DNA of 64,000 bases, taken from contig JAYWIR010000032.1 in NCBI GenBank assembly GCA_036172245.1, forward strand, positions 124,001 to 188,000, read 5' to 3'. This DNA comes from Raillietiella orientalis (taxonomy: Eukaryota). Of this stretch, positions 1 to 64,000 are shown one piece after another (positions within the stretch are counted from its first letter, which is position 1; each line of letters starts with the position of its first letter). The notes under the pieces are model-generated. The model searched no databases and was not told the DNA's origin. It saw only the letters and a list, made by a program, of their open reading frames with translations. The position numbers and the translations under genes were made by a program.

Positions 1-390
1 ACCTCCTTTGCGTGCAGAGCATTTAAGCGTCATCTTGAACAGAGGTCATCGTCTACGGATGCTGGTTGCCAAATAGCGGTCACCAGCTTTAACACATTGA
101 AAGAACCATAGTTAATTAGTCACCGCAGCATGAAAAACAGATGATTACGAGCAATGAGTAAGCACTACGAAGAATGCTGTTCCCAAGTATCAAAAAACAG
201 CTTCAGCAGTATTGAGCGCTCACAATTTGGACTCACTTTGACAATGGAGAGTTGCGCTGCACTTTCAAATTGCTATTTGTCAAAATTCTATCCGGTATGA
301 GAACGGAAAAACCCAGTCCACGTGAATCCAACACGGGAAGCACGACGGAAGCATGTGTGAGAAAAGTGCAAAATACATTTGCAAGAACCA
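1..390. repeat. Arm 1 of a ~390-bp imperfect inverted repeat (partner 2129-2518); may extend beyond the window start
   Basis: acctcctttgcgtgcagagcatttaagcgtcatcttgaacaga at 1 is the reverse complement of tctgttcaagatgacgcttaaatgctctgcacgcaaaggaggt ending at 2518. Colinear similarity continues to gcaagaacca (381-390) versus tggttcatgc (2129-2138). Confidence 0.9.
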
Positions 391-2128
391 CTGCTGGTGT
401 CAGTGCGGCACTGCTAAATCATAATCAGGTCCTGCACTCTTACTGCAACCGTCAGCATGCAAAAAAGTATAAATGGATGTTGTCATTCTTCCAAATCGAT
501 TGTACACTTCTAGGTTCCACGTAATCCAAGAAACGTACAGACATTCTCTTTCGTGGAAGATTATTTTACTACCTCAGAAACGTGTTCTCAGGGAAGCATA
601 CATTGCGCTACTTTTTCTAGAAATTATAAGAAACCAATTCAATATTTTGGAAAAGTGGAGCTTATTCATGATGCCAATGTTTTAATTTATTTAGCGTATT
701 CCTATCTTAATGAACATGAGCTTTGCATTTTGCGTCAAAAATGTTGGTCGCACCTTTGAAAACAAGCTTCATCGCGAGAGCGAGCCACAATACATGCAAA
801 AATTGCAGGACGTGGAACATATTCCACTTGAGTCTGAATCAAAAGGACACAAGCGCAGAACACACTTTTTTAAAATGGATGCTCGAGTGGCGTTATTATG
901 AACTTATTGCGATTTACTCAGATTATTTAGTGGTTTTCCTCTTTGCCTAACAAACTAAACCGCTAATCGATTCTGCTAGACAATTTGCAGTTTAATTCTA
1001 ATTTAATCAGCGCCCTCGTGATGTTGTTGAGTAAATAGGGAAATTGAATTTAGTGTAGCTACAGGGATGAGACTCGCGACGAAGCGGTGGTCGAGAAGGA
1101 AAGCAGACCAGATGGTTGTTCCTTGCAAGGTTATAATAACATTCAAAATCATTTAAATGCCGCTCCTCTGAGTACTTGGTGAAGGATAGTTCACAAGAGA
1201 TCACGGGAAGTTTGCGTATTATGCTTCTGAAAATGCAATCACAACGAATTTTTGATGTTTTGCGAAAGAAAACGCAACTGAACATGAAAGCGTGAAGTGA
1301 CAGCCGAATCCAGGTTTGTTATACATACGAAATTATGATTAAAACGGAATAGCATACTATTCTCCACCTGATTTTATCAACTTTCTTTTTTACAGCAGAC
1401 TGCTTGCTTTCTGGAAACCCTTCAAATCTGTTTGCGGGCATCTGCAGCGCTGTCCTCGAACATTCTGGAAGATCTAATGTTTTCCTGACTGCTTGCGCAA
1501 AAAGTCCTCTTGCGCCCTCCACAATGCTTCCGCAAGTGTTCTTTCAGCTGAAAACTAAAATACTGTTCAACGCCTTAGGCAGAGTGCATCAGAAATAACA
1601 TTGAAGAAGTAAATATGTTCCAATCGCAGGATGTCAGAGAGAGCATTTGGTTCGCTCAAAGAGAATGGAGCTGAGGCCGTTATGTCAGATGGACGAGTCT
1701 CTCACTGCATGCAAGCAAATATGCAGGAACATGCCAACAGACAGTGGTATCGTGGCTAAGAAACGAGCGTTCCACAATAACACTTTGCATGTTCTTGATG
1801 CATCTCGCCACGATCTCCACTGCTTCCATTTCGGACACGAGACAATCGGATTCCACTTAGTATGGAAATAAATGGAATCATTATACTCGCGTTTGAAACA
1901 GCAGCAACGTGAACTCTGTCGCCTTTCCTGTGATGAAGCTTGGAGATATCTGCCATTGTGGGCACAACCGCTAAAACACACGCGTATGCTCCGGTCTCCA
2001 GAATCATGCCGAGAGTTGTGCCAGTTCTTCTTCTTCTTCATCTTCAGAAATGCGACTGCTCATCTTTTGGACTCCCCTACTTCATCTCAGTGCATGCATC
2101 AGGAAAAACAAGAACTTAGCAAAGCAAA

Positions 2129-2518
2129 TGGTTCATGCAAATGTATTTTGCACTTTTCTTACACATGCTTCCGTCGTGCTTCCCGTGTTGGGTTCAGGTG
2201 GACTGGGCTTTTCCGTACTCATCCCGGATAGAATCTTGACAAATAACAATTGGAATGTGCAGCGCAACTCGCCATTGTCAAAGTGAGTCCAAAATGTGAG
2301 CGCTTAATACTGCTGAAGCTGTTTTTTTATACTTGGGAACAGCATTATTCGTAGTGCTTACTCATTGCTCGTAATCATCTGTTTTTCATGCTACGGTGAC
2401 TAATTGACAATGGTTCTTTCAATGTGCGAAAGCTGGTAACCGCTGTTTGGCATCCAGCTTCCGCAGACGATGACTTCTGTTCAAGATGACGCTTAAATGC
2501 TCTGCACGCAAAGGAGGT
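2129..2518. repeat. Arm 2 of the inverted repeat (partner 1-390)
   Basis: Reverse-complement match to 1-390 with scattered substitutions. Confidence 0.9.
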
Positions 2519-5500
2519 GAAAAATGGAAATTCAGATCTGGTTGCTTACTGAAGGATCAAATGGTTCCCCCAAGAACACTGCTTGAGCACAGACAAGTGT
2601 TGTTGGTGTACCTCTATCATGGCTACGTAGGAACCCAGACACCTTGCACACTGCAGCATAGAAGATACACTGCTAGGTTGCATTAAACATGCTGATGTTC
2701 AAATACTGCGAGGTGCGTTCAGAGCTAAAACATTCACCTTGCTTTCCTTTCATGTTGAAAGAATGCAGCGTCGAGCGGATCAATCGAGATCCCGTAGCAA
2801 GCATTGAGGATTACCACGCCGTTTAGCGACGAATGGGTGCTTCTACTGTGAGGAGAATATTCTGCTTCGCGACTGTTGCAATCAGACCACCCATGCAAAG
2901 GGAATCTCATCAGTTGATGAGAAATTGTCTCGCATCAGGATTGAAAAGAGGAGGCAAAATGGAAACTTGGCACTCCTACTTATTGTGATTGCTCCTTACT
3001 GGCGTGAGCGTGAACGTTTCACTACGTTCCAGAGCTTCCGAAAGGCCTCCAGAGGGCGTTTTATTACTCTGTGCGAGCGAACAAATGTTGCTTGCCTGAG
3101 CGATCTTAGTATTCTGCTCTGTTTGCGAAACCGTGACCGATAGCAGCACTGAAGAAAGAAATAGGAAATATAAAGTGACCATGTCCTTCGAATTGTCGAA
3201 GGATATGGGATCAAAACAACCGCGGTGAGATGCACGCGCATAGTACGCAACTAGCACGAATTTGACAGCATCATTGAGGGGATAAGAAGAACAGCAGCGG
3301 ACAAGCTGCAATTTCTTCGCCACCAGTGATGATTTCAGCACGTTTTCTATCAGATTTCATTTCTTCTGTGTTTGTGCCTCAATGCTTCAATATCCATGCA
3401 TGAACCTCTTCCGGCACCTTGTTTGGAGCAAACTGTTCCTTAGAGAAGTCGAGAAGAGCTTGATACTGTCATCACAGAATAACGAAAACATCCTCTAATA
3501 AAATAAGCATTATTGTGTACGATAGCTTTTGAAAGATTTTCTTTCGTATTCCTTTCCGAAGTTTGAAATGAAAATGCGGTCAGCGGTGGATTCCAGTTTT
3601 CTATGCAGATACCTCATTTTCATTGTTTTCTGGAGGTGAGTGGGCCACGCATAGAACCCCTTAACTTTTCCGTACGTGCCGAATGTACAAGAAGCTTCCG
3701 TATGCAAGGAGTGGTGTGAGCTTGCGAAAGCAAATTTCACTTCCAGCCTTTATTCCTTCGCACATGATTCCCGTGCCCATTTCTTCGCCCCACAATAGGC
3801 TCTTCCCTGTTCGCAGTTGCCGGCTTTAGCCAGTGGTGGGTTCGTTGTGACGGTACAGGCGGTATACTTCTGCCTTGTTGCGTTTGCACACGTTATTCTC
3901 AAAGCTCCCTTTTTTCGACATTGTCCAGCGGGATCTCCACGTGTTAAGGGGAACCCCTGTCTCAACCTTTGGTGTCGGAAAATTCAGTTCTCGCCAGTTG
4001 CTGCTTTTCTCCCGTCGCAATCTTCTAATGGACATCGCCTATCTTGTTCAATGCTTTCTCCAAACTAGACTTGAAAGCTGTCATGGGTCGTCACCTGCAG
4101 GCAGCTCTCCGTTCTCTTATGTCGCATGTCTTGTTGCAAACTCGTTGAGGTTTCTTTCACACTTCGAGAGCATTCCGTTGACTTTGTTTTGGGTGAATCT
4201 TCTCACGAATGTTTATCCGAGGATGCTCTTGTTGCCGAGAACGTCCTCCGATGTGGGAAAGTAAATCATCCGTTCCTTTCCGCAGAATGAGGAGAAAGAT
4301 GGCAGCACTTGTTGTGAGAACAGCGAAGGGGGAGGAGGGAGTAGGAAATCCTATGTGCTGGAGGAAACCACGAGTGAATGTGTATATAAGCCAGCGATGC
4401 GTTGTGTTTCTCTCAATCCGCTGCTGAATTCCGTGCCTGTTTTGGCTGATATTTCGAGAGAAAAGATGCTGTCACTCCTATTCAACATCGTAAGCAGTAG
4501 TTGGTTTTTCAATGCATGGTTTTTGTAGGATTTGAGTTCTTGTTTCGCATGTTAGACAGTTTGTGGACATTGTCTACTCAATCCTTGATTTAAGGATAAA
4601 CAGCACGTTGTGGTACGAATCGTTGGGCTTGTCAATTAGAGGGTTTCCTAGTGATGTATGTGGTGTTTTTATTTTCACGTCAATGGTTTCGTGGTATTTC
4701 GAAGTTTTCCCATGATTGGTTTCTTCCGTGTCATTGCCGGTTTCTTCATTTCTGCTTCGAGAATTCGCAACATGTGTATTATCTTGTAGCTTGTAACTTC
4801 TTTTTTTGATCCATTTCTTTTGGTATGAAAGATTCGTCGCTCTTGTTCTTTCGTCAGTTCTCCTGGATACATCTGGTTGTCTTTTCGTTTCTTTGGATTA
4901 TTTTTTGCAGTTCTGCATCTGTTGATTTTGATGGCGAATGCGATGGAAGACTTTCTCTTGCAACTCACTTGTTCTGTCTCTGGAAAGTGTCTTGTTTTTT
5001 TTTTCGAAGGCTGGTACAGGAGTCATGCTCTTGCAGTCGTTAATGTAGGTAGATTCTTTGTTTGAGGTATTTTTTCTGCGTTCTGCATGGTTGCTGTGCT
5101 TGTGTTACAAGGGTATGACTTCTGTGTAATTCTGAGAAGTTCATCTATGCTACTACTCATTTGCCTAATTGGTTGCTAATATTTACTGTAGTTGTGGTCT
5201 TTTTATGTTGCCACTGTACTTTTGTTTGGCAATGCAATGAGTACTCCTGAGTCTCTGGCGGAAGACATTACTTCTGTGGGGTTGAAAGTTTTCCCACGCG
5301 TTATTGGTCTGCGTGCCCCTGTTGGAGGATGCCAATATACCTTCGAAAATACAAACGGCAAGTGTGAATTGTCTATCAACAGTCGTTCGAATAATCTACG
5401 TGATGGTCAGTGCACTGCAGAACTATATGTAAGTGTGTGTTTTCTTCGTTCGAAAATCATTGATAATTTTAGGTTAAGGGAAGTCGTCTACCTATGGAGG

Positions 5501-8500
5501 CTACTTTTTTTTTGACCTTTTTCAAAGGCGAGTGCGACCTCATTTACCCTAGTTGGAGACGGAGGTATGACGTTTCGAGTATTTATTTCACTGTAAATTC
5601 TGTTGTCTTTGAAGAGCATCATGCAAACCATCTTCTAATTGTGTTCCTTTGACTGGTGCAAACCTGTGTAGTTCAACTGTATCAATTTGAGCATTTCATT
5701 GTAATATGTATTTTGCAGATTTGCGAAAGTAGACAGAGTTTGAGTTTCTTTTTAATAGACTCACTTTTTGATCTTATATTTGTTTTGAATATGCTGAAGA
5801 TTCCAGGAAATCTGTTAGAATGTTCCTTGGGTATTTGTACTTTTCTTTCTTTCGTTCCTGATCCCTATGTCATTGACAGCATGCTTTATAGCAAAGGCTT
5901 TTCATTAATAATTTTAAACTGGGGGATGGGTGCTTGATTGTAGAACTATTCGAAGATATCGGATACTAGATATTCGAAGGTTAAGGAATAAAGTTGATCT
6001 TTTTTTCCTCAGACTATCCATCGGTACAAATTTTGGAACAATACCAACCAACGTATCTTGTACTTGGCGTTCAGGCAACTTACTGAACCTTTTCGTCACG
6101 GAGTGAGGAGTTCATATATTCCTTCTGCGTTTGCATCTGCAAATAATAAAAGTTTCTTTATTACATCTTGAGAATTTCTGTGTGGATCTGTATCACATCA
6201 AAGTAAAAGACGCATGGGGAGACCCTCCTTTTTTCACATGCACTTGGAAACTAATTGAGTACAGTTATGTATGCAGATTTCTTTTAAGCAACCCAGTTCA
6301 CATGTCCCATTTGATGAACTTCCGTCCAGGAGGATGCATTCCTTTTCCATCTGGAAACTCTCAATTACCGATAATGTATTTCCATCATTTTCTATTCAAA
6401 AATGAACACGAGGATTGAAGCTGCTTGACAGAGCACATCTTCTCGCTCATGACACTCGCTCATCAACTCGCTCATGACACTAGTTCTACAGAGTCTTCTC
6501 GTCTCTTAGTTCAACTTGCTTTACTGCGAACTTATCTTTCGCATAATGAAACACTCAACCCTACTTGAAAGCCTTGTATTGGGCAGAATATTTGCAACAG
6601 AATTCTACTTTGACATACTCTGAAGAAAAATATCATGATTAATTTTTTTCATCAACCGCTTTCTTCATCACGTGTTTCCTGTTTAATCTAAATGCATATT
6701 TAAAGGATCACTGCGAATCCAATATTTAATGATGATAGAAAAATGCGATTTATCCTGTTCTTCTATTTACTATTCAGATTACTGTCCTGCGTTTCATCAT
6801 ACAGTATTACTAAAATCTTTTTGATACTGATCCTTTTGAGAATAGGAGCTACGTATGGAATCCTGCATAGTCGGTTTTCCATGAGAACACTTGAATTCCA
6901 GTCAACACTAGTTCAGGATTGGAATATTCTGGATTGCCCGAATTGTCCCTTTGGACATTTCTCTGATGTCCTTCTTAGGCAGATTTATTTCTCCTTGCCT
7001 TCGCATGCACCCTTCGGCATCAGTTTGTACAATCTGACAGAAAATGCATAGTGCATCATGTCAGTCCGAACAGTGTCTGTCGAAATGAAGCTTAGAATAT
7101 GAAAAGAGGAAAGCACTTGGTTCATTTTATTTTAAACCTCAACCTATGTAACTGAGGAACCCCTTATTCTATACATTCAGGGATAGCAAAATGCTGACTC
7201 CTGTTGAAATTGCAAACAAATGGCGTTAGTTTACTTTAAAATGAAAACAGTTATGGTAGTTTTGTGTTCCAAGCTATAGGCATCAAAGACATTTCTATCA
7301 TACAAGAGATTTACGGGTTCTTTCAGGACAATTCTGTTTGCAGAAAGAAACCGCATGTTCGAGTTTTCCTTCTTATGTCAAGCGTTCATGTGTTTATTGA
7401 GATCCCAGCTCAGTTGGCTTTCTATCGGCTAGTCTGCTTCCCTTTGTCTCAGGAAAAAGCGCATGAAATATTCTTCAGCATCGCCATACGTTCACAGCTA
7501 GTCGAATCTGTCTATGAAACTCATCTTGATCACCGCATGCTTTGCACCTGCTGGAGATAAGTTGGCGATCTGTGCTGCGTACATTTAATGCATCCTTGGA
7601 ATCCATTCCATTTAGATGAACGTCACTGGAGTGCATTCATATCTTTGCAGCAGTTTTAGCAATGCTATTTGCAAGATATCCGCGCGAGAGACTTCCTTTG
7701 CTTTGAAAATGATGTTTGCGCGGATTTCACTTCCTTTACTGCACTCACATCTGGTGTTAAAATAACCCAAACTATATTTTAGAAATGAACAAATCAAGAG
7801 CCCTTGGTCCAATTATTCTTGAGCACTTGTGAAATCTGGTATTCATCTCTTAAAAGCTTGATTTGAAGCCATGTTCTTGATGGTTCTCCTGCTTTCTAGT
7901 AATTTCTGACTAGGACGTCTCTCGCGCACCTCCTCACGACATCTATATTGCCTTCCCATTGATCGATATATTATCCTTATGTTTCTTTCTGATGGCCTTA
8001 ACTTCTCAGCTCCTATACATCATTGTGCTGTCCATCAGTCTTGTTCTATGAACGAGTATAGAGGCAACCCCATCTTATTTGGTTCGAACATCACTTTGTG
8101 CCTAAAGTGTTTCTCTTTGACGACAAAAATGTTTTTTTCGCATTTTTTATTCCACTCAAGTTTAATTATTACACTGACTTTCTTTACAATGATCAATGTG
8201 TTCTTTGAAAGTAGACTTTTGAGTCGCCCGTTGCCTTAGGCAACACCATGGGAATCAGTGGTATACGAGTGTACTTTTGTATTTAAGTTGATTATACTCT
8301 CTGTGGACAATACCAGAAAAGAACTCAAAGAGACGAGGATGACTCAATATGCCAATCATTTGGTAAGAGAATGAGCGCAGAAAACACATTACGTACGGAG
8401 ATTCCTAATTCAACTTTTACAGAAACTGATTTGGATAGGAGAAGGATGGGAGGATACAAGAGAATTTGCACTCAGCAGCGGACAACGCAAAATTTCGTAT

Positions 8501-10262
8501 GTTGTGTAGTACACTGCAAACAATGTTTAGCCATTTTGTCATTATGTGGACATGGTAAACACATAATAGTGCGTTCCGGATTACTGCCTACGCTCTTTGT
8601 CATTATCACGCTACTTTTTGTTCGCACACCTTGGGGAAACCGAAAATATGAAAAAAGCCGGGAGTATGGAAGGTTGTGAGCCACAAAGGGGTGTAGCTTC
8701 AAACGATAAAGTGCATTCAAATTGCAAAGATTTCCATTTCTAAGCAACCTGCATAGTAACAGTAGATCCACAAGTTACAAATGCTCTGCACAAGAGGCTG
8801 TGGTCTACAGACGTTGTTTCCATTCTGAAGTCCTAAAATTTCACGTGAGGATCCTAAACACAGTGCCTAAAGAGGACACGTCTCGCTGACAACACAGAAG
8901 ATAAGAAGATAAGTGTCAGCAAGTGGTCCGAGATTTCGAAATTTGGCAGTAAATAGCCAGATGAATAGTTTATGTGGTATGGATTTTGTATCATTGTCCT
9001 CTGTAGCGTTATTTCTCTACGATACCATATTTATTTGAAGATGCTCTCTCTATCCTCGCGCTTGAGGAATGAAATTTTATACCCAAGGAGAATAAGCTTT
9101 TCTCTCTGCGTTTTTTTTTTAATTTATTTCTAGCCAAAAGGTATAAGTTCCTCATGTGTCTCCACGTTTCTCATGGTATGCGTGGTCATTGTAAAAATTA
9201 AGAGAACATTAATCTTTTTTTGTATCTCATCGTAAAATAGGCGGAGACGTGTGAAGGTCTTCCGTGCACCCTGTTCTCAGAAAAATTGTGGGAGCCATTT
9301 CTGTAGAGGATGGTACTCGCAGATTCCTTGGAGTAGCAGAAGCGCAAGTGGCTGCGCTACCGTCCAATGCTCATTTGAAAGTCGCGATAATCGCAATAAT
9401 TGGTTTGCATTTTCGTTGCCAGGCGTGTCAGCATCCTTTGACTCCTCAGCTCGTTCGGCGAGGCAAACCAGTACGCTAGTAACATCTGGTCATTAAATCT
9501 ACATTGCGGTGTCGATCGCACCAGGCTTCTTTAAAGCAGAAGTCCATTAACGGAACATCAAGGTACTCCGATCGCTCCCTCGAGAAGTTCCTCCAGCGGA
9601 TCCACTATGTACATTAAACCAACATCGCATACACATTAATTATCGATTTTGCTCTGCGTATCCCTGCGTATTCCCTCCCCAAAAAGGCTCTGACCACGTG
9701 TTCTTTGAGAACTGTCGAATTTCGACCTCAGTTGGCATTTTCGCATTCTTTCAATGAGGAACGATGGCGAAAATGCCCAAATGCCCTGTGGACAGCATAA
9801 GAAAGACATAAGACGATCGTCCCTAGGACCTCAGGAAATCAAAACGATTGCATTCCAGCCTTCTGGAGTATTTTTTTGCATACTTGAGAAATTAGTCTTC
9901 GGTGTGGAGAAGCAAGCGGCCTGTGGACACACCGATGGATTTCAGAAAAATTGAGGCTATTTACTTCCCCTAGTCCTCTTTCACAGATGTCGAGGCGGCC
10001 GTACCCACACACTCCTGCGCTCTTACGGCGAGGAGCTGGACTGCAGAAATAGTTACTTACTGTTTTTGCGGTGTGACTAGCTCCATCTGCGGTAACTTGG
10101 GCGAAAGATACCGCCTATGAGGCACAGGGTTGCAAACGCAGCCTTATTTTTAAAGTATCCGGACATCTCGCTGTAGACACTGCATGTTCTATTGCAAGGA
10201 AACATGCAGAAAATTAACGTACAGGAGTAAAATTATTTCAAGTTTCCTCACCCTGATTATGG

Positions 10263-10825
10263 TTTTACAACCGCGTGCTGTGGGAGGTTTATATCTCTTA
10301 GAGTGATCAGTCAAGCCAGAGGGCTAAATACTCCCAATTATAACATTTAAAGTGGATGGAAGCCAGCAAGGCTCATCACTCTTACCAAGGGAAAAACGGA
10401 TAAAATAAAACAAGAGCAAAATGGCGAACCATAACAATAAAAACAAACCCAAATGTGATTATTTGGGGGAAGGGAAGGGATAACATGTCGCGTTGGGTGA
10501 AAATTCTGCATCAGTTAAGGGATTTCGGAGAGCTTCTCTTGCTCCGTTTCCAGGTGGAACTACCTAGAATATATCTACAGTAAGAGGGTGGTGGGAAGGG
10601 CAAACCCCTTTTGCATCGTCATTCCTCGGTGTCGCACTTTGCCGCGGCGAACCGAGACAAAGTACACGCGGCTGCCGCTGAAAAAAATGCTCACTATTGC
10701 GCAGTGCCAGCTAGAGCGCAGACATGGCATGGCATATCTGCGCTTTAGCTGGTTTGCAATCACAAGTGCCCCAGAAGCTCCAGGAAGTACTCTTGTTTGA
10801 TGAAGTCGAGCGTTTTGGCCCGCGG
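10263..10825 (-). mobile_element. Highly decayed 3' end of an L1/Tx1-type LINE
   Basis: Degenerate 3' terminal motif (rc TATAAACCTCCCACAGCACGCGGTTGTAAAA), T-rich 3'UTR with the gggaagggataac signature seen in younger copies, and a remnant of the NARRHHWTRG segment. Confidence 0.55.
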
Positions 10826-11935
10826 GATGGACGTGTTTTGTTGATGCTCCGCGATGCACTGAACCCTTTCTTCAGTGCGTTGTATTCAGTCGTTCAATAT
10901 TGGATAAGGCAATGCCTTACGGAACCACCAGTGGGTGCCAGGGAGCGCCGTGCTCGTCAGTGGCGCTGGTGGTGGTAACATCCGCCCCAATGAATCGGTC
11001 CCCGCTACAGAGTGGGCATATAGCGCCGTGCTAGTGGAGCCTACGCCTACAGCCTCTGCAAAATTAAGTGCCTAAGTGAGGAGCGACCCAACGTTTTGCT
11101 GCTCTACAAGATTAACAACTTTTCTCCGGAGTGTGCCTACATCCTTTCCATTCATCTTCTTGCTGTCAACGTGCTGGAGGAATCAGCGCGCGATGAGCAT
11201 CTGATGGGGGAAAAGTTCGTTATAGTCATCTGCAAAGTAGCAGATCTGGCTCAACGGCTAAAGAAAACCTGCGGAGCCTTGGGGAGGCGTCGGCTACTTC
11301 CTATTACGCTGCACAAGAGCATTGTGGTCCACATATTAGGTGTCACAGCGCGGATGCGCAGGGCAGCCCTTCGCGCCAAACTCAAAAAGGACGGCGCGGG
11401 ATATGCTCAGTAGTCCAAGCGTTTTCCTTTGTGGAGCATGCGCGGCTACAATGCAGCATCGCGGTCGTGCGTATCCCCGTCCGTAATTGCTGCAGATTAA
11501 CCTCATAATGAAGGTCATCGGTGAAGCTGTCCACCTTTAGTATGTGGAAAAGGCCAAATACTGTGGCTCCCTCAATACGTCGGTCCATCTTAAGATGTAC
11601 TTGATCGTGCTGTGCCAAATAAGTAGCGCAATGAATCACACCTGTGAAAAGTGCCCAAAGGTAACAGTTTTCGTGACGTCTACAAAAAAAGCGAAAAAGT
11701 GCGCAACACAATTGAAATAAGAGCGGAAGAAAGCAGAAATCCGTTCGAAAAAAGCAGCCGCGAAAGATGCGTTACTAAAGCCCTGGGCCAGGGCCACATC
11801 CAAGAGCGCGCGAACAACACCAAAAAGGTCGAGAAAAATGGCCAGGAATCTCTATGGCAGCTGGTAACCTCCAGAAAAGTAAAAAAACAAGCGCTCGCAC
11901 AACATCCGAGAAAATTAAATGTTGTATCCTTGTGG
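10826..11935 (+). mobile_element. Decayed LINE 5' end and ORF1 remnant (related to the ORF1s at 51784-52992 and 58797-60451)
   Basis: 5' motif gatggacgtgttttg. LLLYKINNFSPECA...RRLLPITLHKSIVVHILGVTARMRR matches LLYKVGSLYSPENA...RRLLPITEDRSVIIHLAGITLRM. Confidence 0.75.
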
Positions 11936-13452
11936 TTTTTATCCCGTTTGCGCCGGAACGTCTATTAAAATAAAATTATCTGGGAACATAGTTCTGAGGC
12001 AAGGGAAATTGAAATTAAGGGATGGCGGTTCCTGATAGCGGATCTTGCATCCTGAGAGCTCGAAACAGGAGGAAAGAGACAATATATAAATTAAAATAGA
12101 GAGGCAGTCAGGGGTAAAGGTCTTAAGCTTATACCGCATGCAGGAGATCTTCGTTCTCATTTGGTCGTTGATTTGTGCCATCCCGGCAGTCATTCTTAGG
12201 TGCTTGCTACACTGTTGGTACCGGCTGTTGAGGCTGATCGCAATTGCATTACGTGGAAAGCCCTAAGAAAGGCGCGGAAGCAACAGATGTTTGGGATGAT
12301 CTCAACAATCGATAGGCCGTCAAACGTAGAAAAGCGTCTCAGTAAGTTCATTGCGCTGTTGTACGGATGCAGGAGCTCTGAAGGTAGCCTCTGCCACTGT
12401 CCTTGGAGTGCACTGCAACCGAATAACAGGTGCGGGAGCAATTCCGGCGCTCCGCAACATTTGCAGTTCGTGGACGCGATTTCTTTGGAAACTAGGTGCG
12501 CGCGTAAGTTGCAATAGAAGTCCCAATACTCCAGAAGGAAGGCGTTCCATTTCCAAGAAAGGAAGAACACAGAAGATTCCTCGAACGAGGGCAAGAGCAC
12601 AAGTTCTTCCGTGGGCACCCTCGGGAGTTCGTTGCACCAAAGAAGTCCCACAGATTATGGAGTGTCGTAGCAGCGTCTGCCAGCTCGCTCGTCTTCCAGC
12701 CACAAAGGGGTCGGGTTTCGCCTGCGATAGCGCACACGACCTCCCACCTTGTCGGTAGGTAACTATCTTCTCGTGTGTTTAAGGCCGGTAGCGCGTAGTC
12801 GAGAGGCGAAACGCACTTGCGAGTCTACTTATTCTTGTTCTGCAACGCCTTCTCCACTGGACATGCTGCTTAGAGGTTCACGCAACCAATTTCCAAACGG
12901 CACACGTCCTGTTGTCTTGTCCTGGAAGATAAGACTTTCTGTCGAAAGGCTTTGAAGTCATCCGACCAAACAGAAGTTCCACGAATGTGCCTTCAGAAGC
13001 GAGGCGAGCTGCATCATCGGGAAGCTGAATCCTCTCATGGCGCGCTCCGTATGTAGAAGAGGCGAAATGAGTCTGTCGCCAACCGTGCGGCGCTGCAGCA
13101 GCAGCTGCGCTGTAGCACAGCATGGAGTCGTTTTAAGCTGTTTCCAAAGTATCGGTATGCAAAACTGCATTAGCAGACCGATCCTTTTCAGCGTCCGTAT
13201 CCCCATGCTGCCAGCCCGACGAACAGCCTCAAAACCCTGAAGGGAGATTCTGGACCTCGCGAGTTCCCACAAGGTGTTCCGCAACGGTCGTTTTGCCCAA
13301 AGCTTGGCCGAGTCAGGAAGTAGAGAAACAATGGGTGCCATTAAATCACCTAATGGATACAAGAAAACGGTTTCTGATCCCGCGATGACGACTACGTCTG
13401 CTAGCAGGGAGCCCCTTTTCTTGAAAACAGCGAGGATATTCTCCCAGGTCAC
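11936..13452 (-). mobile_element. Decayed LINE 3' portion (post-RT region, Cys/His domain, 3'UTR)
   Basis: CKCCGAPELLPHLLFGC motif and RISL...GSMGIRTLKRIGL; 3' terminus rc AATAGACGTTCCGGCGCAAACGGGATAAAAA. Confidence 0.8.
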
Positions 13453-14330
13453 TGACCCCGCAGCTGCAAAGGGACCTTCGTTCGTCAGCCCTGAGCTACA
13501 GGCCTATGAGCAAAATGGCTACACGTTTGCACCAATGTATTAGGTGAGTGTTCCCATGTCTGAGAGTGCTGGGCACGACTTGAGGCAGAAGATCCAACGT
13601 ATTGGAGTTGAAACAGCCCAGCTGGATTTCATCATGCACATAAGTGGGTGAGGCTAATAAGAAATGTCCTGTAAGGACACTCTCCTGCCACAGCATCTGA
13701 TGCACACGCTACTGCTTATTCATGGGGAGGCAAAACTGTCCGACATAGCGGACCATTCGTTCGCGGTGCGGCTAAATGGTGGGAAGAAAACCGTTTAGGA
13801 TACTGAGTTTATTGAGGCCATTCAAGATTCCGCCATCCTCCACGCGCTGCTGAGCGTTTCGGAGACCAACTCAACAGTTCGTGCAATTGCGGGTGATGAT
13901 GGCGGATCGTGGGGCCATGTCCACTGGACTGCAGGTTGACGGAATAACCATCCACCTGTGGTTTGCGAAGCAATCGTGTACCTGCACGGAATGAGATCAA
14001 GAGGGACACCACATTATGAAGTCACCATCAATCGTTTCAAGTTACTGCCACGAGCCTAGTTACACAAACAGGTGGTCTGAGCTCTTGATAAAATTAGAAA
14101 AGCGCCGAAATAAAATGCATCTTGATTTGCCTGATAAAAGCCGTGACTGGAAGAGAGAGAATAGTGAGAGTGTTGAAAAGAGCACGAGAGTAGACGCGCA
14201 AAAATGAACCGCGCAAAAATTGCAAAGCTATTCTAAGGCCTCGCAGCAAGCCTGAAAAATCAAACTCGAGTGTGCGAAGGCGAAAACGATTTCTACTGTT
14301 GCGGTCGTGAACTGGCGGCTTCGTGGAGGA
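13453..14330 (+). mobile_element. Decayed LINE ORF1 remnant (SPELQAY..NGY type)
   Basis: SPELQAYEQNGYTFAPMY matches PDSPELQAYVANGYTPEL at 30529. Right boundary is approximate. Confidence 0.65.
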
Positions 14331-14339
14331 ACACTTGGT

Positions 14340-15360
14340 TCTAACATGCCTGAGGACTTGACGTGGGCCGCTGATGAGACCGGCTAGGTCCTCTCACGAG
14401 GCGCAGAGAAAGATGTAACCGTAACAAATAGAAACAAAGGAAAAGTAAAAAGGTCGAAAATGGTTTTGGGGAGGACTGAAGTACTGGTCTCCCGCATCCC
14501 TAGGCGCCTGGATTGGTTTTCTTCATCCTATCCAGGATGCTGAGAAATTCTGCTTTTATTCTTGGTGTTGTACCCTACCTTGTAGCCGTCTGCAAAGAGA
14601 TCGTCGTCCAGTGGATGGCGCCCCTGCATCTCTGGCTTTTCTACTTGCGTTTCACCTTTGCACGATGATGCGCGCTTAGAAAAGGACTGCTACAGACGCA
14701 GCGAGGCGCTGACCTTCACGCAGAAATAGGCGTAGGTAAATGTCCTTAGGGTCGCCCACTGGAAGACGAAGCATTTGGGAAAGTCAACTCCACAGTCCAA
14801 CGAGGACGACACACTAGATTGTAAGATGCGGGAAGGTTTCCGTTTCACCGCACTCGACGCATCGGGCATTGACGTTCTTCGGTGTCGGATGAGACAGGCG
14901 TGCTCTGCTTAACAGTCCCCGATGCAGAAATAGCAACTTTGTCTCCTGCCCCTTCAACGGAAGGGTGCCGCTATCCCAACACGCTGAGGGCCACTCCACC
15001 TTCTCCGGTGGTATTGCGAGCAGCTCTCCCAATCGCGTAAGTACGTGAAGCGGGACGATAGAAGCGGCAGTCTCCGCTAGCTCCCGAGTCGCCCACCCCT
15101 TTAGTGGTTTTCTCCTGCCTCCTATCACGCAGGACACTAGCCAAGATGTTTCGCTCGTAGCTGTTCCCAGTATGCTTGAGTAAGGACAGAACGAGGGCAA
15201 AAGGGGTGAAAGAAACCCACAGAAACTTCCGTGGCGTGTTGAAGATCTAAAGCAGCGGCTGTCTAGAGTTAGGAATTCGAGAGTGGCAGTTGTATTCTCT
15301 TTCTCTCGCGTTCTTGATGTGCACCCACGCGGAAATTGAATCCTGAAACCAGGCATTGCA
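14340..15360 (-). mobile_element. Decayed LINE 3' portion
   Basis: PLKGWATRELAETA...LPLKGQETKLLFLHRGL...CVECGETETFPHL. Boundaries are approximate. Confidence 0.75.
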
Positions 15361-15374
15361 GTTTGCGAACAAGT

Positions 15375-15645
15375 AGCAGATCAAGATCCGCATGCCGGCA
15401 GTCGCCGCATTGTAAGGCGTTATTACTCTTCGCTATACGCGGAAGTGCCTACGGAAAATATCTTTTTAAAGAAACTTCTGCTGCAGCATGCGCCCGTTGT
15501 TAGCCAAAAGCAACACGCACGTCTAGACAGCTCCATCATGGCGGAGGAAATTTTCCCCGCAATCGCGGTGCTGAAGAGTCAAAAAGCAGCAGGAGACGAT
15601 CGACTGCACGCGGAGTTTTATCAATGCTTCGCGGCGAAGCTCGTC
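15375..15645 (+). mobile_element. Small LINE ORF2 fragment (RT N-terminal region)
   Basis: AEEIFPAIAVLKSQKAAGDDRLHAEFYQCF, a degenerate KAPGxDGLPAEFY. Confidence 0.8.
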
Positions 15646-15649
15646 TATT

Positions 15650-16185
15650 GATTCACGCTACGTGGCGCAAGCCGAACGCCTTCGGGATAAGGGCTGCCTT
15701 CAGCTGAATCGTCGTCGCGCGAGTGACCCTTCGCGCGGGGTACGAACTTCTCCACAAACTCCAGCTCGGCACCGAGTTTGTCGATGTATGGTATTTGGGG
15801 AAGTCGAAGTTTTGCGAAATGTGTAAGACGTTCGGGCATCTCTTTCTGAGATGCCCGGACGCATTATGCCCCACGTGCGGAGTTAAGAGCCACATTAAAG
15901 TGACGTGACCGATGAACGTCGCTCCACAGCCGTCGGAATCTTCCCAAATTTCTAAGGAGAAGACAGTAGCTGAAATAAATGTTAATCTAATCGCGGAAAG
16001 ACCGGCGACCAAAAATTCGTGCAGCAAGAAACGGACTCAGTAAAAGAAATTCCGAAACAGACTGCCGACGTGGAAGGCTGGCGACTGGTCTCCCGAAAAA
16101 TTAAATTAATTAAAAAAACTGCCCCTCCCCTGCGACCATATCCAAAGTCAAGGCCAAGGCCGCGCCTCGCAAAGGCATGAAGAAG
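15650..16185 (+). mobile_element. LINE ORF1 fragment with two CCHC zinc knuckles
   Basis: CEMCKTFGHLFLRCPDALCPTCGVKSHIKVT (CX2CX4HX4C), followed by a basic WRLV..K region. Confidence 0.8.
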
Positions 16186-17927
16186 TTTATCAACCGGAGG
16201 TGCCAGGGCACTAATTCGGAACAAATAAGAGTACATGTTACTTTCCTGTGATGAACCCAAGGGCTCACCATCCACAACAGCAAGCTAGTTGCCGGCGCAA
16301 ACACCGGTGAGGTCCATCCAACGCGCAGGCTAGGAAGAATTAAAACAAAAAACATTCAAAAGGAGAAATGTAAAGAGGCCTAAAAGTTTTTGGAGTGAAA
16401 AGAGGCGAGGATGGGATCACATTGCGCGTGAATTGGTCCTCTATATCCTATTTAGGATCCTATCGAGCTGAGTCCCGTTCACACCCAGGTGGGAATATCT
16501 GGAGAGCTTCGTTGCGAATATTCGCATCCACTGTGTGGCATTCCTGCCATTCGTGCTTCATCAACACGCTTTCCATGCTGCCACGATTCCGCGTATGCAG
16601 TACAGCACTGCTGAGGAAACGGCCGGTGGCAAGAAGGCACGGGAGAAAAGTCGCCGGAAAATGTACCTCCGTCAATGTTCAGGGTCGTAGCAAGACGATC
16701 CCAGAGGGGGCGGAGGCCGACGAATTCCACAAGAAGCAGGTGGAAGGTCTCCTTCTATCCGCACTGTGCACAAAAGGCACCCACACTCCGAAGAGTTCAG
16801 TGGGGCAGCACCGTTGCCACTGGTGTCGTGTCCGCCCAAGTGCTTCCGGTGGGACACACGTTCATGTTCCGCAGCGTGCAGCGGGTGTAGATGCCGGTAC
16901 GCAGGAAGTTGCAGGATTCTCCACTGATCTTGTTTAACTTTGTCTACGTTCCAACTGTTTCTACCAGCCATGGGCTGAAGTTGGCGGGGCTGCAGGCCTT
17001 CCATCCGTTCTCCGTTGTCAGGTTGGCCATACGTCCCAGGAGAAGTCCGCATCTTCATACTTTCCTGCCGGGGCACAGAAAAAAAGATGCGAGTCCTTCA
17101 ATCCCGGACACATGTCTGGCGAGAAATCGGGCCGGAACGCACCAAGGGGTGTTTCACATCTTCGCTGCGATGGCTAGAGTACGCCACCGCACCTGTGTTT
17201 CGACGAGCTCCATCGTCAGCACGCTAGGACCTCCGTCCCGACGTGGAGCGCAAAAGTACTTTAAAGGCACACGAGGCCTGCCTCCGCCCTACAGGGCGAT
17301 ACGTAGTAGGTCATTCGTTCTATTCTTCAATTCACGGGGTATGGGGCAGACAAAAAGCAGGGGGTGAAGGAGGAGGGATGCGAACGCGTTTCACACCGCA
17401 GCCCGTTTCGCCAAGTAGAGCTTGCCTTGCCGGAACGGACCGATCGCCAGCGATGCTTCTTGGAGGCGGACGGACCTGGCTTCTGCGGAGCAGAAAATCC
17501 CCAGCGGTACGCCAAGGTACTTGATGCACCTGCCCGTGGGAAACCACAAACGGATACAGTCGGACCGTGGAGCCCACGCGAAGTTTACGAAAATTATACA
17601 CCACTGCACCTTTTCACCTCCAGGCTCGTCCCACGGCGAGAAAACTTTAAGACATACTCAAACGCGCACGCCGGGGAGGACCCGGGGAGCAGCAGCAGAG
17701 GATCGTCTGCGTAGGCCGACACGGCAGACGCGCCGGGGTACGAGCTCGGCAGGGTAGACAGAGTATCCCTGTATGCACTCAGCACCAGCTCCAAGTAGAT
17801 GCTGAGTAGCAAGGGACTCAACCCGGTTCACTGGTCAACAAATTAAAGTTGTGTGCCGCCCTGCTCACCTCGATGACCAGGACTCTCTCGTGATTCGGCC
17901 CATCTGGTTTAAGGCGAACGTTGAAAT
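16186..17927 (-). mobile_element. LINE 3' half with an internal deletion at ~17820; host of the element ending at 17928
   Basis: SPLLLSIYLELVL...SAYADD and IKYLGVPLG. The short EN piece FNVRLKPDG at 17820-17927 is joined directly to RT motif B. 3' terminus rc CCGGTTGATAAA. Confidence 0.85.
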
Positions 17928-20873
17928 TTTTCTTACCGGGTCACGCCGAGACGTTTATTGATAAAAACTATCTGGAAAACAAATGTTTCCAGACAGCGAT
18001 TACAAATACTAAAAACGTAGATTCACCATTGGCACGCAGGCCTGATAAACTAAAGCACCTGAAAGAATGGGGGAAGGGGGGACTACAGACAAAAAAGAAC
18101 AGTCTAAATGGGAGGAATGGGGCAGGGAACTTTGGTGACGCTTTGCAGTCAAAAGAAAAAACAAAGCGGAAGCACCAAAGCACAACGGAGCGAATGAAAG
18201 GAGGGATGAGACAACAAAAATACAGTTTAAAGGAAATGAAGGTGGATCACGGGGTTGGTCGTTGGGAACCGTTGAGCATGCGGCGATGGATGCCAGTTAG
18301 CTCCTCCGTTGCGTTTTCAATCAAGTGTCGCCACCCAGCTGCCGACCTAATGAAGTCAACTGCCTTCCTGCTGACACAACATTGCAGCCCAGTGTTCTCC
18401 AGCACGTCTCGGATTGTGACGATGGCGCGGATGCAACCAACTGTCGAAATCAACGCAGCCGTCGAAAGTCCTCGCGCTTGGAAAAATCGTCGCTGCACTT
18501 CTTGGGCGGTGGCCCCCAGTGCATGGAGAGCTGCTGCACACCTCCGCCAGAGTTCCTGGAGTACACCCCAGTCCATAACAATGTGCGAGAACGACTCCAT
18601 CGCGGGGCAAAGTAGGGTACAGCCAGCCCAAAGGCAGCTCGTTGGCGCCGCTCGTTGTAGCGCAAGCGCCAGTGCAAGAAGAGCAAGACGTCTTGCTTCC
18701 ATACAAGGGAAAACACTGAACCGTCCAAACACCAGAGAGAGATTATAAGCTCCCCGGGACCAACACCAAGAGCATCTCCGCAACGAAGTAACCCCTTTGG
18801 TGTAGCACGAAGAGTGGCGTCATCCGCAATCTCGCTCTTGGCCCATTAGCCAATTAGTTTGGTTCTTTCTGCAATGATGCAGGAGAACTTTTACCTTGCA
18901 GGCTGACTACTGTCATTTCCAACCTTGAGGAAAGACAGCTCAGGCAAGGGGCGTGGCGGCCAAGGAGGAAAACTTCACCTCGTCCTCCATGACATCTTCA
19001 AGCGACCAAGTTTGGAATCCACGCAAGGGGCGAAGATCTTCACAGCTCATTTCTAAGAATGCACCCAAAGAATCCATGGATTCCTGCCGCCATGCATTAT
19101 AGTTCATTGGGCAGCAGGAAACCCACGTATTGGCTTTCAAGAGGGTGGCGATTTACCTCAACGGATAGCCAAACCCCTGTTTCTTGTGGCGCAAGACTGG
19201 CACCTAGGAAAGAAGTCCTTCACTGCCTGCACACCTCCTTAGGAGGATGCGCACAGGCGCACACAGGGGAGAGTCCATAGATCGGCACACAGTGAGAGCA
19301 TTCGGAACTGCACTTCCAGTCCGATTCTCTCCATTGTAAGAAGGCCAAGGCCAGCATCCGGAAGTGTAGCAGTGAGGTATTTCAGACGTATCCTCGATCG
19401 CGGCCTACCGCTGAGAGCGTTCCTTAACAGGGGTTTGCCCCCTTTTTGGCCGCGTAGGACGGGTCCAAGATTAATAAAAGGGGTCAGATGAGGGGGGCCA
19501 CGAAGGTGTTCCAAATAGCCGCAAGTTCCAGAAAGGTGGAATCCCCGTTAATGAACGGGCTGGCGACCAACTCTGCCTTAGGAAGGCAGTCCGACCACGC
19601 TTCGGCAGCGCCCAGGTCGCCCTACGGAACGCAAAGGTACCTGAAGTACCCTGCCCTAGGGATCCCCATGTAAATCCATTCGGACTGCTTCCCCCACGAC
19701 GCTCCTACAGAAACGACCCCGCTCTTTTTCTTGCTCACCCTCGAAGTTTAGGGAAATCTTCAAAACTGGACGTTGGGGTGGTCAAGTGGAGCAGAATCAG
19801 CAGCTCAAATGCATAGACAGTCACTGCAGGTGTTCCCGTGCAAGAGCTAAGCAGGTATTCCAGCATCAGCCTATAAGCCCTCAGCACCAAATCAAAGAAG
19901 ATGATTAAGAACAACGAGCTCCAACTGTCAACCTGCCTGTTGCCCCTGCGCACGGGAATAACGTACACGTGGCAGCCGCTGAATCAAATGCAAGTTAGCG
20001 CGTGAAGCCAGCATGCACGCAGGTAATTCAGGAGTTGCACCGGGAGACCCAGCCGTTATAAAAGCTCTAATAGGAGTCCTTGGTTTACGCAATCGAACGC
20101 CATGTGCTGGTCAACTGCGACCGCCAAGGCACCCGAAGTACCCTCCTGCCGCTTCTGTCGATACCGTGTGCCTTTGGCGGCGGCCTTGGACATGGATCTG
20201 CTTTGCTGCGCTACGCGTTCCTGCAGCAGCATCCAGGTTTGGGCAAACAGCAGGTTCGCGTCCATGGACCGCCTGAAAACACAGTAAGTCTGCTCCGGGC
20301 TCAGCAAGGACTGTGCGATTCTCCCTAGCCGCGCAACCCACATGTTGGAGAACAGCTTGACGTCCGAGTTCATCAGGGTGACCGGACTCCAGTTGCTTAG
20401 ATGGCGTCCCTCTCCACCTTTCGGCAGGGGACGCACCCACGCTAAGTGGAAGGAATTGGGGGAATCCCCAGAATCCCTTATCAACGACGAGAGGCGAGGC
20501 ACCAGGGGAACGAGCTTCCCCTTGAGCTTCGCGATGGCGGAGGAAATTTCCTCCGCCGTGAAGGACTCTTTGAGACGTGAGCGTTCCTCTTCTCTAACAA
20601 CGGGAGCATCCTGCCACAGAAGTATCTCCAATAAGATATTCATGGTAGGCGCTTCCGCGTATACCGAGGAGTAATTACTTTTTAATATGCGGCAAATACC
20701 GGATGGAGTCGAGAACTCTAGTTGTTTTTGTCGACTGAGCAAGATGCTGCATATTCTTAGTCTTGGCGCTTTCCCCTTGTATTCCGCAAGCCGGTTGATA
20801 TCAGCGAGTCTGGAAAAGGTGCTCGCCTGCAGGAAAGTCCCGCTGTTGGCGACCTCTGCTCCGCAGCCCACGG
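17928..20873 (-). mobile_element. LINE ORF2 and 3'UTR (subfamily 'Z', C-terminus QRPTP), interrupted at the EN-RT linker
   Basis: RT motifs LPKGGEGRHLSNWSPVTLMNSDVK and VDQHMAFD; 3' end rc AATAAACGTCTCGGCGTGACCCGGTAAGAAAA. Confidence 0.9.
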
Positions 20874-20874
20874 A

Positions 20875-22867
20875 AAGCGGACGTGTTTTTCCTTCGCTCC
20901 CGAAAGAGACGAAAGGAAGGCGTTTCTACTGAGTGTGGTGCTTTGTGCACATCGTTGGTGTCCGAAGGAAACCTTGCCTGAGGACACCACGGTAGAGGTA
21001 GGTGTGGGGAGGCTTGTCCACTCCAACAACCTACAGAGTCATGGGCATCCGCTCAAGAATCGCTCTCATTGCCCAAGGCGAGTATGTGGAGCACCATGGT
21101 ATCCGCGCCTAGAGCGGAAGCAATGGCCGAGAAGGCCGCTTACAAGGCAGTGGAGTATAAACCCTCGCTGGTCTATCAGGTAAGCAATTTTTTCGATTAG
21201 CGAACTGCACGCTGCTTTACGAAGGCGCTGCAGAACGCCAATGTTTTGCAGAACGTTCAGCGAGTCGGAATTGTCTGTAAAAGTCTTGGCGCAGAGTCTG
21301 ATGAGCACCCCGCTAAACTTGGATGGGCACTAGATTTCGCCAGTCACAATGGACCGCTCCGTAGTGGTCCATCTGAACAGCATCACCAACCGTATGACGC
21401 GGTCTGCGGTTGGTGATGAGTTGAAGAAATGCGGCAAGTGGCATGAGCTGTGGACTTAACCCACGAACCTTGAAGGCTACAATGGCCTTTTTGGGGACCA
21501 ACCGCTGCGCGTGTCACCGTGAAAAAAAACTGTGGTTTTCCCCACAAACTGGAGGTAGCGCCAGAGAGTGTGGACCTCTGGTAGGTGGGAAAGCCCCGGT
21601 ACTGCGGCTACTGTGATGCCGTGGGACACATTCGCAAGGGGTGTGCTAACATACAGTGCCATATGTGAAGGAAGAAGGGCCACGTTCGGCGTGTGTGCCC
21701 CAAGCGAACCACCCCGGTTCTCCCTGCCGCAAGAAAAGGGCAGGGGAAACGTGCATGGAAGATCGCAATACCTAAGGAGGAATGTGAACGGAGGAAGCTG
21801 CCAGCACTTCAACCTACGGGGTAAAAGTCGCAGGGAAAACCTTACCACGTAGCGGAAGGCGAAGAGGTCTGGAAGCTTGTAAAGGCCAAAATGCAGTAGA
21901 AGGTTCCAATCATGGAACTAGTAAGAACTAGTGTAAAACAGGCCATCACAAGGAAAAAACCCGTACCGCGCTCTAAAATTCTTCGTAAGTGCTCGGTGGT
22001 ACTTGAACGGATTGCCGTTCCTGAGGATGCCACTTGGGGCGACGAGACTCCTCTAGCCGTTTCCGCCGTGCTGGAGGTTCGTGACGGCGTTCCCTCTCTT
22101 TGCCAGAGGGTGAGCCGCGAGACGCGGGCGTCGAAAATGAGGAACCCGCGTTCGCGCAGGCGGCGGAGGAGCTCGCGGCAACGCGGGCGGAGCGCGAGAA
22201 CCCCTCGCGCAAGGCAGTGAGAAGGCCGGCTCCGGTGAAAAAGACGTCCAAAGGTGAGTACGAACTTGGGGTCGGAAGCTTATCCTTTTCTGCGGAGGCA
22301 CCCACCAGAAAGTCGTGACGCAAGTACCAGAAGCTCAGGAGGCGCCTCCCCTGCATCAACGAGGAGGAGAAGCCGGAAGGCAGCGGCAGCGTGGAATTTC
22401 AGGAGGAAGAATTCCAACGCACGGGAGCCGTGGAGAAGGTCACCACCATGGAGGAGGGTGAGCAGGGGGGCGATGTCCTCCTTGTTTTCGCCCATCATGC
22501 AAAGACCGCCCACATGGAAGAGGGCCAGCAGGTAGGCGCGACCAAACTTGGGGGTGCTCCGACCGACGCGCCAACACCCACGGAGGAGAGGGACCAGGTG
22601 CCCTCAGCACACCCCCTACTACACCAAGCGTCACGCACCAGCAGGTGGCCGACGTCGCACTACCACCTTTCCAGAATCCACACCTGGACACGCCAGTCGC
22701 CGTGGGATTCGCGCTGCCTGTTGGAATGTCAACAAGCTGCGCCACAATAGCAACAGGAGAGATACAGCCGACACCCTGCGTGAGCTCGACCTGTCCCTGC
22801 TGCAAGATATCCACGTGTCACCAAGGCGGACGTCCAGGAGATCGAGACGATCGCGAGGAGTGGGTTG
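20875..22867 (+). mobile_element. LINE 5' part (subfamily 'Y'): 5'UTR, ORF1 pseudogene and start of EN
   Basis: 5' motif aagcggacgtgtttttcc; zinc-knuckle remnant at ~21600; CWNVNKLR...LLQDIH (APE domains I-II). Confidence 0.9.
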
Positions 22868-24507
22868 TTTATCAACCGGGTGTGGCTGGACGTTCATTGG
22901 AAAACAATCCAAAAACAGCTTTTCCGGACAAAGTATACAGAGAAGACGGAGGGATCTTTGACAGGCAGGTCCGTATAACGATAGTCTGGAACCGAAAGGA
23001 GAGGATCACAAATATACTTCTATAAAAAATAAAAACAAAAATATGGAGAGCAGGGGATAGGGGTGAACGCAACAGAGTTCCTGAAGGGAAACATCCTGGT
23101 GCATTTCCAGCCATGCAACGTGTTCTGACGCCAGGATTCAAAGTTCGTTGGGCCGCAGGGGGATTCATCGCAGGGCTGCCAGGAGACGGTATAGCGGATT
23201 CATCCGGGAACCGTACCTTCTCGTGGCGAGCTCCTTATGAGTCCGATGCGACAGAAGTGCTTCCAGTGCAGCGCCGCAGGAGGAGATGCTCGGAAGCGCA
23301 CCACGGAGTGAACCATAGCTGGGCGCAAAGTGCCAGCTTGCAGAACTGTACTAGCAGTACGATCCGCCCGAGCGCCACCATGCCCAATCCTGCATCCCGC
23401 CGAGGAGCCGCCAATACCCTGAAGCAGATCCTGGAACTCCTCGGTCCCCACAAATCGTTTCGCAACAAGGGTTGCGCCAATAGCTTAGCCGAGTAAAAAG
23501 AAGGACAAACAAAAACGATGGGACGGATGAGAGTGGCAACGGAAATTTTCCACACGAAGGCCCGTTCTGACAGGAGGAACCTGCCGCTTAGGGACTGCCC
23601 TTACAAGGCCGCCAGTGCTCTCGGCACCCAGAGCACTCGCGGCCTTGTAAGGGCAGTCCAACCACGCCTTAACTGGACAGAAGGCGCCCAAGCGAACGCC
23701 AAGGTACTTCGAGCACCTGCCTGTAGGGACTCCCAGGTGCATACAGGCAGACTGCCCCTCACACGTAGAGGCAACGGGTACAACGGTTGATACCCTTCAA
23801 TTCACACTCAGGCACGCTCCCCGACGAATGAGCTCGAAGGAGCCTTCGAACAAGGACGCCAAGGCGCACATCGGTAGCAGTAGGAGAAGGTCGTCCGCAT
23901 CGGCGGCCACGGACGAAGTTCCCAGACAGGAGCTCGGCGGGATGGCCAGCGTCAGCCAGTACGCCCTCAGCACCAACTCAAAGAAAATGCTGAACAGCGG
24001 GGAGCTTAAGCTGTCTCCCTGCCTGATACCCCGCCGTATGGGAATGCCTTTCACGCTGCGCCTGCTAAAAGAGATACAGCATAACGCGTGGCGCCACCAG
24101 GAACGCAAGTAAGCGATGAGGTGCGTCGAGAGGTCTAGGCGTCCCAGAAGCTCCACAAGGAGGTCCTGGTTTACGCTGACGAACGCTTTGCAGAGATTGA
24201 CGGCGACCGCTAAGGCTTTCGGCGTTCCATCGCGCGCTGAACATCGCCGCTTGCCTTTGACAGCCGCGCTTTCGGCTACCTGGCTCTGCTGCTCCACGCG
24301 CTTCTGTAACTCGAACCATGTTCGCGCAAAGAAGACACATGCGTCCATGGACCGCCCCGGAACAGCATACGTCTGCTCCGGACTTACCAAGGACTCCGCG
24401 ATTCTATCCAGCCGCGCGAATAGCTTCGAGAACAACTTGACGTCCGAATTCACCAAGGTAATCGGATGCCAGTTACTGAGGTGGCGCCAATCCCCGCCTT
24501 TCGGCAA
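22868..24507 (-). mobile_element. Internally deleted LINE RT and 3' fragment
   Basis: PKGGDWRHLSNWHPITLVNSDVK, RRGIRQGDSLS and ADADDLL; 3' terminus rc CCCGGTTGATAAA. Confidence 0.88.
23592..23659. repeat. Near-perfect hairpin with 30-bp arms (one mismatch) and an 8-nt loop
   Basis: ggactgcccttacaaggccgccagtgctct-cggcaccc-agagcactcgcggccttgtaagggcagtcc. Confidence 0.9.
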
Positions 24508-27500
24508 GGACGCTCGCCCAGGTCGCTGCCCTCGCGGTTACAATGGGAACTTCGCCCGACAGCCCTCAGCTGCAGGCGTATGTAGCAAATGGCTACACGC
24601 CTGCACTCAGGTATAAGGTAAGTGTCCTTATGCCTGAGCGGGATGAGCGCGAGTTTGCCCAGGAACTCCAACGGATTGGAGTTCAGAAAGGCCAGCTGGA
24701 GTCCATCATGCCCATGAGTTTGTGCGGTTACTGGGAGGTTTCCAGTTAAGACGCTCTCCTTACGCAGCGTTTACTGCACACGCCGCTGCTTATTAATGGA
24801 CAGGAAATACGCTCTATCACCACGGATCAATCGTTTCTTATCCGCCTGAGTGGAGGGAGCAAGGGCCTTTCGGACCGCCAGGTCGTGAAGGCCGGCCCCA
24901 TCCGTTCACGCGCTTCGGAGGCTGCCAAATCCTGCTGAGGGTTTCGAAGACCACCACAGCGGGCTCGCGGAAGTGCGAGTGACGATAGAGGTTCTTCGGA
25001 CAATGCCCACGCGGCTGCAGGTGGATGGAATCACTGTCCGTCTGTGGTTCGCGGGGCAAACGCTTGTGTGCCCGGAATGCGGGCAGGACGGTCACCGCCT
25101 TACGAATTGTCGCTCGGCCGCTTGACGTTACTGCCACGAGCCTGGGCACACAAAAGAAACGTACTCGGAGCTCCTTTTAAAGAACGAAAAGCGAAAGAAC
25201 GAAGCACGTTTCGCATCGCGAAATAAACGCCGCGTATCGAGGAATACAAACCTGAAAACTTCCGAGAGCGTTGCGAAAACCGCGAGCGCGCATGAGGAGA
25301 AAACTCTTTGCCCCTCCACAGAAAAGGGAAGAAAAACACAAAAAAACTCGTCGCGGCGAAGCCTCAGGCTACGAAGCCGACGGAAGCTCGCGAAGATTGC
25401 AAACATTCACAGAGACCTCGCAGCGAATTTTTCAAAGCATAAGAAAGTGCGCCGCAGGGCAAGAAGCCTCCTACTGTCGGCATCGCGACCGCGAAGCTCC
25501 CTATCAAGGCCTCGGCAAGTGGCGAGGAATGCGGTCGCTCGCCCGATACGAGAAAATCGCACCCGCGGGCAAAGAAATCCGTGCCGGATAAACCTACCGC
25601 GGCCAAGGTGCACCAGGAGCCCAGTGCCGCGAAGAAACAGCCGGCAAACCCGCAGCCTTCGCGCACGCACGCAGCGCCTGCTGCGACCAAGGAAGAAACT
25701 GCCAGGGCGAGCACAATCGCTACAGCAGTGCTCCCAGCGGTCGCAAAGGCAACGCGCGAATCAACCGATCTGGAAGAGGCAGCGCCTCACGTGATCGCTA
25801 AGGGAGTCGCTAACGCCTGCGCGGAGGCAGCACTTCAAGAGGCAGCTAAGGCAGCGCCTCTTACATCCGCGGACGAAGCATAATCTCAGGATGGCAAAGA
25901 TAACTGCGACGCGAAGGAAGACGGCTCGATGCAAATAAGAAAGGAAATTAAAAAAAAAACCATCAAGGTCCTCGCAGCTCTTTGTGAAGGTGAGTGGGCG
26001 AAAGAAACCCGCGAAACCATCCCAAAAAAAGATTGCGATCCTTTCCTCCTGTGCAGTCGTCCTCTCGCGGATGAAGCGGGAAGCTGCTGCTGCGGCTAAA
26101 AGGAAGAATGTCTAAGCCGCGGTAACAGAAAGCGCTAAGAAACAGGCATCAAATGGTTTTTCCAATTCCGCGAAACTGAAGCAGCGCCTGGCAAGCGCTC
26201 GAATGTGGGATTCTGATCCAGAGTCTAACAGAATGAGCACACAGCGCGACACTCGCCCAAAACCGCACAATCGCCTCCCGAAGACCCGCAAGCGCGTGGT
26301 TCACGGAGAGGAACTGTTGCCGGGGAGCAAAGAGGAGGGAATAGGTCTCACCTCTGAGCTACCAACAACAAGCAGGGCGGCTTCCAATGGAGATGTCCAG
26401 TCTCCAAGATCTGCCGTTCTGTCTCGTGACTGCTCCCCGGACAATGCGAGAAACCAGTGCCAACCTTCCCAGCCTTAATGCAGGAAGTCACCTCTCTTCG
26501 TCGATTTAGCGTAGCCTGCTGGAACGTCAACGGGCTGCGCAGAGACGAAAAGAGGCGCGGCGTGTCAGACACCCTGCGACAATTCGACTTGGCAATCCTT
26601 CAGCAGATGCATCACATCTCCGACGCGGAGGTTGCCGAAATTTAACAGCGCGCGGGTGGCAACCTGTACTGGCGAGAGGGTTCTGCACAATCGTGCGGAG
26701 TCGGGTTTGTCGTTAATAGTACGATGGCAGGAGCGGTGAGCAGCGTTCGATTCGACCAGCAAGGGCGAATAGGCAAACTTGTACTCAAGTGTTCAGATTC
26801 AATCGACCACGTTTTGACGAACGTATGGGCGCCAAGCGGCTTTCATCGGCGCGCCGAAAGAATCGAGTTCTTCGATGTGCTAAAGAGCCAATGCTTCAGG
26901 AAATCCGGAGCCAGAATGGAACATTTCGTAGCAGCGGACTTCAACGTCCATCTGCTTTACAACGACACGAGGTCCCTGGCGGAACGGTCGTTGGTGGAAG
27001 AGGCATGCGCGTCGGTGCACGCGCGTAATTTGGAAGCCGGCGAGCCTGCACTGGAAAGGTGCGTGGATCACGTCTACTAAGATGAACACCTACTCTCACG
27101 AGTGGGAAGGAGAGGCAGGGTGCCGTCCACGTTATCGGACCATGATAGGCTGGAGTTCGAGCTACTCCCGCCGAGCTAGGGACCTCCAAACAATGTTTAG
27201 AGGATGCCGGCGGATTGGCTGAGTCATCCGGAAGCGGCGGAGCATCTTTGCCAGTTCCTTTGCGGCTTTGGCATCCGGGAACTCGCAGACTGGGACCATC
27301 TTAAAAGATCGGTTCGCGAGTTTTGCGACCGGTTCCCCCTGCACCTGCTACCACGCGGCTTCGGGGAAGGCGTGGCCAATAGCAGAGCATTTCTGCAAGC
27401 GCGCACCTTCTCGAGTCGTGCGGAAGTCCGGCAACTCGCCGAGTACAAGGCGAGGGCGGAGCACCAGGTCTGGCAGTCTGGAGTAGCTATTCTGCTCGAC

Positions 27501-30293
27501 GACCAATTCCGGGAATGCACGGCTTCTGCCAAAGTATGGCAAACACTGAAGGTTCATTGCTCCTTGCTCTACGCCAGATCCCCGACAGAGCGAATCCTCT
27601 CGGAACTCCTTCTGCCGTGGGTTGCACACGGCATCGGCGAGGAGAAACGCGCCCGTCTCGACGAGCTTTTCACGTTGGAGGTAGTTTCTTCCGCCATCGC
27701 AGGACTCAAGAGACGGAAGACGCCAGGTAAGGACGGACTGCCCGCAGAGTTCTACCAGAGCTTCGCGGCGGAACTCGCCAAACTGGTGCTCAGACTCTCG
27801 ACGCCAATGAGGGTGACTGGCGATGTCCCTTCTTCGTTCCGCTCAGCGAGGGTGCGTCTCCTTCCGAAAGGAGGAGATCTGCGCCATCTCAACAACTGGC
27901 GTGCAATCACATTAGTAAATACGAACGTCAACTTGTTTTCGAAGCTGTGAGTCACGCGCCTAGGGAAGGTCGTGAGCTCCGTGGTAAGCCCGGAGCAGTC
28001 TTACGCTGTACCGGGTTTATCCATGGATGCGAACATTCTTTTATCGCGCATTTGGTGGCAGCTGCAAGAGCGCTTTGCGGCGGACAGCCGAACAGCGGCT
28101 TGACCTTCTGCTGAGTGCGAGCGTCAGTGCGGACGGACGGGAGGAAGGCCGGGACCCTTGGCAGTAGCAGTAGATTTGCATAAAGCATTCGACTGCTTCA
28201 ACCAGGAACTCATCTTGGAGCTCCTAAAGCGTCGTGGGTTCCCGAACCAACTTCTCCTGTACTTGCTCTCCTGCTGGGGCCACGCGCTTATCAAACTGCA
28301 TTACAGTGAATCCCGCGTGTACGGCGAGGCCGTGCGCAGAGGCATAAAGCAGGGCGACAGCTTCAGCCCGTTGCTCTTCAGCATCTACTATGAGTTGGTG
28401 CTGAAAGCATACAGGCTGACGCTGCCCGTCCTGCCCAGCGCCATTCCGTGCACTTCGTTCGTGGCAGCATGCGTTGACGACCTTCTTCTTCTGTGGCCCA
28501 TGTCCACTCCGCCGGACGAAGTCGAAGACTTATTGGAGCTGTTCCGTCGTGGAGCGGGCATGAGCGTTAACAAGGCAAAGTGCTCCGTCGTGACGCTGGG
28601 TGCGTCGTAGGAGGGGCAGGTCGACTGGATCCGCCTGGGGATCCCTACGGTCAGGTACTTTAAGTACCTTGGTGCTCCGTTGGGCGACTTCTGCTCCTCT
28701 CAATCGTGGTCCGCCTATCTTTAGAAGGCAGAGATGGCTCTAGGCTCGTTCCTGGAAGGCAACTTCGTCTTCCCGGAAAGGGCGTGCATATAGAACGTTT
28801 TTCTTGCCTACCTCCTCCGCCCCTTATTTATTGTTTGTCCGCCTCCCTATGTGCTTAAACTCCGGGTGCAGCGTCTCCTACGTAAGGTCTTGTGGGGCGC
28901 TGCGCGATCCAGGGTTCGCATCAAAGATTTGGTGGCGCCATGCCAGGACACAGGCTTGGGCATTCTGACCATCGAGAAGATTGGACTGCAAGTGCAGCTC
29001 CGGCTTCTATCCCTATGTGGGAAATTGTGGTCTAGTCACTGGTGAGCTCCGGCTCGCCATATTCTCCAGCGATGTGCCGGCTGTGCAGGATTGCTTTCGT
29101 TTCTGCCGCGCAACCTTCGCCGGAGAACTGGATTTGGCTACCCACTGAGGCATTTGTCCTCGTTGCTGTTAGCCCGTTCCTGGATTTCCTGCAGCCCCTC
29201 CAATTGGAATGCTCGGCAGCAGGAAGCTCTGGAGCACTGGACGTCCACTTTGGATGTGCAACCAGAGCAACTGCGACCCTTACAGGGCCTCTTACGCAAA
29301 CCGCTAGGAGTGATCCTACAGGAGTGGTCGCTTTGGTCCCGGATAGTCGTCTCACCCATCTCCGCAGCGCTGTCTGCTTTCAGAGCAAACAACGACAGTA
29401 GCCAGCCGGCAAGGTGGGAGTTCTCCTGCAGCATTGCAGGAGTGGTAAGACTGCTGAGCGGCTGTAGAACGAGCGTGTTGGTAGACGCTACCACTTCTCG
29501 TTACCTGGCAAAGGGACTTCTTCGTTGGAGTGAGGTTCTTGGATTACTCCCCGAAGATCTCGTGGTCCCTTCCTTGTGTGTGGACACCTCCGTTTTCCCG
29601 CTTCGATGGGAACAGAATGTTCTGCTTTTGCTGCACTGAGGATTTCAGTGAAATAAGCGCAGGTACTTGTTATCCTGGGAAGTCGCCTCCCCGAACTGCC
29701 TCAGGTGCGGGGCGATAGAATCGCTTACGCACTTGCTCCTTAAGTGCAGTGACTTGCGGAAGTTGTTGCGGAGACTTGCATTGGCACTTCGTCGTCACCA
29801 GTACATTGTCATCGACCTGCTGCGACGCTTCTTCAGCGAAGACTGACTGGATAAAGACGCTGTGATCGCAACAATCTGTTGCATCCACGCCATCGTAGCG
29901 GCCCTCCGTAAGCTACAAGTAAGCTCTCAGCGAATATACGCCGCCAGGATAGCCGAAAACCTTATGAAGGTAGTTGTCAGGTGGCCTCATCTGCCAAGAA
30001 AAGTCTCCACGGAAGTCGCCATCGTCAGACAGCTCTTCTAGGAAGATGAGGAACGTTTAATACCAATGATCCCTGACCCCATTCTATACTGTTTTTTTGT
30101 TTGTTCTCTTATGTTTTGTTTATTTTGTACCTCTCTCCCTCCGTTCCTTTCTTTTAGAAGGCGACCTGTGTGCCTGTGATCCTTCCGGGCTGAACTTTCT
30201 GTATGGGCCTTTCCTGTGTCTCGGAAGGATGAATCTCCCTTCAAGATTGTCATTTGTTTTTACAAATAAACGTCCCGGGGCAACCGGCTTCAA
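24508..30293 (+). mobile_element. Near-full-length, uninterrupted but pseudogenised LINE (ORF1 ~24543-26478, ORF2 ~26478-30040, 3'UTR)
   Basis: Domains in order: ORF1 knuckles; TAATG at 26476; EN (CWNVNG, NVWAP, ADFN, DH); RT (KTPGKDG, DLHKAFD, GIKQGD, CVDD, KYLG); Cys/His domain; 3' AATAAACGTCCCGGGGCAACCGG. Many stops and frameshifts; no 5' motif. Confidence 0.93.
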
Positions 30294-30299
30294 TCCGCA

Positions 30300-31413
30300 T
30301 TAGCGTTGTTCGCGTACAAACCTGCTTTTGCGTAGCTCCGTGTTAGGCTGACTCTTGTGTGTTTTGGTTCTCCTGTGCTTTTGTGCTGCAATGGGAGCAA
30401 AGAAGAACATCAGCTGCAGAAAGGGAACCGTACCTCCTCCTAAGATGGGGGTTTCGGCTGCTAGCTAGGAGCCACTGTCCTCGTCAAGGGCGAGAACGTT
30501 CGCTTAGGTCGTTGCCTTTGCGGCTACAATGGTACCTTCGCCCGACAGCCCTGAGCTGCAGGCGTATGTAGCAAATGGCTACACGCCTGAACTCAGGAAT
30601 AAGTTAAGTGTCCTTATGTCGGAGCGGGTTTGGCGCGAGTTTGGCCAGGAACTCCAACGGATTGGAGTTCAGAGAGGCCAGCTGGACTCCACCATGCCCA
30701 TGAGTGGGTGCGGCTACTGGGAAATGTCCAGTAAGGACTCTCTTCTTACGCAGCGTTTCCTGCACACGCCGCTTCTCATTCGTAGGCAGGACATACTCCC
30801 CACCACAGCGGACCAGTCGTTCGTTGGCCGGCTGATTGGAGTGAGCATGAAACTTTCGGACCGCCAGGTCTTGGAGGCCCTTGAAAAACTCGCCACCGTT
30901 CACGCGCTTTTGAGGTTGCCAAACCCTGCTAAGGGTTCCGAAGACCATCACAGCGGGCTCGCGCAGGTGCGGTTGACGATGGCGGATCGGTGGTCAATGC
31001 TCACGCGACTACAGGTGCATGGAATGACCGTCCGCCTTTAGTTTGGGGGGCAAACGCTTGTGTGCGTGGAATACGGGCAGGAGGTTCACCGCCTCACGAA
31101 GTGTCCCTCGGCGCTTGCCGTCACCGCCACGAGTCCGGTCACACAAAGGAAGCGTGCCCGGATCTCCTTTTAAAAAAAGAAAAGCGCAAGGAAGAAGCGC
31201 GTATCGCATCGCGAAATAAACGCCGCGAATCGAGAGAAAAAAACCTCAAAACTTAGGAGAGCGTTGCAAAAACCGCAAGCGCGCATCCGCAGAAAACTGT
31301 CACTCTTTTCCACAAAAAAAAAGGGAGAAAACATAAGAAAACGCTTCGCGGCGAAGCCTCAGGCTACCGAGGCGACGGAAGCTGGCGAAGAATGCGAACT
31401 TTCACCGACACCT
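30300..31413 (+). mobile_element. LINE 5' part and ORF1 (same type as 24543), cut by the insertion at ~31419
   Basis: MVPSPDSPELQAYVANGYTPELRNKLSV...; colinear with 24543-25410. Confidence 0.85.
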
Positions 31414-31418
31414 TGGTT

Positions 31419-34400
31419 AAGACGGACATGTTTTTCCTTGACTACCGAGTGATTTGAAAGGAAGACGCTTTTTCAGTGGTTTATTAGTGTGGAACATCGT
31501 TGACATGCGATGGCAACCTTGCCTGAGTTCACAACGATAGAGGTAGGTGTAGGAGAGACTTGCCCACCACCACAGCCTACAGAATCAGGGGCGTCCGCCC
31601 GGAAATCGCCCTCAATACCCGAGTCGTGGAGCTGGAGCCCCATAATGGCCGCGCCTAGAGCGAAAACCATGGCCGAACAAATGGCCTACCGGGCAGCTGG
31701 TTACAAGTCCAGCTTAGTGTACCAGGTAGGAAACCTATTTGATGGGCGAACTACACCCCACTTCACAAAGGCGCTGCAGGACTCCAATGTTTCCGAGAAG
31801 CTTCTCGACGGCCTCTCCGTTCTCAGCGGGGGTCAGCGCGTGGAGGTGATGTGTAAGGACAACACCTTGGCACAGCGCATGATCACAACGTCCCGGAACG
31901 TTGCAGGCTGCAAGATCTAGCAAGTCACAATGGACCGCTCCATAGTGGTCCATCTGACTGGTATCACTAGCCGCATGACTCGCTCTCCGGTTAGTGAAGA
32001 ACTAAAGAAGCACGGAGAAGTGCACGCGCTGTGGCCTAAACCGACGATATTCAATGGCTATGACAGCATATTCAAGAGCCAGGCCGCAGCGCGTATTATG
32101 GTAAACGAGAGTGGTGCGCTGCTTCCACAGACTGGAAGTATGCCAAGAACCGGGAGACCTCTGGTGAGTGGGAGAACCCCGCTTTTGTTGAGACTGCAAT
32201 ACAGTAAGGCACCTTCAAAAGAGGGGCCCAAATATTGTGTGTCACCTATGCGATGGAAAGGGCCACTTGCGACGAGTAGGCCTAATGCGCCTCACCCCGG
32301 TGCCACCTGCTGCCAAAAAAGCGCAGGTGAAAAGAAGAAAGAAGGTCGCAAGACCGAAAGTTGAAAGTGTCCAGCGGAAGCCGCCAGCACCTCAACCTCC
32401 GGAGAAAAAGTCGGAGGAACAACACTTCAAAGTAGTCGAGGGGGAGGAGGGCTGGCAGCTTGCAAAGGCCCGCAAAGAGCGGAAGGTTCCTAATGAAGTA
32501 CCAGAGAAAGCCGAGAAAAAAAGAAATGCGAAGTCGGAAAATTCGGACCGCGATCGAAAACTCTCCGCGAGTGCACGGTGACACTGGAATGCATCGACGT
32601 TCCCGAGGCTGCCACCCGAGGCGACGAGCCTCCCCTCGCCGTTTCCGCCGCGCCCGAGGCTCACGACTGCTAACCCTGTGTTTGCACAGAGAGTGAGCCG
32701 AGGGACGCGCGAGCCGAAAGCGAGGGCGCCGTATTCAAGCAGGCGGCGGAGACCGCGATCACGCTGACTGAACCTGAGAACCCCTCGCGAAATGCCGTAC
32801 GAAAGCCGGCTCCAGCAAAGAAAGCCTCCACAGGTGAGTTAGACCTGAAGGCCGGAAGTACATCCTCCTCCATGGAGGCACCCCCAAGGAAGTCGGGACG
32901 CAAGTCCCAGAAGCCCAGGAGGCGCCTCCCCTCCACCAGCGAGAAGGAGAAGACGAAGCCGTCGCCAGCGTGGGAAACCCAGAGGAGGAATTCCCAAGCT
33001 TAGAAGCCGTCGAGCAGGCTACCTCCATGGACGATAGTGAACAGGGGGGCGAAGTCCTCCCTGTAGTCGCCTAATCTGGAATGCCCGCCCCCATGGAGGA
33101 GGGCCAACAGTAGGCGCGTCCCCACCTGCAGGTGACCCGCAAGACGCGACGTTATCCATAAAGGAGGGGGACCAGGTGACTTCAGCACCTGACCCTCCTC
33201 CTCCACCAAGCGTCCCGCCCCAGCAAGTGGAGGACGCCACACTGCCACTTTCCCAGGAATAGCACCTGGGCTCGCCAATCTCCGTCGCATTCGCAGGAGA
33301 AAAACGATCAACGAGCTGTGTCCAGCAATGCATGCGTGCAACTTGTTCGCGGTTGAGAGCGGAACTGTCCGCAGCATCGACCAGGTCTTCCTCGACGCTG
33401 ACCTGTGTTCACGGGTCGGCAAACGGGTAAAGATTGCCTCCACGCAGTCGGACCATTCCCGGCTAATTTTCGAGAAGCGGTCTCGCGACAAGGGACCGCC
33501 ATCCAAGCAGTGGCGTCTGCAGGGGGACTGGACGCGACTCTCAGGTGCGAAGGAACACCTTCGCGAATTCCTGAAAGGCGTCACGCTCCAGAGCTTAAAG
33601 GACTGGGAGCTATTTAAGGACTCGGTCCGGGAGTTTTGCAAGCGGTTCCCCCTGGACCGCCTGACCCCGGATTTGGCGAGGGTCCTCGCTACCTTCGGCC
33701 CAATTTACGGGCCCGTCGGTATGAGAGATCCCCTAATGTCCGTCGCCTGGCTAAGTACCGTGCTGGGATCGAAAGCCAAGCCAGGCAATCCGGGCTGGCC
33801 AGACTGCTGGACGCCCAGGGCATGGAATGATTGTCCCCGGCGTCGGTAGAGCATCTCATGAGGAGTTATTATTCCTCCGTTTACGCTAGAACGCCCCCGG
33901 ACCAAGATGCCTCTCGGCGCTTGCTACCATATAGCGACCCGGTAATAGGGGAGGAGGAGTCGTTCAGCCTTGACGAGCCTTTAATTACCGCCGAAATTCT
34001 CGCCGATATCAAAAGGCTCAAGAGGTTTAAGGCGCCAGGGGAGGACGGCTTGCCCGCAATGTTCTTTCAGTGCATCGCGGAAGAGCTGGCACCCCTGGTG
34101 CTCGTGTTGACAGGGCTGATCCGAGACGAAGGCGATGTTCCCGCCTCGTTTCGGTCAGCCAGAGTGAGGCTCCTTCCGAAAGAAGAAGACCTTAGAAATT
34201 TGAACAACTGGCCACCGATCACGATTGTGAATACGGACGCCAAGTGACTTGCCGGGCAATGTGCTTCGCGTCTGGGAAAGGTGGCAGAATCCAAAATTAA
34301 GCCGAAGCAGATATCTGCTCTCGCAGGACGAAGTATGGAAGCCAACCTCTTCTACGCGAGAACATGGATGCACGCGCAGAGGTATCAGAAGGAAGGGAAA

Positions 34401-34507
34401 AGAAAAATCGGCAACCTAACTTTGGAACCGACAGCAGGGCAGGTAAGGAACTCCCGGGCAAGGAAGGTAGCCGTAGCGCTTGCAGTCGATCTCCATAAGG
34501 CGTTCGA
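31419..34507 (+). mobile_element. LINE subfamily 'Y': 5' end, ORF1, EN (deleted at ~33295) and RT up to DLHKAF
   Basis: 5' motif agacggacatgtttttcc; AAGYKSSLVYQVGNLFDG; SDH; KAPGEDG; stops at VDLHKAFD. Confidence 0.9.
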
Positions 34508-36164
34508 TATTCATGCGGATTTCGCAGGGGCGTTTCCTATGAAGTAAACATTTACAAAGACGTGAAGTGGCTGGACCATTGCTCCAGCCACGAACGAAGA
34601 AACACAGAGCCTGCCGCGTCACCGGTTCACAGACCGGGACGGTCCGAAAGCAGCGGGAAGGGGGAGAAGCAAAAAACAAAACAAAAAAGAAACGAAAAGT
34701 TGAGAGGGGACGAGAAGGGATCACTGTAGCTGGTGGGGCCGTTGCATCCTTTGCAGGATGCCGGCAGGCTACTTCTGTATTCCTGGATCCAGGTGGGGCC
34801 ATCTGGACGCAATCCTCAGGAACTGGGAGGCTAGCTCAATGGCAACCTGGTCGTGTGGTTCTCCCGTAGCCTTGCTTTAGGCGGCGACGATCCCGCGAAG
34901 GCAGCATAGGGCTGCTACCGGGGCCGCTAACCGAAGAGCGTCGGCAAAAAAGAAGGATTTAAGAACGTCCCTCGGGTTGTCACAGGGGATTCCGATGGCC
35001 GCAGCGAAGCGAAACCCAAGGGGCCAAAGAGCAACACAATCTAGTAGAAGGTGGGAGAGGGAATCCCGTTCCTTTCACCTGACGCAATTGGGGTCCATTG
35101 CTCCTCAGGTCCAGTGGTGTCGGTGGGCGTTGCAGGGGAGTCCCCAGTGCAGCAACAGAAATGCCGACTCCTGCCATTTTAAGGGGAGGGTGAAGGTGTT
35201 CATTAGTACCGAAGGCCACTTCAAACTTTCAATGGGAACATGGAGCAGCGCGCCCCAGCGTAGAAGTCCAAGGAGAGGCGTACTCGGGGACGCAGCGTCT
35301 GTTAACTGGCCCGTCTTTCACTCTCCTATCTTATTCTCCTTCCCGGAGATTGTAACTGTAACCTCCAACATCGCCGCAACATCTCCGTCCAGATCTTCCA
35401 TCAGAAAAAACAGAGCAGCAGCGTAAGGAGTTATTCCTGCCCACGCCCTCTTCTTTGGATCCTCCAGGATGTTGCAGAGCGGCAAACTTCTGAAAAACCC
35501 AAACAGGAACCCTTGTTCCTGCTGGGAGCGTTGCATGCCGAACTGTCCTCACGTGCGAACGGTTTCCTGCAACCAGGCACTACCGTTCGCGAAGAGACAG
35601 GTGATCCATCCTTGATTTTTCCTTGTCAGCGCAGCCACCCCCGTAGCTCGAGTCGGCATCGGTTGACGCGGCGACGGAGGACAAGAAACGACGTCAGTAT
35701 CGTCTTGCCGGTGGCTTGCTGGAGAAGACGTGCAGAAACGCACCAACAGTTGCAGCACAACTCTGGAACAAGTGCCGACATTCGGAATTGGAGCTAAAGC
35801 ATTAGCCGCTGCAGCGACAGGAGGCCCAGACCACCGTCCCGACGATGAGCTCGCAAGTTCTTTAAGCGGACTCGGGCCCTCCCGTTGCCCCGAAGGGCGA
35901 TACGGAGGAGGTCCTTCGTCCGCTTTTTAATCCTCTCTGTGGGGGGCAAACTCTAAGCAAAAAGCGGAGCAGAGGAGCCGCGAACATGTTCCAAACCCCT
36001 GCCCGTTCAGGCGAGAAAAACCTGCCGCCTCGGAACGGGCGGATCGCCGTCTCTCCTTTTTAGAAGAACGCTTCCGCAGGGGAGTAGTCCCCCAACGGCA
36101 CATCACAATTCTTGAAGTACCTCACCCTGAGGATCCCCAAACGGACCCAGCCCTGCTGCCCTGC

Positions 36165-37274
36165 CTACGACGCACCAACTGGCCTCACGGACGACTTCGC
36201 CCTGTGCACCGTAATTCCGATTTTCCGATGCAGCAGGTCGAAGAACTCCTGGAGCGCTGCAGCCGCGGTGGATATAGGGAGCAGCAGCAGAAGGTCGTCC
36301 GCGTGCGCTGAAACGACAGGCGTTCCGGAGCCTCCGTGCGGCAGGTGCGCCACAGTTTCCCTGCACGCTCCTAGTACGATCTCAAAAAAGGCACTAAAGA
36401 GCAAGGGGCGCAGGCTGTCTCCGTGCCGGATCCCACGTCGCACCCGCACGCCGTGAACAGTATGCCCGCTGAAAGTAACATTGATTAGCGCATCGCGCCA
36501 GCTAGAGCGCAGATAGGCCAATAATGAGGCCGGGAAGCGCAAGCGTTCCAAAAGCTCCAGCAGGAGATTCTGGTCGACGCTGTCGAATGCTTTACGCAAG
36601 TCGACAGCGACCGCAAGTGCTCCCTCCCCCATCCGACCATCCGTCGCATGACTGACGGACTCACCGGAATTCCCGGTGCGCATCAAGCCCCTTTCGTGTT
36701 GGAGCTCTAGCCAGGTGGAAGCGTGGAACATGTTCGCCTCCATGCTTCGCCCCGGAACAGCATACGTCTGTTCCGGGCTGATGAAGGCGTTTGCAACCCG
36801 TCCCAAACGCTCAACCCAAACCTTAGCTATCAACATGACATCCGCATTCACTATTGTGATGGGACGCCAGTTGTTCATGCTCCTCAGATCTCCTCCCTTA
36901 GGGAGAAGCCGCACCTTTGCCGAACGAAACGAGGCGGAAACATCACCTGTCTCGCGTATCAGCAAGGTGAGTTGATGTACCAGGGGGGATAGCTCAGCCG
37001 CGAAAGTTTGATAAAACTCCGCGGACAGGCCGTCCTCCCCTGGAGCCTTTCGCCTCTTGAGCTTTCCGATGGCCGAGATGATCTCGCCCATCGTGAAACA
37101 CTCGTCGAGGGACTTTTTCTCCTGTTCCCTCATCGCAGGAGCGCCCACCGGAAGCAGGATTCGTGAGAAATCCCGCTCGGGAGGCGTTCTTGCGTACAGG
37201 GAGGAGTAACAACGCCGCAGCAGACCGCGGATCTGAGCGGGTGCCGAATGCTCCTGGCCCTGATCGTCCAGCAA
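36165..37274 (-). pseudogene. ORF2 reverse transcriptase domain
   Basis: KAPGEDG, LLPKGGD...NWRPITIVNAD, DLRKAFDSV, GIRHGDSL and HADD. Confidence 0.93.
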
Positions 37275-37355
37275 GCTGGCCGATCCTGACTGCCAGGCTT
37301 GCTTCTCGGCTCCCGCTTTGTATTCCGCCAGCCTGCGGATGTCGGGGGTCCTGGG

Positions 37356-38288
37356 TTAACGGCGAGCCTGCAGATAGGCTCGTTCGTTACGTACCCCGTC
37401 CCCAAATCCCGCAGGTAGGCGGTGCAGAGGGAACTGGTCGCAGAACTCATGGACCGACCGTTTAAAGCGGTCCCAATCCTGAAGTGTCTGCATCCTAAAG
37501 CTCCGTATAAACGTGCGGAGATGTTCCGTCGCGTCCGGGAGCTTCAGCCAGTCCCCTGGCAAACGCCACGCTGACGAGGGGGGGCCCCTGTCGCGCAGAT
37601 GGATTTCAATCACGATTGGTCGATGGTCCGACAACTTGCACGGCATCTTGCATCGCCTGCCCACACGAGTGCACAGGTGCTCGTCAAGGAACACGTGATC
37701 GATGTTGTCCTCCATCCCTGGTACACTGGCCAACAAATTACAAGTGTGCACCGCCGCGCACACCTCGTTGACCAGGTCACGCTCGTGATTCGGCCCATCC
37801 GGATTCAGACGAATGTTAAAATCGCCTGCAACCAGATGGGCATTACGCACGCCTGCCTCGGTCAACCAGTCGCGATGGAGGGCAAGGAAAAATTCTTTCC
37901 AGGCCCTCCTGTTCGTCAGGTCCGCTCCGCTCGGGGCGTAAACGTTCGTAACGATCAGGTCGATCGAGTCGGACCAGCTGAGAGTCAGCTGGCCGACACC
38001 ACCGTGATCGTCGAACCGAACTCCACAGGCGGCGGCCTCGATGGCGGGCCGAAGCAGGTAGGCGACACCACAGCTTCTCGATGTTCCACCCCGATACCAC
38101 AGCCGCCCTCCGTAGATGCGTTCGATCTCCTGCGCTTGTTCTGCAGAGATCACATGGATCTCCTGCAGCAGCACAAGGTCGAACGATCCTAGAATGGCGG
38201 CCATGTCTCGTCTCCTGCCGGCGTCTGTCATGCCGTTCACGTTCCAAACGGCGATGCGCAGACGACGTCGGGAGGAGATTCCCGGCAT
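37356..38288 (-). pseudogene. ORF2 N-terminal AP-like endonuclease domain (open frame, stop after the linker)
   Basis: WNVNG, LLQEIH, GVAYLL, TNVYAP, AGDFN, IDHVF and SDH: the complete set of L1-type APE motifs. Confidence 0.93.
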
Positions 38289-38710
38289 TACTGCAGGAAA
38301 GATGACGGTGTGTGGGAACCGGCCTCTTCCGAGGCGGGTGAGATGACCATTAGGGTTTCAGCCTCCTCAGGCACCTTGGGTACCTTTCCGGCTTCAACCC
38401 CCTCCATCTCCTCCGTGTCTGTGCGTGGTGGTCTCTCGGGTGACGATTCCCGGGATTCTCCTACGCTCATGGCACCCTCGCAGTCGGAAGTGATCTCCAC
38501 GCCTTCGACCTGGAGAGGGGCTTTCCGTGGCTTGCTGGACTTCCTTCCAGCCTTCCGGCGGGGTGCCGCGGAGATGGAAACTTGGTTTCCGGCCTGCGCT
38601 TCAGGGTCGGAAGTTACCGACTCCTCGGTGGAGGCCGTACGGCTAACTGCCTTTTCGCCAGCCTTGTAGGGGTCTGGCTGCAACGTGGCAGCCAGCTCCT
38701 CCGCCGCACG

Positions 38711-39952
38711 GAGCCCCTGCAGCAAAGGATGGATCTGGAGGCTGCTACTGGCAATCTAGACTCTACTCCAGATGCCCGGTCTGCCTCTAATTCTTGTGTC
38801 TCGCCACCGGCGAGAAGCTTCGCCGCCGTCGTCAAGGCGGCGGCAGCCAACGGTGCATCGCCCGACGAAGCGGAGCTGCTTGCATATGCAGCCCATGGCT
38901 ACAAGCCTGCGCTCTGCTATCTGGTGAGTGCTGCTATCTCCGACGGGGTCGGAGAAAATCGTCAGAAGCATGGTTAGGCCGTCTTCAGAAAGTGGACTTG
39001 GCGATCCGTCCGTTCCTGGACGGCAAGTTCCACTTGCCGGAACGGGCCGCAGTATGGAACGCTTTTACGGCTTTCATCCTTAGCTCCCTACTTTTTGTTT
39101 GCCCCGTCCCCAAAGAAATACAATTGAGGACCAATGACCTCCTGCGCATCGCCGTTTAAGGCAAGGGAAGGCCCCGAGTCCCTTTGATGGACTTGTGCGC
39201 TCCGCGTCTTGATGGTGGTCTCGGCCTATTGACGCTGGAGCGCATGGAAATTCAACTGCGATGGCGAATCTTGGCCATCGCAGCTAAGCTGTGGAGCACC
39301 CCCTGGTGTGCTACCGCCCGCCTACTCGTCAGACGTGTATTCGAAAAGGGAGGACTGGCATCTTTTGTTCTATGTCGTGGAAGGAAGACAAGAATTTGCG
39401 GCCTTCTCCTCGAACGAGTAGCCACCCTGGCGAGGGAGAATGCTTGGATGATCTGGAGCTTCTTCAGCTCCAGCGCATGGCTGGCTGAAACAGTTGGCAC
39501 GTGGGCTGTAGTGAATAAGTGGAGCCACGTGACATGGATTAGCCTGCGACGCGGCCGATACTCCCGCTGCACTCTACGCGAGATCGTGGAGTGTCCAGCA
39601 AAAAGTACGTGGGCAGAGGCGACCTGCCTGGCGACGGTGCTACCTTTCCTACGTAGGGTAATCGTCAGCAGCGGGACGCCGAGGTGGCAAGTGTCTTGCC
39701 GTATCGCAGGCAGCCAAAAACTGTTGAGCGGTTGGACATTAGGACAGCTAGCTTACGCAACATTTCATAGCGTCCTTCCGAAAGGACAGAAAAAATGGAA
39801 CGAGCTCCTCGGCATCACGACTGATGACCTGAAGTGGCCCCCAGTAATAACTAAAAACAGGATCCTTCCCCTAAAATAGCAGGATTCGGCGCTGATGCTT
39901 TTGCACTAAGAACTGGCCTGGAATTGACGCCGTCATCACTGGACACGGGAAA
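38711..39952 (+). mobile_element. Strongly deleted LINE: ORF1 start fused at ~38970 to post-RT ORF2
   Basis: EAELLAYAAHGYKPAL is followed directly by AWLGRLQKVDLAIRPFLDGKF...RILPLK. Confidence 0.82.
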
Positions 39953-42877
39953 GTTTCCACCCGGTCACGCCAGGGCGTTTCTTAAAAAAACACTTTACAT
40001 TTGCGGCACTAGGCCCCGCTACGGTTAATATTTCGTGGGACCTGCTGAGAAGCCGGTTCTGAGGCCAGGTTGTCCTTCTCGGCAGCGGAGGGGAAAGAAG
40101 GTAAAACAAAAAGAAAAATAAATGAAATAACAAAAAGAAACTATTTGGGGATCCGGGAAGGGATCACAACCTGCTAGAGGAGAAGACCATTCTTTCCAGG
40201 ATGCCCTCGAGGTCCCTTGTCATAGCTCCCAGATGGGACCAGCCGATCGCGATTCGCAGGTAGCGACCCGCGTGTACGATGCGCTCCCTGTCGCTGCTTT
40301 CTCTGTTGGCTGCGTTCCAGGCGGCCACAATCCCTCGGAGGCAGCAGAGCGCTCCCAGGGTAGAGGCTGGTGGCAGGGCGTTTTGCACGAAGAGGAGTCA
40401 CAAGTTCTCTGGGATTACTGCCGACCGACATAGGGAGGGTCGTAGCATAACGTTCCCACAAGGGCCGGAGGGCAGCGCGATCCACTAACAGATGGGGGAG
40501 GGATTCCTTCTCCCCGCACACTGCACAGTTCTGTCCCACGTTCCACAACGTCAAATGATGGCGGCGCGCGTTGCAGGGAATACCCTAGTGCAACAACAAC
40601 ACCGCCGTTTCCTGCCACTTCAGAAGGAGGGTGGATGCGTCTCTAAGTAACGGAGGCCACTCTAGGTCATCCACCGGGATGCCAAGCAGCTCGCCTTATC
40701 CGTATTTCATGGTGGTGAACGCTTGGGTTTGCGGCGTCTGCTACTTCCCTCATTGTCCACCCGCTTAGATCCTTTTCCTTGCCCGCTATCCGGTAGGAGA
40801 CTTGCCATCTCGACTTTCGGCTGTTTTTAGGCGCCCTTCGTAGGAAGGGCAGCGCCGTGGCCAGTGGGGTCGTCTCCGCCCAAGTGCTTCTGGCGAGACA
40901 CACGATCATATTCTGCAGCGTTCAGCGGGTGTAGATGCCGGTGCGGAGGCGGTTGCAAAATTCTCCACTGATGTGTTTCAATTTGCCCAAGTTCTAACTG
41001 TTTCTTCAAGCCATGAGGTGGATTTCGCGGGGCTTCAGACCATCCACCCGTTGTCCTTCGCCAGGGTGGCCATGCGTCCCAGGAGAAGTCCGCATCTTCT
41101 TATTTTCCGGCCAAGGCACAGAAGAAAGGACGCGAGTCCTTCAATCCTGGACACACGTCTGACGAGAAGGTGGACTGGAACGCACCAAGGGGTGTTCCAC
41201 ATTTTCGCTGCGATGGCTAGAGTGCGCCACCGCACCTGTGTTTCCATTCGCTCCATCGTCAGGACGCTAAGATCTCCGTCCCGACGTGGAGCGCACAAAT
41301 CCTTCAAAGGCACACAAGGGCTCCCGCCGCTTCACAGGGCGATGCGTTGGAGGTCCTTTGTTCTTTTTTTCAGTTAACGGGGTACGAAGCAAACAAAAAG
41401 CAGAGGGCGAAGAAGGGGGGCCGCGAACGCGTTCCACACCGCGGCGCGTTCCGGCGAGGGAAGCTTGCCTTCCAGGAACGGGCCGATCGCTGACTCCACT
41501 TTTTGTAGACGACCTGACCAGGCTTCTGACAGGCTTAAGTCCCCCAACGGAACGCATAGGTACTTCAAGTACCTCTCTGAGGGTATCCCCAAGCGTATCC
41601 AGTCAGGCCGTCCGACCCACGTCGCATCAACCGCTACCACCGATGACTCCGCCTTATCTACACGTAGTCCAGTCCCGGGGCTCACCAGATCGAAGAAATC
41701 CTCGACTGCGGCTGCCAGGCGGACATAGGCAAAAGGAGCAGAAGATCATCGGCGAAAGCCGCTACGGCCGGCGTACCTCTACACGAGCTTGACAGGGCAT
41801 CCAATGTCATTCTGTATGCTCTCAGCACCACTTTTAAATAGGTGCTAAAGAGCAGGGGACTCAGGCTGTCGCCCTACCGGATGCCGCGCCTCACTGGCAC
41901 GCAAAACAAGTGCTGTGCTCTGAAAAACAAGTTAATGATCGCTTTGCGCTAGCAGGCGCGCAGGTAGACCGTTAAGGTGTCCGCGAAGCCCATGCGATTC
42001 AGGAGCTCCAGAAGGAGTTCCTGGTCCACGCCATCGAAAGCTTTGTGCAGATCGACTGCGATCGCTAGAGCCAACTTCTCTTCCCGGTCGTCCCTTACTT
42101 GCTGCGCTGGCGCTCCTACGTCAGGTTTGTTGACGTTACGTTATTTTTCCAAATTTTTCTCGCGTTGCACATGGAACCATGTGCTGGCGAACAACAGGTT
42201 CGCTTCCATGCTTCGCCCGGGAACAGCGTACGTCTGTTCCGGGCTGACGAAGCTGTCAGCTACCTGTCCCAGTCGCGCAGCCCACAGTCCGGCCAGCAGC
42301 TTGGCGTCTGTGTTCACTATCGTGATCGGACCCCAGTTGCTTAATTTCCTGAGGTCTCCTCCCTTAGGGAGGAGCCTCACATTGGCTGACCGAAACGAGG
42401 AAGGAACATCGCCTTCGTCTCGAATCAGCGATGTCAATTTGAGCTCCCAGGGGGTCAGCTCTGCGACGAACCACTGGAAGAATTCTGCCGGCAGGCCGTC
42501 CTCCTTTGGCGCCTTACGCCTTTTGAGCCTTTTAATCAGGGTGATGATTTCCTCAGTCGTAAAAGGCTCGTCGAGGCTTTCTTTCTCCTCCTCATCTATG
42601 GCCGGGGCTCCATCTGGAAGCAGGAGCTGCGGAGCGTTCCACTCCGCAGGTGCCCTTGCGTATAGAGAGAAGTAAAATCCGCGCACGAAGCGACGTATCG
42701 AAGCCGGCTCCGAGTGTTCCTGGTCCAAATCGTCCAGCACGCTGGGCGGTCCGGTTTGCCATGCTTGACGCTCGGCCACGGCTTTGTATTCCGCCAAGCG
42801 ACGAACGTCACGGGTCCTTGCGAAACGACGGGCGTGCAAATACGCCCTTTCGTTGCGGGCTTCTTCTCCAAATCCCC
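39953..42877 (-). mobile_element. LINE 'X' (RT to 3' end); outermost host of the nest, continuing at 58619-58715
   Basis: KAPKEDG, NWGPITIVNTDAK, DLHKAFD and FADD; 3' terminus rc AAGAAACGCCCTGGCGTGACCGGGTGGAAAC; breaks at RGFG. Confidence 0.9.
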
Positions 42878-44179
42878 TCTGTGGAGAGAGGACGTGCTTT
42901 TCCTGCGCTCCGCCTGCGTGGCAAGGCGAGTGATTTTTTCTTGAGTGGTTTGTGCGTGCACATCGTCGGTGTCCGATGGCAGCGTTGCCAGAGGACAGCG
43001 CGATCGATGTAGGCGTGGAAGAGGCTTGTTCGTCCCTAAGCCCACTGGATAAGGGGCATCCGCCCCGGAATCGTCCCCGGCGACACCGAGGTCATGGAGC
43101 GCCATGGTGGCCGCGCTTAGCTTGGAAGCCATGGCCGAGATGGAAGCCTACAACAAAGCGGCGTATAAACCCTCGCTAGTCTACAAGGTAGGCAACCTTT
43201 TCGATGGGCGAACTGCACGCGCCTTTACGAAGGCGCTGCAGAACGCCAATATCTTCGAAAAAGATCTTCACGGCCTCTGCGTCCTCAGCGGCGGGCAGCG
43301 GGTCGAGGTGGTATGCAAAGATATCACCTTGGCCCGACGCCTGATCACCGACCCGCTGATCGTTGATGGTCGGAAGATCTTGCCGGTGACGATGGACCGC
43401 TCGGTGGTGGTCCGTCTCATTGGGATCTCCAGTCGCATGACTAGGTCAGCGGTTCGTGAACAGTTGCAAAAGCACGTAGAAGTGCACGCGTTGTGGCCGA
43501 AGTCCACGATTTGCCAAGGATACAATAGCCTTTTCGGAGGTTAAGCTGCGGTGCAAAAAAGGATGGTGCGCTTCCCCACGAGCTGAAGGTCTATCAAGAA
43601 GCGGTGGACCTCCAGAACGTAGGGAGACCCCAATTTTGTGGCTACTGCAATGCAGTAGAGCATCTACGAAAAAGGTGCCCGAACATTGTGTGCCACCTAT
43701 GCGGGGAAAAGGGTCACATTCGGCGCGTGTGATCCAAGCGCCCCACCCCGGTGCCCCCTGCCGCCAAAAAGGCACAGGGAAAACGTGGAAAGCTGGTAGA
43801 AAGACCAGCTCGCGAAAATGGCCATTCCCAACTGCCAGCCTCCCTTCCTCCCGTACAGACGTCGGAGGAAAGAGCTCCCGTGAACGCGGAAATGGAGGAG
43901 AGTTGGCAGCTGGTTCAGGCCAGGGAAGAAAAAAAAAGAAAGTGATGCCAGAAGAAAAGTCGGAGAAGAAAACTGCCAACAACAAGAAAAAAGCTGCGCC
44001 GCTTTCAAGAAAAAAACAACTCCGCGAATGCTCGGTGGCACTAAAACGCTTAGCCGTTCCTGCCGAGGCCGCCCGCGGAAATGTTCAGCAAACAGCTGAT
44101 ACGGACGCGATGAATACTCGCGTGGACGAGCCCATTCTACGTTTAGAGGGTGAGACGCGAGACTCGCGCGCCGACAGCC

Positions 44180-44295
44180 AGGACGCCGCGCTCGATAAAG
44201 TCGCGGAGGAGCCCGCGGCAACGGTCGCCGCTGGCGAAGACGCGGCCTTCGAGAAAGCGGCGGAGGAGCTCGCAGCAACGCTCGCCGAGCGCGAA
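44180..44295 (+). repeat. In-frame 57-bp tandem duplication in the ORF1 tail
   Basis: DAALDKVAEEPAATVAAGE-DAAFEKAAEELAATLAERE; single-copy in the related ORF1 at ~22140-22200. Confidence 0.7.
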
Positions 44296-47248
44296 ACCCC
44301 GTCGCGCAAGGGCGTACGCAGGTCGGCTCCGAAGAAGGCCCCCGCAGGTGAGTGCGACCAGGGGGCCGGAAGCGGATCCTCATCCTCGGAAGCACCCCCA
44401 GGAAGTCGGGACGCAAGTCCCAGAAACCCAGAAGGCGCCTCCCCTCCACCAGCGAGGAGGAGAAGGCGGAAGGAAGCGGCAGCGTGGGAATCCCGGAGGG
44501 GGAACACCCACGTTCGCAAGTTGTCGAGTCGGCCACCCCCATGGAGGAGGGTGAGCAGGGGGCTGAAGTCCTCCGTGCAGTCGCGGAATTAGAGCAGCCG
44601 GAACCCATGGAGGAGGGCGAACAGGTAGGCGCGACTCCACCTGCGGGTGATCCGGCCGACGCGCCGGCAATGATGGAGGAGGAGGAACAGGTGCCTTCAG
44701 AACCTGTCCCTCCTCCCCCGCCACCTAGCTTCCCGCCCCAGCAGGTGGCGGACGCCGCATCGCCGTTTTCCCAGGACTAACACCTGGGCTCGCCAGTCGC
44801 CTTCGGATTCGCGCGGCCTGTTGGAACGTCAACGGGCTGCGCGACGACGGCAACAGGCGAGATACGGCCGACACCCTGCGTGAGCTCGACCTGGCACTGC
44901 TGCAGGAGATCCACGTGATCACCGCGGCAGACGCCCAGGAGATCGAGACGATCGCGGGGGGTCGGTTGTATTGGCAATGCGGCCTTCGAAACACCTGCGG
45001 GGTCGCTTTCTTCGTGAAGCCGGCAATCGACGCTGCCGTAAAGGGCGTGCGGTTTGATGACGACGGTCGGATCGGTCAGCTGATTCTTAGCTGGTCCGAG
45101 TCGATTGACCTAATCGTCACAAACGTGTATGGCCCCAGCAGCAAACAGTGGTACCGCGACCGCACCAGGCTGTTGGAAACCCTGATGCGCGACTGGCTGG
45201 CGGATACCAATGTGCGAAAGGCTCACCTGATAGCAAAAGATTCCAATCGAGTGCGGACGTGTTCTTCTTCGCTCTCGTCTCCGTGCTTTCATCCGCTTCA
45301 TCTTGTCGTCGTACATTTTGACGACGATGTCGACCCAACCCGAAGCTACTGAAGTTGGAGGAACAGCATCCGGATCTGCAATCGCGGAACCGACGGCCGC
45401 CTCCACTTCGTCTTTCTCGCCAATAGAGAGGAGGTTTGCTGACGTTGCTGCCACAGAAGTCGTCAAAGGGAAACCACTCGACGAGTCGGAGTTGCGGACA
45501 TACGTAGCCCAAGGGTATGAACCTGCTCTCTGATATAAGGTGAGTGGTTTTCTTTCTGCGCGCGACGGGAATCAGTTCAACGATGAACTGACCCGTGTTG
45601 GCGTGCGGGAGGAAAACCTCCTCGCCATTATGCCCGTAAAGGATATGGGCTATTCCAAGGTGCGTTGCAAAGACGCTGCACTTGTGCAACGCTTGCTGCG
45701 CACCCCGTTGTCGATCCGTGGCCAGAAGGTCTTCCCGGCCGCCATGGACGACTCATTTGAGGCGGAGATTTTCGACATCGAGTCGGAAATCTCGGATATT
45801 GATATTCGGAACGCGTTGGCGAAATTCGCCACGGTTTATGCGCAGTGGAGGGTGCGTAGCAACCTCAAGGACTTCCCGTCCATACACAGCGGAGTCGCTG
45901 GAGTCCGGCTTACAATGCCGGACCGCCGTCTGCTGTGAACCAAACATTACGTGAAAGACACGGTCGTTCACCTGTGGTTCGTGGGCAAAGTAAGAACGTG
46001 CGAGTAATGCGGGAAGGAGGGCCATTGTTTGGATAAATGCCCCTCTGTAAAATGCCGTTATTGCAAACTATCCGGGCACCAATTGAAAAATTGCCCGGAT
46101 CTTTTGCGAAAAAAGGCAGCCGCGGAGCTCCATCTTAAAAAACAAAGCGCGGATCAAAAGAAAAAATCTTCGAAAAACCTGGAGACCCCACGGCAGAAAT
46201 TCCGAAAAAACGCGAGGCGCAATGTCGCCCCAAAGCAGCAGGAAACCTCGCACGCGAAGCCCTGCGCGCCCCCTCTCGCGGCAGTGGAGCCGCAAAAGAA
46301 AGGGTGCGGGGAATCCGGGACAATGGTATGTCCCCCTGGGCGCAATAGCTGTCCTTCCCAAGCACTCCCAACTCTTTCGGAGTTCGAGCAACCGGCGGAG
46401 ACGTCAATGGACAACGGCGGTAAGGACACTTGCAGTACCGTCAGATCCATTCCTTCACCTCCTGCAGTGGCTGAGAAGCCCAAATCAGGTAAGAAGGGTT
46501 GTGCCGTGTCGACCTCGAAAGTCGGCAAAACAAATTCCGCGTCGCGATCCAAGACCGCGAAAGCGGAGAAAAATCTCACGCCGTCGCAGTCGAAGAGCAA
46601 GCTCTCGACTGGCGCGGATGCCATGCCAACGAAGGGATTAAAAGCCCTCCCGAAGGCAGCGTCCATGACGAGCGTGTCGGAGCCATCGAAACTGCTCCCG
46701 TTTAAAGACGCGGAGGGCTTCAAAGATGGCAATGGAACACAATCTCCATTTACGGCGCCACGCGAAGTGAGGAACCGTAATGAAGTAAAGAAGACTTCCG
46801 CAAAGGTCCCTCGTGCAACTGCGCGTGAGCACGCTGAAAACGTGCGCGCCGGGAAAGCAGCCGTCACCAAAAGCGATGCTCTGGAGACGGAAAAAGACAA
46901 CAGGACAGCTGTCAATCCAGCAGAACCTGTCACTACTTCGCGGAAGGCCGAAACTCGATCCACCATGCGCCGGTCGGACACCGAAATGGATGCCGTTCCG
47001 ATCACCGAGACGAGGACAACTCGATCGAAAGCGTGTGCGCGCCGATTGAAAGTAGGCAGCCAGGCAACGCTCGCCGCGAAGCCACGCGAAGTCTCCACGA
47101 ATCCCGACGGGGTTAAGCCTGGCGTGGAGGCATTACATGCATGCAGCACGACGGAGGACGGTGGCGACCGTCCCCTCCAGCCAGTCGTGCTGCTCGCCGT
47201 CTGCTCGCCGGATAAAGCGAGCAAAAAGCCGCCACCTTCCCAGCAGTA

Positions 47249-48719
47249 ATGCATGGAATCGCGCCTTCTCGTAGTCTGTCCGTAACGTGTTGGAACGCGA
47301 GCGGACTACAGAACGACGAGAAGAGGCGATTAGTAGCCAACGCCCTGCGCCCCTTTGACCTGGCGCTCCTGCAGGAGATTCACGTAATCTCCGACGAGCA
47401 GGCAGCCGAAATCGAGGAGCGGGCAGGCGGAACGCTACATTGGCGGTGCGACGGCGCACATACGTGCGGCGTAGCGTTCCTCGTAAGAGAAAAAATGGCG
47501 GAAGCGGTGCGTAGTGTTCGTTTCGATGACGACGGACGGATAGGCCAGCTTGTCATCAAGAGGTCCGAGCCCATCGATCTCGTCGTTACGAACGTCAACG
47601 TGCCGAGTGGCTCTTGCTACCTCGAAGGAAGGTTAGCTTTCTTTGGTGAGGTGCAAAGCCACTGGCGAAACTACTTTGGCTTCCAAGTGGCGCACCTCGT
47701 CGCTGGGGACTTCAACGTCCGCCTGCTCTACGACGATTTGAGCCGCCCGAGGGAGCGCGCGCTGCCCATCGAGATGTGCGCGTCCGTGCACGCCGCCAAC
47801 TTGATGGTCAGCGAACGTGAAATGGAAAGATCGCTCGATCACGTTTTCCTCCATGAAAATGCATTCGCGTGTGGGTAGGAGAGGAAGATTGTTGACTAGG
47901 CTTTCTGACCACCACAGGTTGGAGTTTGAGATCCTTCCGCCAGGCAGGGGGCCTCCGTTGCAAAACTGGAGGATGCAGGCGGATTGGCTCAGCCAACCGG
48001 AGGCTGCGGAGCATCTACGTGGATACCTCCGAGGCTTTGCCATTCAAGAACTTGCGGACTGGGACGATCTCAAAAGATCTGTCCGCGAGTTCTGTTGCCA
48101 ATTCCCCTTGCACCGGCTTCCACGCGGTTTCGGAGAGGGCGTGGCCAACAGTAGAGACTTTCTGCAGGCCCGCACGTTTTCTAGACGCGCGGATTTCGAA
48201 CGTCCCGCGGAGTACAAGGCGAGGGCGGAGCGCCATCTCTGGCAGTCCGGAGCAGCATGCTTGTTGGACGACAAGGGCCAGGAAAGTTCGGCCCCAGCCG
48301 AAGTACGTCGCATTGTGAGACGCTACTTCTCCTCGCTGTACGCGGAATCCCCGACGGAGGATATTCTTTCTGAGATACTCCTGTCTCAGTATGCTCGTGT
48401 TGTCGGCGAGGAGAAACGCGAACGTCTTAACGAGCCCTTCACGGCGGATGAACTTTCGTCCGTTATCGCTGTGCTGAAGAGACGAAAGGCGCCAGACGAG
48501 GATGGGCTCCCTGCAGAGTTTTATCAGTGCTTTCAAGTGGAGCTCATTCCCTTGATGATGAGACTCGCGACGCTGATGAATGAATCCGGGAATTTCCCGG
48601 ATTCCTTCCGCTCAGCGAAGGTGCGTCTCCTGCCGAAAGCCGGAGACTTGCGTCAACTTAACAACTGGCGTCCGATCACCTTAGTGAACTCGAACGTCAA
48701 GTTGTTTTCCAAGCTGTAA
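47249..48719 (+). pseudogene. ORF2 of Z: endonuclease and start of RT (frameshift at ~47860)
   Basis: CWNASG, LLQEIH, AGDFN, LDHVF, SDH, KAPDEDG and NWRPITLVNS. Confidence 0.9.
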
Positions 48720-50337
48720 GTCGCGCGGTTAGGAAGTATCGCGGAATCTGTGGTGAGCCCGGAACAAACCTACGCGGTTCCGGGACGATCCATGGAGGCG
48801 AACATCCTTTTCGCGCGTACATGGATGCAGCTGCAGGAAGTTGTGGCGCAGCAAAGCCAGACTGCTGCGAAAGTCACTGCCGCAGGCAAAAAGAACAGGA
48901 GCCGACGGCAGGAGGGAGCGCCAGGTGCCTTGGCGGTCGCGGTCGATCTCCACAAGGCGTTCGATTTTCACCCGGATTTCTCCGAGTCGTTTATTAAAAA
49001 AATAAACTTTGTAAGCAAATTATTAATGGCTGTGGCGATGCTCCAGCCAGAAGCTGGGAACCACGGCGCCTGCCAATTTACCGGTTTCTAGACCGGTACG
49101 GTCCACCAAGGAAGAAGGGGAAAGCGGAAAAACAAAAAAAACTAAACAAAACAAAAAAAAAAAAAACAAAGGATGGGAGGGCACGGGAAGGGATCACTGT
49201 TGCTGCTGGAGCCGCATCATCCCTCTCAGGATGATGGCAAGCTCTTGTTTGTTCTGAACATCCAGGTGGGGCCATCGCGACACCCTCCTCAGGAATTCGG
49301 AGGCGCACTGGATGGCTTTCTGATCGCTAGGTCCTCCCGTCGCCGTGCTCCAGGCGGCGACGATCCCACGAAGGCAGCACAAGGCTGCTATCGAGGACGC
49401 TGGCCGCAGGGCGTCGGCAACGAAGAAGGCTTTTAGTGCGTCCCTGGGGTTGCTGCAAGGGATACCGATTGCCGCGGCAAAGCGGAACCAAAGGGGCCGA
49501 AGGGCAACACAATCCACTAGGAGGTGGGGGAGGGACTCCCGTTCCCCGCACCTTACACAATTGGGATCCACCGCTCCCCAGGTCCAGTGGTGTCGACGGG
49601 CGTTGCAGGGGAGTACCCAGTGCTGCAACAGGAATGCCGACTCTTGCCATTTTAGGGGAGGATGGAAGTGTTCATAAGAATCGGGGGCCACTTCAGATGT
49701 TCAATCGCAACATCCAGCAGCGCTCCCCAGCGCAGAAGTCCATTAGGAGGCGTACTCGGGGTCGCAGCATCAGTTAGCTGGCCCGTCTTCCACTCTCTCT
49801 GCTTCTTCTCCTTCCCGGAGATTTTTATTGTAACCTCCCACTTCGCCGCAGCATCGCTGTCCTGATGTTCCACTAGGGAGTCCAGCGCAGCAGCGAGGGG
49901 GGTTCTTCCTGACCACGCTCTCTTCTTGGGATCCTCCAGGATCTCACGGAGCGTGCCACTTCTGTAACACCCAAACAGGAACCTTCGTTCCTGATGGGAG
50001 GGTTGCATGCCGAACTGTCCCCACGTACGAACGGTTTCCTGAAACCAGGGACTACCGTTCGCGGGAAGACAGGTGATCCATCCTTGATTTTTCCTTGCCA
50101 GCGCAGCCACCCTCCGTAGCTGCAGTCCCCATCGGTTGACGCGGCGAAGAAGTGCAAGAAAACAAGTCAGTCCCGTCTTGCCAATGTCTTGCTGAAGTAG
50201 GAGACGTGCAGGGACGCACCAACAGGTGCACCACAACTCCGGCACAAGTGCCAAAATCCGGAACTGGAGATGCAGCTCCAGCCGCTGCAATGTCAGGAGG
50301 CCGAGACCACCGTCCCGACGCGGAGCGCTCAAGTCCT

Positions 50338-51228
50338 TCAAGCGGAGTCGGGCCCTCCCGCTGCCCCAAAGGGCGATACGGAGGAGTTCCTTCGTCCGCT
50401 TTTTGATCCTCTCTGTGGGGGGCAAACAAAAAGCAGGGAACGGAGGAGAGGAGCCGCGAACATGTTCCAAACCGCGGCCCGTTCAGGCAGAAAAAACCTG
50501 CCGCCTCGGAACGGGCCGATAGCCGTCTCTACTTTTTGAAGGCAGCCGGACCACGCTTCCGCAGAGCAGTAGTCCCCTAACGGCACATCAAGGTACTTGA
50601 AGTACCTCACCGTGGGGATCCCCAAACGGACCCAGTCCTGCTGCCCTGGCCACGACGCACCAACTGGCATCACGGACAACTTCGCCCTGTTCACCGTAAG
50701 CCCGGTTCCTCGATTCAGCAGGTCGAAGAACTTCTCGACCGCCGAAGCCGGGGTGGACATAGGGAGCAGTAGCAGGAGGTCGTCCGCATATGCTGAAACC
50801 GCAGGCGTTCCGGCGCATTCATGTGGCAGTTGCGGCAGAGTTTCCCTGTACGCTTTCAGTACCAACTCAAAGTTGATACTGAAAAGCAAGGGGCTCAGGC
50901 TGTCTCCTTGCCGGATCCCACGTCGCACCAACACGCCGTGAACAGTATGCCCGCTGAAAGTAACATTGATTAGCGCATCGCGCCAGCTAGAGCGCAGATA
51001 GGCCAATAATGAGGCCGGGAAGCCCAAGCGTTCCAAAAGCTCCAGCAGGAGATTCTCGTCGACGCTGTCGAATGGTTTACGCAAGTCGACAGCGACCGCA
51101 GGTGCTCCCTCCCCCATCCGACCATCCGTCGCATGACTGACGGACTCACCGGAATTCTCGGTGCGCATCAAGCCCCTTGCGTGTTGGAGCTCTAGCCAGG
51201 TGGAAGCGTGCAACAGGTTCGCCTCCAT
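50338..51228 (-). pseudogene. ORF2 RT fragment with an intact YADD
   Basis: DLRKPFDSV, GIRQGDSLSPLLF, SAYADDLL and FKYLDVPLG. Confidence 0.92.
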
Positions 51229-51250
51229 GCTTCGCCCAGGATTCCCGGCA

Positions 51251-52968
51251 TTACTGCAGGAAAGATGACGGTGTGGGGGAACCGGCCTCTTCCGAGGCGG
51301 GTGAGATGACCATTAGGGTTTCAGCCTCCTCAGGCACCTTGGGTACTTTTCCGGCTTCAACCCCCTCCATCTCCTCCGTGTCTGTGCGTGCTGGTCTCTC
51401 GGGTGACGATTCCCGGGATTCTCCCACGCTCATGGCACCCTCGCAGTCGGAAGTGATCTCCACGCCTTCGACCTGGAGAGGGGCTTTCCGGGATTTTCTG
51501 GAATTCCTTCCAGCCTTCCGGCGGGGTGCCGCGGAGTTGGAAACTTGGTTTCCGGACTGCGCTTCGGGGTCGGAAGTTTCCGACTCCACGGTGGAGGCCG
51601 TACGGCTAACTGCCTTTTCGCCAGCCTTGGAGGGGTCTGGCTGCAACGATGCAGCCAGCTCCTCCGCCGCACGCTCGAAGGCGGAGTCATCGATCACGGT
51701 CTCGATGACGGACGCTTCCGCCGGTTCGCTCCCCACGCTGTTGACATTTTCAACAGTGGGTTGCTCGTCGGTAGCAGCGATTTCTACCTTGCGGCGTTCG
51801 ACGGGGACGCGTTCCACGACGACGCTGCATTTTTTAAATTCTCGCTAACCTGCTGTTTTTTATTTTGGTAGGCGAGCTTTTTTTCGATTCGTCGTTCTTT
51901 CTTCAGCTTTTTTTTCTTTTTCGCTGTGACTTCTTGCCATTCCAACACCTGACCGCTTTTGTCAATCTTTTCGGCATTTGTTGCCGGGATGTCGGCTGAG
52001 GCCTGGACCACGGGAGTGGGTGGCACAGCTTGAGCGGCAGCCTTCGCCGCCAGTTTTTTCTGAAGCAGATGCGCGCGTTTTTTTAGGTTTCTTGCGGAAA
52101 CCACGCGCACAGCGGATTGTGGACACACTTCCTTCGTGTGGCCCATTGTCCCGCCTACCAGGCACTGTACGTTGGGGCACCTCCTTTTGAGGAGTCCCGA
52201 CGTGTTGCAGAAGCCACAGTATTTGGGCTTCCCCACGTACCAGAGGTCGACGCTTTCTCCGCCGACCACCAGTTTGTCGGGAAGGGTAAAGCCCTCCCGA
52301 ACGGTTACACGGGCAGCCGTGAGGCCGCACTGAACAGTGGTATAGTCCTCGAAAGGACTAGGCTTGTTCCATACTGCATGGACCGTGCCTTCTTTTCCCA
52401 ACGCGGCGCGTAACTGTTCTTTCCGCATACGCACGGTAACTCCTAAAAGGTTGACCACCATACTATGGTCCGCCGTAACGGGAAGGAGCCTGCGTGTCCC
52501 CATTACCACGGGGGTTTTAAGGAGACGTTGGGCCAGATCTGCATGTTTGCAGATCACCTCTACGTACTGCCCCCCGCTACGAATGGTCATAGCGCGGAGC
52601 TCCTCTTCTTTAACATCGAGAGCGCGCATCCCCTTCGAAAAGGCGCGCGCACTGTCAGCAGAATACAAATTTCCTACCTTGTAGAATAGTGATGGGTTAT
52701 ACCCCTCTTCCACATAGGCAGATAATTCCGCCGCGGCTGCAGGCGATGACGCCGACACGACGGCGCTCCACGCCCGCGCTGCAGCGGGGACCGGTTTTGT
52801 GGGGGCGGACGCCCCCACCTCCTTCGCCACTGAAGGCGACGTTACCGCTGCCCCCTGGCACTCCACCTTCTCTAGAGGCGACGTTGCCGCCGCCACCTGG
52901 CACTCCATTTCTTCAGGAGGCGACGGTGCCACCGCCCCCTGACACGTACTGGTGGTCGCGTCAGGCAT
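51251..52968 (-). pseudogene. ORF1 (gag-like nucleic-acid-binding protein) with one frameshift at ~51830
   Basis: Low-complexity N-terminus, AYVEEGYNPSLFYKVG domain, CGFCNTSGLLKRRC / CLVGGTMGHTKEVC degenerate knuckles, Lys-rich then acidic tail ending in TAATG. Confidence 0.88.
52810..52915 (-). repeat. In-frame ~36-bp tandem repeat in the ORF1 N-terminus
   Basis: EEMECQVAAATSP-LEKVECQGAAVTSP-SVAKEV. Confidence 0.65.
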
Positions 52969-55951
52969 TGCGGCCTGATCGACCTCCACCACACACGAAG
53001 CCTACACCTAGGGACGGTTTCCGGCACGAGGAGCACCGAGGAAACACGTCCGCTCTAGCCGACGTAAAGCTTTCGACTGCGTAAACCAGAAACTGCTTTT
53101 GGAGCTTATGTAACGCCTTGGGTTCCCGGCTCAACTCCTGCTGTATTTGCGCGCGTGCTGGCGCCACGCGCTAATTCGCATCACTTTTAGCGGCTGCCGC
53201 GTGTATGGTATTCTTGTTCGTAGGGGCATCCGACATTGCGACAGCTTAAGCCCGTTGCTCTTCAGATTCTTCTTTGAGTTCGTGCTAAGAGCATACACGC
53301 TGACGCTGTCTCACTTGCCAAGCTCCTGACCGGGAACGCCTGCCGTGGCCGCCTACGCTTATAACCTGCTTCTTCTGCTCCCCATGTTCACCCCGGCGTC
53401 CAGTGTCGAGGATTTCTTCGACCTGATTCTTCGAAGAGCGGGCGTGAGCGTGAACAGAGAGAAGAGCGTGGTCGTTCCTGTGGGTACGTCGTGGGAGGGG
53501 CAGTCCGACTGGATCCGCCTGGGGATCCCCACGGGCGGGTACTTTAAGTACCTTGGCGTTTTGTTGGGCGCTTTCGACGCAGCCGAAGCGTGGGCGGACT
53601 GTCTTCAGAATGCAGAGTTGGCCATCAGCCCGTTCTTTAACGGTAAGTTTACCTTCCATGAAACACCATTGTGGAAGCCATTGAAGCGACCATTTGAAAC
53701 ACCTTTGTGGCCCCCCTCCTCCGTCCCCTGTTTTTTGTTTTGGACCCTTCCTATGCGGCGAAACAGCGGGCTAAACGCCTGCTCAGGCACGCTCTTTGAG
53801 GTCCGGCGAGATCCAGGATCCGCCTTAAAGATTTGTTAGCTTCACTTCGGGATGCTGGTTTGGGTATCCTGACGATGGAGCGAATCGGACTGCAGGTGCA
53901 GTTCCGACTGCTGGCACTGTGTGCCCAGCTATGGACATCTCCCCTGTGTGTGTCAGCCCGCATTCTCCTGCGGAGATGCGCCGGCAGCGGAGAATTTCTC
54001 TCGCTTTTAACGGGCACTCAATACAGGAAGTGGGGTTTCGGGTTTTCATTGCGGCAGTGGACCGCACTTCTGGAAGCTCAATCATGGATCTCCTGCCGCC
54101 AAATGAACTTTGAAGCTTGGCGGCAGGAGTCCGTTGAATCCTAAGCGGCGTTCCAAGGAATACGCCCTGAAGATCTTCGCCCCCTTCGCCAATTTTTTCC
54201 ACGATCCTTGGAAGAAGTACTGCAGGACAAGGTGAAGTTTTCTACCCTGGCTGCCACGCCTCTTGCCGCAGCGCTGTCTGCCCTCAGGGCAAGAAACGAC
54301 AGTTACCAACAGGCAAGGTGGGAGGATTCCTCCACGATAGCGGGAAAAACAAAACCACTTGGCGCCTGGAAGACGAATGAGTTGGCAGACGCCGCCACTC
54401 CTCGTGTTACTGCAAAGGGACTCCTCCGGTAAGCAGAAGAACTTGCTGTCACCGCCGAAGAACTTGTAGTCCCTCCACAGTGTATTGACAGTTCGCTGCT
54501 CCCTCTTGCTTAGAAACAAGCCGTGCTGGTTTTCGTTCACTGGGGTTTTCAGTGCAACGAGCGTTGGCATCGTGACTCCGGGGGACTTGCGTCTGCAAAC
54601 TGCGTTCGGTGCGGATCGATGGAATTGATTCCGCACCTACTTCTAGACTGCGGTCTCCTACAAGGACTGTGGCGTAGGCTGGCAACAGCACTAATGCATC
54701 CCGTGGACACCGCAAGAGACTTGCTCCGACGATTCTTCACGCCGTGCGGGCTGTCACTAAGCGCAAGAATTGCAACCGTCGGTTGCATACGCGTGATAGT
54801 TTCCGTCCACCAGGCGTTGGTAATCAACGGAGAGCACCAAGAGGTAATCAGCAAAGCATCCTTCTACATTAGAGCATCCGCTAGATGGCCTCATTTGACA
54901 GAAGAGACAAAGAGGAATCTCGCCGCAATGCACCGCCGGTTTACACACGCTCAGCAGCGGCCAACCCGGTGATCATTGCAATACCCTCCATAAACTAATT
55001 TTTTATTTTCTTTTCACACCCGCGTCCCCATAGGCTCCGGAACATTTTAGGTGCCCATCGTATAAATCCCCTTGAGTACGGAGCCTATCCAAAAACCCGT
55101 TACCCCTCCCTCCAGTTTTTGATTTTTGTTTGTTTCCCTTCATTCCTTCCACGCTTCGAGCGGTTTGTTTACCAGGCCTGCGTGCCGGTAATTTTTCCAT
55201 GTTCTCTGTCGTTTTGTTGGTTGAAAACATTCTCCCTAACCAGTTTATAATTATTAATAAACGCCCCGGCGTAACCGATTGATAAATTTCAATCTCCGCC
55301 TGCTAACAGGTGAGCCCGAAACACAAGAGTACGCGATGATCGAGTTGTTCGCCGCCATGAGTGCGCGCAACTTGTTCGCGGGTGACAGGGTAATGGTCCG
55401 CAGCATCGACCACGTCTTCCTCGACGCTGACCTGTGTTCACGGGTCCGCAAACGGGAGAAGATTGCCTCCACGCAGTCGGACCATTCCCGGCTAATTTTC
55501 GAGAAGCGGTCTCGCGACAATGGACCGCTATCCAGGGACTGGCGTCTCCCCGAGGTCTGGAAGCGCCTCTCAGGTGCAAAGGTACACCTTCGCGAATACC
55601 TGAGAAGCGTCACGCTCCGGAATCCCCAGGACTGGGACCTTTTTAAGGAATCGGTCCGCAAGTTCTACGAGCTGTTCCCCCTGGATCGCCTGCCCTCCCG
55701 GATTTGGCGAGGGTGCTCGCAGCCATCGAGCCTATTTAAAGGTTCGTCGTTACGAGAGAACCTTTAATGTCCGTCGCTTGGCCGAGTACCGCGCTGGGGC
55801 CGAACGCCAAGCCTGGCAAGCCGGGTCGGCCAGCCTGCTAAGCGATCAGGGTCGGGAATGTTCGTCCCCGGCGTAGGTACGGCATCTCGTGCGAAGTTTT
55901 TATTCATGCCTCTACGCAAGGACGCCTCCGTAACAAGATGCCTTTCGGCGG

Positions 55952-56932
55952 TTGCTCCAGGATGGTGCCCCTGCAATAGGGGAAGAGGAGTCGGTAAGCC
56001 TCGACGAGCCTTTCACTACCGGCGAAATTCTCGCCGGTATCAAAAGGCTCAAGAGGCGTAAGGCGTCAGGGGAGGACGGCTTGCCCTCGGAGTTCTTTCA
56101 GCGCTTCGCGGAAGAGCTTGCCCCCTTGCTGCTCGTGTTGACAAGGCTGATCCGAGACGAAGGCGATGTTCCCGCCTCGTTTCGATCAGCCAGAGTGAGG
56201 CTCCTTCCGAAAGGGGGGGACCTCAGGAAATTGCACAACTGGCGTCCGATCACCATCGTGAACACGGACGCCAAGTTGCTAGCAGGGCTATATGCTTCGC
56301 GTTTGGGGCAGGTGGCAGAGTCCATAATTAGCCCGGAGCAGACCTATCCTGTTCCCGGGCGAAGTATGGACGCCAACCTCTTCTTCGCAAGAACGTGGAT
56401 GCACCTGCAAAGGAGAGAAAAGAAAGGGAAAGGGAAAATCGGCAACTCCACATTGAGTCCGCCAGCGGGGCTGAGAAGGGACCCCGGGGCGGGGAAGGGG
56501 GCCCTAGCGATCGCAGTCGATCTCCATAAGGCGTTCGACTGTGTAGACCAGGAGCTCCTCTTAGAGCTCCTGGGTCGTATGGGCTTCCCACTCTCCTTGA
56601 TATGCTACCTGCAACCTTGCTGGCTGAATGCGATGATTACCGTCTCTTTCAGCGGGCACAAGGTGTCTGGCGTGCCAATGCGGCTGGGTATCAGGCAGGG
56701 CGATAGCTTGAGTCCCCTGCTCATCAGCACCTACTTTGAGTTGATGCTGAGAGCCCACATGGTGACTTTGGCCCCCTTGCCGAGCTCGTGCCCCGGCACG
56801 CCCGCCGTAAGTGTTTATGCCGAAGATCTTCTGCTCCTGTTACCTATGTCCATCCCGGCGAAGGCGGTCGGAGATTTCTTCGACCTGCTCAACCGCGGGA
56901 CCGGACTGCAGGTGAACAGCGCGAAGTCGTAA
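55952..56932 (+). pseudogene. ORF2 RT domain of Y
   Basis: KASGEDG, NWRPITIVNTDAK, DLHKAFDCV, GIRQGDSLSP and YAED (mutated YADD). Confidence 0.92.
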
Positions 56933-57569
56933 GTGGTGCCAGTTGGTGCGGCGTGAGCAGGGCAGCAGGACTGGGTCCGTTTGGGGATTCCCACGGGGAG
57001 GTACATCAAGTACCTTGGTGTGCCGTTGTGGGACTTCTCCCCTGCGGAAGCGTGGTCCAGCTGCCACCAAATAGTCGAGACGGCGATCGGCCCGTTCCTG
57101 GAAGGCAAGTTTCACTTGCCGGAACGGGCCGCGGTTTGGAACGCCTTTGCGGCCCCCATCCTCCGCCCCTTGCTTTTTGTTTGCCCTGCCCCAGGAGTTG
57201 TTAAAATAGGACGTAAGACCTCCTCCGCATCGTCCTTTGGGGCAAGGGGAGGCCCCGATTCCCTTTGAAGGACCTTTGCGCTTCCCGACTTAATGGCGGA
57301 CTTAACCTCCTGACGCTGGAGCGCCTGGAGAAACAGCTGCGATATAATACCCTCGCCATCGCAGTGAAGATGTGGAGCATCCCGTGGTGCATTCCGGCTC
57401 GCCTCTTCGCCAGTCGTGTGTCCCGGTGCGAGGGACTCGCGTCTTTTCTTCTGTGCCCCGGCCGGAAGATCAGAAGATGGCATGGGCGCATGGCATTGTT
57501 GGTCATAAAGAACAGGTTTGCTGCCCCGCCAACTCCTCCGCCTGGCTGGAGGAGAACATCGGAACGTGG

Positions 57570-58406
57570 GCAGTGGTGAATCAGAAAATCCACATAACGT
57601 GGAATCGTCTCCGATGCAGCCATTACGCCCGCTGCATTCTGAGGAATCTCCTGGAGAATCCAGCTAGGAGCACGTGGGCAGAGACAACTTGCCTGGATAC
57701 GGCACTGCTTTTCCTGAGAAGGGTGCTTCACAGCAGTCGGACGTCAAGGTGGCAAGCCTCCTTCTTCATCGAGGGACATGAGAAGAGAATGAGCGGCTGG
57801 AACATGGGTCAAGTGGCGGACGCCACGACCCCGAGCGCCCAGCTGCGAGGACTAAGAAGATGGGGAGAGCTGCTGGCCATCCCTATGGATGTGCTGAAGT
57901 GGCCTCCGCTTCTTCAGGAATCCAGGATCCTGCCCCTTAAGTGGAAAGAGTCGGCGTTGCTGTTGTTGCATTCGGGTTTACCCTGCAACGCACGCCGCTC
58001 CCACTGGACAAGAGGAGTTGTGGATCCTGCGTGTGTCAGGTGCGGAGAGCGGGAATCGCTCTCCCACCTTATTGTGGACTATGCTGCCCTTCGTCCCCTT
58101 TGGGAACGGTTTAAGACGATCCTCGGTCTCCCAACGGGCAGTTCCCCTAGAGACGTTCTTCGGCCCCTCTTCGTGAAGGACGCCCTGCAGCCAGCCGCAG
58201 CCCTTGCAGCCTTGTGCTGCGTCCGAGGCATCGTGGCGGAATGCAGCGACACCAACAAGGAAGGAGTGGGTCAACACGCGAGTGATGTCATCCCATATGC
58301 CCAACGCTTTTTGCGGAGAGCTGCTGGATGGCCCAAACTGGGGAATATACGGATGGACCTCGAGGGCTTCCTTCAACGGATGGGCCCTCCTCTCAGCGAA
58401 CAGTGA
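57570..58406 (+). pseudogene. ORF2 C-terminal region with a zf-RVT-like Cys/His motif
   Basis: LLHSGLPCNARR...CVRCGERESLSHLIVDY. Start is approximate. Confidence 0.8.
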
Positions 58407-58618
58407 TCCCTTCCCTGCCCTCCAACCTATTTGGTTCGTTTCCGTTTTTGTTTTTATTTTTGTTTTTCCCCATCCCCTTTCGCTGCCGGGGAGTGCCACG
58501 CCGGGCTGCGTCCCAGCGTCCCGGTAGGTCCCGTGTATAAGGCCATGAGCGGGCCTGGTACCGCGATTGTAGAGTTTGTTATGATTAATAAACGCCTCGG
58601 GCGTATCCGGGTGGCAAC

Positions 58619-58715
58619 TTTAAATCCCCGGGACAGGCGGTGCAAAGGGAAATCCTCGCAGAACTCGCGGACCGAGACCTTCATGAGGACCCAATCATCG
58701 AGATTGCGGAGCGTC
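58619..58715 (-). mobile_element. 97-bp sliver of host element X trapped between two insertions
   Basis: Translates as TLRNLDDWVLMKVSVREFCEDFPLHRLSRGF, the sequence expected immediately upstream of RGFGEEARNERAY at 42877. Confidence 0.88.
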
Positions 58716-58735
58716 GAGCGGACGTGTCTTTTCGT
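58716..58735 (+). promoter_or_regulatory. Conserved LINE 5'-terminal motif GAGCGGACGTG plus pyrimidine tract, a putative internal promoter element (also at 10826, 20875, 31419, 42886, 45249 and 53055 on -)
   Basis: The same motif sits at the 5' junction of seven otherwise divergent elements. Promoter function is inferred. Confidence 0.6.
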
Positions 58736-61338
58736 TGCTCCTGAGTTTCATTTCCGTTGGTGCTTGTGCGTGGTGTGGGTGGAGGATTAGGCAGCAATGC
58801 CTGATACCACCACCGATGAGCGGGGGCGATGACCTCATTGCCCCCGGAGGAGATTTAGGTGGAGGCTCCCGCATCAGTGGAGGCTCCCGCCAGCACTGAT
58901 GCGCCCCCGGCCCTACCCAGGACTTGGAACGCCGTGGCTGCAGCACCTACGCCAGCGGCTATGGCGGAAATGCGCGCTTACCTGGAGGAGGGGTATAACC
59001 CACCCCTTCTATATAAGGTAGGAAGTTTATATTCTCCCGAGAACGCGCGCGCCTTTTCGCAGGCGATGCGCGTACTCGGTGTACAAAAACAGGAGCTTCT
59101 GGCTATGTCCTTCAGAAGCGGGGTTCAATTTGTGGAAGTTATCTGCAAGGAGGCAACTCTTGCGCAGAGACTTCTGCGAACCCCCGTAATTATGGGCAGC
59201 CGGAGGCTTCTCCCAATTACTGAAGACCGGTCGGTGATCATTCACCTGGCCGGTATCACATTGCGGATGACGAAGGAGGCCGTCCGGAACGAATTAGAAA
59301 AATTTGCAACTGTCCACGCGCTGTGGGGAAAGCCTACTCTTTTTGTCCATTACGACGGGGTGCTTGGCGGCCTGGGTTCAGCGCGAGTGACGGTTCGCTA
59401 GGGATGTGAGTTTCCCCACAAACTCAACGTCAACGGTGAATCCGTTGACGTGTGGTACGTGGGGAAACCCAAGTTTTGCGGCTGCTTCAGCAGCTTTGCT
59501 CACCTTAAAATGAGGTGTCCTAGCGTGCAGTACCAGCAATGCAAACAAGCGGGGCACACCCGTCTGGTGTGCTCCCAAAACACAGTCCGCGTCGTGTCCG
59601 CGAAAAACGCGAGAAAGCGCGCGGCAAAAAAGAGAAAGAAGCTGTCAGCTCGTACTGCTGCTAAGGAGGTCACATCCTCCACCAAGGCGAAGGCCAGCCC
59701 CGAGACCCCACCGAAAAACGCCGAGAAGGTCGAGGGCGAGGGTCAAGAGCCAGGGTGGCAGAAGATCGATCCCAAGAACAACTCCCATAAGAAGGGAAAG
59801 AACGTGGCGAAACGGAGCGAAACCGCTCTGCGCCGCGAAAAAATTAAAAGCTGCTGTGTCGTTGTAGAGCGGATTCCCGCCATCGACGAATGCGGCGCTA
59901 AAGAACTCGCTGCTGCCCCTGCTCAACCCTCCGTTGACAAAGTCAACAAGCAGGGGAGCGAGGCGGCGGCGTCCGTCATCGAGCCCACGCTCGATGACGT
60001 CGCCTTCGAGTGCGCCGCGTAGGAGCTGGCTGCCTCGTTGCAGCCGGTTGCCCCCAAGGCTGGCAAGAAGGCCGTCAGGCGTCCGGCTTCCCCTCAGGAG
60101 TCGGCCACTTCCGACCCCGAGGTGAAGGCCGGAAACACAGCATCCATCTCCGCGGCACCCCGCAAAAAGGAAGGACGAAAGTCCACAATGCACCGGAAGA
60201 TCATCTCTCTCGACGAAGGGGAAGAGATGGCTTCCGGTAGCGAGGGTGCCATGAGCGTGGGAAACTCCCGGGACCCGTCGCCCGAGAGAATTACACTCTC
60301 GGACACGGAGGGTATGGTGAGGATGGAGGCTGAACAGGTACCCCATGCGCCTGAAGAGGCCTCCGTCCTCGTTCCGATGGTCCTCGTACCGATGGACCTT
60401 TCCTACACCTGCCCCGCGGCAGGTGCCGCGACGCCACTTTCCCAGCCATAATGCCGGGAATCGCCTCTCGCCGTCGCCTTCTGATCGCCTGTTGGAACGT
60501 GAACGGGCTAAGCGACGACGGCAAGAGGCGTGACGTGGCCGCCACCCTGGCATCCTTTTACCTGGTGCTGCTGCAGGAGATCCACGTGATCTCCGCAGAT
60601 CAAGCCCGGGAGATCGAACGGATCTCGGGTGGGCGGCTGTTGTGGCGTTGCGGCACCGCGAAATCAAGCGGTGTCGCCTTCCTGCTCCGACCAGCCATCG
60701 AGGCCGCAATAAAGGACGTTCGGTCTGATGACGCCGGTCGCGTCGGTCAGGTGACTCTCAGCTGGTCCGACTCAATCGACCTGGTCGTCACCAAGCTGTA
60801 CGCTCCTAGCGGTAAGGATGCGTTGAGGGCGAAGGCAAGAAGAGAATTCTACCTTTCCCGCGGACGCGATTGGCTTATCGAAGCAGGTGTTCGCAAAGCG
60901 CACCTGATCGCGGGTGATTTCAATCTGCGCCTGCTTTCAGATGAGCCGGATACACTGAACGACCGCGTCAACGAGTTGTGCGCAGAAATGAACACGCGCA
61001 ACTTGTTGGCCGGGGACACGGCCATGAAAAGCAGCATCGATCACGAGTACCTTAATCAGCACCTATGCTCTCGGGTGGGCAGGCGCGGCAAGGTACCATC
61101 CGAGTTGTCGGACCATGGTCGGATGATGTTCGAAGTGCGTCCGCGCGACAAGGGCCCCCCCTCGTCAGCGTGGCGTCTGTCAGAGGACTGGCTGAAGTTT
61201 CCCGACGCGGCGGAGCACCTCCGCGCGTTTATTCGGAGCTTCAGGATGCAGACACTTCAGAACTGGGACCGCCTCAAGCGGTCGGTCGAAGAGTTCTGCG
61301 ACCAGTTCCCCCTGCATCGCCTACCTGAGGGATTTGGG
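58716..61338 (+). mobile_element. LINE 'V' 5' half (5'UTR, ORF1 58797-60451, EN 60451-61338), interrupted at EGF^G
   Basis: 5' gagcggacgtgtcttttc; knuckles; TAATG at 60449; WNVNG, QEIH, LYAP, AGDFN, IDH and SDH. Confidence 0.93.
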
Positions 61339-61370
61339 GTTTCCACCCGGGTACGCCCGGGGCGTTTATT
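61339..61370 (-). other. Conserved LINE 3'-terminal module AATAAACG plus stem-loop (also at 58587, 55256 and 30265 on +; 48965, 39953, 34508, 22868, 17928 and 11936 on -)
   Basis: AATAAACGC-CCCGGG-CGTA-CCCGGG-TGGAAAC, with variants at every 3' junction. Confidence 0.8.
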
Positions 61371-64000
61371 GTATAAAACTCTACAAGAAAACGTGGTACA
61401 AGGCCCTACTAACGGCCACACAGCACCGGACCTGCCGGGACGCCGGGACGCAGCCCAGCGTGACGCTCCTCGGCAGGGGAGGGGATGGGGATCAAAACAA
61501 ATTTAAAAATAAAAATAAAGGAAAACAAAAAGAGTTTGGAGGGAGGGGAAGGGATCACGTTCCACTTAGAGGAGGGTCCATCCTTCGCAGGATGCCCTCT
61601 AGGTCCATCTTCATGTTTCCCAGATAGGGCCATCTCGCTGCTCTCCGCATGAAGCAGACCGCATACGGGATTACATCCCTCAAGTTGGCATCCACTCCTT
61701 CGTCGCGAATGTCGCTCCATCCCGTCACGATGCCCCGGATGCAGCAGAGGGCTGCGAGGGCTGCGGCGGGCTGCAGGGCGTCCCGCACGAAGAGGGGCCG
61801 AAGAACGTCTCTGGGCGCGCTGCCCATTGGGAGCCCGAAGGTCGTCCCGAACCGTTCCCACAGAGGTCGGAGGGCAGCACAGTCAACTAGTAGGTGGGGG
61901 AGCGATTCCCGCTCCCCACACCTGGCACACTCAGGCCTTACACTCCCCCGCGTCCAGTGAAAGCGGCGCGCGTTGCAGGGTAGACCCCAGTGCAACAGCA
62001 GCAGCGCCGACTCTTGCCACTTCAGGGGAAGAAGCCTGGATCCTATCAGTATTGGGGGCCACTTCAGGTCATCCGTCGGGATGCCGAGCAGCCCGCCCCA
62101 TCTACGAAGTCCACGAGGGAAAGCACTCGGGGTCGTGGCATCCGCCAGTTCTCCCATGGTCCATCCGCTCATCTTCTTCTCCTTGCCTGCGATTCGGCAG
62201 GAGACTTGCCACTTTGGCTTGCGGCCGCTTGTTAAAGCCCTCCAGAGGAAGGGCAGGGTCGAAGCTAGTGGGGTGGTCTATGCCCACGTGCTCCTGGCGG
62301 TACACTCCAGAGTAGTCCGCAGTGTGCAGCGGGCGTTGGGGCCGAATCGCAGGCGGTTCAAGTCCGGGGAAGTCTGGAGGTTCAGCTTGGCCCACGTCGC
62401 AACTGATTCTTCCAGCCAGGCGGAGGAGTCGGCGGGGCTGCATACCGTCCAGCCGTTGTCTCTGACCAGGGCTTCCATGCGTTCAACAAGAAGGCCGCAT
62501 CTTCTCACCTTCCTGCCGGAGCACAGAAGGTACGACGCGAGTCCTTGCGTCCTGGACACACGGCTGGCGAGGATTCGGGCCGGAACGCACCAAGGGGTGC
62601 TCCATGACTTTGCTGCGATGGCGAGGGTTCACCATCGCAGCTGTATTTCCAGGCGCTCCAGCGTCAGGAGGCCGAGACCGCCGTCCCGACGAGGAGCGCA
62701 TAAATCATCCAGAGGCACACGTGGCCTCCCGCTGCCCCAGAGGGCTATGCGGAGTAGGTCTTTTGTCCTCTTTTCAATGTCACGGGGGACGAAGCACACA
62801 AAAAGCAGGGAGCGGAGGATGGGAGCCGCGAAGGCGTTCCACACCGAGGCCCGTTCCGGCAGAAGGAACTTGCCTTCCAGGAACGGGCCGATTGCCAACT
62901 CTACCTTCTGGAGACGACCTGACCAGGCTTCTGCGAGGCAGAAGTCCCCCAACGGGACACCCAGGTACTTCAGGTACCTGGCCGTGGGGATCCCCAAGCG
63001 GATCCAGTCAGGCCGTCCGACCCACGTCGCACCCACCGGTACGACCGACGACTTCGCCTTGTTTACCCGCAGTCCAGTCCCACGACTTAGCAGGTCGAAG
63101 AAATCCTCGACTGCGGCTGCCGGGGCGGACATGGGCAACATGAGCAGAAGGTCGTCGGCGTATGGTGCTACGGCGGGCGTGCCGAGGCACTAGCTGGGCA
63201 GGGCAGCCAAAGTCACCCTGTACGCTCTCAGCACCAACTCAAAGTAGGTGCTAAAGAGCAGGGGACTGAGGCTATCGCCCTGCCGTATGCCCCGCCGCAC
63301 CGACACGCCGTACACCTGTTGGCTGGAAAAGCAGATGTTAATTATGGCGTTGCGCCAGCAGGAGCGCAGGAAGGAGAGAAGGGAGGGTGGGAAGCCCATG
63401 CGACCCAGGAGCTCCAACAGTAGCTCCTGGTCAACGCAGTCGAACGCCTTATGGAGATCGACCGCGATCGCTAGGGCCCCCTTCCCAGCCCGGGTGTCCA
63501 TTCCCAGCCCAGCTGGCGGCCCCAAAGTGGGGTTGCCAATCTTTCCGCCAGTTTCATTCAGGCAGCGTTGCACATGGAACCATGTGCTCGCGAAGAACAA
63601 GTTGGCATCCATACTTCGCTTGGGAACAGCGTATGTCTGCTCCGGGCTAATTATGGAGTCTGCCACCTGTCCTAGACGCGAAGCTCACAGTATAGCGATG
63701 AGCTTGGCGTCCGTATTCACAATTGTGATCGGACGCCAGTTGCCTAGGGATCTCAGGTCTCCTCCCTTCGGGAGGAGCCACACACGGGCTGACCGAAACG
63801 AGGCGGGAACGTCGCCTTCGTCTCGGATCAGCCCGGTCAACTGAAGCACCAGGGGTGCCAGCTCTGCCGCGAAACATTGAAAGAATTCCGCAGGCAGGCC
63901 ATCCTCCCCTGGCGCCTTTCGCCTCTTGAGCCTTTTAATACCGGCGAGAATTTCACCGGTAGAAAAAGGCTCGTCGAGGCTGATCTTCTCCTCCTCCCCT
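61339..64000 (-). mobile_element. LINE 'U' (Y-like), RT to 3' end, running off the window; inserted antisense at GF^G
   Basis: DLHKAFDCV, GIRQGDSLSP, YADD region, KYLGVPLG and CARCGERESLPHL; 3' rc AATAAACGCCCCGGGCGTACCCGGGTGGAAAC. Confidence 0.93.

Follow-up and report, generated by a model that had tools for sequence, protein, structure and literature searches.

A nested LINE cluster with recurrent, orientation-specific insertion of sister lineages into three ORF2 positions of their relatives

Introduction

What determines where a LINE copy lands when its surroundings consist of its own relatives? The question is raised by a 64-kb window (the whole stretch of DNA analysed here), in which 10.8-64 kb is occupied by a 53-kb nest of related LINE copies, APE-type and L1/Tx1-like. 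The initial annotation of this DNA had proposed that sibling lineages insert into one another on only three ORF2 sites, each with a fixed orientation and its own inserting subfamily. All counts given here refer to this one 64-kb window together with contigs of one related run (X1).

Results

Extent and composition of the nest

The nest is a sharply bounded, LINE-only block: GC content is 0.51-0.61 from 12 kb onward versus 0.39-0.45 in the left flank, and no LINE similarity was found within the window to the left of its leftmost copy (10829). Pfam matches to Exo_endo_phos, RVT_1 and, weakly, zf-RVT are spread across 23.8-63.7 kb. An APE-like endonuclease occupies the N-terminus of ORF2, with Exo_endo_phos above cut-off in four ORFs (E 1.5e-14 to 1.8e-7) and PDB matches to exonuclease III and LINE-1 endonuclease; the endonucleases of the nest are ~50-65% identical to one another. 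RVT_1 exceeds the Pfam cut-off in six ORFs; the RT ORF of element A adjoins that of the endonuclease in the same frame, which places the RT downstream of the endonuclease. The zf-RVT scores (21.4 and 18.6 bits) lie below the curated cut-off of 27.5; this domain (PF13966) is present in most of the best full-length relatives of the nest RT, which are L1/Tx1-like ORF2 proteins, mostly unnamed and only ~30% identical to it.

The common plan of the elements is an ORF1 with two CCHC knuckles, the APE endonuclease, the RT and a characteristic 3' end. Their 5' ends read GGACGTG, and at least eight elements retain a 5' terminus. At the 3' end AATAAACG is followed by a short GC hairpin and an A-rich end; poly(A) is absent from all ten 3' termini, each of which closes with AATAAACG, the hairpin and 0-5 A. 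The 3' stem-loop described initially is thus present as a hairpin, but it folds better than shuffled sequence in only one of the nine termini tested. The hallmarks of target-primed reverse transcription are all there: the 3' end is fixed, the 5' end is variably truncated or carries variable filler, and target sites are duplicated. In the RT tree three clades were resolved, which we name Z, W and Y (support 100/100 for Z, for W and for W+Y), and we take these sister lineages to be members of one APE-type LINE clade, L1/Tx1-like.

Three recurrent insertion sites

The nesting map reveals a cluster built by insertion into existing copies, with 16 events mapped in the window. Nine of these fall on three sites, comprising seven of the ten recognisable 3' junctions and two of the six junctions seen at the 5' end only (M and S).

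At the first site, four Z-type elements lie in sense directly 5' of the FN codons in the endonuclease GDFN motif, three of them with 3' junctions adjoining these codons (TTCAAY) at 17926/7, 30288/9 and 55286/7. The 3' end of Z2 (17927..20871, minus strand) adjoins X2-right (17822..17926, minus), a W-like host endonuclease that begins at the FN codons with TTTCAACGTTCGCC, is 80.2% identical to the element A endonuclease and matches its residues 179-214 in tblastn. Element D (24514..30288, plus), with an ORF1 bearing a CCHC knuckle, endonuclease and RT, adjoins the FN codons of M (the 5' junction of D is lost). The FN duplication left by D remains as TTCAATCCGCATTAGCG (M-right, 30289..30307, plus), and directly behind it, at ~30307/8, is the 5' junction of S (30308..31415, plus). 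S represents the 5' portion of another Z-type element resembling D (81% identity to the D 5' part; ORF1 tblastn match 30385-31065); with D it forms a tandem at this site, and it is interrupted by H1. The fourth event is the full-length Z element C, inserted into E and present as C-left (45251..48965, plus; 5' end to KAFD) and C-right (53066..55286, plus; KAFD duplication copy to the 3' terminus).

The second site is the RT motif KAFD, where two W-type elements lie antisense, their 3' junctions (34507/8 and 48965/6) beside the antisense of AAGGCGTTCGAT. Element A (34508..38710, minus; endonuclease 37359-38357, RT 36168-37355) cuts H1 (31416..34507, plus), a Y-type element with most of its endonuclease deleted, just after DLHKAFD. 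Element W (48966..53065, minus) cuts C; it has both termini and an internally deleted endonuclease, and its sequence is mosaic: a stretch of 434 nt shares 96% identity with A, the rest 83%.

The third site, GF^G in the linker, received three Y-type elements in antisense. Two have 3' junctions beside the antisense of GGATTT(GGG), at 58621/2 and 61339/40. The first of these belongs to the full-length element E, which is present as E-left (42876..45250, plus; 5' end to the FN duplication) and E-right (55287..58621, plus; FN codons to the 3' terminus) and which divides its Y-clade host G into G-right (39950..42875, minus; GF^G duplication copy to the 3' end) and G-mid (58622..58714, minus), 93 nt of linker ending ...GGGGATTT between the E and F insertions. 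The second belongs to K (61340..64000, minus), which cuts F and runs off the window. The third event is M, whose left part (M-left, 20872..22868, plus) extends from the 5' end to the N-terminal endonuclease, with GGACGTG at 20879 and 77% identity to E-left; its 5' junction (20871/2) interrupts the GF^G of Z2, where the target reads GGCTGC, not GGATTT.

For three insertions the window contains both termini, and 6-12 bp of target sequence is duplicated around each of them. C within E is bordered by TTYCAATC (8-10 bp), element W within C by AARGCKTTCGAY (12 bp, 9/12 identical), and E within G by AAATCC(CC) (6-8 bp). Deleting the insert and one duplication copy restores a colinear ORF2 in E, C and G, and every canonical insertion severs the ORF2 of its host. 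The initial placement of the cuts exactly at GD^FN and DLHKAF^D has to be corrected, as each junction is displaced by its duplication.

The related genome adds to this picture. One X1 contig joins the 5' end of a W element, through 14 different filler letters, to the K codon of KAFD in an E-like host; another spans 45219-48964 (C-left). Some of what these contigs show may be orthologous to junctions a short way beyond the window.

Insertions at other positions

The claim that junctions fall on only three sites holds for nine of the 16 events, but not for the remaining seven, which comprise two to three further Z-type, three further Y-type and one W-related insertion. Specificity is therefore a preference, or varies within a clade. 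Target-sequence-specific insertion, a trait of the Tx1 clade, is found in the nest with a fixed orientation, and it is not absolute.

G joins its host J (38963..39949, plus; a Y-clade C-terminal RT fragment, possibly the continuation of H1) at 39949/50, its 3' end lying antisense in the zf-RVT region at the look-alike GGACACGGG, which matches GGATTTGGG in 6/9 positions, at the junction itself. N (22869..24513, minus), 5'-truncated and assigned to the Z clade by the RT tree, has its 3' terminus (AATGAACG...CCGGTTGATAAA) antisense in the M endonuclease at 'GGRL^Y' (22868/9). In one X1 contig, too, the 3' end of a Z element is joined antisense to this endonuclease position (44969 to 55285, opposite strands); the position is a possible fourth recurrent site. 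H1 enters the inter-ORF spacer of S in sense with its 5' end (31415/6), and F (58715..61339, plus), a W-related element with 5' end, ORF1 and endonuclease, enters G antisense at 58714/5, ~90 nt upstream of GF^G, and in turn carries the K insertion in its GF^G. At 38710/1 a fragment with a Z-like 5' region and ORF1 start begins (38711..38962, plus). Q (16803..17821, minus), a 5'-truncated Y-clade RT fragment, abuts X2 at 17821/2, 106 nt past FN, a contact that may be either a non-canonical site or a deletion junction.

At the left edge of the nest, L0 (10829..11935, plus) opens with GGACGTG at 10829, followed by an ORF1-like region (10986-11887, plus; tblastn to ORF1 of element W). A short, internally deleted Z-like element (11936..12909, minus) lies antisense in this ORF1 at a non-canonical site, with 3' terminus AATAGACG...GGGATAAAAA, 5' CACGTCC at 12903 and a Zc match at 12667-12808. 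The stretches 10.8-17.8 kb and 22.9-24.5 kb of the nest were mapped only partly. Taken together, the off-site events probably reflect look-alike targets or later rearrangements.

Independence of the events and the link between clade and site

Among the ten 3' junctions, five coincident pairs were observed where 0.035 were expected (Poisson P 4e-10), and 0 of 2,000,000 simulations reached five. Chance is excluded by this figure for the 3' junctions alone. Each recurrent site was used by a single RT clade in a single orientation (Z sense, W antisense, Y antisense), as had been proposed, and label permutation gave p = 2/210 when restricted to the seven 3' junctions and 1/1260 with all nine events, a match that refers to RT clade, since no endonuclease of K, G, M-right or S is present in the window. 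It could be imagined that elements are simply drawn to a chromosomal domain, shared positions being due to chance or a weak nick-site preference. The sharp GC boundary of the LINE-only block and the seven scattered events would suit such regional targeting; the excluded role of chance, the fixed orientation and single clade at each site, and duplications at identical nucleotides leave it very improbable. Centromeric chromatin, as proposed for Zepp/ZeppL, would be an example of such a domain.

At each site the hosts represent more than one clade. The FN site was hit in X2 (W-like) and in M and E (both Y), the KAFD site in H1 (Y) and C (Z), and the GF^G site in Z2 (Z), G (Y) and F (W-related). 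Host flanks are also less alike than the inserts they carry, at 66.7% versus 76.7% for the A/W pair and 65.2% versus 80.6% for E/K. Because the hosts differ in clade and diverge more than the inserts, the insertions are independent and not copies of one chimera. Such copying, whether through segmental duplication, gene conversion or composite retrotransposition of a few ancestral chimeras, could draw on the oldest Z pair (Z2 and C), in which insert and host flank are similarly diverged (61.9% versus 66.0%), and on the mosaic structure of element W, which implies that the nest does undergo recombination or conversion. Yet 5' filler nucleotides and exact junction offsets vary from event to event and the nesting order puts the events at different depths, and together with the host evidence these largely refute a duplicated-chimera origin, the least probable of the explanations considered. 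The initial annotation had itself named segmental duplication as an alternative that would undo its claim, and its view of the events as independent stands.

The site-sharing lineages are old. Their dN/dS is 0.30 for E-K and 0.20 for C-D, and values between site-sharing lineages or between clades are 0.20-0.31, versus 0.94 for the recent pair A-W, the youngest. Purifying selection (dN/dS 0.2-0.3) has accompanied the divergence of lineages with a common site, and the choice of site is accordingly a stable property of a lineage. That the sites are the most constrained coding motifs is borne out for KAFD, which ranks at percentile 97.5-98.8 among 15-nt ORF2 windows, but not for FN (74-95) or GF^G (81-85).

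Discussion

We consider it likely that the nest arose by successive target-primed reverse transcription by three co-existing sister LINE lineages, each with a preferred nick site in ORF2. Each lineage would nick a preferred short sequence inside the ORF2 of its relatives. Z would nick the antisense strand opposite GAT^TTCAAY, giving a sense insert just 5' of the FN codons; W would nick the sense strand after AAGGCGTTCGAT (KAFD), and Y the sense strand at GGATTT(GGG) (GF^G), both giving antisense inserts. A second nick 6-12 nt away would yield the target-site duplication. The target sequences persist in every clade because conserved residues are encoded there, and therefore any copy can turn into a landing pad, which would be inactivated once hit. 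The nest would thereby grow inward, with the youngest elements innermost. The endonuclease domain presumably sets the insertion site, possibly aided by read-through RNA carrying the target sequence.

A stronger role for that RNA should also be considered. RNA-templated homing via read-through flank has been reported for R1/R2-type elements. Here, loosely specific endonucleases would suffice if read-through transcripts carried host flank, annealed at the same sequence in other copies and primed reverse transcription there, which would keep each lineage at its site. Behind each canonical copy stand the same 8-12 nt, able to pair with the primer strand; the elements lack poly(A), their mature 3' end shows no obvious complementarity to the primer, and they are housed inside other transcribable elements. 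Co-transcription with the target is described as strengthening specificity in passages of PMC4494074. We nevertheless regard homing of this kind as unlikely, as a correctly placed nick would still be required, the duplications are fixed in length and position, pointing to two defined nicks, and the off-site elements G and N have normal 3' ends without the canonical flank.

More tentatively, and with rather more doubt than conviction, target-primed insertion by three lineages could be extended to a self-sustaining LINE 'ecosystem'. Long-lived sister lineages would be obligate mutual parasites, with endonucleases tuned to ORF2 pieces held by purifying selection, namely the active-site FN of the endonuclease, motif A of the RT (KAFD) and the linker motif. 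Each new active copy would supply landing pads for rivals and eventually be disabled by them, and a LINE-only domain, perhaps a centromere-like block, would grow from a single seed insertion. This would parallel homing endonucleases and inteins in conserved active-site codons, here between retrotransposons. The 'partitioning' of sites, the 'safe haven' and the 'knocking out' of competitors suggested initially are evolutionary readings, reaching beyond one window. If the three lineages do target ORF2 as proposed, the nest would offer a natural set of closely related APE endonucleases (~50-65% identical) with three strand-specific DNA targets, useful for studies of how LINE endonucleases read sequence and for engineered targeted integration. 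Competition or hyperparasitism among transposon lineages via target choice, not host silencing, would also be clearly exemplified, and there would be a mechanistic path by which one seed insertion grows into a nested domain of LINEs only, as at some algal and fungal centromeres and subtelomeres.

The nest is best read as a variation on known Tx1/R1-like site-specific targeting combined with Zepp/Cnl1-like self-nesting, and repeated same-site insertion into the enzyme-coding region of relatives is an unusual form of transposon-into-transposon targeting. R1, R2 and their relatives each occupy their own conserved site in the rRNA genes. As in the nest, several lineages there each keep to one site and one orientation within a multicopy sequence that is conserved, and specificity is credited to the endonuclease, aided by co-transcribed target RNA; the R1Bm endonuclease is sequence-specific, according to the abstract of PMC1919474. 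In the nest, however, the resource is the LINEs' own coding sequence and not a host gene, and what an insertion knocks out is a related element instead of one copy of such a gene.

Zepp (Chlorella, Coccomyxa) and ZeppL (Chlamydomonas) are L1-type LINEs that, in the parts of the accounts used here, insert into copies already present and so accumulate in nested, GC-rich, localised clusters (PMC3446292, PMC8226300, bioRxiv 10.1101/2022.06.16.496473); those parts describe neither fixed ORF2 sites nor a division among lineages. Zepp also carries poly(A), listed as (A)n in Table 3 of PMC3747384, unlike the nest elements, and its arrays are described as mostly 5'-truncated 3' ends, whereas at least eight elements of the nest retain theirs at the 5' end. 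Cnl1 of Cryptococcus is likewise reported to insert by preference into itself and to form nested arrays (PMC9942834), but it is one family in tandem orientation at subtelomeres, not three lineages, two of them antisense, in coding motifs.

Target-specific LINEs of the Tx1 clade are a further close parallel; the nest elements, only ~30% identical to their nearest full-length relatives, would be candidate members. In the sections of PMC4494074 drawn on here, Tx1L inserts into the piggyBac-type Tx1D, Tx1-Mar into Mariner-N4_AMi, and Tx1-8_Crp and Tx1-4_AMi into LTR retrotransposons. These, too, are APE-type elements whose insertions into a multicopy mobile element are defined to the nucleotide and specific in orientation; they differ in that their target is an unrelated transposon and not the ORF2 coding sequence of sibling LINEs, and in the nest three sister lineages use three different sites. 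SINE partners of Tx1-clade LINEs form tandem insertions that sandwich a duplication (same sections of PMC4494074), comparable to D and S in the nest.

Recurrent insertion into three sites of ORF2

The nested LINE copies were mapped using two elements rebuilt by insert removal and two W copies as references, together with protein probes. From the outside inward, the copy X2 (-) hosts Z2 (-), which hosts M (+); M hosts N (-), D (+) and S (+), S hosts H1 (+) and H1 hosts A (-). The fragment J (+), possibly a continuation of H1, hosts G (-), and G hosts E (+) and F (+); E hosts C (+), C hosts W (-) and F hosts K (-). Resolution is only partial at 10.8-17.8 kb, at 22.9-24.5 kb and at 38.7-39.0 kb. 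The hosts are colinear with uninterrupted relatives once C, W or E is removed along with one duplication copy. Three clades emerge from a tree of the reverse transcriptase (RT): D, N, C and Z2 form Z, A and W form W, and E, H1, J, K, G and Q form Y. Z, W and W + Y each have support of 100/100, and resolution inside Y is poor; the rows for H1, J and Q cover under half of the alignment columns.

Three sites in host ORF2 take seven of the ten recognisable 3' junctions. Z2, D and C lie immediately 5' of TTCAAY, the FN codons of the endonuclease motif GDFN, in the sense orientation of the host. A and W adjoin the antisense of AAGGCGTTCGAT (KAFD of the RT), and E and K adjoin the antisense of GGATTT or GGATTTGGG at the linker site GF^G, their two junctions lying 3-4 nt apart. 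Two of the six events with a 5' junction only fall on the same sites: the M/Z2 junction is within 1-3 nt of the E/G position at GF^G, and S begins directly after the FN duplication left by D, giving a tandem pair. This brings the total to 9 of 16 events. Target-site duplications are TTYCAATC at FN (8-10 bp, imperfect), AARGCKTTCGAY at KAFD (12 bp, 9/12 identical) and AAATCC(CC) at GF^G (6-8 bp), and from these putative first nicks can be placed: clade Z would cut the antisense strand, opposite GAT^TTCAAY, and the other two the sense strand, W after ...TTCGAT and Y at GGATTT(GGG). Within the window, occupied sites make up 3/7 of the copies retaining FN, 3/8 of those retaining GF^G and 2/10 of those retaining KAFD.

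Clustering of this degree is far beyond chance. Under a null model that spreads insertions evenly along a 5.8-kb element and over both orientations, with coincidence defined as junctions within 4 nt in the same orientation, 0.035 coincident pairs are expected among the ten 3' junctions against five observed (Poisson P 4e-10), and 2,000,000 simulations never gave that many; for all 16 events the figures are 0.09 and ten. Each site has a fixed orientation and a single inserting clade; label permutation gives p = 2/210 when the seven 3' junctions are taken by themselves and 1/1260 when all nine events are included.

Repeated junctions could also arise by duplication of a single chimeric copy. For the oldest Z pair, Z2/C, host flanks (66.0%) and inserts (61.9%) are both low. 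For A/W the host flanks are 66.7% identical and the inserts 76.7%, and for E/K the values are 65.2% and 80.6%. The hosts themselves belong to different clades: FN is hit in two Y copies, M and E, and in the W-like X2 (80% to A), KAFD in a Y copy (H1) and a Z copy (C), and GF^G in Z2 of clade Z, G of clade Y and the W-related F. Filler nucleotides also vary between events. Taken together, hosts of different clades, flanks less alike than the inserts and differing filler make duplication of one chimera untenable, and the junctions are independent insertions.

Lineages that share a site are old and selected. The dN/dS ratio is 0.30 between E and K, both at GF^G (dS 0.55), and 0.20 between C and D, both at FN (dS about 1.0). 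The pairs A/F and A/E give 0.31 and 0.27, and the recent pair A/W gives 0.94. Given the low ratios between site-sharing lineages, site choice was therefore retained while they diverged as functioning elements.

The initial annotation had proposed that sibling LINE subfamilies each target a different conserved ORF2 motif of their relatives, and this is right in outline: recurrence, orientation, the link of clade to site and independence of the insertions all stand. It went too far in confining insertion to three sites, since 7 of 16 events lie elsewhere. The description of the targets as the most constrained motifs holds for KAFD, which ranks at the 97.5-98.8 percentile of conservation (15-nt windows, eight-copy ORF2 alignment), but not for FN (74-95) or GF^G (81-85); the targets are conserved DNA, though not uniformly the most conserved.

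Relation to known LINE systems

R2, like R1, uses a lineage-specific site in a conserved multicopy gene. R1 is described in these terms (PMC1919474), Tx1-clade LINEs are described as targeting other transposons at fixed sites, among them Tx1D, Mariner-N4_AMi and LTR elements (PMC4494074, PMC4640811), and Zepp/ZeppL and Cnl1 as building nests by insertion into their own copies (PMC8226300, PMC3446292, PMC9942834). We rate the present system as a variant of such LINE targeting and self-nesting. A full-text literature search, whose range ended short of the original Zepp papers and Repbase reports, returned no case of sister LINE lineages each with a different fixed site and orientation in the ORF2 of their own clade, and a prior description may exist.

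Identity and setting of the elements

GC content is 0.39-0.45 in the first 10 kb and 0.51-0.61 from 12 kb to the window end. From 10.8 kb onward, six-frame ORFs on both strands carry the Pfam domains Exo_endo_phos, RVT_1 and, weakly, zf-RVT, and comparison of the window with itself yields many copies at 64-83% identity and a single 434-nt stretch at 96%. ORF1 bears two CCHC knuckles, and the endonuclease is APE-type, its solved-structure matches being exonuclease III and the LINE-1 endonuclease. The closest database proteins are two fragments, P0001 (67%) and P0123 (62%), the sole close relatives found; both are uninterrupted across KAFD and so contribute no junctions. Full-length relatives, L1/Tx1-like ORF2 proteins of tick, lizard, frog and plant origin and from other contigs, are only ~30% identical. 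The window elements are therefore an isolated clade of APE-type LINEs, with the Tx1 clade proper and the Zepp group as possible affiliations. A protein atlas search returned generic RT clusters only. Metagenome scanning with an alignment query matched 595 pattern stretches and confirmed none, and scanning with P0001 gave seven loci (L001-L007) at 22-61% over short segments, none of this LINE clade. The Rfam search of the window gave zero matches.

The nest has a sharp left edge at 10829, where the copy L0 has its 5' end. The left flank (1-10800) lacks LINE similarity, and its 18 ORFs of at least 100 aa yield no Pfam hit that passes the curated cut-off. This AT-richer flank holds an inverted repeat, 1-390 / 2129-2518 (390 nt, 93% identity), which may represent the terminal repeats of another mobile element. 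An extra long open frame lies between the knuckle-bearing ORF1 and the endonuclease in E (43480-44589, 370 aa) and C (46008-47246, 413 aa); neither has a Pfam match, and a related stretch is present in H1 and M.

Termini

At the 3' ends AATAAACG is followed by a short GC hairpin and 0-5 A; poly(A) is absent. Among nine tested termini the hairpin folded better than shuffles in that of W only (z -3.4). The 5' ends read GGACGTG, preceded by a few filler nucleotides that vary from copy to copy. The antisense of two conserved coding stretches, encoding RTFIRSF (linker) and AEFYQCFAA (RT N-terminal region), mimics the 3'-terminal motif of AATAAACG-like sequence and GC hairpin at 61226-61233(-), 37506(+) and 15649(-), producing false 3' ends in motif scans. 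We accordingly rejected 15649(-) as a 3' terminus, it being the antisense of the coding sequence AEFYQCFAAKLVY, and likewise GGACG within a candidate repeat, the 'T unit', as a 5' terminus, this too being coding sequence. The T unit itself (24503-25418, 30455-31413, 13395-14105) is the ORF1 region of D-like Z elements and was discarded as a separate repeat. The near-palindrome between the C 3' end (GATTGATAAA) and its target (TTTCAATC) is absent from Z2 and D, and was taken as coincidence.

Junctions in a related sequencing run

The public run X1 contains related sequence, with 0.19 of the words shared, and one of its contigs (3,755 nt) matches 45219-48964 with 166 differences. Most X1 joints (e.g., 53568 to 57067, 50405 to 57186) link homologous positions of different copies and were set aside as mapping artefacts. 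Two were used, with caution, as they may be orthologous to junctions that lie just beyond the window and the contigs are not a census. The first joins the W 5' terminus (53051), through 14 filler letters that differ from the window filler, to an E-like host from the K codon of KAFD (56528); it could represent the other end of the A-in-H1 insertion, beyond the window. The second links position 44969, where an E-like endonuclease ends, with a Z 3' end (55285) of opposite strand, and this position is that of the M/N junction. Both fit recurrent targeting.

Events away from the three sites

Seven events are off-site (N, G, H1, F, Q, the 38710/1 junction and a short Z-like element in ORF1 of L0), and some may be deletions rather than insertions. 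N (clade Z, 22869-24513) lies antisense in the M endonuclease at 'GGRL^Y', head-to-head with D (24514-30288). The two are joined at their 5'-truncated ends with an overlap of ~10 nt, and M lacks the 281 bp between the two target positions. This looks like either a single complex event, in which opposite strands primed two cDNAs, or a later deletion. G (Y) is antisense in the zf-RVT region of J, where its target GGACACGGG matches GGATTTGGG at 6/9 positions right at the junction, a coincidence estimated at roughly 1 in 100. H1 (Y) is in sense orientation in the spacer of S, and F (W-related, its endonuclease 66% identical to that of A) is antisense ~90 nt upstream of GF^G.

H1 lacks ~486 nt of endonuclease at 33294-33305 (reference positions 1937-2423), covering both Z-type positions, 'GGRL^Y' and FN; this may be the scar of a lost insertion. 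A 250-nt plus-strand fragment at 38711-38962, the start of a Z-like ORF1 (SPDEAELLAYAAHGYKPAL), is flanked by A, at the 5'-truncated end of that element, and by the Y-like RT fragment J. Compared with A (34508-38710), W (48966-53065) is missing 1.5 kb of endonuclease and N-terminal RT, equivalent to A 36756-38277. W is also a mosaic: its identity to A is 96% over 51240-51673 and 83% elsewhere, a pattern suggestive of template switching or of gene conversion among W copies.

Follow-up and report, generated by a model that had tools for sequence, protein, structure and literature searches.

The insertion of Z-subfamily LINEs at the D-F-N codons of the endonuclease ORF of other LINEs was confirmed in the window (the whole stretch of DNA analysed, 64 kb in length), as the two Z-subfamily 3' ends (2/2) were both found in sense orientation at the same D-F-N nucleotide in two different hosts. 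Z is an L1-like lineage with an APE endonuclease and an RT, the integration of which is probably sequence-specific for conserved coding sites of sibling LINEs, a reading drawn from two firm events in one window. The original prediction, which had Z targeting the D-F-N codons in sense orientation, is supported within this window.

Junctions of the Z insertions

Z1, its host H1 (X clade) and the element E9 were delimited as follows.

45249-55285, + strand: Z1, a full-length L1-like LINE within the endonuclease ORF of another LINE, H1
45249..48965, + strand: Z1 5' part, with the 5' start GAGTGCGGACG, ORF1 (46008-47246) and ORF2 with the endonuclease and the RT as far as the K-A-F-D codons
48966..53065, - strand: E9, a Y-clade element antisense inside Z1 at the RT codons K-A-F-D, which splits Z1 and is no part of it
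53066..55285, + strand: Z1 3' part, with the remaining RT, the C-terminal Cys/His domain with its QRPTR-stop end and the 3' UTR (CAGGCCTGCGTGCC at 55173-55186 and AATAAACGCCCCGGCGTAACC at 55256-55276, + strand)
45240..45248, + strand: target-site duplication, 5' copy (ATTCCAATC), the final H1 bases ahead of Z1
55286..55294, + strand: target-site duplication, 3' copy (ATTTCAATC), spanning 2/3 of the Asp codon, the Phe and Asn codons and 1 more base of H1
42878..45239, + strand: H1 5' part, with the 5' UTR, ORF1 and the endonuclease up to ...AHLIAK
55295..58621, + strand: H1 3' part, with the remaining endonuclease, the RT, the C-terminal domain and the 3' UTR

Both junctions of Z1 were found as predicted. 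At the 5' junction (45249), the host ORF reads ...AHLIAKDSN and ATTCCAATC directly precedes the element start. The 3' junction is ...GGCGTAACCGATTGATAA/ATTTCAATCTCCGC, beyond which the frame continues as FNLRLLTGEPE, and the claimed 9-bp target-site duplication is present with its two copies identical in 8/9 bases. The 5' start of Z1 is the terminus common to six elements, AG(Y)GCGGACGTGT, which supports a full-length insertion. The K-A-F-D copies bordering E9 are at 48954-48965 and 53066-53077, respectively.

The content of the 9-bp duplication is the D-F-N codons. The site had been given as GD^FN, which was right for the codons hit but not for the exact position of the cut: the duplication begins at base 2 of the Asp codon (G/ATTTCAATC), and the cut is therefore not strictly between D and F.

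The flanks had been assigned to endonucleases, and tblastn gave the same assignment, with q coordinates as the residues of P0003, the intact EN+RT ORF of the window that was used as the query. In H1, q19-181 ends at 45247 and q179-321 runs from 55285, the 3-residue overlap of the two halves (q179-181) being due to the target-site duplication; the flank of Z2 (17928..17821) corresponds to q179-214 (66.7% identity, E 5e-9). Both Z 3' ends thus fall at q179. Pfam Exo_endo_phos matches were located within 44729-45349 (H1) and 47216-47875 (Z1). Residues q178-181 read GDFN, the motif to which a catalytic role had been ascribed, and line up with GDFN/GDYN in exonuclease III family proteins of solved structure.

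The second insertion is on the opposite strand.

17928..20875, - strand: Z2, with ORF2 from q314 to the QRPTP-stop end and the 3' UTR, the upstream part being removed by the 5' end of E10 (20876, +)
17821..17927, - strand: H2, a host endonuclease fragment that begins (A)TTTCAACGTTCGC and reads FNVRLKPDGPNHE..., with the same codon as in H1

The 3' junction of Z2, predicted for the minus strand, was recovered as ...GGCGTGACCCGGTAAGAAAA/ATTTCAACGTTCGC (boundary 17928/17927); the 3' end adjoins ATTTCAAC, at the same codon as that of Z1 but in a different endonuclease fragment. The features that the two copies had been said to share are both there, namely the C-terminus of ORF2 (QRPTR-stop in Z1, QRPTP-stop in Z2) and the 3' UTR block, for which CAGGCCTGCGTGCC matched in Z1 and in Z2 and at no other place in the window (<=2 mismatches); the Z 3' block is CAGGCCTGCGTGCC followed by AATAAACGYCYCGGCGTRACC within about 100 nt. 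Since Z2 is interrupted by another element, the check for a target-site duplication was confined to Z1. Z1 and Z2 are both dead, with frameshifts and stops. The classification of Z2 and E6 as 5'-truncated was rejected, with X-clade elements interrupting both at the G-F-G site.

In the 64-kb window there are 7 occurrences of the word ATTTCAAY, counting both strands (128 kb). Three of the 7 are D-F-N codons, and 2 of these 3 stand immediately after the Z 3' ends, of which there are only two. An unoccupied perfect target, GAT TTC AAT (60916..60924, + strand), lies in the intact endonuclease of E7 and counts against specificity. Further target evidence comes from the wider Z clade.

24507..30288, + strand: E3, an element of the sister lineage in the wider Z clade, with the 3' end AATAAACGTCCCGGGGCAACCGGC
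30289..30295, + strand: TTCAATC, which E3 abuts with its 3' end and E4a (wider Z clade) with its 5' part

TTCAATC may be the shared target copy of two tandem insertions, with a putative endonuclease origin; the evidence from E3 consists of these 7 bases only, and the 6-mer TTCAAT has 35 occurrences in 128 kb.

Classification and relatives

ORF2 comprises an apurinic-like endonuclease and then an RT, as in APE-type LINEs (with RVT_1 in several elements), and this order is supported by collinear tblastn and tblastx maps. The insertions carry flanking target-site duplications (9 bp for Z1 and 8 bp for H1) and no terminal repeats, as is the case for LINEs. The best solved relative was human LINE-1 ORF2p (E 3.5e-38), with R2 behind at 4e-13, which places the elements in the L1 superfamily (L1/Tx1-like). 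As for sequence-specific LINEs, independent copies were found at the same nucleotide in one orientation, with n=2 in one window. A weak zf-RVT match was obtained at 49197-49700, distant relatives carry PF13966, and a CxxC...H...C pattern is present, in line with the C-terminal Cys/His (zf-RVT-like) domain of that superfamily.

HMMER with P0003 against 1.84 billion representatives gave one close relative, P0004 (67% identity, on a 2870-nt metagenome contig), and the next match was at 33%. The best 20 relatives were without family names and had only vertebrate or arachnid "hypothetical protein" labels; P0005, from a turtle, is an uninformative gene model in which RT pieces recur at 30% identity. 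No longer proteins were found by a word-based search with the Z1 endonuclease. Metagenome scans gave 83 pattern matches and 0 relatives with the C-terminal alignment A4, and 19 loci with the RT alignment A6, all at <=36% identity save one 24-residue match and none usable. Prokaryote genome contigs gave 30 pattern matches and 0 relatives with alignment A6, and viral contigs gave 0 matches to the 3' motif. No base pairs were predicted by RNAalifold for the final 60 nt of 8 elements.

In the public run X1, 0.14 of the sampled words were present. At 80% likeness, its contigs include one over 45219-48964 (3755 nt, 166 differences) and one over 54265-55304 (1040 nt, 66 differences); the Z1 junctions in them are the same ones, about 95% alike, and therefore not independent events.

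Insertions of the sister clades

The Y-clade elements E5 and E9 (82% identical) are antisense in the K-A-F-D RT codons in 2/2 copies, with hosts of different clades, and 3/5 copies of the X clade (H1, E8 and E10) are antisense at the same G-F-G codons in three hosts. The insertion flanks are ATCGAACGCCTT for the Y clade and AAATCCC for the X clade. The remaining X-clade insertions (2/5), E6 at 39953 and E4b at 31422, are elsewhere, so the family's specificity can be leaky. H1 is itself antisense in E6, with a flanking 8-bp duplication (AAATCCCC). The elements are nested as E6 > H1 > Z1 > E9, and the respective RT-tree terminal branches (0.15, 0.17, 0.083 and 0.046) give element ages that fit this nest order.

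It is conceivable, at somewhat under an even chance, that at least three sister LINE lineages make up a guild here, each nucleotide-precise and in fixed orientation at its own conserved coding site (Z in sense at endonuclease D-F-N, Y antisense at RT K-A-F-D and X antisense at linker G-F-G), which would be mutual parasites building self-feeding nests at least six deep, perhaps self-protected by the choice of GAC for GAT in the Z motif.

Origin of the Z1 and Z2 insertions

On the RT tree, Z1 and Z2 are sisters (support 100/99) within a wider clade of Z1, Z2, E3 and E11 (support 100/100), and the same clade was recovered for Z1, E3, E4a and x13367 on the 5' region tree. Z1 and Z2 are 59% identical over the final 771 aligned nt and 74% identical over 881 RT columns. 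Their age and divergence, together with the frequency of duplications in repeat-rich regions and the Z1-junction copy at roughly 95% likeness in the public run, would suit one ancient insertion of which the host-plus-insert composite was segmentally duplicated, the copies then diverging. Such an origin is nevertheless highly improbable. In about 100 nt beside the site, H1 and H2 are 46% identical, and H2 is nearer to E5 (77%) than to H1; the two inserts resemble each other more than their hosts do. In the RT phylogeny, the fragment adjoining H2 groups with E8/E6, away from H1. The dN/dS of Z1 versus Z2 was 0.41 (185 synonymous changes over 390 sites and 299 non-synonymous changes over 1194 sites), against a value near 1 expected under composite duplication. 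By this ratio, the Z1/Z2 divergence was partly under purifying selection, unlike the neutral decay of a duplicated composite, so that the two are separate insertions by related active lineages rather than copies of one composite.

Both chance and composite duplication were tested and are unlikely as the origin of the Z1/Z2 pattern. An insertion by loose specificity and opportunity, with a short A/T-rich word as for L1 in LINE-dense surroundings, is the least improbable of the alternatives, though still unlikely: LINE sequence makes up about 80% of 12-64 kb, the two firm Z events are both in one 64-kb mostly-LINE nest so that the numbers alone are compatible with a specificity of about 5 bp, and the off-site X-clade insertions point the same way. 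Yet the two Z sites agree in 8/8 bases (ATTTCAAY), in orientation and in nucleotide at a word as infrequent as that counted above, E3 as a third clade member ends at TTCAATC, and two other clades each reuse their own site. That the junctions arose by recombination, template switching or mis-assembly between homologous LINEs was considered the least probable of all. Deletions and abrupt joints are indeed many in the region (among them a joint of q35 to q193 at 33294/33298 and one of q214 to q649 at 17821), but Z1 has both ends intact, the canonical 5' start and the flanking duplication, the host frame resumes exactly, and independent contigs of the public run span the 5' junction and the 3' junction, respectively.

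Sequence-specific integration by the Z machinery is preferred to these alternatives. The geometry of the two junctions, the duplication, the independence of the events, the match of the target class to the phylogeny and the like behaviour in two sister clades were established. The Z machinery would nick (G)ATTTCAAY, the sequence that encodes the catalytic Asp-Phe-Asn in the endonucleases of related LINEs, and target-primed reverse transcription would then proceed in the orientation of the host gene and leave a duplication of about 9 bp. The bottom strand would be nicked left of ATTTCAATC and the top strand 9 bp to the right, and the specificity probably resides in the Z element's own endonuclease. 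As the target is multicopy and selectively conserved, it would offer many harmless landing sites, and a competitor would be inactivated at the same time.

Comparison with known systems

R1 and R2 of rDNA, homing endonuclease genes and inteins all settle in multicopy or essential sequences, at a site that is highly conserved. The Z elements resemble R1/R2 and homing endonucleases in the use of a conserved site that is hard for the target to mutate away, but here the target is itself selfish, so that what the insertion knocks out is a competitor rather than a host gene. R2 is also mentioned in PMC4640811.

According to the excerpted text of PMC4494074, Tx1-clade LINEs target other TEs: Tx1 inserts into the piggyBac derivative Tx1D, the crocodilian Tx1-Mar into Mariner-N4_AMi, and Tx1-8_Crp and Tx1-4_AMi into LTR retrotransposons, the target choice being ascribed to the element's endonuclease. 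Like Z, these LINEs belong to the L1 superfamily, are of the APE type and prefer a precise target within another mobile element; unlike those of Z, the targets described in that text are DNA transposons and LTR retrotransposons, with none at the catalytic-motif codons of a sibling LINE. Cnl1 of Cryptococcus is self-inserting (excerpt of PMC9942834); there it is one subtelomeric family, whereas here at least three sister clades have distinct coding sites, fixed orientation and cross-targeting. Zepp and ZeppL of green algae form nested L1-type LINE clusters through insertion into earlier copies (passage of bioRxiv 10.1101/2025.03.28.645958), as in the nests described here, but a nucleotide-precise target is absent from that passage. 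TE targeting by Tx1-clade LINEs and self-insertion by Cnl1 are already known; a literature search, with most subscription-journal papers and the classic surveys of target-specific LINEs outside its coverage, gave no report of a LINE targeting the catalytic-motif codons of other LINEs.

Site-specific LINEs are natural models for programmable, template-copying gene insertion, and each new APE-type specificity is a further case of a small nuclease reading 8-10 bp of DNA. The targeting of relatives' catalytic codons by Z would follow the strategy of homing endonucleases, directed here at other selfish elements, and would be, if true, a simple mechanism for the growth of dense nested LINE islands without damage to host genes. 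An arms race would then also be legible in synonymous codons, and the synonymous GAC in the motif of the Z clade itself may protect against self-targeting. The D-F-N codons of Z1 itself read GAC TTC AAC (47708..47716, + strand) and are without the ATTTCAA target; the D-F-N site of E3 itself, at 26937, is also GAC TTC AAC and without the target.

Insertion of the Z elements at the endonuclease D-F-N codons

An almost intact endonuclease plus reverse transcriptase (EN+RT) frame with one TAA (P0003, 38357..36168, minus strand) was used as the ruler for tblastn, and its residues are given as q numbers. Its GDFN (q178-181) lines up with the GDFN/GDYN motif of exonuclease III proteins of solved structure. 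Host endonuclease was located by this ruler on both sides of the LINE Z1 (plus strand) and at the 3' end of its sister Z2 (17928-20875, minus strand).

Host endonuclease segments beside the Z elements (tblastn with P0003)
ending at 45247, upstream half of the host LINE H1, q19-181
starting at 55285, downstream half of H1, q179-321
17928..17821, minus strand, flank of Z2 (host fragment H2), q179-214, 66.7% identity, E 5e-9

The end at q181 and the starts at q179 bear out the original observation that both Z elements lie in GDFN. The Z1 junctions read ...AAAAG ATTCCAATC / GAGTGCGGACG (5') and ...GATTGATAA / ATTTCAATC TCCGC (3'), and the Z2 3' end reads ...GGTAAGAAAA / ATTTCAACGTTCGC. The 9-bp target-site duplication originally noted at 45249 was recovered at the Z1 ends in copies 8/9 identical, spanning two bases of the Asp codon, the Phe and Asn codons and one further base. 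Z1 begins with AG(Y)GCGGACGTGT, the 5' terminus common to six full-length elements of the window, which marks it as a complete insertion (45249-55285); another element (48966-53065) subsequently interrupted it. The C-termini (QRPTR-stop and QRPTP-stop in Z1 and Z2, respectively) and the 3' UTR block CAGGCCTGCGTGCC common to both (two matches in the window) were as described beforehand. The observation was confirmed, and its interpretation as sense-oriented targeting of GD^FN is supported within the window by two firm Z events and one duplication. The same Z1 junctions were found in a public sequencing run at about 95% likeness and therefore add no independent event.

Counting both strands, the window holds ATTTCAAY seven times; D-F-N codons account for three of these, two of which directly follow the only two Z 3' ends. 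A minority alternative is that these hits arose from specificity for a short word in a region rich in LINE sequence. Copying of one host-plus-insert composite, by which host and insert would have diverged equally and neutrally, is unlikely, since H1 and H2 are 46% identical beside the site and Z1/Z2 dN/dS is 0.41 (pS 0.475, pN 0.250, 540 codons), a value that comes from tblastx segments, which somewhat favour conserved stretches, and that includes the neutral decay accumulated by the two dead copies. The dN/dS of other element pairs was 0.27-0.51. The endonuclease of the LINE E5 matches H2 at 77% identity. Between Z1 and Z2, identity is 59% across the final 771 aligned nt and 74% across 881 RT columns. 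The different hosts and the dN/dS of 0.41 indicate that Z1 and Z2 arose from separate insertion events of two related, formerly active lineages.

E3, of a sister lineage, ends ...GGGGCAACCGGC / TTCAATC (30289-30295), and immediately beyond lies the 5' part of E4a, which belongs to the lineage of E3. In 128 kb there are 35 copies of TTCAAT, so its presence right at the junction is unlikely to be due to chance; the seven bases are too short to be identified as endonuclease. Two tandem insertions with one target copy between them would fit. The own D-F-N codons of Z1 (47708-47716) and E3 (26937-26945), the only two Z-clade elements readable there, are GAC TTC AAC, and the occupied targets are GAT TTC AAY. 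The latter spelling is present as an empty perfect target in E7 (60916-60924), and E5 has GAT TTT AAC. These spellings, from two elements, are compatible with Z-clade self-immunity by synonymous change.

Target sites of the Y and X clades

The Y-clade elements E5 and E9 (82% identical) are both antisense in the RT K-A-F-D codons (AAGGCGTTCGAT) of hosts from different clades, and these codons are duplicated on both sides of E9. The X-clade elements H1, E8 and E10 are antisense at the same G-F-G linker codons (host sense GGGGATTT) of three hosts.

Y- and X-clade elements and their targets
34509 to about 38710, minus strand, E5 (Y); K-A-F-D codons of E4b at 34497-34508
48966-53065, minus strand, E9 (Y); K-A-F-D codons of Z1 at 48954-48965, second copy at 53066-53077
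42870-42877 and 58622-58629, 8-bp duplication AAATCCCC of H1 (X); G-F-G codons of E6
61329-61339, E8 (X), 3' end 61339; G-F-G codons of E7
20875-20876, E10 (X), 5' start 20876; G-F-G codons of Z2

Two further X-clade elements are off G-F-G (E6 at 39953 and E4b at 31422). E6 (minus-strand 3' end 39953) is antisense in the C-terminal H-W-T-R-G codons of E4b; its flank TTTCCCGTGTCCAGTG is loosely similar to the usual X target, and its insertion may have been an off-target event.

Clades and order of insertion

Clades in the RT tree (10 fragments)
Z: Z1 and Z2 (100/99), with E3 and E11, support 100/100
Y: E5 and E9, support 100/100
X: H1, E8, E6 and the RT piece adjoining H2, support 99/99

The 5'-region tree (9 fragments) agrees with these clades, adding E4a and the fragment x13367 to Z and E10 and E4b to X, and placing E7 beside E9. 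Judged from the trees, target use follows the clades. E5 and E9 are 96% identical over 434 bp (38277-38710 and 51240-51673) and about 82% identical over the remainder, and a segment of about 1.5 kb covering the endonuclease and part of RT, present in E5 between 36756 and 38277, is missing from E9; this pattern may reflect gene conversion or a recombinant origin.

The nest at 30296-64000 is at least six deep (E4a, E4b, E6, H1, Z1 and E9, from outer to inner). Terminal RT-tree branches (E6 0.15, H1 0.17, Z1 0.083 and E9 0.046) shorten inward, except that H1 is slightly longer than E6, and this shortening matches the prediction of successive insertion. An internal deletion in E4b (33294-33298) joins about q35 to q193 of ORF2 and has removed the D-F-N site. 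The sequence adjoining H2 passes from q214 to q649 at 17821; either a deletion within a single element or a joint between two elements would explain this.

Element ends and proposed mechanism

Across the three clades, the full-length elements all have nearly the same 5' terminus, AG(Y)GCGGACGTGTTTTTCC...GCTCC (starts at 20876, 31422, 42889, 45249, 53054 (minus) and 58717). The 3' ends have no poly(A) tail, and AATAAACGYCYCGG(G)CGT, common to all three clades, stands about 10-25 nt before the junction in 8/8 of them; it is likely a recognition element for the elements' RT. A conserved hairpin was not demonstrated by RNAalifold in the last 60 nt of the eight elements.

The geometry of Z insertion is observed directly, and its enzymology is proposed by analogy with APE-type site-specific LINEs, whose choice of target is ascribed chiefly to the endonuclease (PMC4494074). 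The Z endonuclease would make a bottom-strand nick immediately to the left of ATTTCAATC, the element RNA would be reverse transcribed from the 3' OH of the nick, and the top strand would be cut 9 nt further on.

Precise targets within another mobile element are shared by Z with known TE-targeting, site-specific APE LINEs. Among Tx1-clade LINEs, a preference for other mobile elements is described: Tx1 targets Tx1D, crocodilian families target a Mariner, and LTR retrotransposons are the targets of two families (PMC4494074). LINE targets are listed as including "transposons" (PMC4640811), Cnl1 reportedly favours insertion into itself, giving nested arrays (PMC9942834), and green algae have nested clusters of Zepp-like L1 elements (bioRxiv 10.1101/2025.03.28.645958). 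In a literature search covering few subscription journals, no report was found of a LINE targeting a catalytic-motif codon of sibling LINEs, or of several sister LINE lineages that each have such a site of their own. The Z case gains most of its interest from a possible three-way system in which LINEs home into conserved coding sites of one another.

The LINE family and its surroundings

From about 12 kb to its end (51-61% G+C), the window is packed with nested, diverged fragments of a single non-LTR retrotransposon family, according to self-comparison and a translated map, with Exo_endo_phos and RVT_1 matches (Pfam) in the longer open frames. Human LINE-1 ORF2p was the best solved relative of P0003 (E 3.5e-38, versus 4e-13 for R2), and Exo_endo_phos, RVT_1 and zf-RVT were present in its distant relatives; by these matches the family is L1-like. 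None of the best 20 relatives looked up carried a family name, and close relatives were not found in the scanned metagenome, viral-contig and prokaryote-contig collections. LINE sequence is absent from bases 1-10,000, which are AT-richer (38-45% G+C), and open frames of at least 110 aa in 1-12 kb gave no Pfam match. The AT-richer DNA outside the nest holds a 390-bp inverted repeat (1-390 and 2129-2518, 93% identical).

Follow-up and report, generated by a model that had tools for sequence, protein, structure and literature searches.

Site-specific LINEs are known to target rDNA, telomeres, small RNA genes, microsatellites and DNA transposons. The 64,000-nt stretch of DNA analysed here (the window) holds a nested LINE island, GC-rich relative to its flanking DNA, and raises the question of whether a LINE can also take a coding motif of its own relatives as its target. 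Three insertions of the LINE lineage Y (Y1, Y2 and Y3) occupy the same codons of the EN–RT linker in three different host elements, each in antisense, as an initial annotation of this DNA had proposed. From these three events, we consider it probable that Y belongs to the site-specific APE-type LINEs, of the L1/Tx1 kind, and that its target is the ...FPLHRLxxGFG linker in the ORF2 of its siblings. The parts of the insertions, their hosts and the unoccupied copies of the site are collected in Table 1; the left 10 kb of the window holds no convincing ORFs.

Table 1 Y insertions, host copies and unoccupied GFG sites (window coordinates)
Feature	Position	Strand	Content
hostH	17929..20871	-	linker just after GFG, RT, C-terminal domain, 3′ end
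Y2	20872..22868	+	conserved 5′ end, ORF1, EN to aa ~87
GFG site in K	27357..27366	+	unoccupied; GGCTTCGGGG
GFG site in Y4	33669-33678		unoccupied
GFG site in E38	37400-37409	-	unoccupied; perfect GGATTTGGGG
host2, downstream of GFG site	39953..42882	-	linker, RT, C-terminal domain, Y-type 3′ tail
Y1, 5′ half	42883..45247	+	conserved 5′ end, ORF1, EN to aa ~181
GFG site in W	48126-48135		unoccupied
Y1, 3′ half	55285..58618	+	EN from aa 179, RT, C-terminal domain, 3′ end
GFG site in Y1	55700-55709		unoccupied (3′ half)
host2, upstream of GFG site	58619..58715	-	EN aa ~290-323, ...FPLHRLSRGFK
host3	58716..61338	+	5′ end, ORF1, EN to ...FPLHRLPEGFG; broken after GGATTTGGG(G)
Y3	61339..64000	-	3′ end, C-terminal domain, RT; continues past window edge

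Junctions were placed by translating the host flanks and aligning them against the five uninterrupted copies, self-blast breakpoint counts being too blurred to define them. All four junction strings reported earlier were recovered in place and could be given exact coordinates. Every junction falls at the same Gly-Phe-Gly (GFG) codons, with the 3′ junctions agreeing within 1 nt and the 5′ junctions within 2 nt. Y1 alone displays both of its junctions. Upstream of its 5′ end at 42883 come 5 extra bases (42878-42882) and, before them, the host copy TCCAAATCCCC (42867-42877), while its 3′ end, ...GGTGGCAAC, at 58618 is followed directly by TTTAAATCCCC (58619-58629), giving a duplication of 11 bp in which 9/11 bases are alike. 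The element W interrupts Y1 at EN aa ~180, and because the two Y1 halves flank W with a duplication of their own, TTYCAATC, the 5′-type and the 3′-type junction belong to a single insertion. Y2 and Y3, with one junction each, are compatible with this geometry. Two extra bases and CTCCGCAGCCC (20859-20869) precede the 5′ end of Y2, where the target copy of hostH reads GGGCTGCGGAG; element J, with its 3′ end, cuts Y2 short at 22869, and the 3′ part of Y2 is absent from the window. On the minus strand, the 3′ end of Y3, ...CCGGGTGGAAAC (61339-61350), adjoins the broken linker of host3 at the boundary 61339/61340. The 3′ terminus of Y1, ...CCGGGTGGCAAC, has no poly(A), and Y-type 3′ tails terminate in ...CCGGGTGGMAAC; RNAalifold predicted no pairs of a conserved hairpin in ten aligned 3′ ends. 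The Y copies in the window are decayed, the 3′ parts of Y1 and Y3 being 78% alike over 529 nt and the 5′ parts of Y1 and Y2 68–77% alike.

The initial annotation had placed the break inside the motif, at GF^G. Our alignment moves it to the position directly after the GFG codons (GGN TTY GGN^), such that the duplication spans GFG. The same annotation described the target as non-catalytic yet conserved, and the motif is indeed present in 8/8 copies that carry the linker region and has no catalytic role. Conservation is strongest shortly before it, in the block FPLHRL: of 1076 windows of 5 codons, the one covering FPLHR, which lies 8 codons upstream of GFG, is the 6th most conserved in nucleotides among the copies. 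The core around the break is looser, and hostH, with GGCTGCGGAG, deviates from GGATTTGGRG at 4/10 positions. The short target consensus YCCRAAnCC of the initial annotation was drawn from four flanks and fitted to them, and the host sequence GGCTGCGGAG matches it poorly. Among relatives, a regular expression for the linker motif matched 1/161 fetched proteins, and there elsewhere in the protein, which suggests that the motif is specific to this lineage.

The hosts are themselves diverse. In the tree, hostH is a K-type copy closest to W and outside the E+Y clade, and host2 falls within the Y-group in the RT tree; the RTs of these two hosts are 49% identical. The third host, host3, is E-type, with an EN 66% identical to that of E38 versus 48–55% to others. 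Its 5′ end terminates the upstream piece of host2 at ~58716. The RT tree also interleaves host2 and Y4 with Y1 and Y3, so that no clean clade can be credited with the site specificity.

Y1, Y2 and Y3 agree to within 1–2 nt in position and share one orientation (3/3). For a 5.5-kb target with two orientations, the chance that two more hits fall within ±2 nt of the first is P ~ 2e-7, or ~ 2e-6 after allowing for 10 triples among 5 Y-group junctions. The site is used in 3/5 Y-group junction contexts. The 5′ end of Y4 (31413) lies in sense in the ORF1–ORF2 spacer of K2, and the 3′ end of host2 (39953) falls in a plus-strand copy, at its C-terminal aa ~1089, both away from GFG. The assignment of the site to a subfamily "Y/U" therefore holds for Y1, Y2 and Y3, but the subfamily as a whole is not strictly specific within the window. 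Two further fixed sites are hit by other lineages, the EN motif "DFN" in sense and the RT motif "KAFD" in antisense. Seven insertions occupy the three recurrent sites (Y at GFG three times, K-type at DFN twice and E-type at KAFD twice), and their perfect match of lineage to site has a chance of 1/210.

Could the shared position arise without a preference of Y? Insertions in a repeat graveyard may nest at random, and 5/12 resolved junction contexts (host2, Y4, J, F and host3) are indeed singletons at other positions; a chance agreement of three hits in orientation and, to ±2 nt, in position, at the probability given above and alongside two more recurrent sites in the same window, is nonetheless so improbable that we give it next to no weight. 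Alternatively, one host-plus-insert composite could have been copied by segmental duplication, making the three junctions a single event seen thrice. The Y copies are old and diverged (68–78% alike), and old duplicates could resemble this pattern. Yet the hosts come from three lineages, as their RT and EN identities indicate, which rules out the copying of one composite as far as we can judge; the host cores also differ (GGCTGCGGAG versus GGATTTGGAG), the 5′ junctions carry unequal numbers of extra bases (5 versus 2), and the contents of Y are unlike, with W inside Y1 and J inside Y2. We therefore regard this account as very improbable.

That the GFG site is a hot spot for any LINE here, for example through a fragile or exposed DNA structure, is an account we judge improbable as well. 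GFG does adjoin a block that is among the best conserved in ORF2 at the nucleotide level, and homologous 5′ and 3′ ends are common to all lineages in the window, so their machinery may be shared; however, all three inserts at GFG are Y-type, K-type and E-type inserts occupy the two other recurrent sites, and the match of lineage to site is unlikely by chance. A different account keeps the specificity of Y and moves its source beyond the endonuclease alone, such that the site is picked by annealing of a read-through transcript or by another domain of ORF2 or ORF1 reading FPLHRL. In R1 of Bombyx, read-through transcripts that contain downstream target sequence anneal to the nicked target. The conserved 3′ end of Y and its lack of poly(A) would suit this route, as would a nick core that tolerates 4/10 changes beside a far better conserved upstream block. 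By eye, however, the 3′ tail of Y shows no evident complementarity to the target end, and we hold this account to be unlikely, if worth keeping in mind.

We favour site choice by the Y endonuclease itself. The same site, orientation and geometry recur in three independent hosts, one of them with a complete target duplication, and from this pattern a series of steps may be proposed. The endonuclease would nick the sense strand of the host directly after the GFG codons (GGN TTY GGR^), and the freed 3′-OH would serve as primer for the reverse transcriptase, which would start on Y RNA at the conserved 3′ end that lacks poly(A). Priming from a sense-strand nick at this position would explain why Y always lies antisense to its host. 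The opposite strand would be cut 10–11 nt upstream, so that the resulting duplication spans GFG, and full-length Y copies would be joined with a few untemplated bases. The highly conserved FPLHRL block near the nick may form part of the recognised sequence. In non-LTR elements, target choice is described as set mainly by the endonuclease (PMC4494074).

The class of these elements is consistent with such a mechanism. Window copies match Exo_endo_phos (PF03372) in the EN (E 1.5e-14) and RVT_1 (PF00078) in the RT (E 3.7e-16), and Y1 carries both regions. Against solved structures, the nearest RT is that of human L1 ORF2p (E 1e-39), with R2 at E 1e-17; the Atlas cluster "Transposon TX1" is listed no higher than rank 22, with a score of 0.88, which we take as a lead only. 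The E38 RT protein returned one close match, P0001 (67%), and one distant match, and a representative search with P0001 gave, beyond P0001 itself and a 132-aa fragment (70%), matches of at most 38% identity; the names of its ten top matches were uninformative. Protein searches with the Y1 C-terminal domain and with the ORF spanning the host3/Y3 junction returned no match, and a metagenome scan with the Y 3′-end pattern returned 0. An RT alignment search found 24 related loci, but at 22–33% identity they are all too distant to inform on junctions. The sequencing run X1 contained 0.08 of the words, and its contigs on 42200-62000 are mostly 85–95% alike, which points to paralogues; among the X1 records listed, none bridges the three GFG junctions by at least 31 letters, an outcome that supports neither side.

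As described in PMC4494074, Tx1-clade LINEs target other transposons, with Tx1 in the piggyBac-type Tx1D of Xenopus, Tx1-Mar in Mariner-N4_AMi and Tx1-9_AMi in Harbinger elements. Like these, Y has ORF1 and ORF2, is of the APE type and lands at a set position within a different mobile element, and its specificity would likewise be ascribed to the endonuclease. Unlike the examples in that account, the target of Y is a coding motif of sibling LINEs, its own group included, rather than a DNA transposon, RNA gene or microsatellite, and several sister lineages sit in the window, each with a different motif. The insect LINEs R1, TRAS and SART are site-specific APE-type elements of 28S rDNA and telomeric repeats (PMC1919474, PMC7265360). 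They share with Y full-length copies and a precise point and direction of insertion in a conserved sequence present many times over, and an endonuclease cutting the two strands a fixed distance apart would be a further likeness. In contrast to their host-genome repeats as presented there, Y enters the gene of another retrotransposon; the insect families are of the R1 clade, and the nearest solved RT of the window elements is L1 ORF2p.

Clusters of L1-type Zepp and ZeppL LINEs in the green algae Coccomyxa, Chlorella and Chlamydomonas (PMC3446292, PMC8226300) offer a second comparison. They too are LINE-only islands that are GC-rich relative to their flanks and grow by nested insertion that "targets existing copies". 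Zepp LINEs form a single nested cluster on each chromosome, and by the description in PMC8226300 their arrays consist mostly of 5′-truncated 3′ ends; the window is likewise a nested cluster, but at least six of its elements retain a conserved 5′ end, and its elements lack poly(A) and are inserted at defined codons in fixed orientation. Membership in the green-algal Zepp group was considered for the GC content of the island and set aside, given the many full-length copies with a conserved 5′ end.

The three recurrent sites allow a broader reading, on which we are evenly divided: the island would be a guild of sister LINE lineages in which the EN of every lineage has come to target a separate conserved coding motif of the rest (EN DFN in sense for K-type, the GFG linker in antisense for Y and RT KAFD in antisense for E-type). 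Members of such a guild would live as parasites of one another's genes, which would offer safe landing sites that renew themselves, and LINE-only islands could be assembled without damage to host genes. A sibling-LINE coding motif as a fixed target, one motif per lineage, would amount to a distinct survival strategy, the target being multicopy, harmless to the host and kept constant by selection on active siblings. The literature searched, which comprised few subscription journals and had the primary Zepp papers outside its scope, yielded no description of such a target for a LINE. If correct, this reading would supply a testable mechanism for the self-building of LINE-only islands, such as the algal Zepp clusters, and a natural series of related endonucleases with different DNA specificities in which to study the retargeting of APE-type ENs.

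Among the copies, five carry the GFG site unoccupied (K, E38, W, Y4 and Y1), the one in E38 being perfect, which speaks against the favoured account. The second glycine codon is GGR in every hit host and the synonymous GGC in the unhit Y1 and Y4, a substitution that could serve as self-protection of Y-group copies.

Three insertions of the LINE lineage Y (Y1, Y2 and Y3) in the window support the reading that Y is a target-specific lineage, landing at the G-F-G codons of sibling LINEs in the linker between endonuclease (EN) and reverse transcriptase (RT). The four junction strings listed in the initial annotation are all present at their positions and correspond to these three insertions; because both Y1 halves are one insertion, the 5′-type and 3′-type junctions are tied to one family. 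Its reading of Y as antisense at one linker motif in three hosts is borne out, with the same aligned codons interrupted in three host lineages. Over the C-terminal domain and 3′ UTR, Y1 and Y3 are mutually closest among the copies (66% amino acid and 78% nucleotide identity).

The host flanks were translated and compared with five uninterrupted copies. On the plus strand, host3 (interrupted by Y3) reads ...FPLHRLPEGFG and then breaks. On the minus strand, host2 (interrupted by Y1) reads ...FPLHRLSRGFK to the right of Y1 and resumes as GFGEE... to its left, and hostH (interrupted by Y2) picks up again at the corresponding alignment position, as a decayed GLRS.... Read in the host's sense direction, host sequence runs up to the break and is followed directly by the Y 3′ end in reverse complement, which under target-primed reverse transcription would place the first nick on the host sense strand, after GGN TTY GGR. 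The nick would fall just past the GFG codons, where the initial annotation had put it between F and G. Junction positions coincide closely, the pair of 3′ junctions to within 1 nt and the pair of 5′ junctions to within 2 nt, and a rough estimate puts the chance of three same-orientation matches within ±2 nt at 2e-6. Extra bases are found at the 5′ junction (five in Y1, two in Y2), and an 11-base repeat flanks Y1 (GGGGATTTGGA and GGGGATTTAAA, 9 of 11 alike). The copies of this target duplication (58619–58629 and 42867–42877) differ by GG to AA, and transitions make up most of the differences between the window and related contigs from the sequencing run X1; both observations are consistent with old copies in decay.

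Duplication of one composite could also place Y at the same codons several times. The hosts were grouped by query-anchored protein alignment and by an RT tree. These resolve an E group (E38 and M; support 1.0) and a Y group (Y1, Y3, Y4, host2 and F; 0.99, although the branch to F is long and poorly supported), joined in an E+Y clade (0.995) with K-type K, W, J and hostH outside. Of the hosts, host2 falls within the Y group, hostH is closest to W (55%), and host3, whose RT is absent from the window, is E-type by its EN (66% to E38 versus 48–55% to others), with 75–76% nucleotide identity to E38 and M in the inter-ORF region. Three host lineages, different cores and different junction fillers therefore exclude the copying of one composite, leaving separate Y insertions at GFG.

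The 10-nt core reads GGATTTGGGG in host3, GGATTTGGAG in host2 and GGCTGCGGAG in hostH. It is not strictly conserved across hosts, and the short consensus at Y flanks claimed in the initial annotation is weaker than first put. The 5-codon window at FPLHR lies 8 codons upstream of GFG; a codon-anchored scan of nucleotide conservation places it 6th of 1076 and finds GFG itself only average, making it plausible that the conserved block beside the nick is part of the recognition site. Five copies have an unoccupied GFG site, one of them perfect (E38). The second Gly codon is GGR in all three interrupted hosts and three other free copies; Y1 (55700–55709) and Y4 (33669–33678), unhit members of the Y group, carry GGATTTGGCG with the synonymous GGC, which may be self-protection, though the numbers are far too small. 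The linker motif did not turn up in distant relatives: a regular expression for it matched 1 of 161 proteins, at another position.

Twelve insertions in the window have a resolvable context. Seven of them lie at three recurrent sites with a perfect match of lineage to site (chance 1/210). All three at GFG are Y; the K-type W and hostH occupy EN 'DFN' (aa ~179; 3′ flanks TTTCAATCTCC and TTTCAACGTTCG), and the E-type M and E38 occupy RT motif A 'KAFD' (DLHKAFD; both flanks ATCGAACGCCTT). The K 3′ flank at 30292 starts TTCAATCC, similar-looking to the 'DFN' flanks and a candidate only. The other five are singletons at other positions. Within the Y group, three of five junction contexts are at GFG, and the RT tree does not cleanly separate host2 and Y4 from Y1 and Y3. 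At the host3 5′ end the flank is ATCGAGATTGCGGAGCGTC, a loose match to the KAFD target that may mark an off-target landing.

Positions and contexts of the LINE insertions and junctions
Feature	Position	Strand or orientation	Context
Y1	42883–58618	plus	split at EN aa ~180 by W
W	45248–55284		within Y1; own duplication TTYCAATC; itself split by M
Y2	from 20872	plus	68–77% identity to Y1 5′ part over 1.6 kb
Y3	ends 61339	minus	78% identity to Y1 3′ part over 529 nt
W into Y1	45240–45250 and 55285–55300	sense	EN 'DFN'; duplication TTYCAATC
hostH into F	17915–17929	sense	EN 'DFN'
M into W	48995–49030 and 53040–53075	antisense	RT motif A; junctions repeat ~12 bases over KAFD
E38 into Y4	34500–34530	antisense	RT motif A
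host2 3′ end			C-terminal aa ~1089 of plus-strand copy
Y4 5′ end			spacer of K2
J 3′ end	22860–22900	antisense	Y2 EN aa 87; tail ...CCGGTTGATAAA, as in W and F
F 3′ end	near 16186
host3 5′ end (full-length, E-type)	58700–58735	antisense	host2 EN aa ~290

These insertions belong to a GC-rich (about 51–61%) pile of decayed non-LTR retrotransposons that runs from ~10.6 kb to the window end, with AT-richer DNA to its left. The copies encode ORF1 with zinc knuckles and ORF2 with APE-type endonuclease (PF03372) and reverse transcriptase (PF00078), and in a comparison with solved structures human L1 ORF2p matches the RT far better (E 1e-39) than R2 does (1e-17). All copies were placed by tblastn on one ORF2 coordinate (EN 1–333, RT 335–860, C-terminal domain 861–1214), and element termini were read directly from the sequence. 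The 5′ end, ...GCGGACGTGYTTTTC (e.g. 20872–20895, 42883–42905 and 58716–58735), is homologous across all lineages, and so is the 3′ end, which lacks poly(A) and reads AATAAACGCCCCGGCGTAACCGG... before a short lineage-specific tail (e.g. 58585–58618); no conserved 3′ fold of the element ends was predicted. A 5′-end search gave 6 matches versus 1.2 expected, five being element 5′ ends (Y1, Y2, Y4, W and host3), and direct reading identified that of M. At least six copies retain a complete 5′ end, an uncommon state among L1-like elements. M carries an internal deletion (51240–51312) that leaves EN aa ~27 immediately followed by RT aa ~535. At 38858–38930, the short beginning of a K-type ORF1 directly precedes a plus-strand Y-group RT/C-terminal piece (38961–39966), a candidate continuation of Y4.

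Y works like target-specific APE LINEs and most resembles those Tx1-clade elements whose targets are other transposons (PMC4494074). The island as a whole resembles the nested clusters of Zepp/ZeppL, whose insertion 'targets existing copies' (PMC8226300 and PMC3446292). Unlike these systems, Y targets a conserved coding motif of its sibling LINEs, with the insertion point fixed to the nucleotide and the orientation fixed as well, and each of several sister lineages here has a motif of its own. No description of a LINE with such a target was found in the literature searched, a scope that left the primary Zepp papers outside.

Among public proteins, the LINE group stands apart. Protein searches returned a single 67% relative (P0001) and no match to the Y-specific parts; in a representative search (1.8 billion), the best match beyond P0001 and a 132-aa fragment (70%) was at most 38% identical. 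Related loci were only 22–33% identical, no further Y flanks were obtained, and a metagenome pattern scan gave 0 matches. The one sequencing run, X1, yielded mostly paralogues; one of its contigs has a joint like that of J and Y2 (44969 to 55285, opposite strands) and may be the J-in-Y2 locus.

Follow-up and report, generated by a model that had tools for sequence, protein, structure and literature searches.

LINE Nest and Its Features

The window analyzed here, a stretch of 64,000 nucleotides from Raillietiella orientalis, contains from ~10.6 to 64 kb a deep nest of diverged LINEs that encode an apurinic-like endonuclease (APE) and an RT. The GC content is ~40% in the first 10 kb, 48% at 10-12 kb, and 51-61% in the nest from ~12 kb onward. 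A 5' terminal motif is common to seven full-length elements, and none of the eight 3' ends aligned in the window has a poly(A) tail. In the 3'-half tree, W, Y, and Z/G each form a clade with 100/100 support. The nest order was decoded as follows: element X holds W1 and V, V holds Y, Y holds Z, and Z holds W2. This arrangement shows the Zepp-like pattern, i.e., a nested cluster formed via insertion into existing copies. The portion at 10-33 kb is decoded in part, and the junctions of its fragments A, B, C, F, and e13 lie outside the tallies given below. The features relevant to the W insertions are collected in Table 1.

Table 1. Elements, hosts, and target sites in the window
Feature	Position	Strand	Details
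Third host: RT fragment antisense to e10	10560..10816	-	Begins exactly at motif A
e10: 5' part of third W-clade element	10829..11887 (5' end approximate)	+	5' motif GGACGTGTTTTG
e10 ORF1	10957-11887	+
Host X: Y-clade LINE	31422..34507	+	Complete 5' end to RT motif A; 5' motif at 31422
Host X ORF1	31507-32596	+
Host X APE and RT	33298-34508	+
W1: W-clade LINE	34508..38712 (right end approximate)	-	APE ORF, RT ORF, frameshifted C-terminal part, 3' UTR (three-frame reading)
W1 RT ORF	36165-37274	-	Pfam RVT_1 3e-16
W1 own motif A	36582..36602	-	GACTTGCGTAAAGCATTCGAC (DLRKAFD), uninterrupted
W1 APE ORF	37356-38288	-	Pfam Exo_endo_phos 1.2e-14
Filler at W1 5' side	38713..38958	+	Includes G/Z-type ORF1 N-terminus fragment, ~38858-38930
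Fragment I: Y-type RT C-terminal part	38959..39952	+	Aligns to W1 coordinates 2902-3853 (tblastn)
Host Z, left part (fragment K)	45253..48964	+	Complete 5' end, ORF1, APE, RT to motif A
W2 TSD, left copy	48954..48964	+	AAGGCGTTCGA
W2: W-clade LINE	48965..53065	-	Complete 5' end, precise 3' end
W2 own motif A	51067..51087	-	GACTTGCGTAAACCATTCGAC, uninterrupted
W2 ORF1	51784-52992		402 aa
W2 TSD, right copy	53066..53076	+	AAAGCTTTCGA; 9/11 identical to left copy
Host Z, right part (fragment L)	53066..55286	+	RT from motif A to 3' end ...GATTGATAAA
Empty exact-match target in Yref	56516..56539	+
Empty exact-match target in Yinv	63439..63462	-

W1 has the organization of an APE-type LINE, with the endonuclease at the N-terminus of ORF2 and the RT following it. 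W2 has no equivalent of W1 36757-38276, which corresponds to the APE plus the N-terminal portion of the RT. Among solved LINE structures in the PDB, the best match of the W APE is the human L1 endonuclease (1.6e-5), and neither the R1 nor the TRAS endonuclease was matched there at E<=0.01. The best long matches in the protein database are 24-29% identical, several of them plant L1-like proteins with zf-RVT; an intact 619-aa RT (P0025) is 67% identical. A metagenome scan with the RT alignment returned four loci of 26-36% identity, and the ESM Atlas returned generic RVT_1 clusters only. Two early ideas about the nest were dropped. Rfam gave 0 matches in the window at the gathering threshold, and a hammerhead ribozyme or Penelope-like element was discarded on that account. 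A conserved 3' stem-loop was likewise abandoned, as 0 base pairs were predicted in the consensus fold of the final ~80 nt of the eight 3' ends.

Antisense W Insertions at RT Motif A

A preceding sequence-only reading had proposed that W inserts antisense at the identical base of RT motif A in two different hosts, and both junctions are indeed as it described. At the first, positions 34485-34507 read GTCGATCTCCATAAGGCGTTCGA and are followed by TATTCATGCGGATTTC; at the second, positions 48942-48964 read GTCGATCTCCACAAGGCGTTCGA and are followed by TTTTCACCCGGATTTC. In both cases the host ends with ...GTCGATCTCCAyAAGGCGTTCGA, W follows directly, and what lies beyond the junction is a LINE 3' end in reverse complement (...GCATGAATA for W1 and ...GGGTGAAAA for W2). 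The exact breakpoint is uncertain by one base: GAT stands at both occupied sites, whereas GAC is found at both empty sites and in the right-hand repeat of W2; thus, the T at 34508 and 48965 is probably the complement of the last A of W.

The 5' end of W2 is complete (...ACGTCGGCTAGAGCGGACGTGT) and carries the terminal motif of the seven full-length elements, and an imperfect 11-nt direct repeat, AAGGCGTTCGA on the left and AAAGCTTTCGA on the right (9/11), flanks the element. The copies nearest to fragment K are D (69.6%) and G (68.9%), and the copy nearest to fragment L is again D (72.9%); host Z thus resumes beyond W2. Fragment L and D also have a common TAA stop at 'EL(L/M)*RLG'. The final 11 nt of host X (34497-34507) are likewise AAGGCGTTCGA. 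W1 is 5'-truncated at ~38712, with similarity to W2 stopping at 38710, and its 5' junction is rearranged: a foreign ORF1 fragment is present, which matches 24552-24624, 45479-45546, and 30538-30589 at 74-77% (blastn), and no TSD is readable. Fragment I, which is 75-76% identical to Yref and Yinv and is interrupted at 39952 by V40, is probably the continuation of host X beyond ~520 nt of missing host. Together, the two copies display the hallmarks of TPRT, namely a precise 3' end, a short TSD (the 11-nt repeat of W2), and 5' truncation (W1). Further elements of the nest add to these hallmarks, with an 11-nt repeat at Y and one of ~8 nt at Z.

A third case is provided by e10, whose sister in the ORF1 tree is W2 (99/97 support). 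Its 3' end was not found. Its 5' end adjoins an antisense RT fragment at motif A, the same layout as at the 5' junction of W2. The fragment reads AAAACGCTCGAC TTCATCAAACAAGAG...CTGGAGCTT, and its first nucleotides, from 10816 down to 10806, form the repeat-side copy of the target, 8/11 identical to AAGGCGTTCGA. No W 3' ends other than those of W1 and W2 occur in the window, and both of their 3' junctions (2/2) lie at motif A. With the 5' junction of e10, all three W-clade elements with a visible junction lie antisense at the motif-A site, in three different hosts, in a sample of three junctions that all belong to one LINE nest. Independent copies at the same nucleotide of the same target in the same orientation are one mark of a target-specific LINE. 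The proposal that the host is inactivated holds in the trivial sense that ORF2 is split; the hosts also carry stop codons.

Independence of the Insertions

The same reading had spoken of two different hosts, and the comparison of the hosts bears this out: over ~770 nt they share 55.7% identity, and they fall in separate clades. Of the two, H shares 81% identity with Yref, a copy of the Y type, and K shares ~69% with D and G, which are of the Z/G type; host-clade-specific sequence extends to within ~20 nt of each junction. W1 and W2, by comparison, are 82.9% identical over 2247 aligned nt. These values bear on the possibility that there was one ancestral W insertion and that host and W were later copied together, by segmental duplication or as a trans-mobilised composite. 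A blastn alignment of the two loci does cross the junction and runs 43 nt into the host, as such a history would lead one to expect. Conserved motif aside, however, hosts so dissimilar and of different clades, bearing W copies that are 83% identical, exclude a single duplicated insertion. Moreover, the 5' sides are wholly unlike, W2 being complete with a repeat and W1 truncated and rearranged, and the host of e10 is a third locus. A common origin of the two junctions is therefore highly improbable.

Even less credence is due to the idea that the junctions are assembly mis-joins, despite the highly repetitive nature of the region. Mis-joins arise where two loci have a stretch of identical sequence in common; at these junctions, by contrast, motif A in sense orientation runs into an antisense 3' UTR without homology to it. 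The same join would also have had to arise twice, with 17% divergence between the W copies and 44% between the hosts, and W2, Y, and Z have complete 5' ends and bordering repeats. On the grounds of host divergence, unlike 5' sides, and the lack of homology at the junction, a 3'-transduced tail and gene conversion were ruled out along with single duplication and mis-assembly. The dN/dS ratio between W1 and W2 is 0.94 over 196 codons, which provides no evidence that the two diverged as active lineages; purifying selection between them is accordingly unsupported.

Target Sequence and Occupancy

The exact 11-mer AAGGCGTTCGA occurs four times in the window, and with at most one mismatch it occurs nine times, versus 1.57 expected. 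When sequences of increasing length that end at the putative nick were counted over 53 kb on both strands, TTCGA gave 99 matches, GTTCGA 21, GCGTTCGA 8, and 10-mers and longer 4. From the 10-mer up, the nick-ending sequence is confined to four motif-A sites. Five of the eight GCGTTCGA sites in the nest are motif A, so an 8-mer could suffice, and the recognized length is not fixed by these counts.

A related alternative is that W has only a short nicking preference, for a 5-7-mer such as GTTCGA, and that the motif-A hits reflect coincidence together with the abundance of the motif in a LINE nest. The modest number of GTTCGA sites, five of the 21 being motif A, the share of motif A among the GCGTTCGA sites, and the two exact target sites that stand unoccupied all fit this alternative. 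By our own arithmetic, based on 10 motif-A sites with TTCGA intact and 5 with GTTCGA intact, the probability that both 3' junctions fall at motif A is nevertheless ~0.06 if a 6-mer alone is recognized and ~0.01 if a 5-mer alone is recognized; with e10 included, these values become ~0.01 and 0.001, respectively. Orientation is identical in 3/3 events, and the sister clades recur likewise at their own sites. A short preference as the whole explanation is thus unlikely. Of the 10 motif-A sites in the window, two of the four exact matches are occupied versus none of the six variants (Fisher p ~0.13, own arithmetic).

The earlier reading had also noted that W's own site is recoded (DLRK), which it took as a possible brake on self-targeting. 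The W1 motif A does show this recoding, and the W-type spelling class as a whole can be written AAAGCATTCGA. A G-type copy carries a near-identical 'recoded' motif A, GATTTGCATAAAGCATTCGAC; the recoding is thus ordinary clade variation and not special to W.

Sister Clades and Their Sites

All eight visible 3' junctions in the window occupy just four ORF2 sites. In the Y clade, 3/5 elements lie antisense at a site in the linker between APE and RT: Yref, Yinv, and E are inserted after ..GGGGATTTRRR (also written ..GGGGATTTGGG) in three different hosts. In the Z/G clade, 2/3 elements lie in sense orientation within the codons of the APE motif GDFN, and a third case is probable; D and Z are inserted between GA and TTTCAAy in one W-type host and one Y-type host, and the repeat measures ~8 nt. 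Site specificity within the sister Y clade is not absolute, since V40 (84/92 support) lies at a C-terminal HHWT site and the 5' junction of element X lies in a G-type ORF1, in sense orientation. Element O, the sister of the W clade, begins elsewhere: its 5' junction lies at ~position 1480 of V and not at motif A.

The concentration of the 3' junctions could also mean that motif A, like the other sites, is a hot spot of DNA structure or chromatin within LINE DNA, open to any LINE irrespective of the inserting clade. Against this stands the division of the sites by clade, with W at motif A in 3/3 cases and the Y and Z/G elements at the linker and GDFN sites in the proportions given above. In the window no clade was seen at the site of another, and orientation is fixed, W and Y being antisense and Z/G sense. 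Hot spots indifferent to clade are for these reasons a very unlikely explanation.

Relation to Known Target-Specific and Nested Elements

The known targets of target-specific LINEs include rRNA and snRNA genes, telomeres, microsatellites, and a DNA transposon; for example, Tx1L inserts in the Tx1D transposon and R1 in 28S rDNA. Self-nesting LINE clusters are known from green-algal centromeres, and the Zepp element has a poly(A) tail. Kojima and Jurka (PMC4640811) give the Tx1 and R1 clades as the APE-encoding groups of target-specific LINEs and name 'transposons' among known LINE targets. Like the Tx1 group and the R1 clade, the W elements are LINEs with APE and RT whose copies occupy a single defined nucleotide within a multicopy sequence, end precisely at the 3' side, and are associated with short target duplications. 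Their target, however, is neither an RNA gene nor a microsatellite or DNA transposon, but the coding sequence of fellow LINEs, at a motif of a catalytic domain. A further difference is that several sister clades, each with its own site, share one nest.

Zepp and ZeppL, L1-clade elements of green algae, are described as forming nested, putatively centromeric, GC-rich clusters in lower-GC DNA via insertion into existing copies; for Zepp, Blanc et al. (PMC3446292) report one cluster per chromosome and 61% GC versus 53% for the genome. Self-insertion into existing copies and a GC-rich nest amid lower-GC DNA are features in common with the present locus. In contrast, nucleotide-precise, clade-specific, and orientation-specific sites are absent from the descriptions of Zepp considered here; its arrays are described as mostly 3' ends, whereas many copies here are 5'-complete. 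The elements described here also differ from Zepp in having no poly(A) tail.

Selfish elements such as homing endonuclease genes, inteins, and group I/II introns direct themselves to those codons of a target gene that are most conserved and matter most for catalysis. This choice guarantees that the target persists in relatives, and an occupied site is no longer a target. The W elements may be likened to these systems by analogy only, as they too would aim at conserved catalytic codons. They differ in that TPRT takes the place of double-strand-break repair and that no splicing rescues the host. In the literature, no LINE that targets the RT or APE motif codons of other LINEs was found, a weak negative result with the primary Zepp work outside its scope. 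W would be a variant of the theme of target-specific LINEs and nested LINE clusters, with its target within the RT codons of other LINEs.

Proposed Mechanism and Implications

W seems to home in on a catalytic motif that is conserved among its relatives. We consider it likely that it does so by sequence-specific TPRT, in which the host sense strand is nicked at GTTCGA^Y within the motif-A codons of other LINEs. In this model, W is a clade of L1-like LINEs (APE and RT, no poly(A)) whose target would be the codons ..DLHKAF/D in other LINE copies, the slash marking the insertion point. The nick would fall in the host sense strand between GTTCGA and the following base, and the nicked 3'-OH would prime the copying of W into cDNA, beginning at its precise 3' end (...GAAWA); W would land antisense to the host every time. 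A cut in the second strand 11 nt upstream would then give rise to the repeat AAGGCGTTCGA. The most likely seat of the specificity would be the APE or ORF2 protein that W encodes. It may be assisted by 3' RNA reading through from copies that occupy the site, because such transcripts would be complementary to the nicked strand. For W2, the missing APE implies either mobilization in trans or a later deletion.

The same model makes W one member of a guild in which sister clades prefer their own sites within conserved ORF2 codons of fellow LINEs, and the nest would be built in this way. A more far-reaching reading, which is tentative and on balance doubtful, sees a LINE 'ecosystem' of sister clades with private, nucleotide-precise, orientation-specific sites in the most conserved ORF2 codons of the others (APE GDFN, the APE-RT linker, and RT motif A). 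The clades would both use and destroy the catalytic motifs of one another as safe havens, and the different spelling of a clade's own target would confer self-immunity. If true, this would amount to a retrotransposon arms race with a logic comparable to that of homing endonucleases.

A LINE clade that aims at the catalytic codons of other LINEs would, if true, join the themes of target-specific and self-nesting LINEs and offer a concrete, sequence-level mechanism for the growth of self-nesting, possibly centromeric, LINE clusters. The sister clades would supply a ready-made set of closely related APE/ORF2 proteins that differ in their long recognition sequences, which would be useful for understanding and re-targeting LINE integration. 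Competition and immunity between transposon lineages would thereby become directly testable.

Antisense insertion at motif A

At the two W-clade 3' ends present in the window, those of the LINEs W1 and W2, the junctions are as the sequence-only reading had described them. In each, the host sense strand runs through ..GTCGATCTCCAyAAGGCGTTCGA, within the codons of catalytic motif A of the reverse transcriptase (RT), and beyond GTTCGA a reverse-complemented LINE 3' end follows at the identical base (..GCATGAATA in W1 and ..GGGTGAAAA in W2). Over 2247 nt, the two elements share 82.9% identity. The junction reads GAT at each occupied site, whereas GAC stands at the two empty exact sites and in the right-hand repeat of W2; thus, the T is probably the last base of W, in agreement with the nick after GA drawn earlier.

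The hosts are indeed different, sharing 55.7% identity over ~770 nt upstream of the junction, which is near the level of a forced alignment. Host H, the RT part of the Y-clade copy carrying W1, shares 81% identity with Yref and 78% with Yinv (both Y clade), and host K, the left fragment of the copy carrying W2, shares 69.6% with D and 68.9% with G (both Z/G clade). Clade-specific host sequence reaches to within ~20 nt of the junction, and a maximum-likelihood tree of 3' halves placed W1+W2, Yref+Yinv+V40 and G+D+L in separate groups, each with support of 100/100. One insertion followed by duplication predicts equal divergence of host and insert, and is rejected by 55.7% for the hosts versus 82.9% for W; mis-assembly cannot account for a homology-free junction seen twice in diverged form.

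The case for same-site antisense insertion was further widened by e10, a W-clade element retaining its 5' part and placed as sister to W2 in the ORF1 tree (99/97). Directly to its left lies a minus-strand RT fragment, whose host sense starts AAAACGCTCGAC TTCATCAAACAAGAG..CTGGAGCTT, that is, from motif A onward, and its 5' junction has the same layout as that of W2 (element 5' end, 12-14 extra nt, AAAxCxxTCGAC). Therefore, each of the three W-clade elements whose junction can be seen lies antisense at motif A, and each has a different host.

Without sequence preference, a second insertion would hit the identical base and strand within a ~5.6-6 kb element with p ~1e-4 by our arithmetic. Words ending at the nick were counted in 53 kb on both strands: TTCGA occurs 99 times, GTTCGA 21, GCGTTCGA 8, and 10-mers and longer 4, while 10 motif-A sites retain TTCGA and 5 retain GTTCGA. 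Two 3' junctions out of two at motif A would have p ~0.01 under recognition of a 5-mer and ~0.06 under that of a 6-mer; with an 8-mer this is already unsurprising. These figures show that W recognizes at least roughly 7-8 nt, a lower bound that does not fix the upper length. We consider site-specific insertion of W at motif A to be distinctly probable.

Structure of W1 and W2

W2 is 5'-complete, and its start, ..ACGTCGGCTAGAGCGGACGTGT, matches that of O, a sister of the W clade. Its host continues as fragment L (nearest D, 72.9%), which restarts at 53066 with AAAGCTTTCGA/CTGCGTAAACC, so that W2 is flanked by an 11-nt direct repeat, 9/11 identical to 48954-48964. W2 has no equivalent of W1 36757-38276, which encodes the APE together with the N-terminal region of the RT; it was either mobilized in trans or deleted later. 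W1 is cut off at ~38712 and is followed by a ~250-nt fragment containing part of a G/Z-type ORF1 on the plus strand, and then by a Y-type RT segment beginning ~520 nt downstream of motif A. As this side is rearranged and shows no repeat, the evidence from W1 is its 3' junction only.

W1 and W2 share 96.1% identity over the 434 nt that directly precede the APE start (38277-38710 vs 51240-51673), and between 34509-36756 and 48966-51241 identity drops from 96% to ~70% toward the 3' end. In this 3' part, transitions (196) and transversions (188) are about equal, with a dN/dS of 0.94. This pattern hints at a mosaic origin or at gene conversion. An intact RT of 619 aa, P0025 in the protein database, comes from a JGI contig of 2870 nt. 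It shares 67% identity with W1 and likewise reads AVAVDLRKAFDCV; undegraded members of this family thus exist elsewhere.

The LINE nest and its sister clades

All results come from this single window, in which a nest of diverged LINEs spans ~10.6 kb to the end. GC content is ~40% in the first 10 kb, 48% at 10-12 kb and 51-61% from ~12 kb on. Long ORFs of the nest match Exo_endo_phos and RVT_1 (Pfam); full-length copies comprise an ORF1 without a Pfam match, an ORF2 with APE then RT, and a 3' UTR. Since seven elements have the 5' terminus ..GCGGACGTGTTTTTCC in common, an unusually high share of the copies is 5'-complete. None of the eight recognizable 3' ends carries a poly(A) tail. They terminate in GGAAAC, GATAAA, GAAAAA or GAAWA; six have AATAAA 24-30 nt upstream, and two have AAGAAA or GGAAAC in its place.

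Features of the window
Feature	Position	Strand or orientation	Remark
Host sense at W1	34485-34507		occupied
Host sense at W2	48942-48964		occupied
Empty exact target site	56516-56539	plus	reads GAC
Empty exact target site	63439-63462	minus	reads GAC
e10 5' motif	10829-10840	plus	
e10 ORF1	10957-11887		
Y-clade linker junctions	58585-58650, 61300-61375, 42850-42910, 20840-20900	antisense	Yref, Yinv, E; hosts V, O, D
Z/G-clade GDFN junctions	45215-45275, 55250-55320, 17880-17965, 30255-30345	sense	Z, D, probably G
V40 junction	39915-39990	antisense	
Common 5' termini	10828, 20878, 31423, 42889, 45254, 58719	plus	
Common 5' terminus	53052	minus	
AATAAA preceding a 3' end	17948, 30265, 48984, 55256, 58587, 61359		
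In-frame TAA, D and L	20058, 53111		'EL(L/M)*RLG'
Stop at Trp codon, K, G, Yinv	48717, 27948, 63687		'KL*VxRLG'
Inverted repeat	1-390, 2129-2518		93% identical

Two sets of copies have stops in common, one an in-frame TAA and the other at the same Trp codon, reflecting either trans mobilization of defective lineages or recurrence of the same mutations. The AT-richer flank outside the nest holds no long ORF in 1-10500; its 390-nt inverted repeat may represent the ends of a DNA transposon.

All eight 3' ends adjoin LINE ORF2 sequence, at just four positions. The 3' ends of Yref (58618) and Yinv (61339) both lie directly after ..GGGGATTTRRR in the APE-RT linker (..FPLHRLxxGF/GD), with an 11-nt repeat (GGGGATTTAAA / GGGGATTTGGA), and the 5' end of E, another Y-clade copy (20877), adjoins its host at the homologous position. 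D and Z interrupt the APE GDFN codons (GA/TTTCAAy) of W-type and Y-type hosts, with a repeat of ~8 nt, and G, flanked by TTCAATCCGCATT, probably occupies a GDFN site as well. About 30 nt past G comes 5' sequence of a second G-type copy, forming a head-to-tail pair.

No clade was seen at another clade's site among the window junctions. V40 groups with Yinv (84/92) yet follows ..CACTGGACACGGGAAA at a C-terminal ..RHHWT site. If a 5-nt gap is permitted, this site and the linker target are alike at 14/19 positions, a possible resemblance. X, the Y-clade copy hosting W1, has its 5' junction inside a G-type ORF1, in sense orientation, and that of O lies at ~position 1480 of V. Given these exceptions, the clade-specific site preference is not strict, at least for the Y elements.

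Proposed mechanism and possible self-immunity

Precise 3' ends, 8-11 nt repeats, 5' truncation and the APE/RT architecture together are the hallmarks of target-primed reverse transcription. In the case of W, the host sense strand with 3' end ..GCGTTCGA would serve as primer, and the second nick would fall on the opposite strand, 11 nt upstream. Specificity probably resides in the APE or ORF2 protein encoded by the clade itself, as described for R1-type elements (PMC1919474). If transcription of W ran on for a few bases into the flank, the RNA would carry UCGAACGCC.., complementary to the primer strand, and such a tail could aid precise initiation.

It is established that the Tx1 and R1 clades include target-specific APE LINEs, some of which target transposons (PMC4640811), and that Zepp and ZeppL form self-nesting clusters (PMC8226300, PMC3446292). 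Among the papers covered by a literature search, in which Zepp is represented by later reports, none reported LINE clades aiming at the catalytic-motif codons of other LINEs.

The possibility that recoding of its own site limits self-targeting by W had also been raised. Compared with the 11-nt target, motif A has two differences in W1 and three in W2, with more in the flanks, and a G-type copy has nearly W's own spelling. Exact sites in the window are occupied in 2/4 cases and variant sites in 0/6, a difference that is not significant. In the linker of the Y-clade copies themselves, CCGGATTTGGC departs in similarly small ways from the sites that they target, at most a hint of self-immunity.

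Follow-up and report, generated by a model that had tools for sequence, protein, structure and literature searches.

Six related LINEs, designated X, Y, Z, W, V and U, lie one inside another at the end of the window, that is, the whole stretch of 64,000 nucleotides of Raillietiella orientalis DNA that was analysed. The question raised by this locus is whether such a nest arose by random pile-up or by precise targeting of one element by another.

Architecture of the nest

All six nested insertions are confirmed as present, and their coordinates in an earlier note on this DNA were right to ~10 bp (Table 1). The insertion order proposed there (Y in X, Z in Y, W in Z, V in X and U in V) is supported, being fixed by the junctions, and what was predicted to remain of U, V and X was found just downstream of position 64,000. 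Uninterrupted genomic copies served as references (L200 for X, L220 for Y, L188 for Z, L196 for W, L181 for V and L198 for U); L186, an initial Y reference, was replaced by L220 because its 3' half is 77% identical to L220 and 84% to U. The pieces of each element are contiguous on its reference, overlapping by the duplication length, and the rejoined halves match one reference equally well on each side. Reading frames resume across the inserts, as had been claimed: DLHKAF / KAFDCVNQKLL in Z around W, HLIAKDSN / FNLRLLTGEPET at another junction, and FPLHRLSRGF / GFGEEARNER and FPLHRLPEGFG / FGEGPRNE at RGFG-type junctions. Target-site duplications, said to be visible for Y and Z, are present in both, and in fact all six elements carry them (X 12, Y 12, Z 9, W 11, V 14 and U 11 bp, with 1, 2, 1, 2, 1 and 0 mismatches, respectively). 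The piece of X that separates Y from V is also present, but is 94 bp long including both duplications, not 97.

The nest had been described as four-level and fully reconstructable. The levels X-Y-Z-W stand, but X itself lies inside a plus-strand host, Q, giving five levels or more. Reconstruction holds for the insertion order, but not for the levels outside Q, where junctions near 38710 and 38960 are ambiguous, nor for W, which lacks reference bases ~1845-3366 (~1.5 kb, endonuclease and linker); the deletion junction, at ~51240, is spanned by none of 39 other matches. A tree of 750 bp broadly agrees with the insertion order in the lengths of its terminal branches (X 0.080, Y 0.080, Z 0.051, W 0.019, V 0.017, U 0.028), U and V not being separated. 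Five of the six members are full length. Stop-free stretches do not exceed 413 aa in any piece, and thus all copies in the window look dead. No RNA sequencing run was listed as containing this stretch; one DNA run did, to a small share, and its contigs cover the stretch in short pieces, none joining across a nest junction. The surroundings are LINE-rich from ~10 kb to beyond 114 kb.

Table 1. Features of the nest and of an older insertion in the window. Positions above 64000 are in the adjacent genomic stretch L011; bodies are given between target duplications; ref, coordinates on the reference copy.
Feature	Position	Strand	Remarks
X body	39954-72534	-	
Y body	42878-58617	+	
Z body	45249-55285	+	
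W body	48965-53065	-	
V body	58712-69918	+	
U body	61340-67001	-	94.3/96.0% to L198
Older Y/U-like element	20873-22861	+	antisense at RGFG-homologous site of older Z-like element (17.9-20.9 kb)
Q, host of X, cut at zf-RVT HWT codons	38965-39953, resumes 72535 to ~73150	+	groups with other X hosts in tree
X 3' duplication	39942-39953		
X 3' part: RT, zf-RVT, 3' UTR, terminal hairpin	39954-42865	-	90.7% to L200 (ref 5729-2800)
Y 5' target duplication	42866-42877	+	antisense of X's RGFG codons
Y 5' part: head, ORF1 with two CCHC knuckles, endonuclease to GDFN	42878-45239	+	Exo_endo_phos; 88.0% to L220 (ref 21-2539)
Z 5' target duplication, 9 bp	45240-45248	+	on Y's GDFN codons
Z 5' part: ORF1, endonuclease, RT to DLHKAF	45249-48953	+	95.0% to L188 (ref 9-3737)
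W 3'-side duplication	48954-48964	-	on Z's KAFD codons; agrees with Z family sequence
W, internally deleted	48965-53065	-	95.9% (ref 3-1845), 94.2% (ref 3366-5652) to L196
W 5'-side duplicate	53066-53076	-	2/11 bases unlike Z; resembles head of other W copies
Z 3' part	53077-55285	+	92.7% to L188 (ref 3727-5934)
Z 3' duplication (55286-55294), then Y 3' part	55286-58617	+	87.6% to L220 (ref 2531-5939)
X middle fragment	58618-58711	-	88.9% to L200 (ref 2807-2718)
Y 3' duplication	58618-58629		
V 5' duplication	58698-58711		
V 5' part: ORF1, endonuclease, linker to RGFG-type site	58712-61328	+	94.8% to L181 (ref 1-2673)
U 3' duplication (61329-61339) and U 3' part	61329-64000	-	match to L198
U remainder	to 67001, 5' duplication 67002-67012	-	match to L198
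V 3' part	67013-69918, 3' duplication 69919-69932	+	95.5% to L181 (ref 2663-5599)
X 5' part	69933-72534, 5' duplication 72535-72546	-	89.1% to L200 (ref 2729-96)

Classification of the elements

All six elements are probably L1/Tx1-type LINEs of an animal genome, although no labelled Tx1 sequence is among their nearest proteins. ORF2 contains Exo_endo_phos and RVT_1 domains above cut-off and zf-RVT only below it, and the closest relative of solved structure is human L1 ORF2p (E 1e-44, versus 4e-14 for R2). A separate ORF1 is present, with zf-CCHC matches below cut-off in two of the four ORF1 pieces scanned and two CCHC knuckles readable in the ORF1 of Y. Long terminal repeats were looked for at the elements and none was found, which rules out LTR elements and, together with the target-site duplications, marks these as non-LTR retrotransposons. 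Occurrence in an animal and a family-specific target sequence are features of the Tx1 clade, and both are seen here. A plant or algal host was rejected on the Hsc70 of the host genome, which for the most part shares 84-90% identity with animal matches and 74-80% with those from plants, a distinction at the level of kingdoms. The nearest proteins are 22-32% identical, save one metagenome protein at 69%, and a search of the ESM Atlas returned generic RT clusters only. The six elements are mutually 53-78% identical in DNA. Their endonucleases retain the motifs NVNG, QE, Y, GDFN, DH and SDH with few copy-specific changes, and in a sequence alignment are ~16 residues shorter than that of L1 across the hairpin-loop region. 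A 3' poly(A) tail is usual in L1. Here it is absent, the longest A run being 1-5 in all 124 pattern-caught 3' ends (overlapping loci, 64 distinct). The elements end in a hairpin, located 3' of AATAAA, with a stem of 5-8 bp that abuts the target duplication.

Fixed target sites in ORF2 of relatives

Judging from the sequences, each family appears to insert at its own specific site in the ORF2 of related elements, and the specificity would reside in the endonuclease; we put the probability of this reading at about 0.8. Such a fixed target per family is the main point of the locus, and the earlier note overlooked it. Z enters in sense orientation, into the GDFN codons of the endonuclease. The other insertions are antisense: W into DLHKAFD of the RT, Y and U into RGFG of the linker, V at LRNLQ, ~80 bp upstream of RGFG, and X into HWT of the zinc finger. 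We compared further copies from capped searches, in which 40 of 231-3038 candidates were scored and the best-scoring matches, rather than random draws, were taken; queries started at the 5' end, which restricts the samples to full-length copies, and those for Y, W, U and X contained 8-15 bases of head or duplication, the V query being flank-free. Among these best-scoring matches, 131 of 175 other copies lie at the family's base and strand in the ORF2 motif of a relative, and a further 20 stand head-to-tail beside another element. The same column and strand recur, among best-scoring copies, in 26/29 for Z, 20/29 for Y, 22/29 for W, 22/29 for U, 17/29 for X and 24/30 for V. Targeting by X is looser (8 of 29 3' flanks without a LINE match, 4 elsewhere). 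Hosts of one family are drawn from several lineages, with identities to the nearest of the six references of 66-98%, and empty target sites are present in all six references. Locus L201 contains X with a Y-type 3' end, V being absent, and older relatives in the window and its flanks have insertions at the same columns (2822, 3256, 4083-4094). The repeated landing at an exact short sequence makes the nest a product of precise targeting. A neutral pile-up, in which LINEs with a regional preference for heterochromatin gather anywhere in dead copies, would fit the LINE-rich region and the small repeat-rich contigs favoured by five families, but it cannot explain the use of one base and one strand out of ~11,000 possible in those 131 of 175 best-scoring copies, and is refuted.

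None of the 131 same-site hosts, among best-scoring copies, best matches the inserting family's own reference at >=85%. In vitro, the Tx1L endonuclease is reported to nick its own target almost exclusively (PMC1950540). Head-to-tail neighbours do occur.

Relations between families

Y and Z had been thought to target each other, with Y hitting Z at 20875, and hence probably to have been active in overlapping periods. However, that pair involves other subfamilies: the guest at 20873 shares 71-78% identity with the Y and U references, and its host 70-73% with Z, on a separate long branch. At 70-78% identity to the references, this example fails to demonstrate overlapping activity of Y and Z. Reciprocity is found between lineages only (V into X and Y; U, the sister of Y, into V; W into Z), with a reciprocal case at L017, where a Z-like element lies inside a W-family copy. 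The one candidate for a closed subfamily cycle, X into U into V into X, is not demonstrated, since it depends on the L087 host belonging to U, and this host groups outside the U clade. An evolved network in which the families attack one another, endonucleases having been selected against essential coding motifs of competing sisters and each ORF2 having drifted away from its own target, is a reading that we consider doubtful. Two targets, GDFN and DLHKAFD, are catalytic motifs. The homologous site of Z itself scores 3.5, versus a minimum of 22 among used sites, and that of V 9.9 versus 33.6; the own sites of Y, U, X and W fall short of the median, without clearly leaving the range of used sites.

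Independent insertion versus copying of nests

Shared junctions could also be copies of a few original heterochromatic nests, made by segmental duplication or gene conversion. Near-identical locus pairs do exist (L039/L042, L110/L111, L101/L102), and small contigs are enriched for most families. In five families, however, hosts are far more diverged than guests (median host-host/guest-guest identity: Y 70/95, X 74/92, V 81/98, W 85/94, Z 90/98), which argues for independent insertion: guests 92-98% identical sit in hosts 70-90% identical, and these hosts come from several lineages. Host identity just outside the duplication is 56% for Y, 64% for X, 80% for W and 83% for U, with no homogenised tract, and the V duplication in the window matches the local host variant on both sides. 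The results for Y, X, W and V already contradict copying. Two cases are closer to its expectation. U in V shows equal divergence of host and guest (91.6/91.6), their distances being uncorrelated (r 0.05, p 0.38). For Z, host identity is 96% directly outside the site, host and guest distances are weakly correlated (r 0.36, p 0.03), and clustering at 97% in both parts reduces the 25 loci to 15 groups, some loci thus being duplicates. As a general account of the junctions, copying is very improbable.

Proposed mechanism

Repeated targeting would be explained by a small radiation of L1/Tx1-type families, each with a sequence- and strand-specific APE endonuclease whose target is a 9-14 bp sequence within the ORF2 of related LINE families. 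The endonuclease would introduce staggered nicks, followed by target-primed reverse transcription from the 3' hairpin without a poly(A) tail. Since a new full-length copy supplies targets for other families and its duplication leaves an adjacent target, islands would grow both inward, as nests, and sideways, head-to-tail. The likely selective reason is a safe harbour: insertion into these motifs would be harmless to the host, and coding motifs under purifying selection would stay constant over hundreds of diverging copies. A parallel is offered by other Tx1 elements, which insert into multicopy RNA genes and transposons.

The 5' duplicate of W follows the element and not the host, and DNA/RNA homology may therefore help placement. 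Both Z hosts seen (window and L122) carry the W-type head at this duplicate, and all eight Z- and Y-type sites read have another sequence; the two head variants of Y go with two variants of the target. Taken further, base pairing of target-like transcript ends with the host motif could be the main determinant of placement, the endonuclease being only loosely specific, as its shortened hairpin-loop region might suggest. This is quite unlikely, since the duplicated bases of V, X and U vary with the host, element 3' ends have only 1-5 A and no constant copy of the target, and 5' homology acts later than the first nick and is unable to choose it.

Comparison with known systems

Target-specific Tx1 LINEs are already known. 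Those described in PMC4494074 include Tx1L in piggyBac-type Tx1D, Tx1-Mar in Mariner-N4_AMi, Tx1-8_Crp and Tx1-4_AMi in LTR retrotransposons, Tx1-9_AMi in Harbinger elements, and Keno, Kibi and Koshi. Like the present families, as far as that account goes, they are APE-type LINEs of animals, sister families differ in their short targets, some targets are other transposons, and tandem copies share one duplication. Unlike there, the targets here are conserved protein-coding motifs of close relatives, five sites in one ORF2 give rise to multi-level nests, and the poly(A) tail is missing. Zepp of Coccomyxa and ZeppL of Chlamydomonas (PMC3446292, PMC8226300) are likewise L1-type LINEs that enter existing LINE copies and form GC-rich nested clusters. 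Zepp, as described there, targets its own copies, in arrays of mostly 3' ends with one cluster per chromosome, at the centromere, whereas here no same-site host belongs to the inserting family (0/131 best-scoring copies), five of six members are full length, most insertions are antisense and clusters occur across many contigs of an assembly at contig level. The apparently conserved 3' terminal hairpin recalls the stem-loop reported for stringent-type LINEs (PMC3747384) but differs in lying after AATAAA, in its stem of 5-8 bp and in abutting the duplication. No report of LINEs that target coding motifs of sister LINEs was found in the literature searched, and the available text of bioRxiv 2025.03.28.645958 and PMC13534243 adds no target-site information.

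Implications

Coding motifs of an element's own relatives would be an additional class of target for site-specific LINEs. Because the sites are fixed, nesting order is not readable as a neutral clock of family age. LINE-only islands could grow from within, without regional chromatin cues. Work on loop grafting in L1 reportedly left open how APE endonucleases change specificity, and six endonucleases with five different targets of 9-14 bp would form a natural series on such change.

Element type and architecture

The elements of the window are APE-type non-LTR retrotransposons of about 5.6–5.9 kb. A domain scan found Exo_endo_phos and RVT_1, with a weak zf-RVT, in open frames of the window; ORF1 of the native copies gave weak zf-CCHC matches, and human L1 ORF2p is the best relative among solved structures. 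Database relatives of ORF2 comprise one close sequence (69% identity) and 119 others listed at 22–32%; the Hsc70 of this genome is most similar to animal proteins. Compared with itself, the window shows many 63–83% matches, direct and inverted, and lacks long terminal repeats; GC content is 38–49% in the first 12 kb and 50–65% beyond. At the 5′ end all families share a short head and a GAG(C/A)GGACGTG-like motif; at the 3′ end, AATAAA lies about 30 bases before the terminus, which is a small GC-rich hairpin (5–8 bp) with a family-specific loop, and none of the families has a poly(A) tail. Two variants of the Y head correspond to two variants of the RGFG target (L018–L047). One element (L186:190–5930) combines a Y-type 5′ half (94% to the Y reference, L220) with a 3′ half that is 77% identical to L220 and 84% to U, possibly a recombinant between sister families.

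The nest and its order

Each nest piece was mapped separately onto uninterrupted copies of its family, and 50 kb downstream and 20 kb upstream of the window were compared. The nest proposed in the earlier note, with Y in X, Z in Y, W in Z, and V in X with U inside it, is real. The rejoined halves belong together: pieces of Z, V, U, X and Y are each contiguous on one reference at about equal similarity, adjacent pieces overlapping there by the target duplication. The remainders predicted past the window are present, target-site duplications of 9–14 bp occur in all six elements, and host frames continue across the inserts. X itself lies in a further host, Q, which makes a fifth level and is as far as the nest was traced. 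W is incomplete, and its deletion junction is spanned by none of 39 other matches. A tree built from 750 bp of 110 pieces gave terminal branch lengths that agree with the insertion order, with U and V indistinguishable.

Features in and beyond the window (window coordinates)
Position	Feature
1–390, 2129–2518	inverted repeat, 390 bp, 93% identical
2519–5013	in reverse, 91% match to the 2.5 kb preceding the window
20873	older relative of Y and U
34496–38710	older second W-family copy, 89% to L196 (W reference), in KAFD site of Y-like host; 5′ 1.4 kb not found
near 38710, 38960	further junctions outside Q
51240	about 1.5 kb absent from W, flanked by short similar sequences
52834–52945	42-bp tandem repeat, 2.7 copies, W ORF1 start
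67001	U 5′ end
69918	V end
72534	X 5′ end

Fixed target sites in sister LINEs

The assembly (210 Mb, 491 contigs) was searched with the element ends, and the flanks of the best matches were placed on an alignment of the six native copies, which are 53–78% identical to one another. Each search sampled 29 of 39 listed matches (V, 30 of 39, from a query without host flank) out of 40 scored candidates; the copy in the window itself was excluded. Each family has a fixed site, a fixed strand and a fixed duplication length. Among these best matches, the family site was found in 131 of 175 and a head-to-tail arrangement in 20.

Target sites by family, named by ORF2 residues of the host. Identities are median host–host/guest–guest over 300 bp on either side, window copies included (Z, two short-flank loci omitted); groups are clusters at 97% in both parts. 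Near-junction values are host identity over ten bases beyond the duplication (one of each identical pair omitted for W and X, three loci for Z)
Family	Motif	At site	Other matches	Identity (%)	Loci	Groups	Near junction (%)	Branch
X	HWT	17/29 antisense	1 antisense nearby, 3 sense (one merely the margin of the reference), 8 without match	74/92	18	17	64	0.080
Y	RGFG	20/29 antisense, one column (±1)	8 behind another element's 3′ end, 1 short flank	70/95	21	19	56	0.080
Z	GDFN	26/29 sense, one column	3 behind another Z	90/98	25	15	96	0.051
W	DLHKAFD	22/29 antisense	4 behind another W, 1 shifted by 16, 1 sense, 1 without LINE match yet with target motif	85/94	23	21	80	0.019
V	LRNLQ	24/30	2 shifted by 11, 1 at site by eye, 2 behind another V, 1 too short	81/98	10	9	88	0.017
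U	RGFG	22/29 antisense	3 then 5′ head, 2 sense elsewhere, 2 without match	92/92	23	23	83	0.028

Older relatives around the window carry insertions at the same columns, and Y-3′ and X-5′ matches form pairs with the spacing seen in the window on at least five further contigs (C13, C31, C49, C67, C189). Head-to-tail runs with one common duplication were seen for Z-Z, V-V and W-W (L188–L190, L182, L196). Additional families have their ends at different antisense sites in the endonuclease (L011, about 9110–9150; L015, about 5160), which brings the targets to more than five. None of the 131 same-site hosts belongs to the inserting family at 85%. By a site score confounded by host frequency, the own target is clearly absent from Z and V and less clearly from the other families.

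Shared junctions could also arise by copying of occupied loci. Some loci are indeed duplicates, and host and guest distances are weakly correlated among 24 Z loci (r 0.36, p 0.03); for U in 18 V hosts they are uncorrelated (r 0.05, p 0.38). Host identity near the junction is elevated relative to the following 50 bases for Z only. Copying cannot explain most of the junctions, and repeated insertion is the preferred reading.

By analogy with known APE elements, the endonuclease would nick the target and then prime reverse transcription. The six endonucleases keep the catalytic motifs and vary most after NVYAPSG and before the DH motif; the segment with the hairpin loop examined in PMC1950540 is apparently about 16 residues shorter than in L1. 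In both cases seen, the 5′ duplicate of W matches the element and not the Z host, suggesting that homology assists 5′ joining.

Genomic distribution

Contigs numbered 60 or higher, estimated by interpolation from 43 known lengths at 12% of the assembly, hold 19–26 of 39 matches for Y, Z, W, U and V, and 5 of 39 X 3′ matches. This hints that most families favour repeat-rich unplaced DNA. Taken together with L016, the 390-bp arms in the window resemble the two termini of a longer inverted structure.

Known systems and reciprocity

Literature searches, confined to sources other than subscription journals and Repbase reports, turned up no LINE families that target coding motifs in sister LINEs. 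Target-specific Tx1 elements work alike, some entering DNA transposons or LTR elements according to PMC4494074, whose supplementary figures could list further targets. Zepp (PMC3446292, PMC8226300) likewise builds nests but is self-targeting, unlike the window families.

The earlier note read the 20.9-kb junction as Y entering Z. The guest is only 71–78% identical to Y and U, and its host is 70–73% identical to Z and branches apart from it, so this was an event of the same kind between older relatives. Reciprocal targeting is nevertheless real between lineages: X and Y are hosts of V, and V in turn is a host of U; likewise W goes into Z, and L017 holds a Z-like element inside a W-family copy. 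The evidence stops short of a cycle closed within the named subfamilies: the candidate link, the L087 host of X, shares 87% identity with U across 1.5 kb and is placed outside the U clade. Overlapping activity of the subfamilies does not follow from the 20.9-kb example but is plausible.
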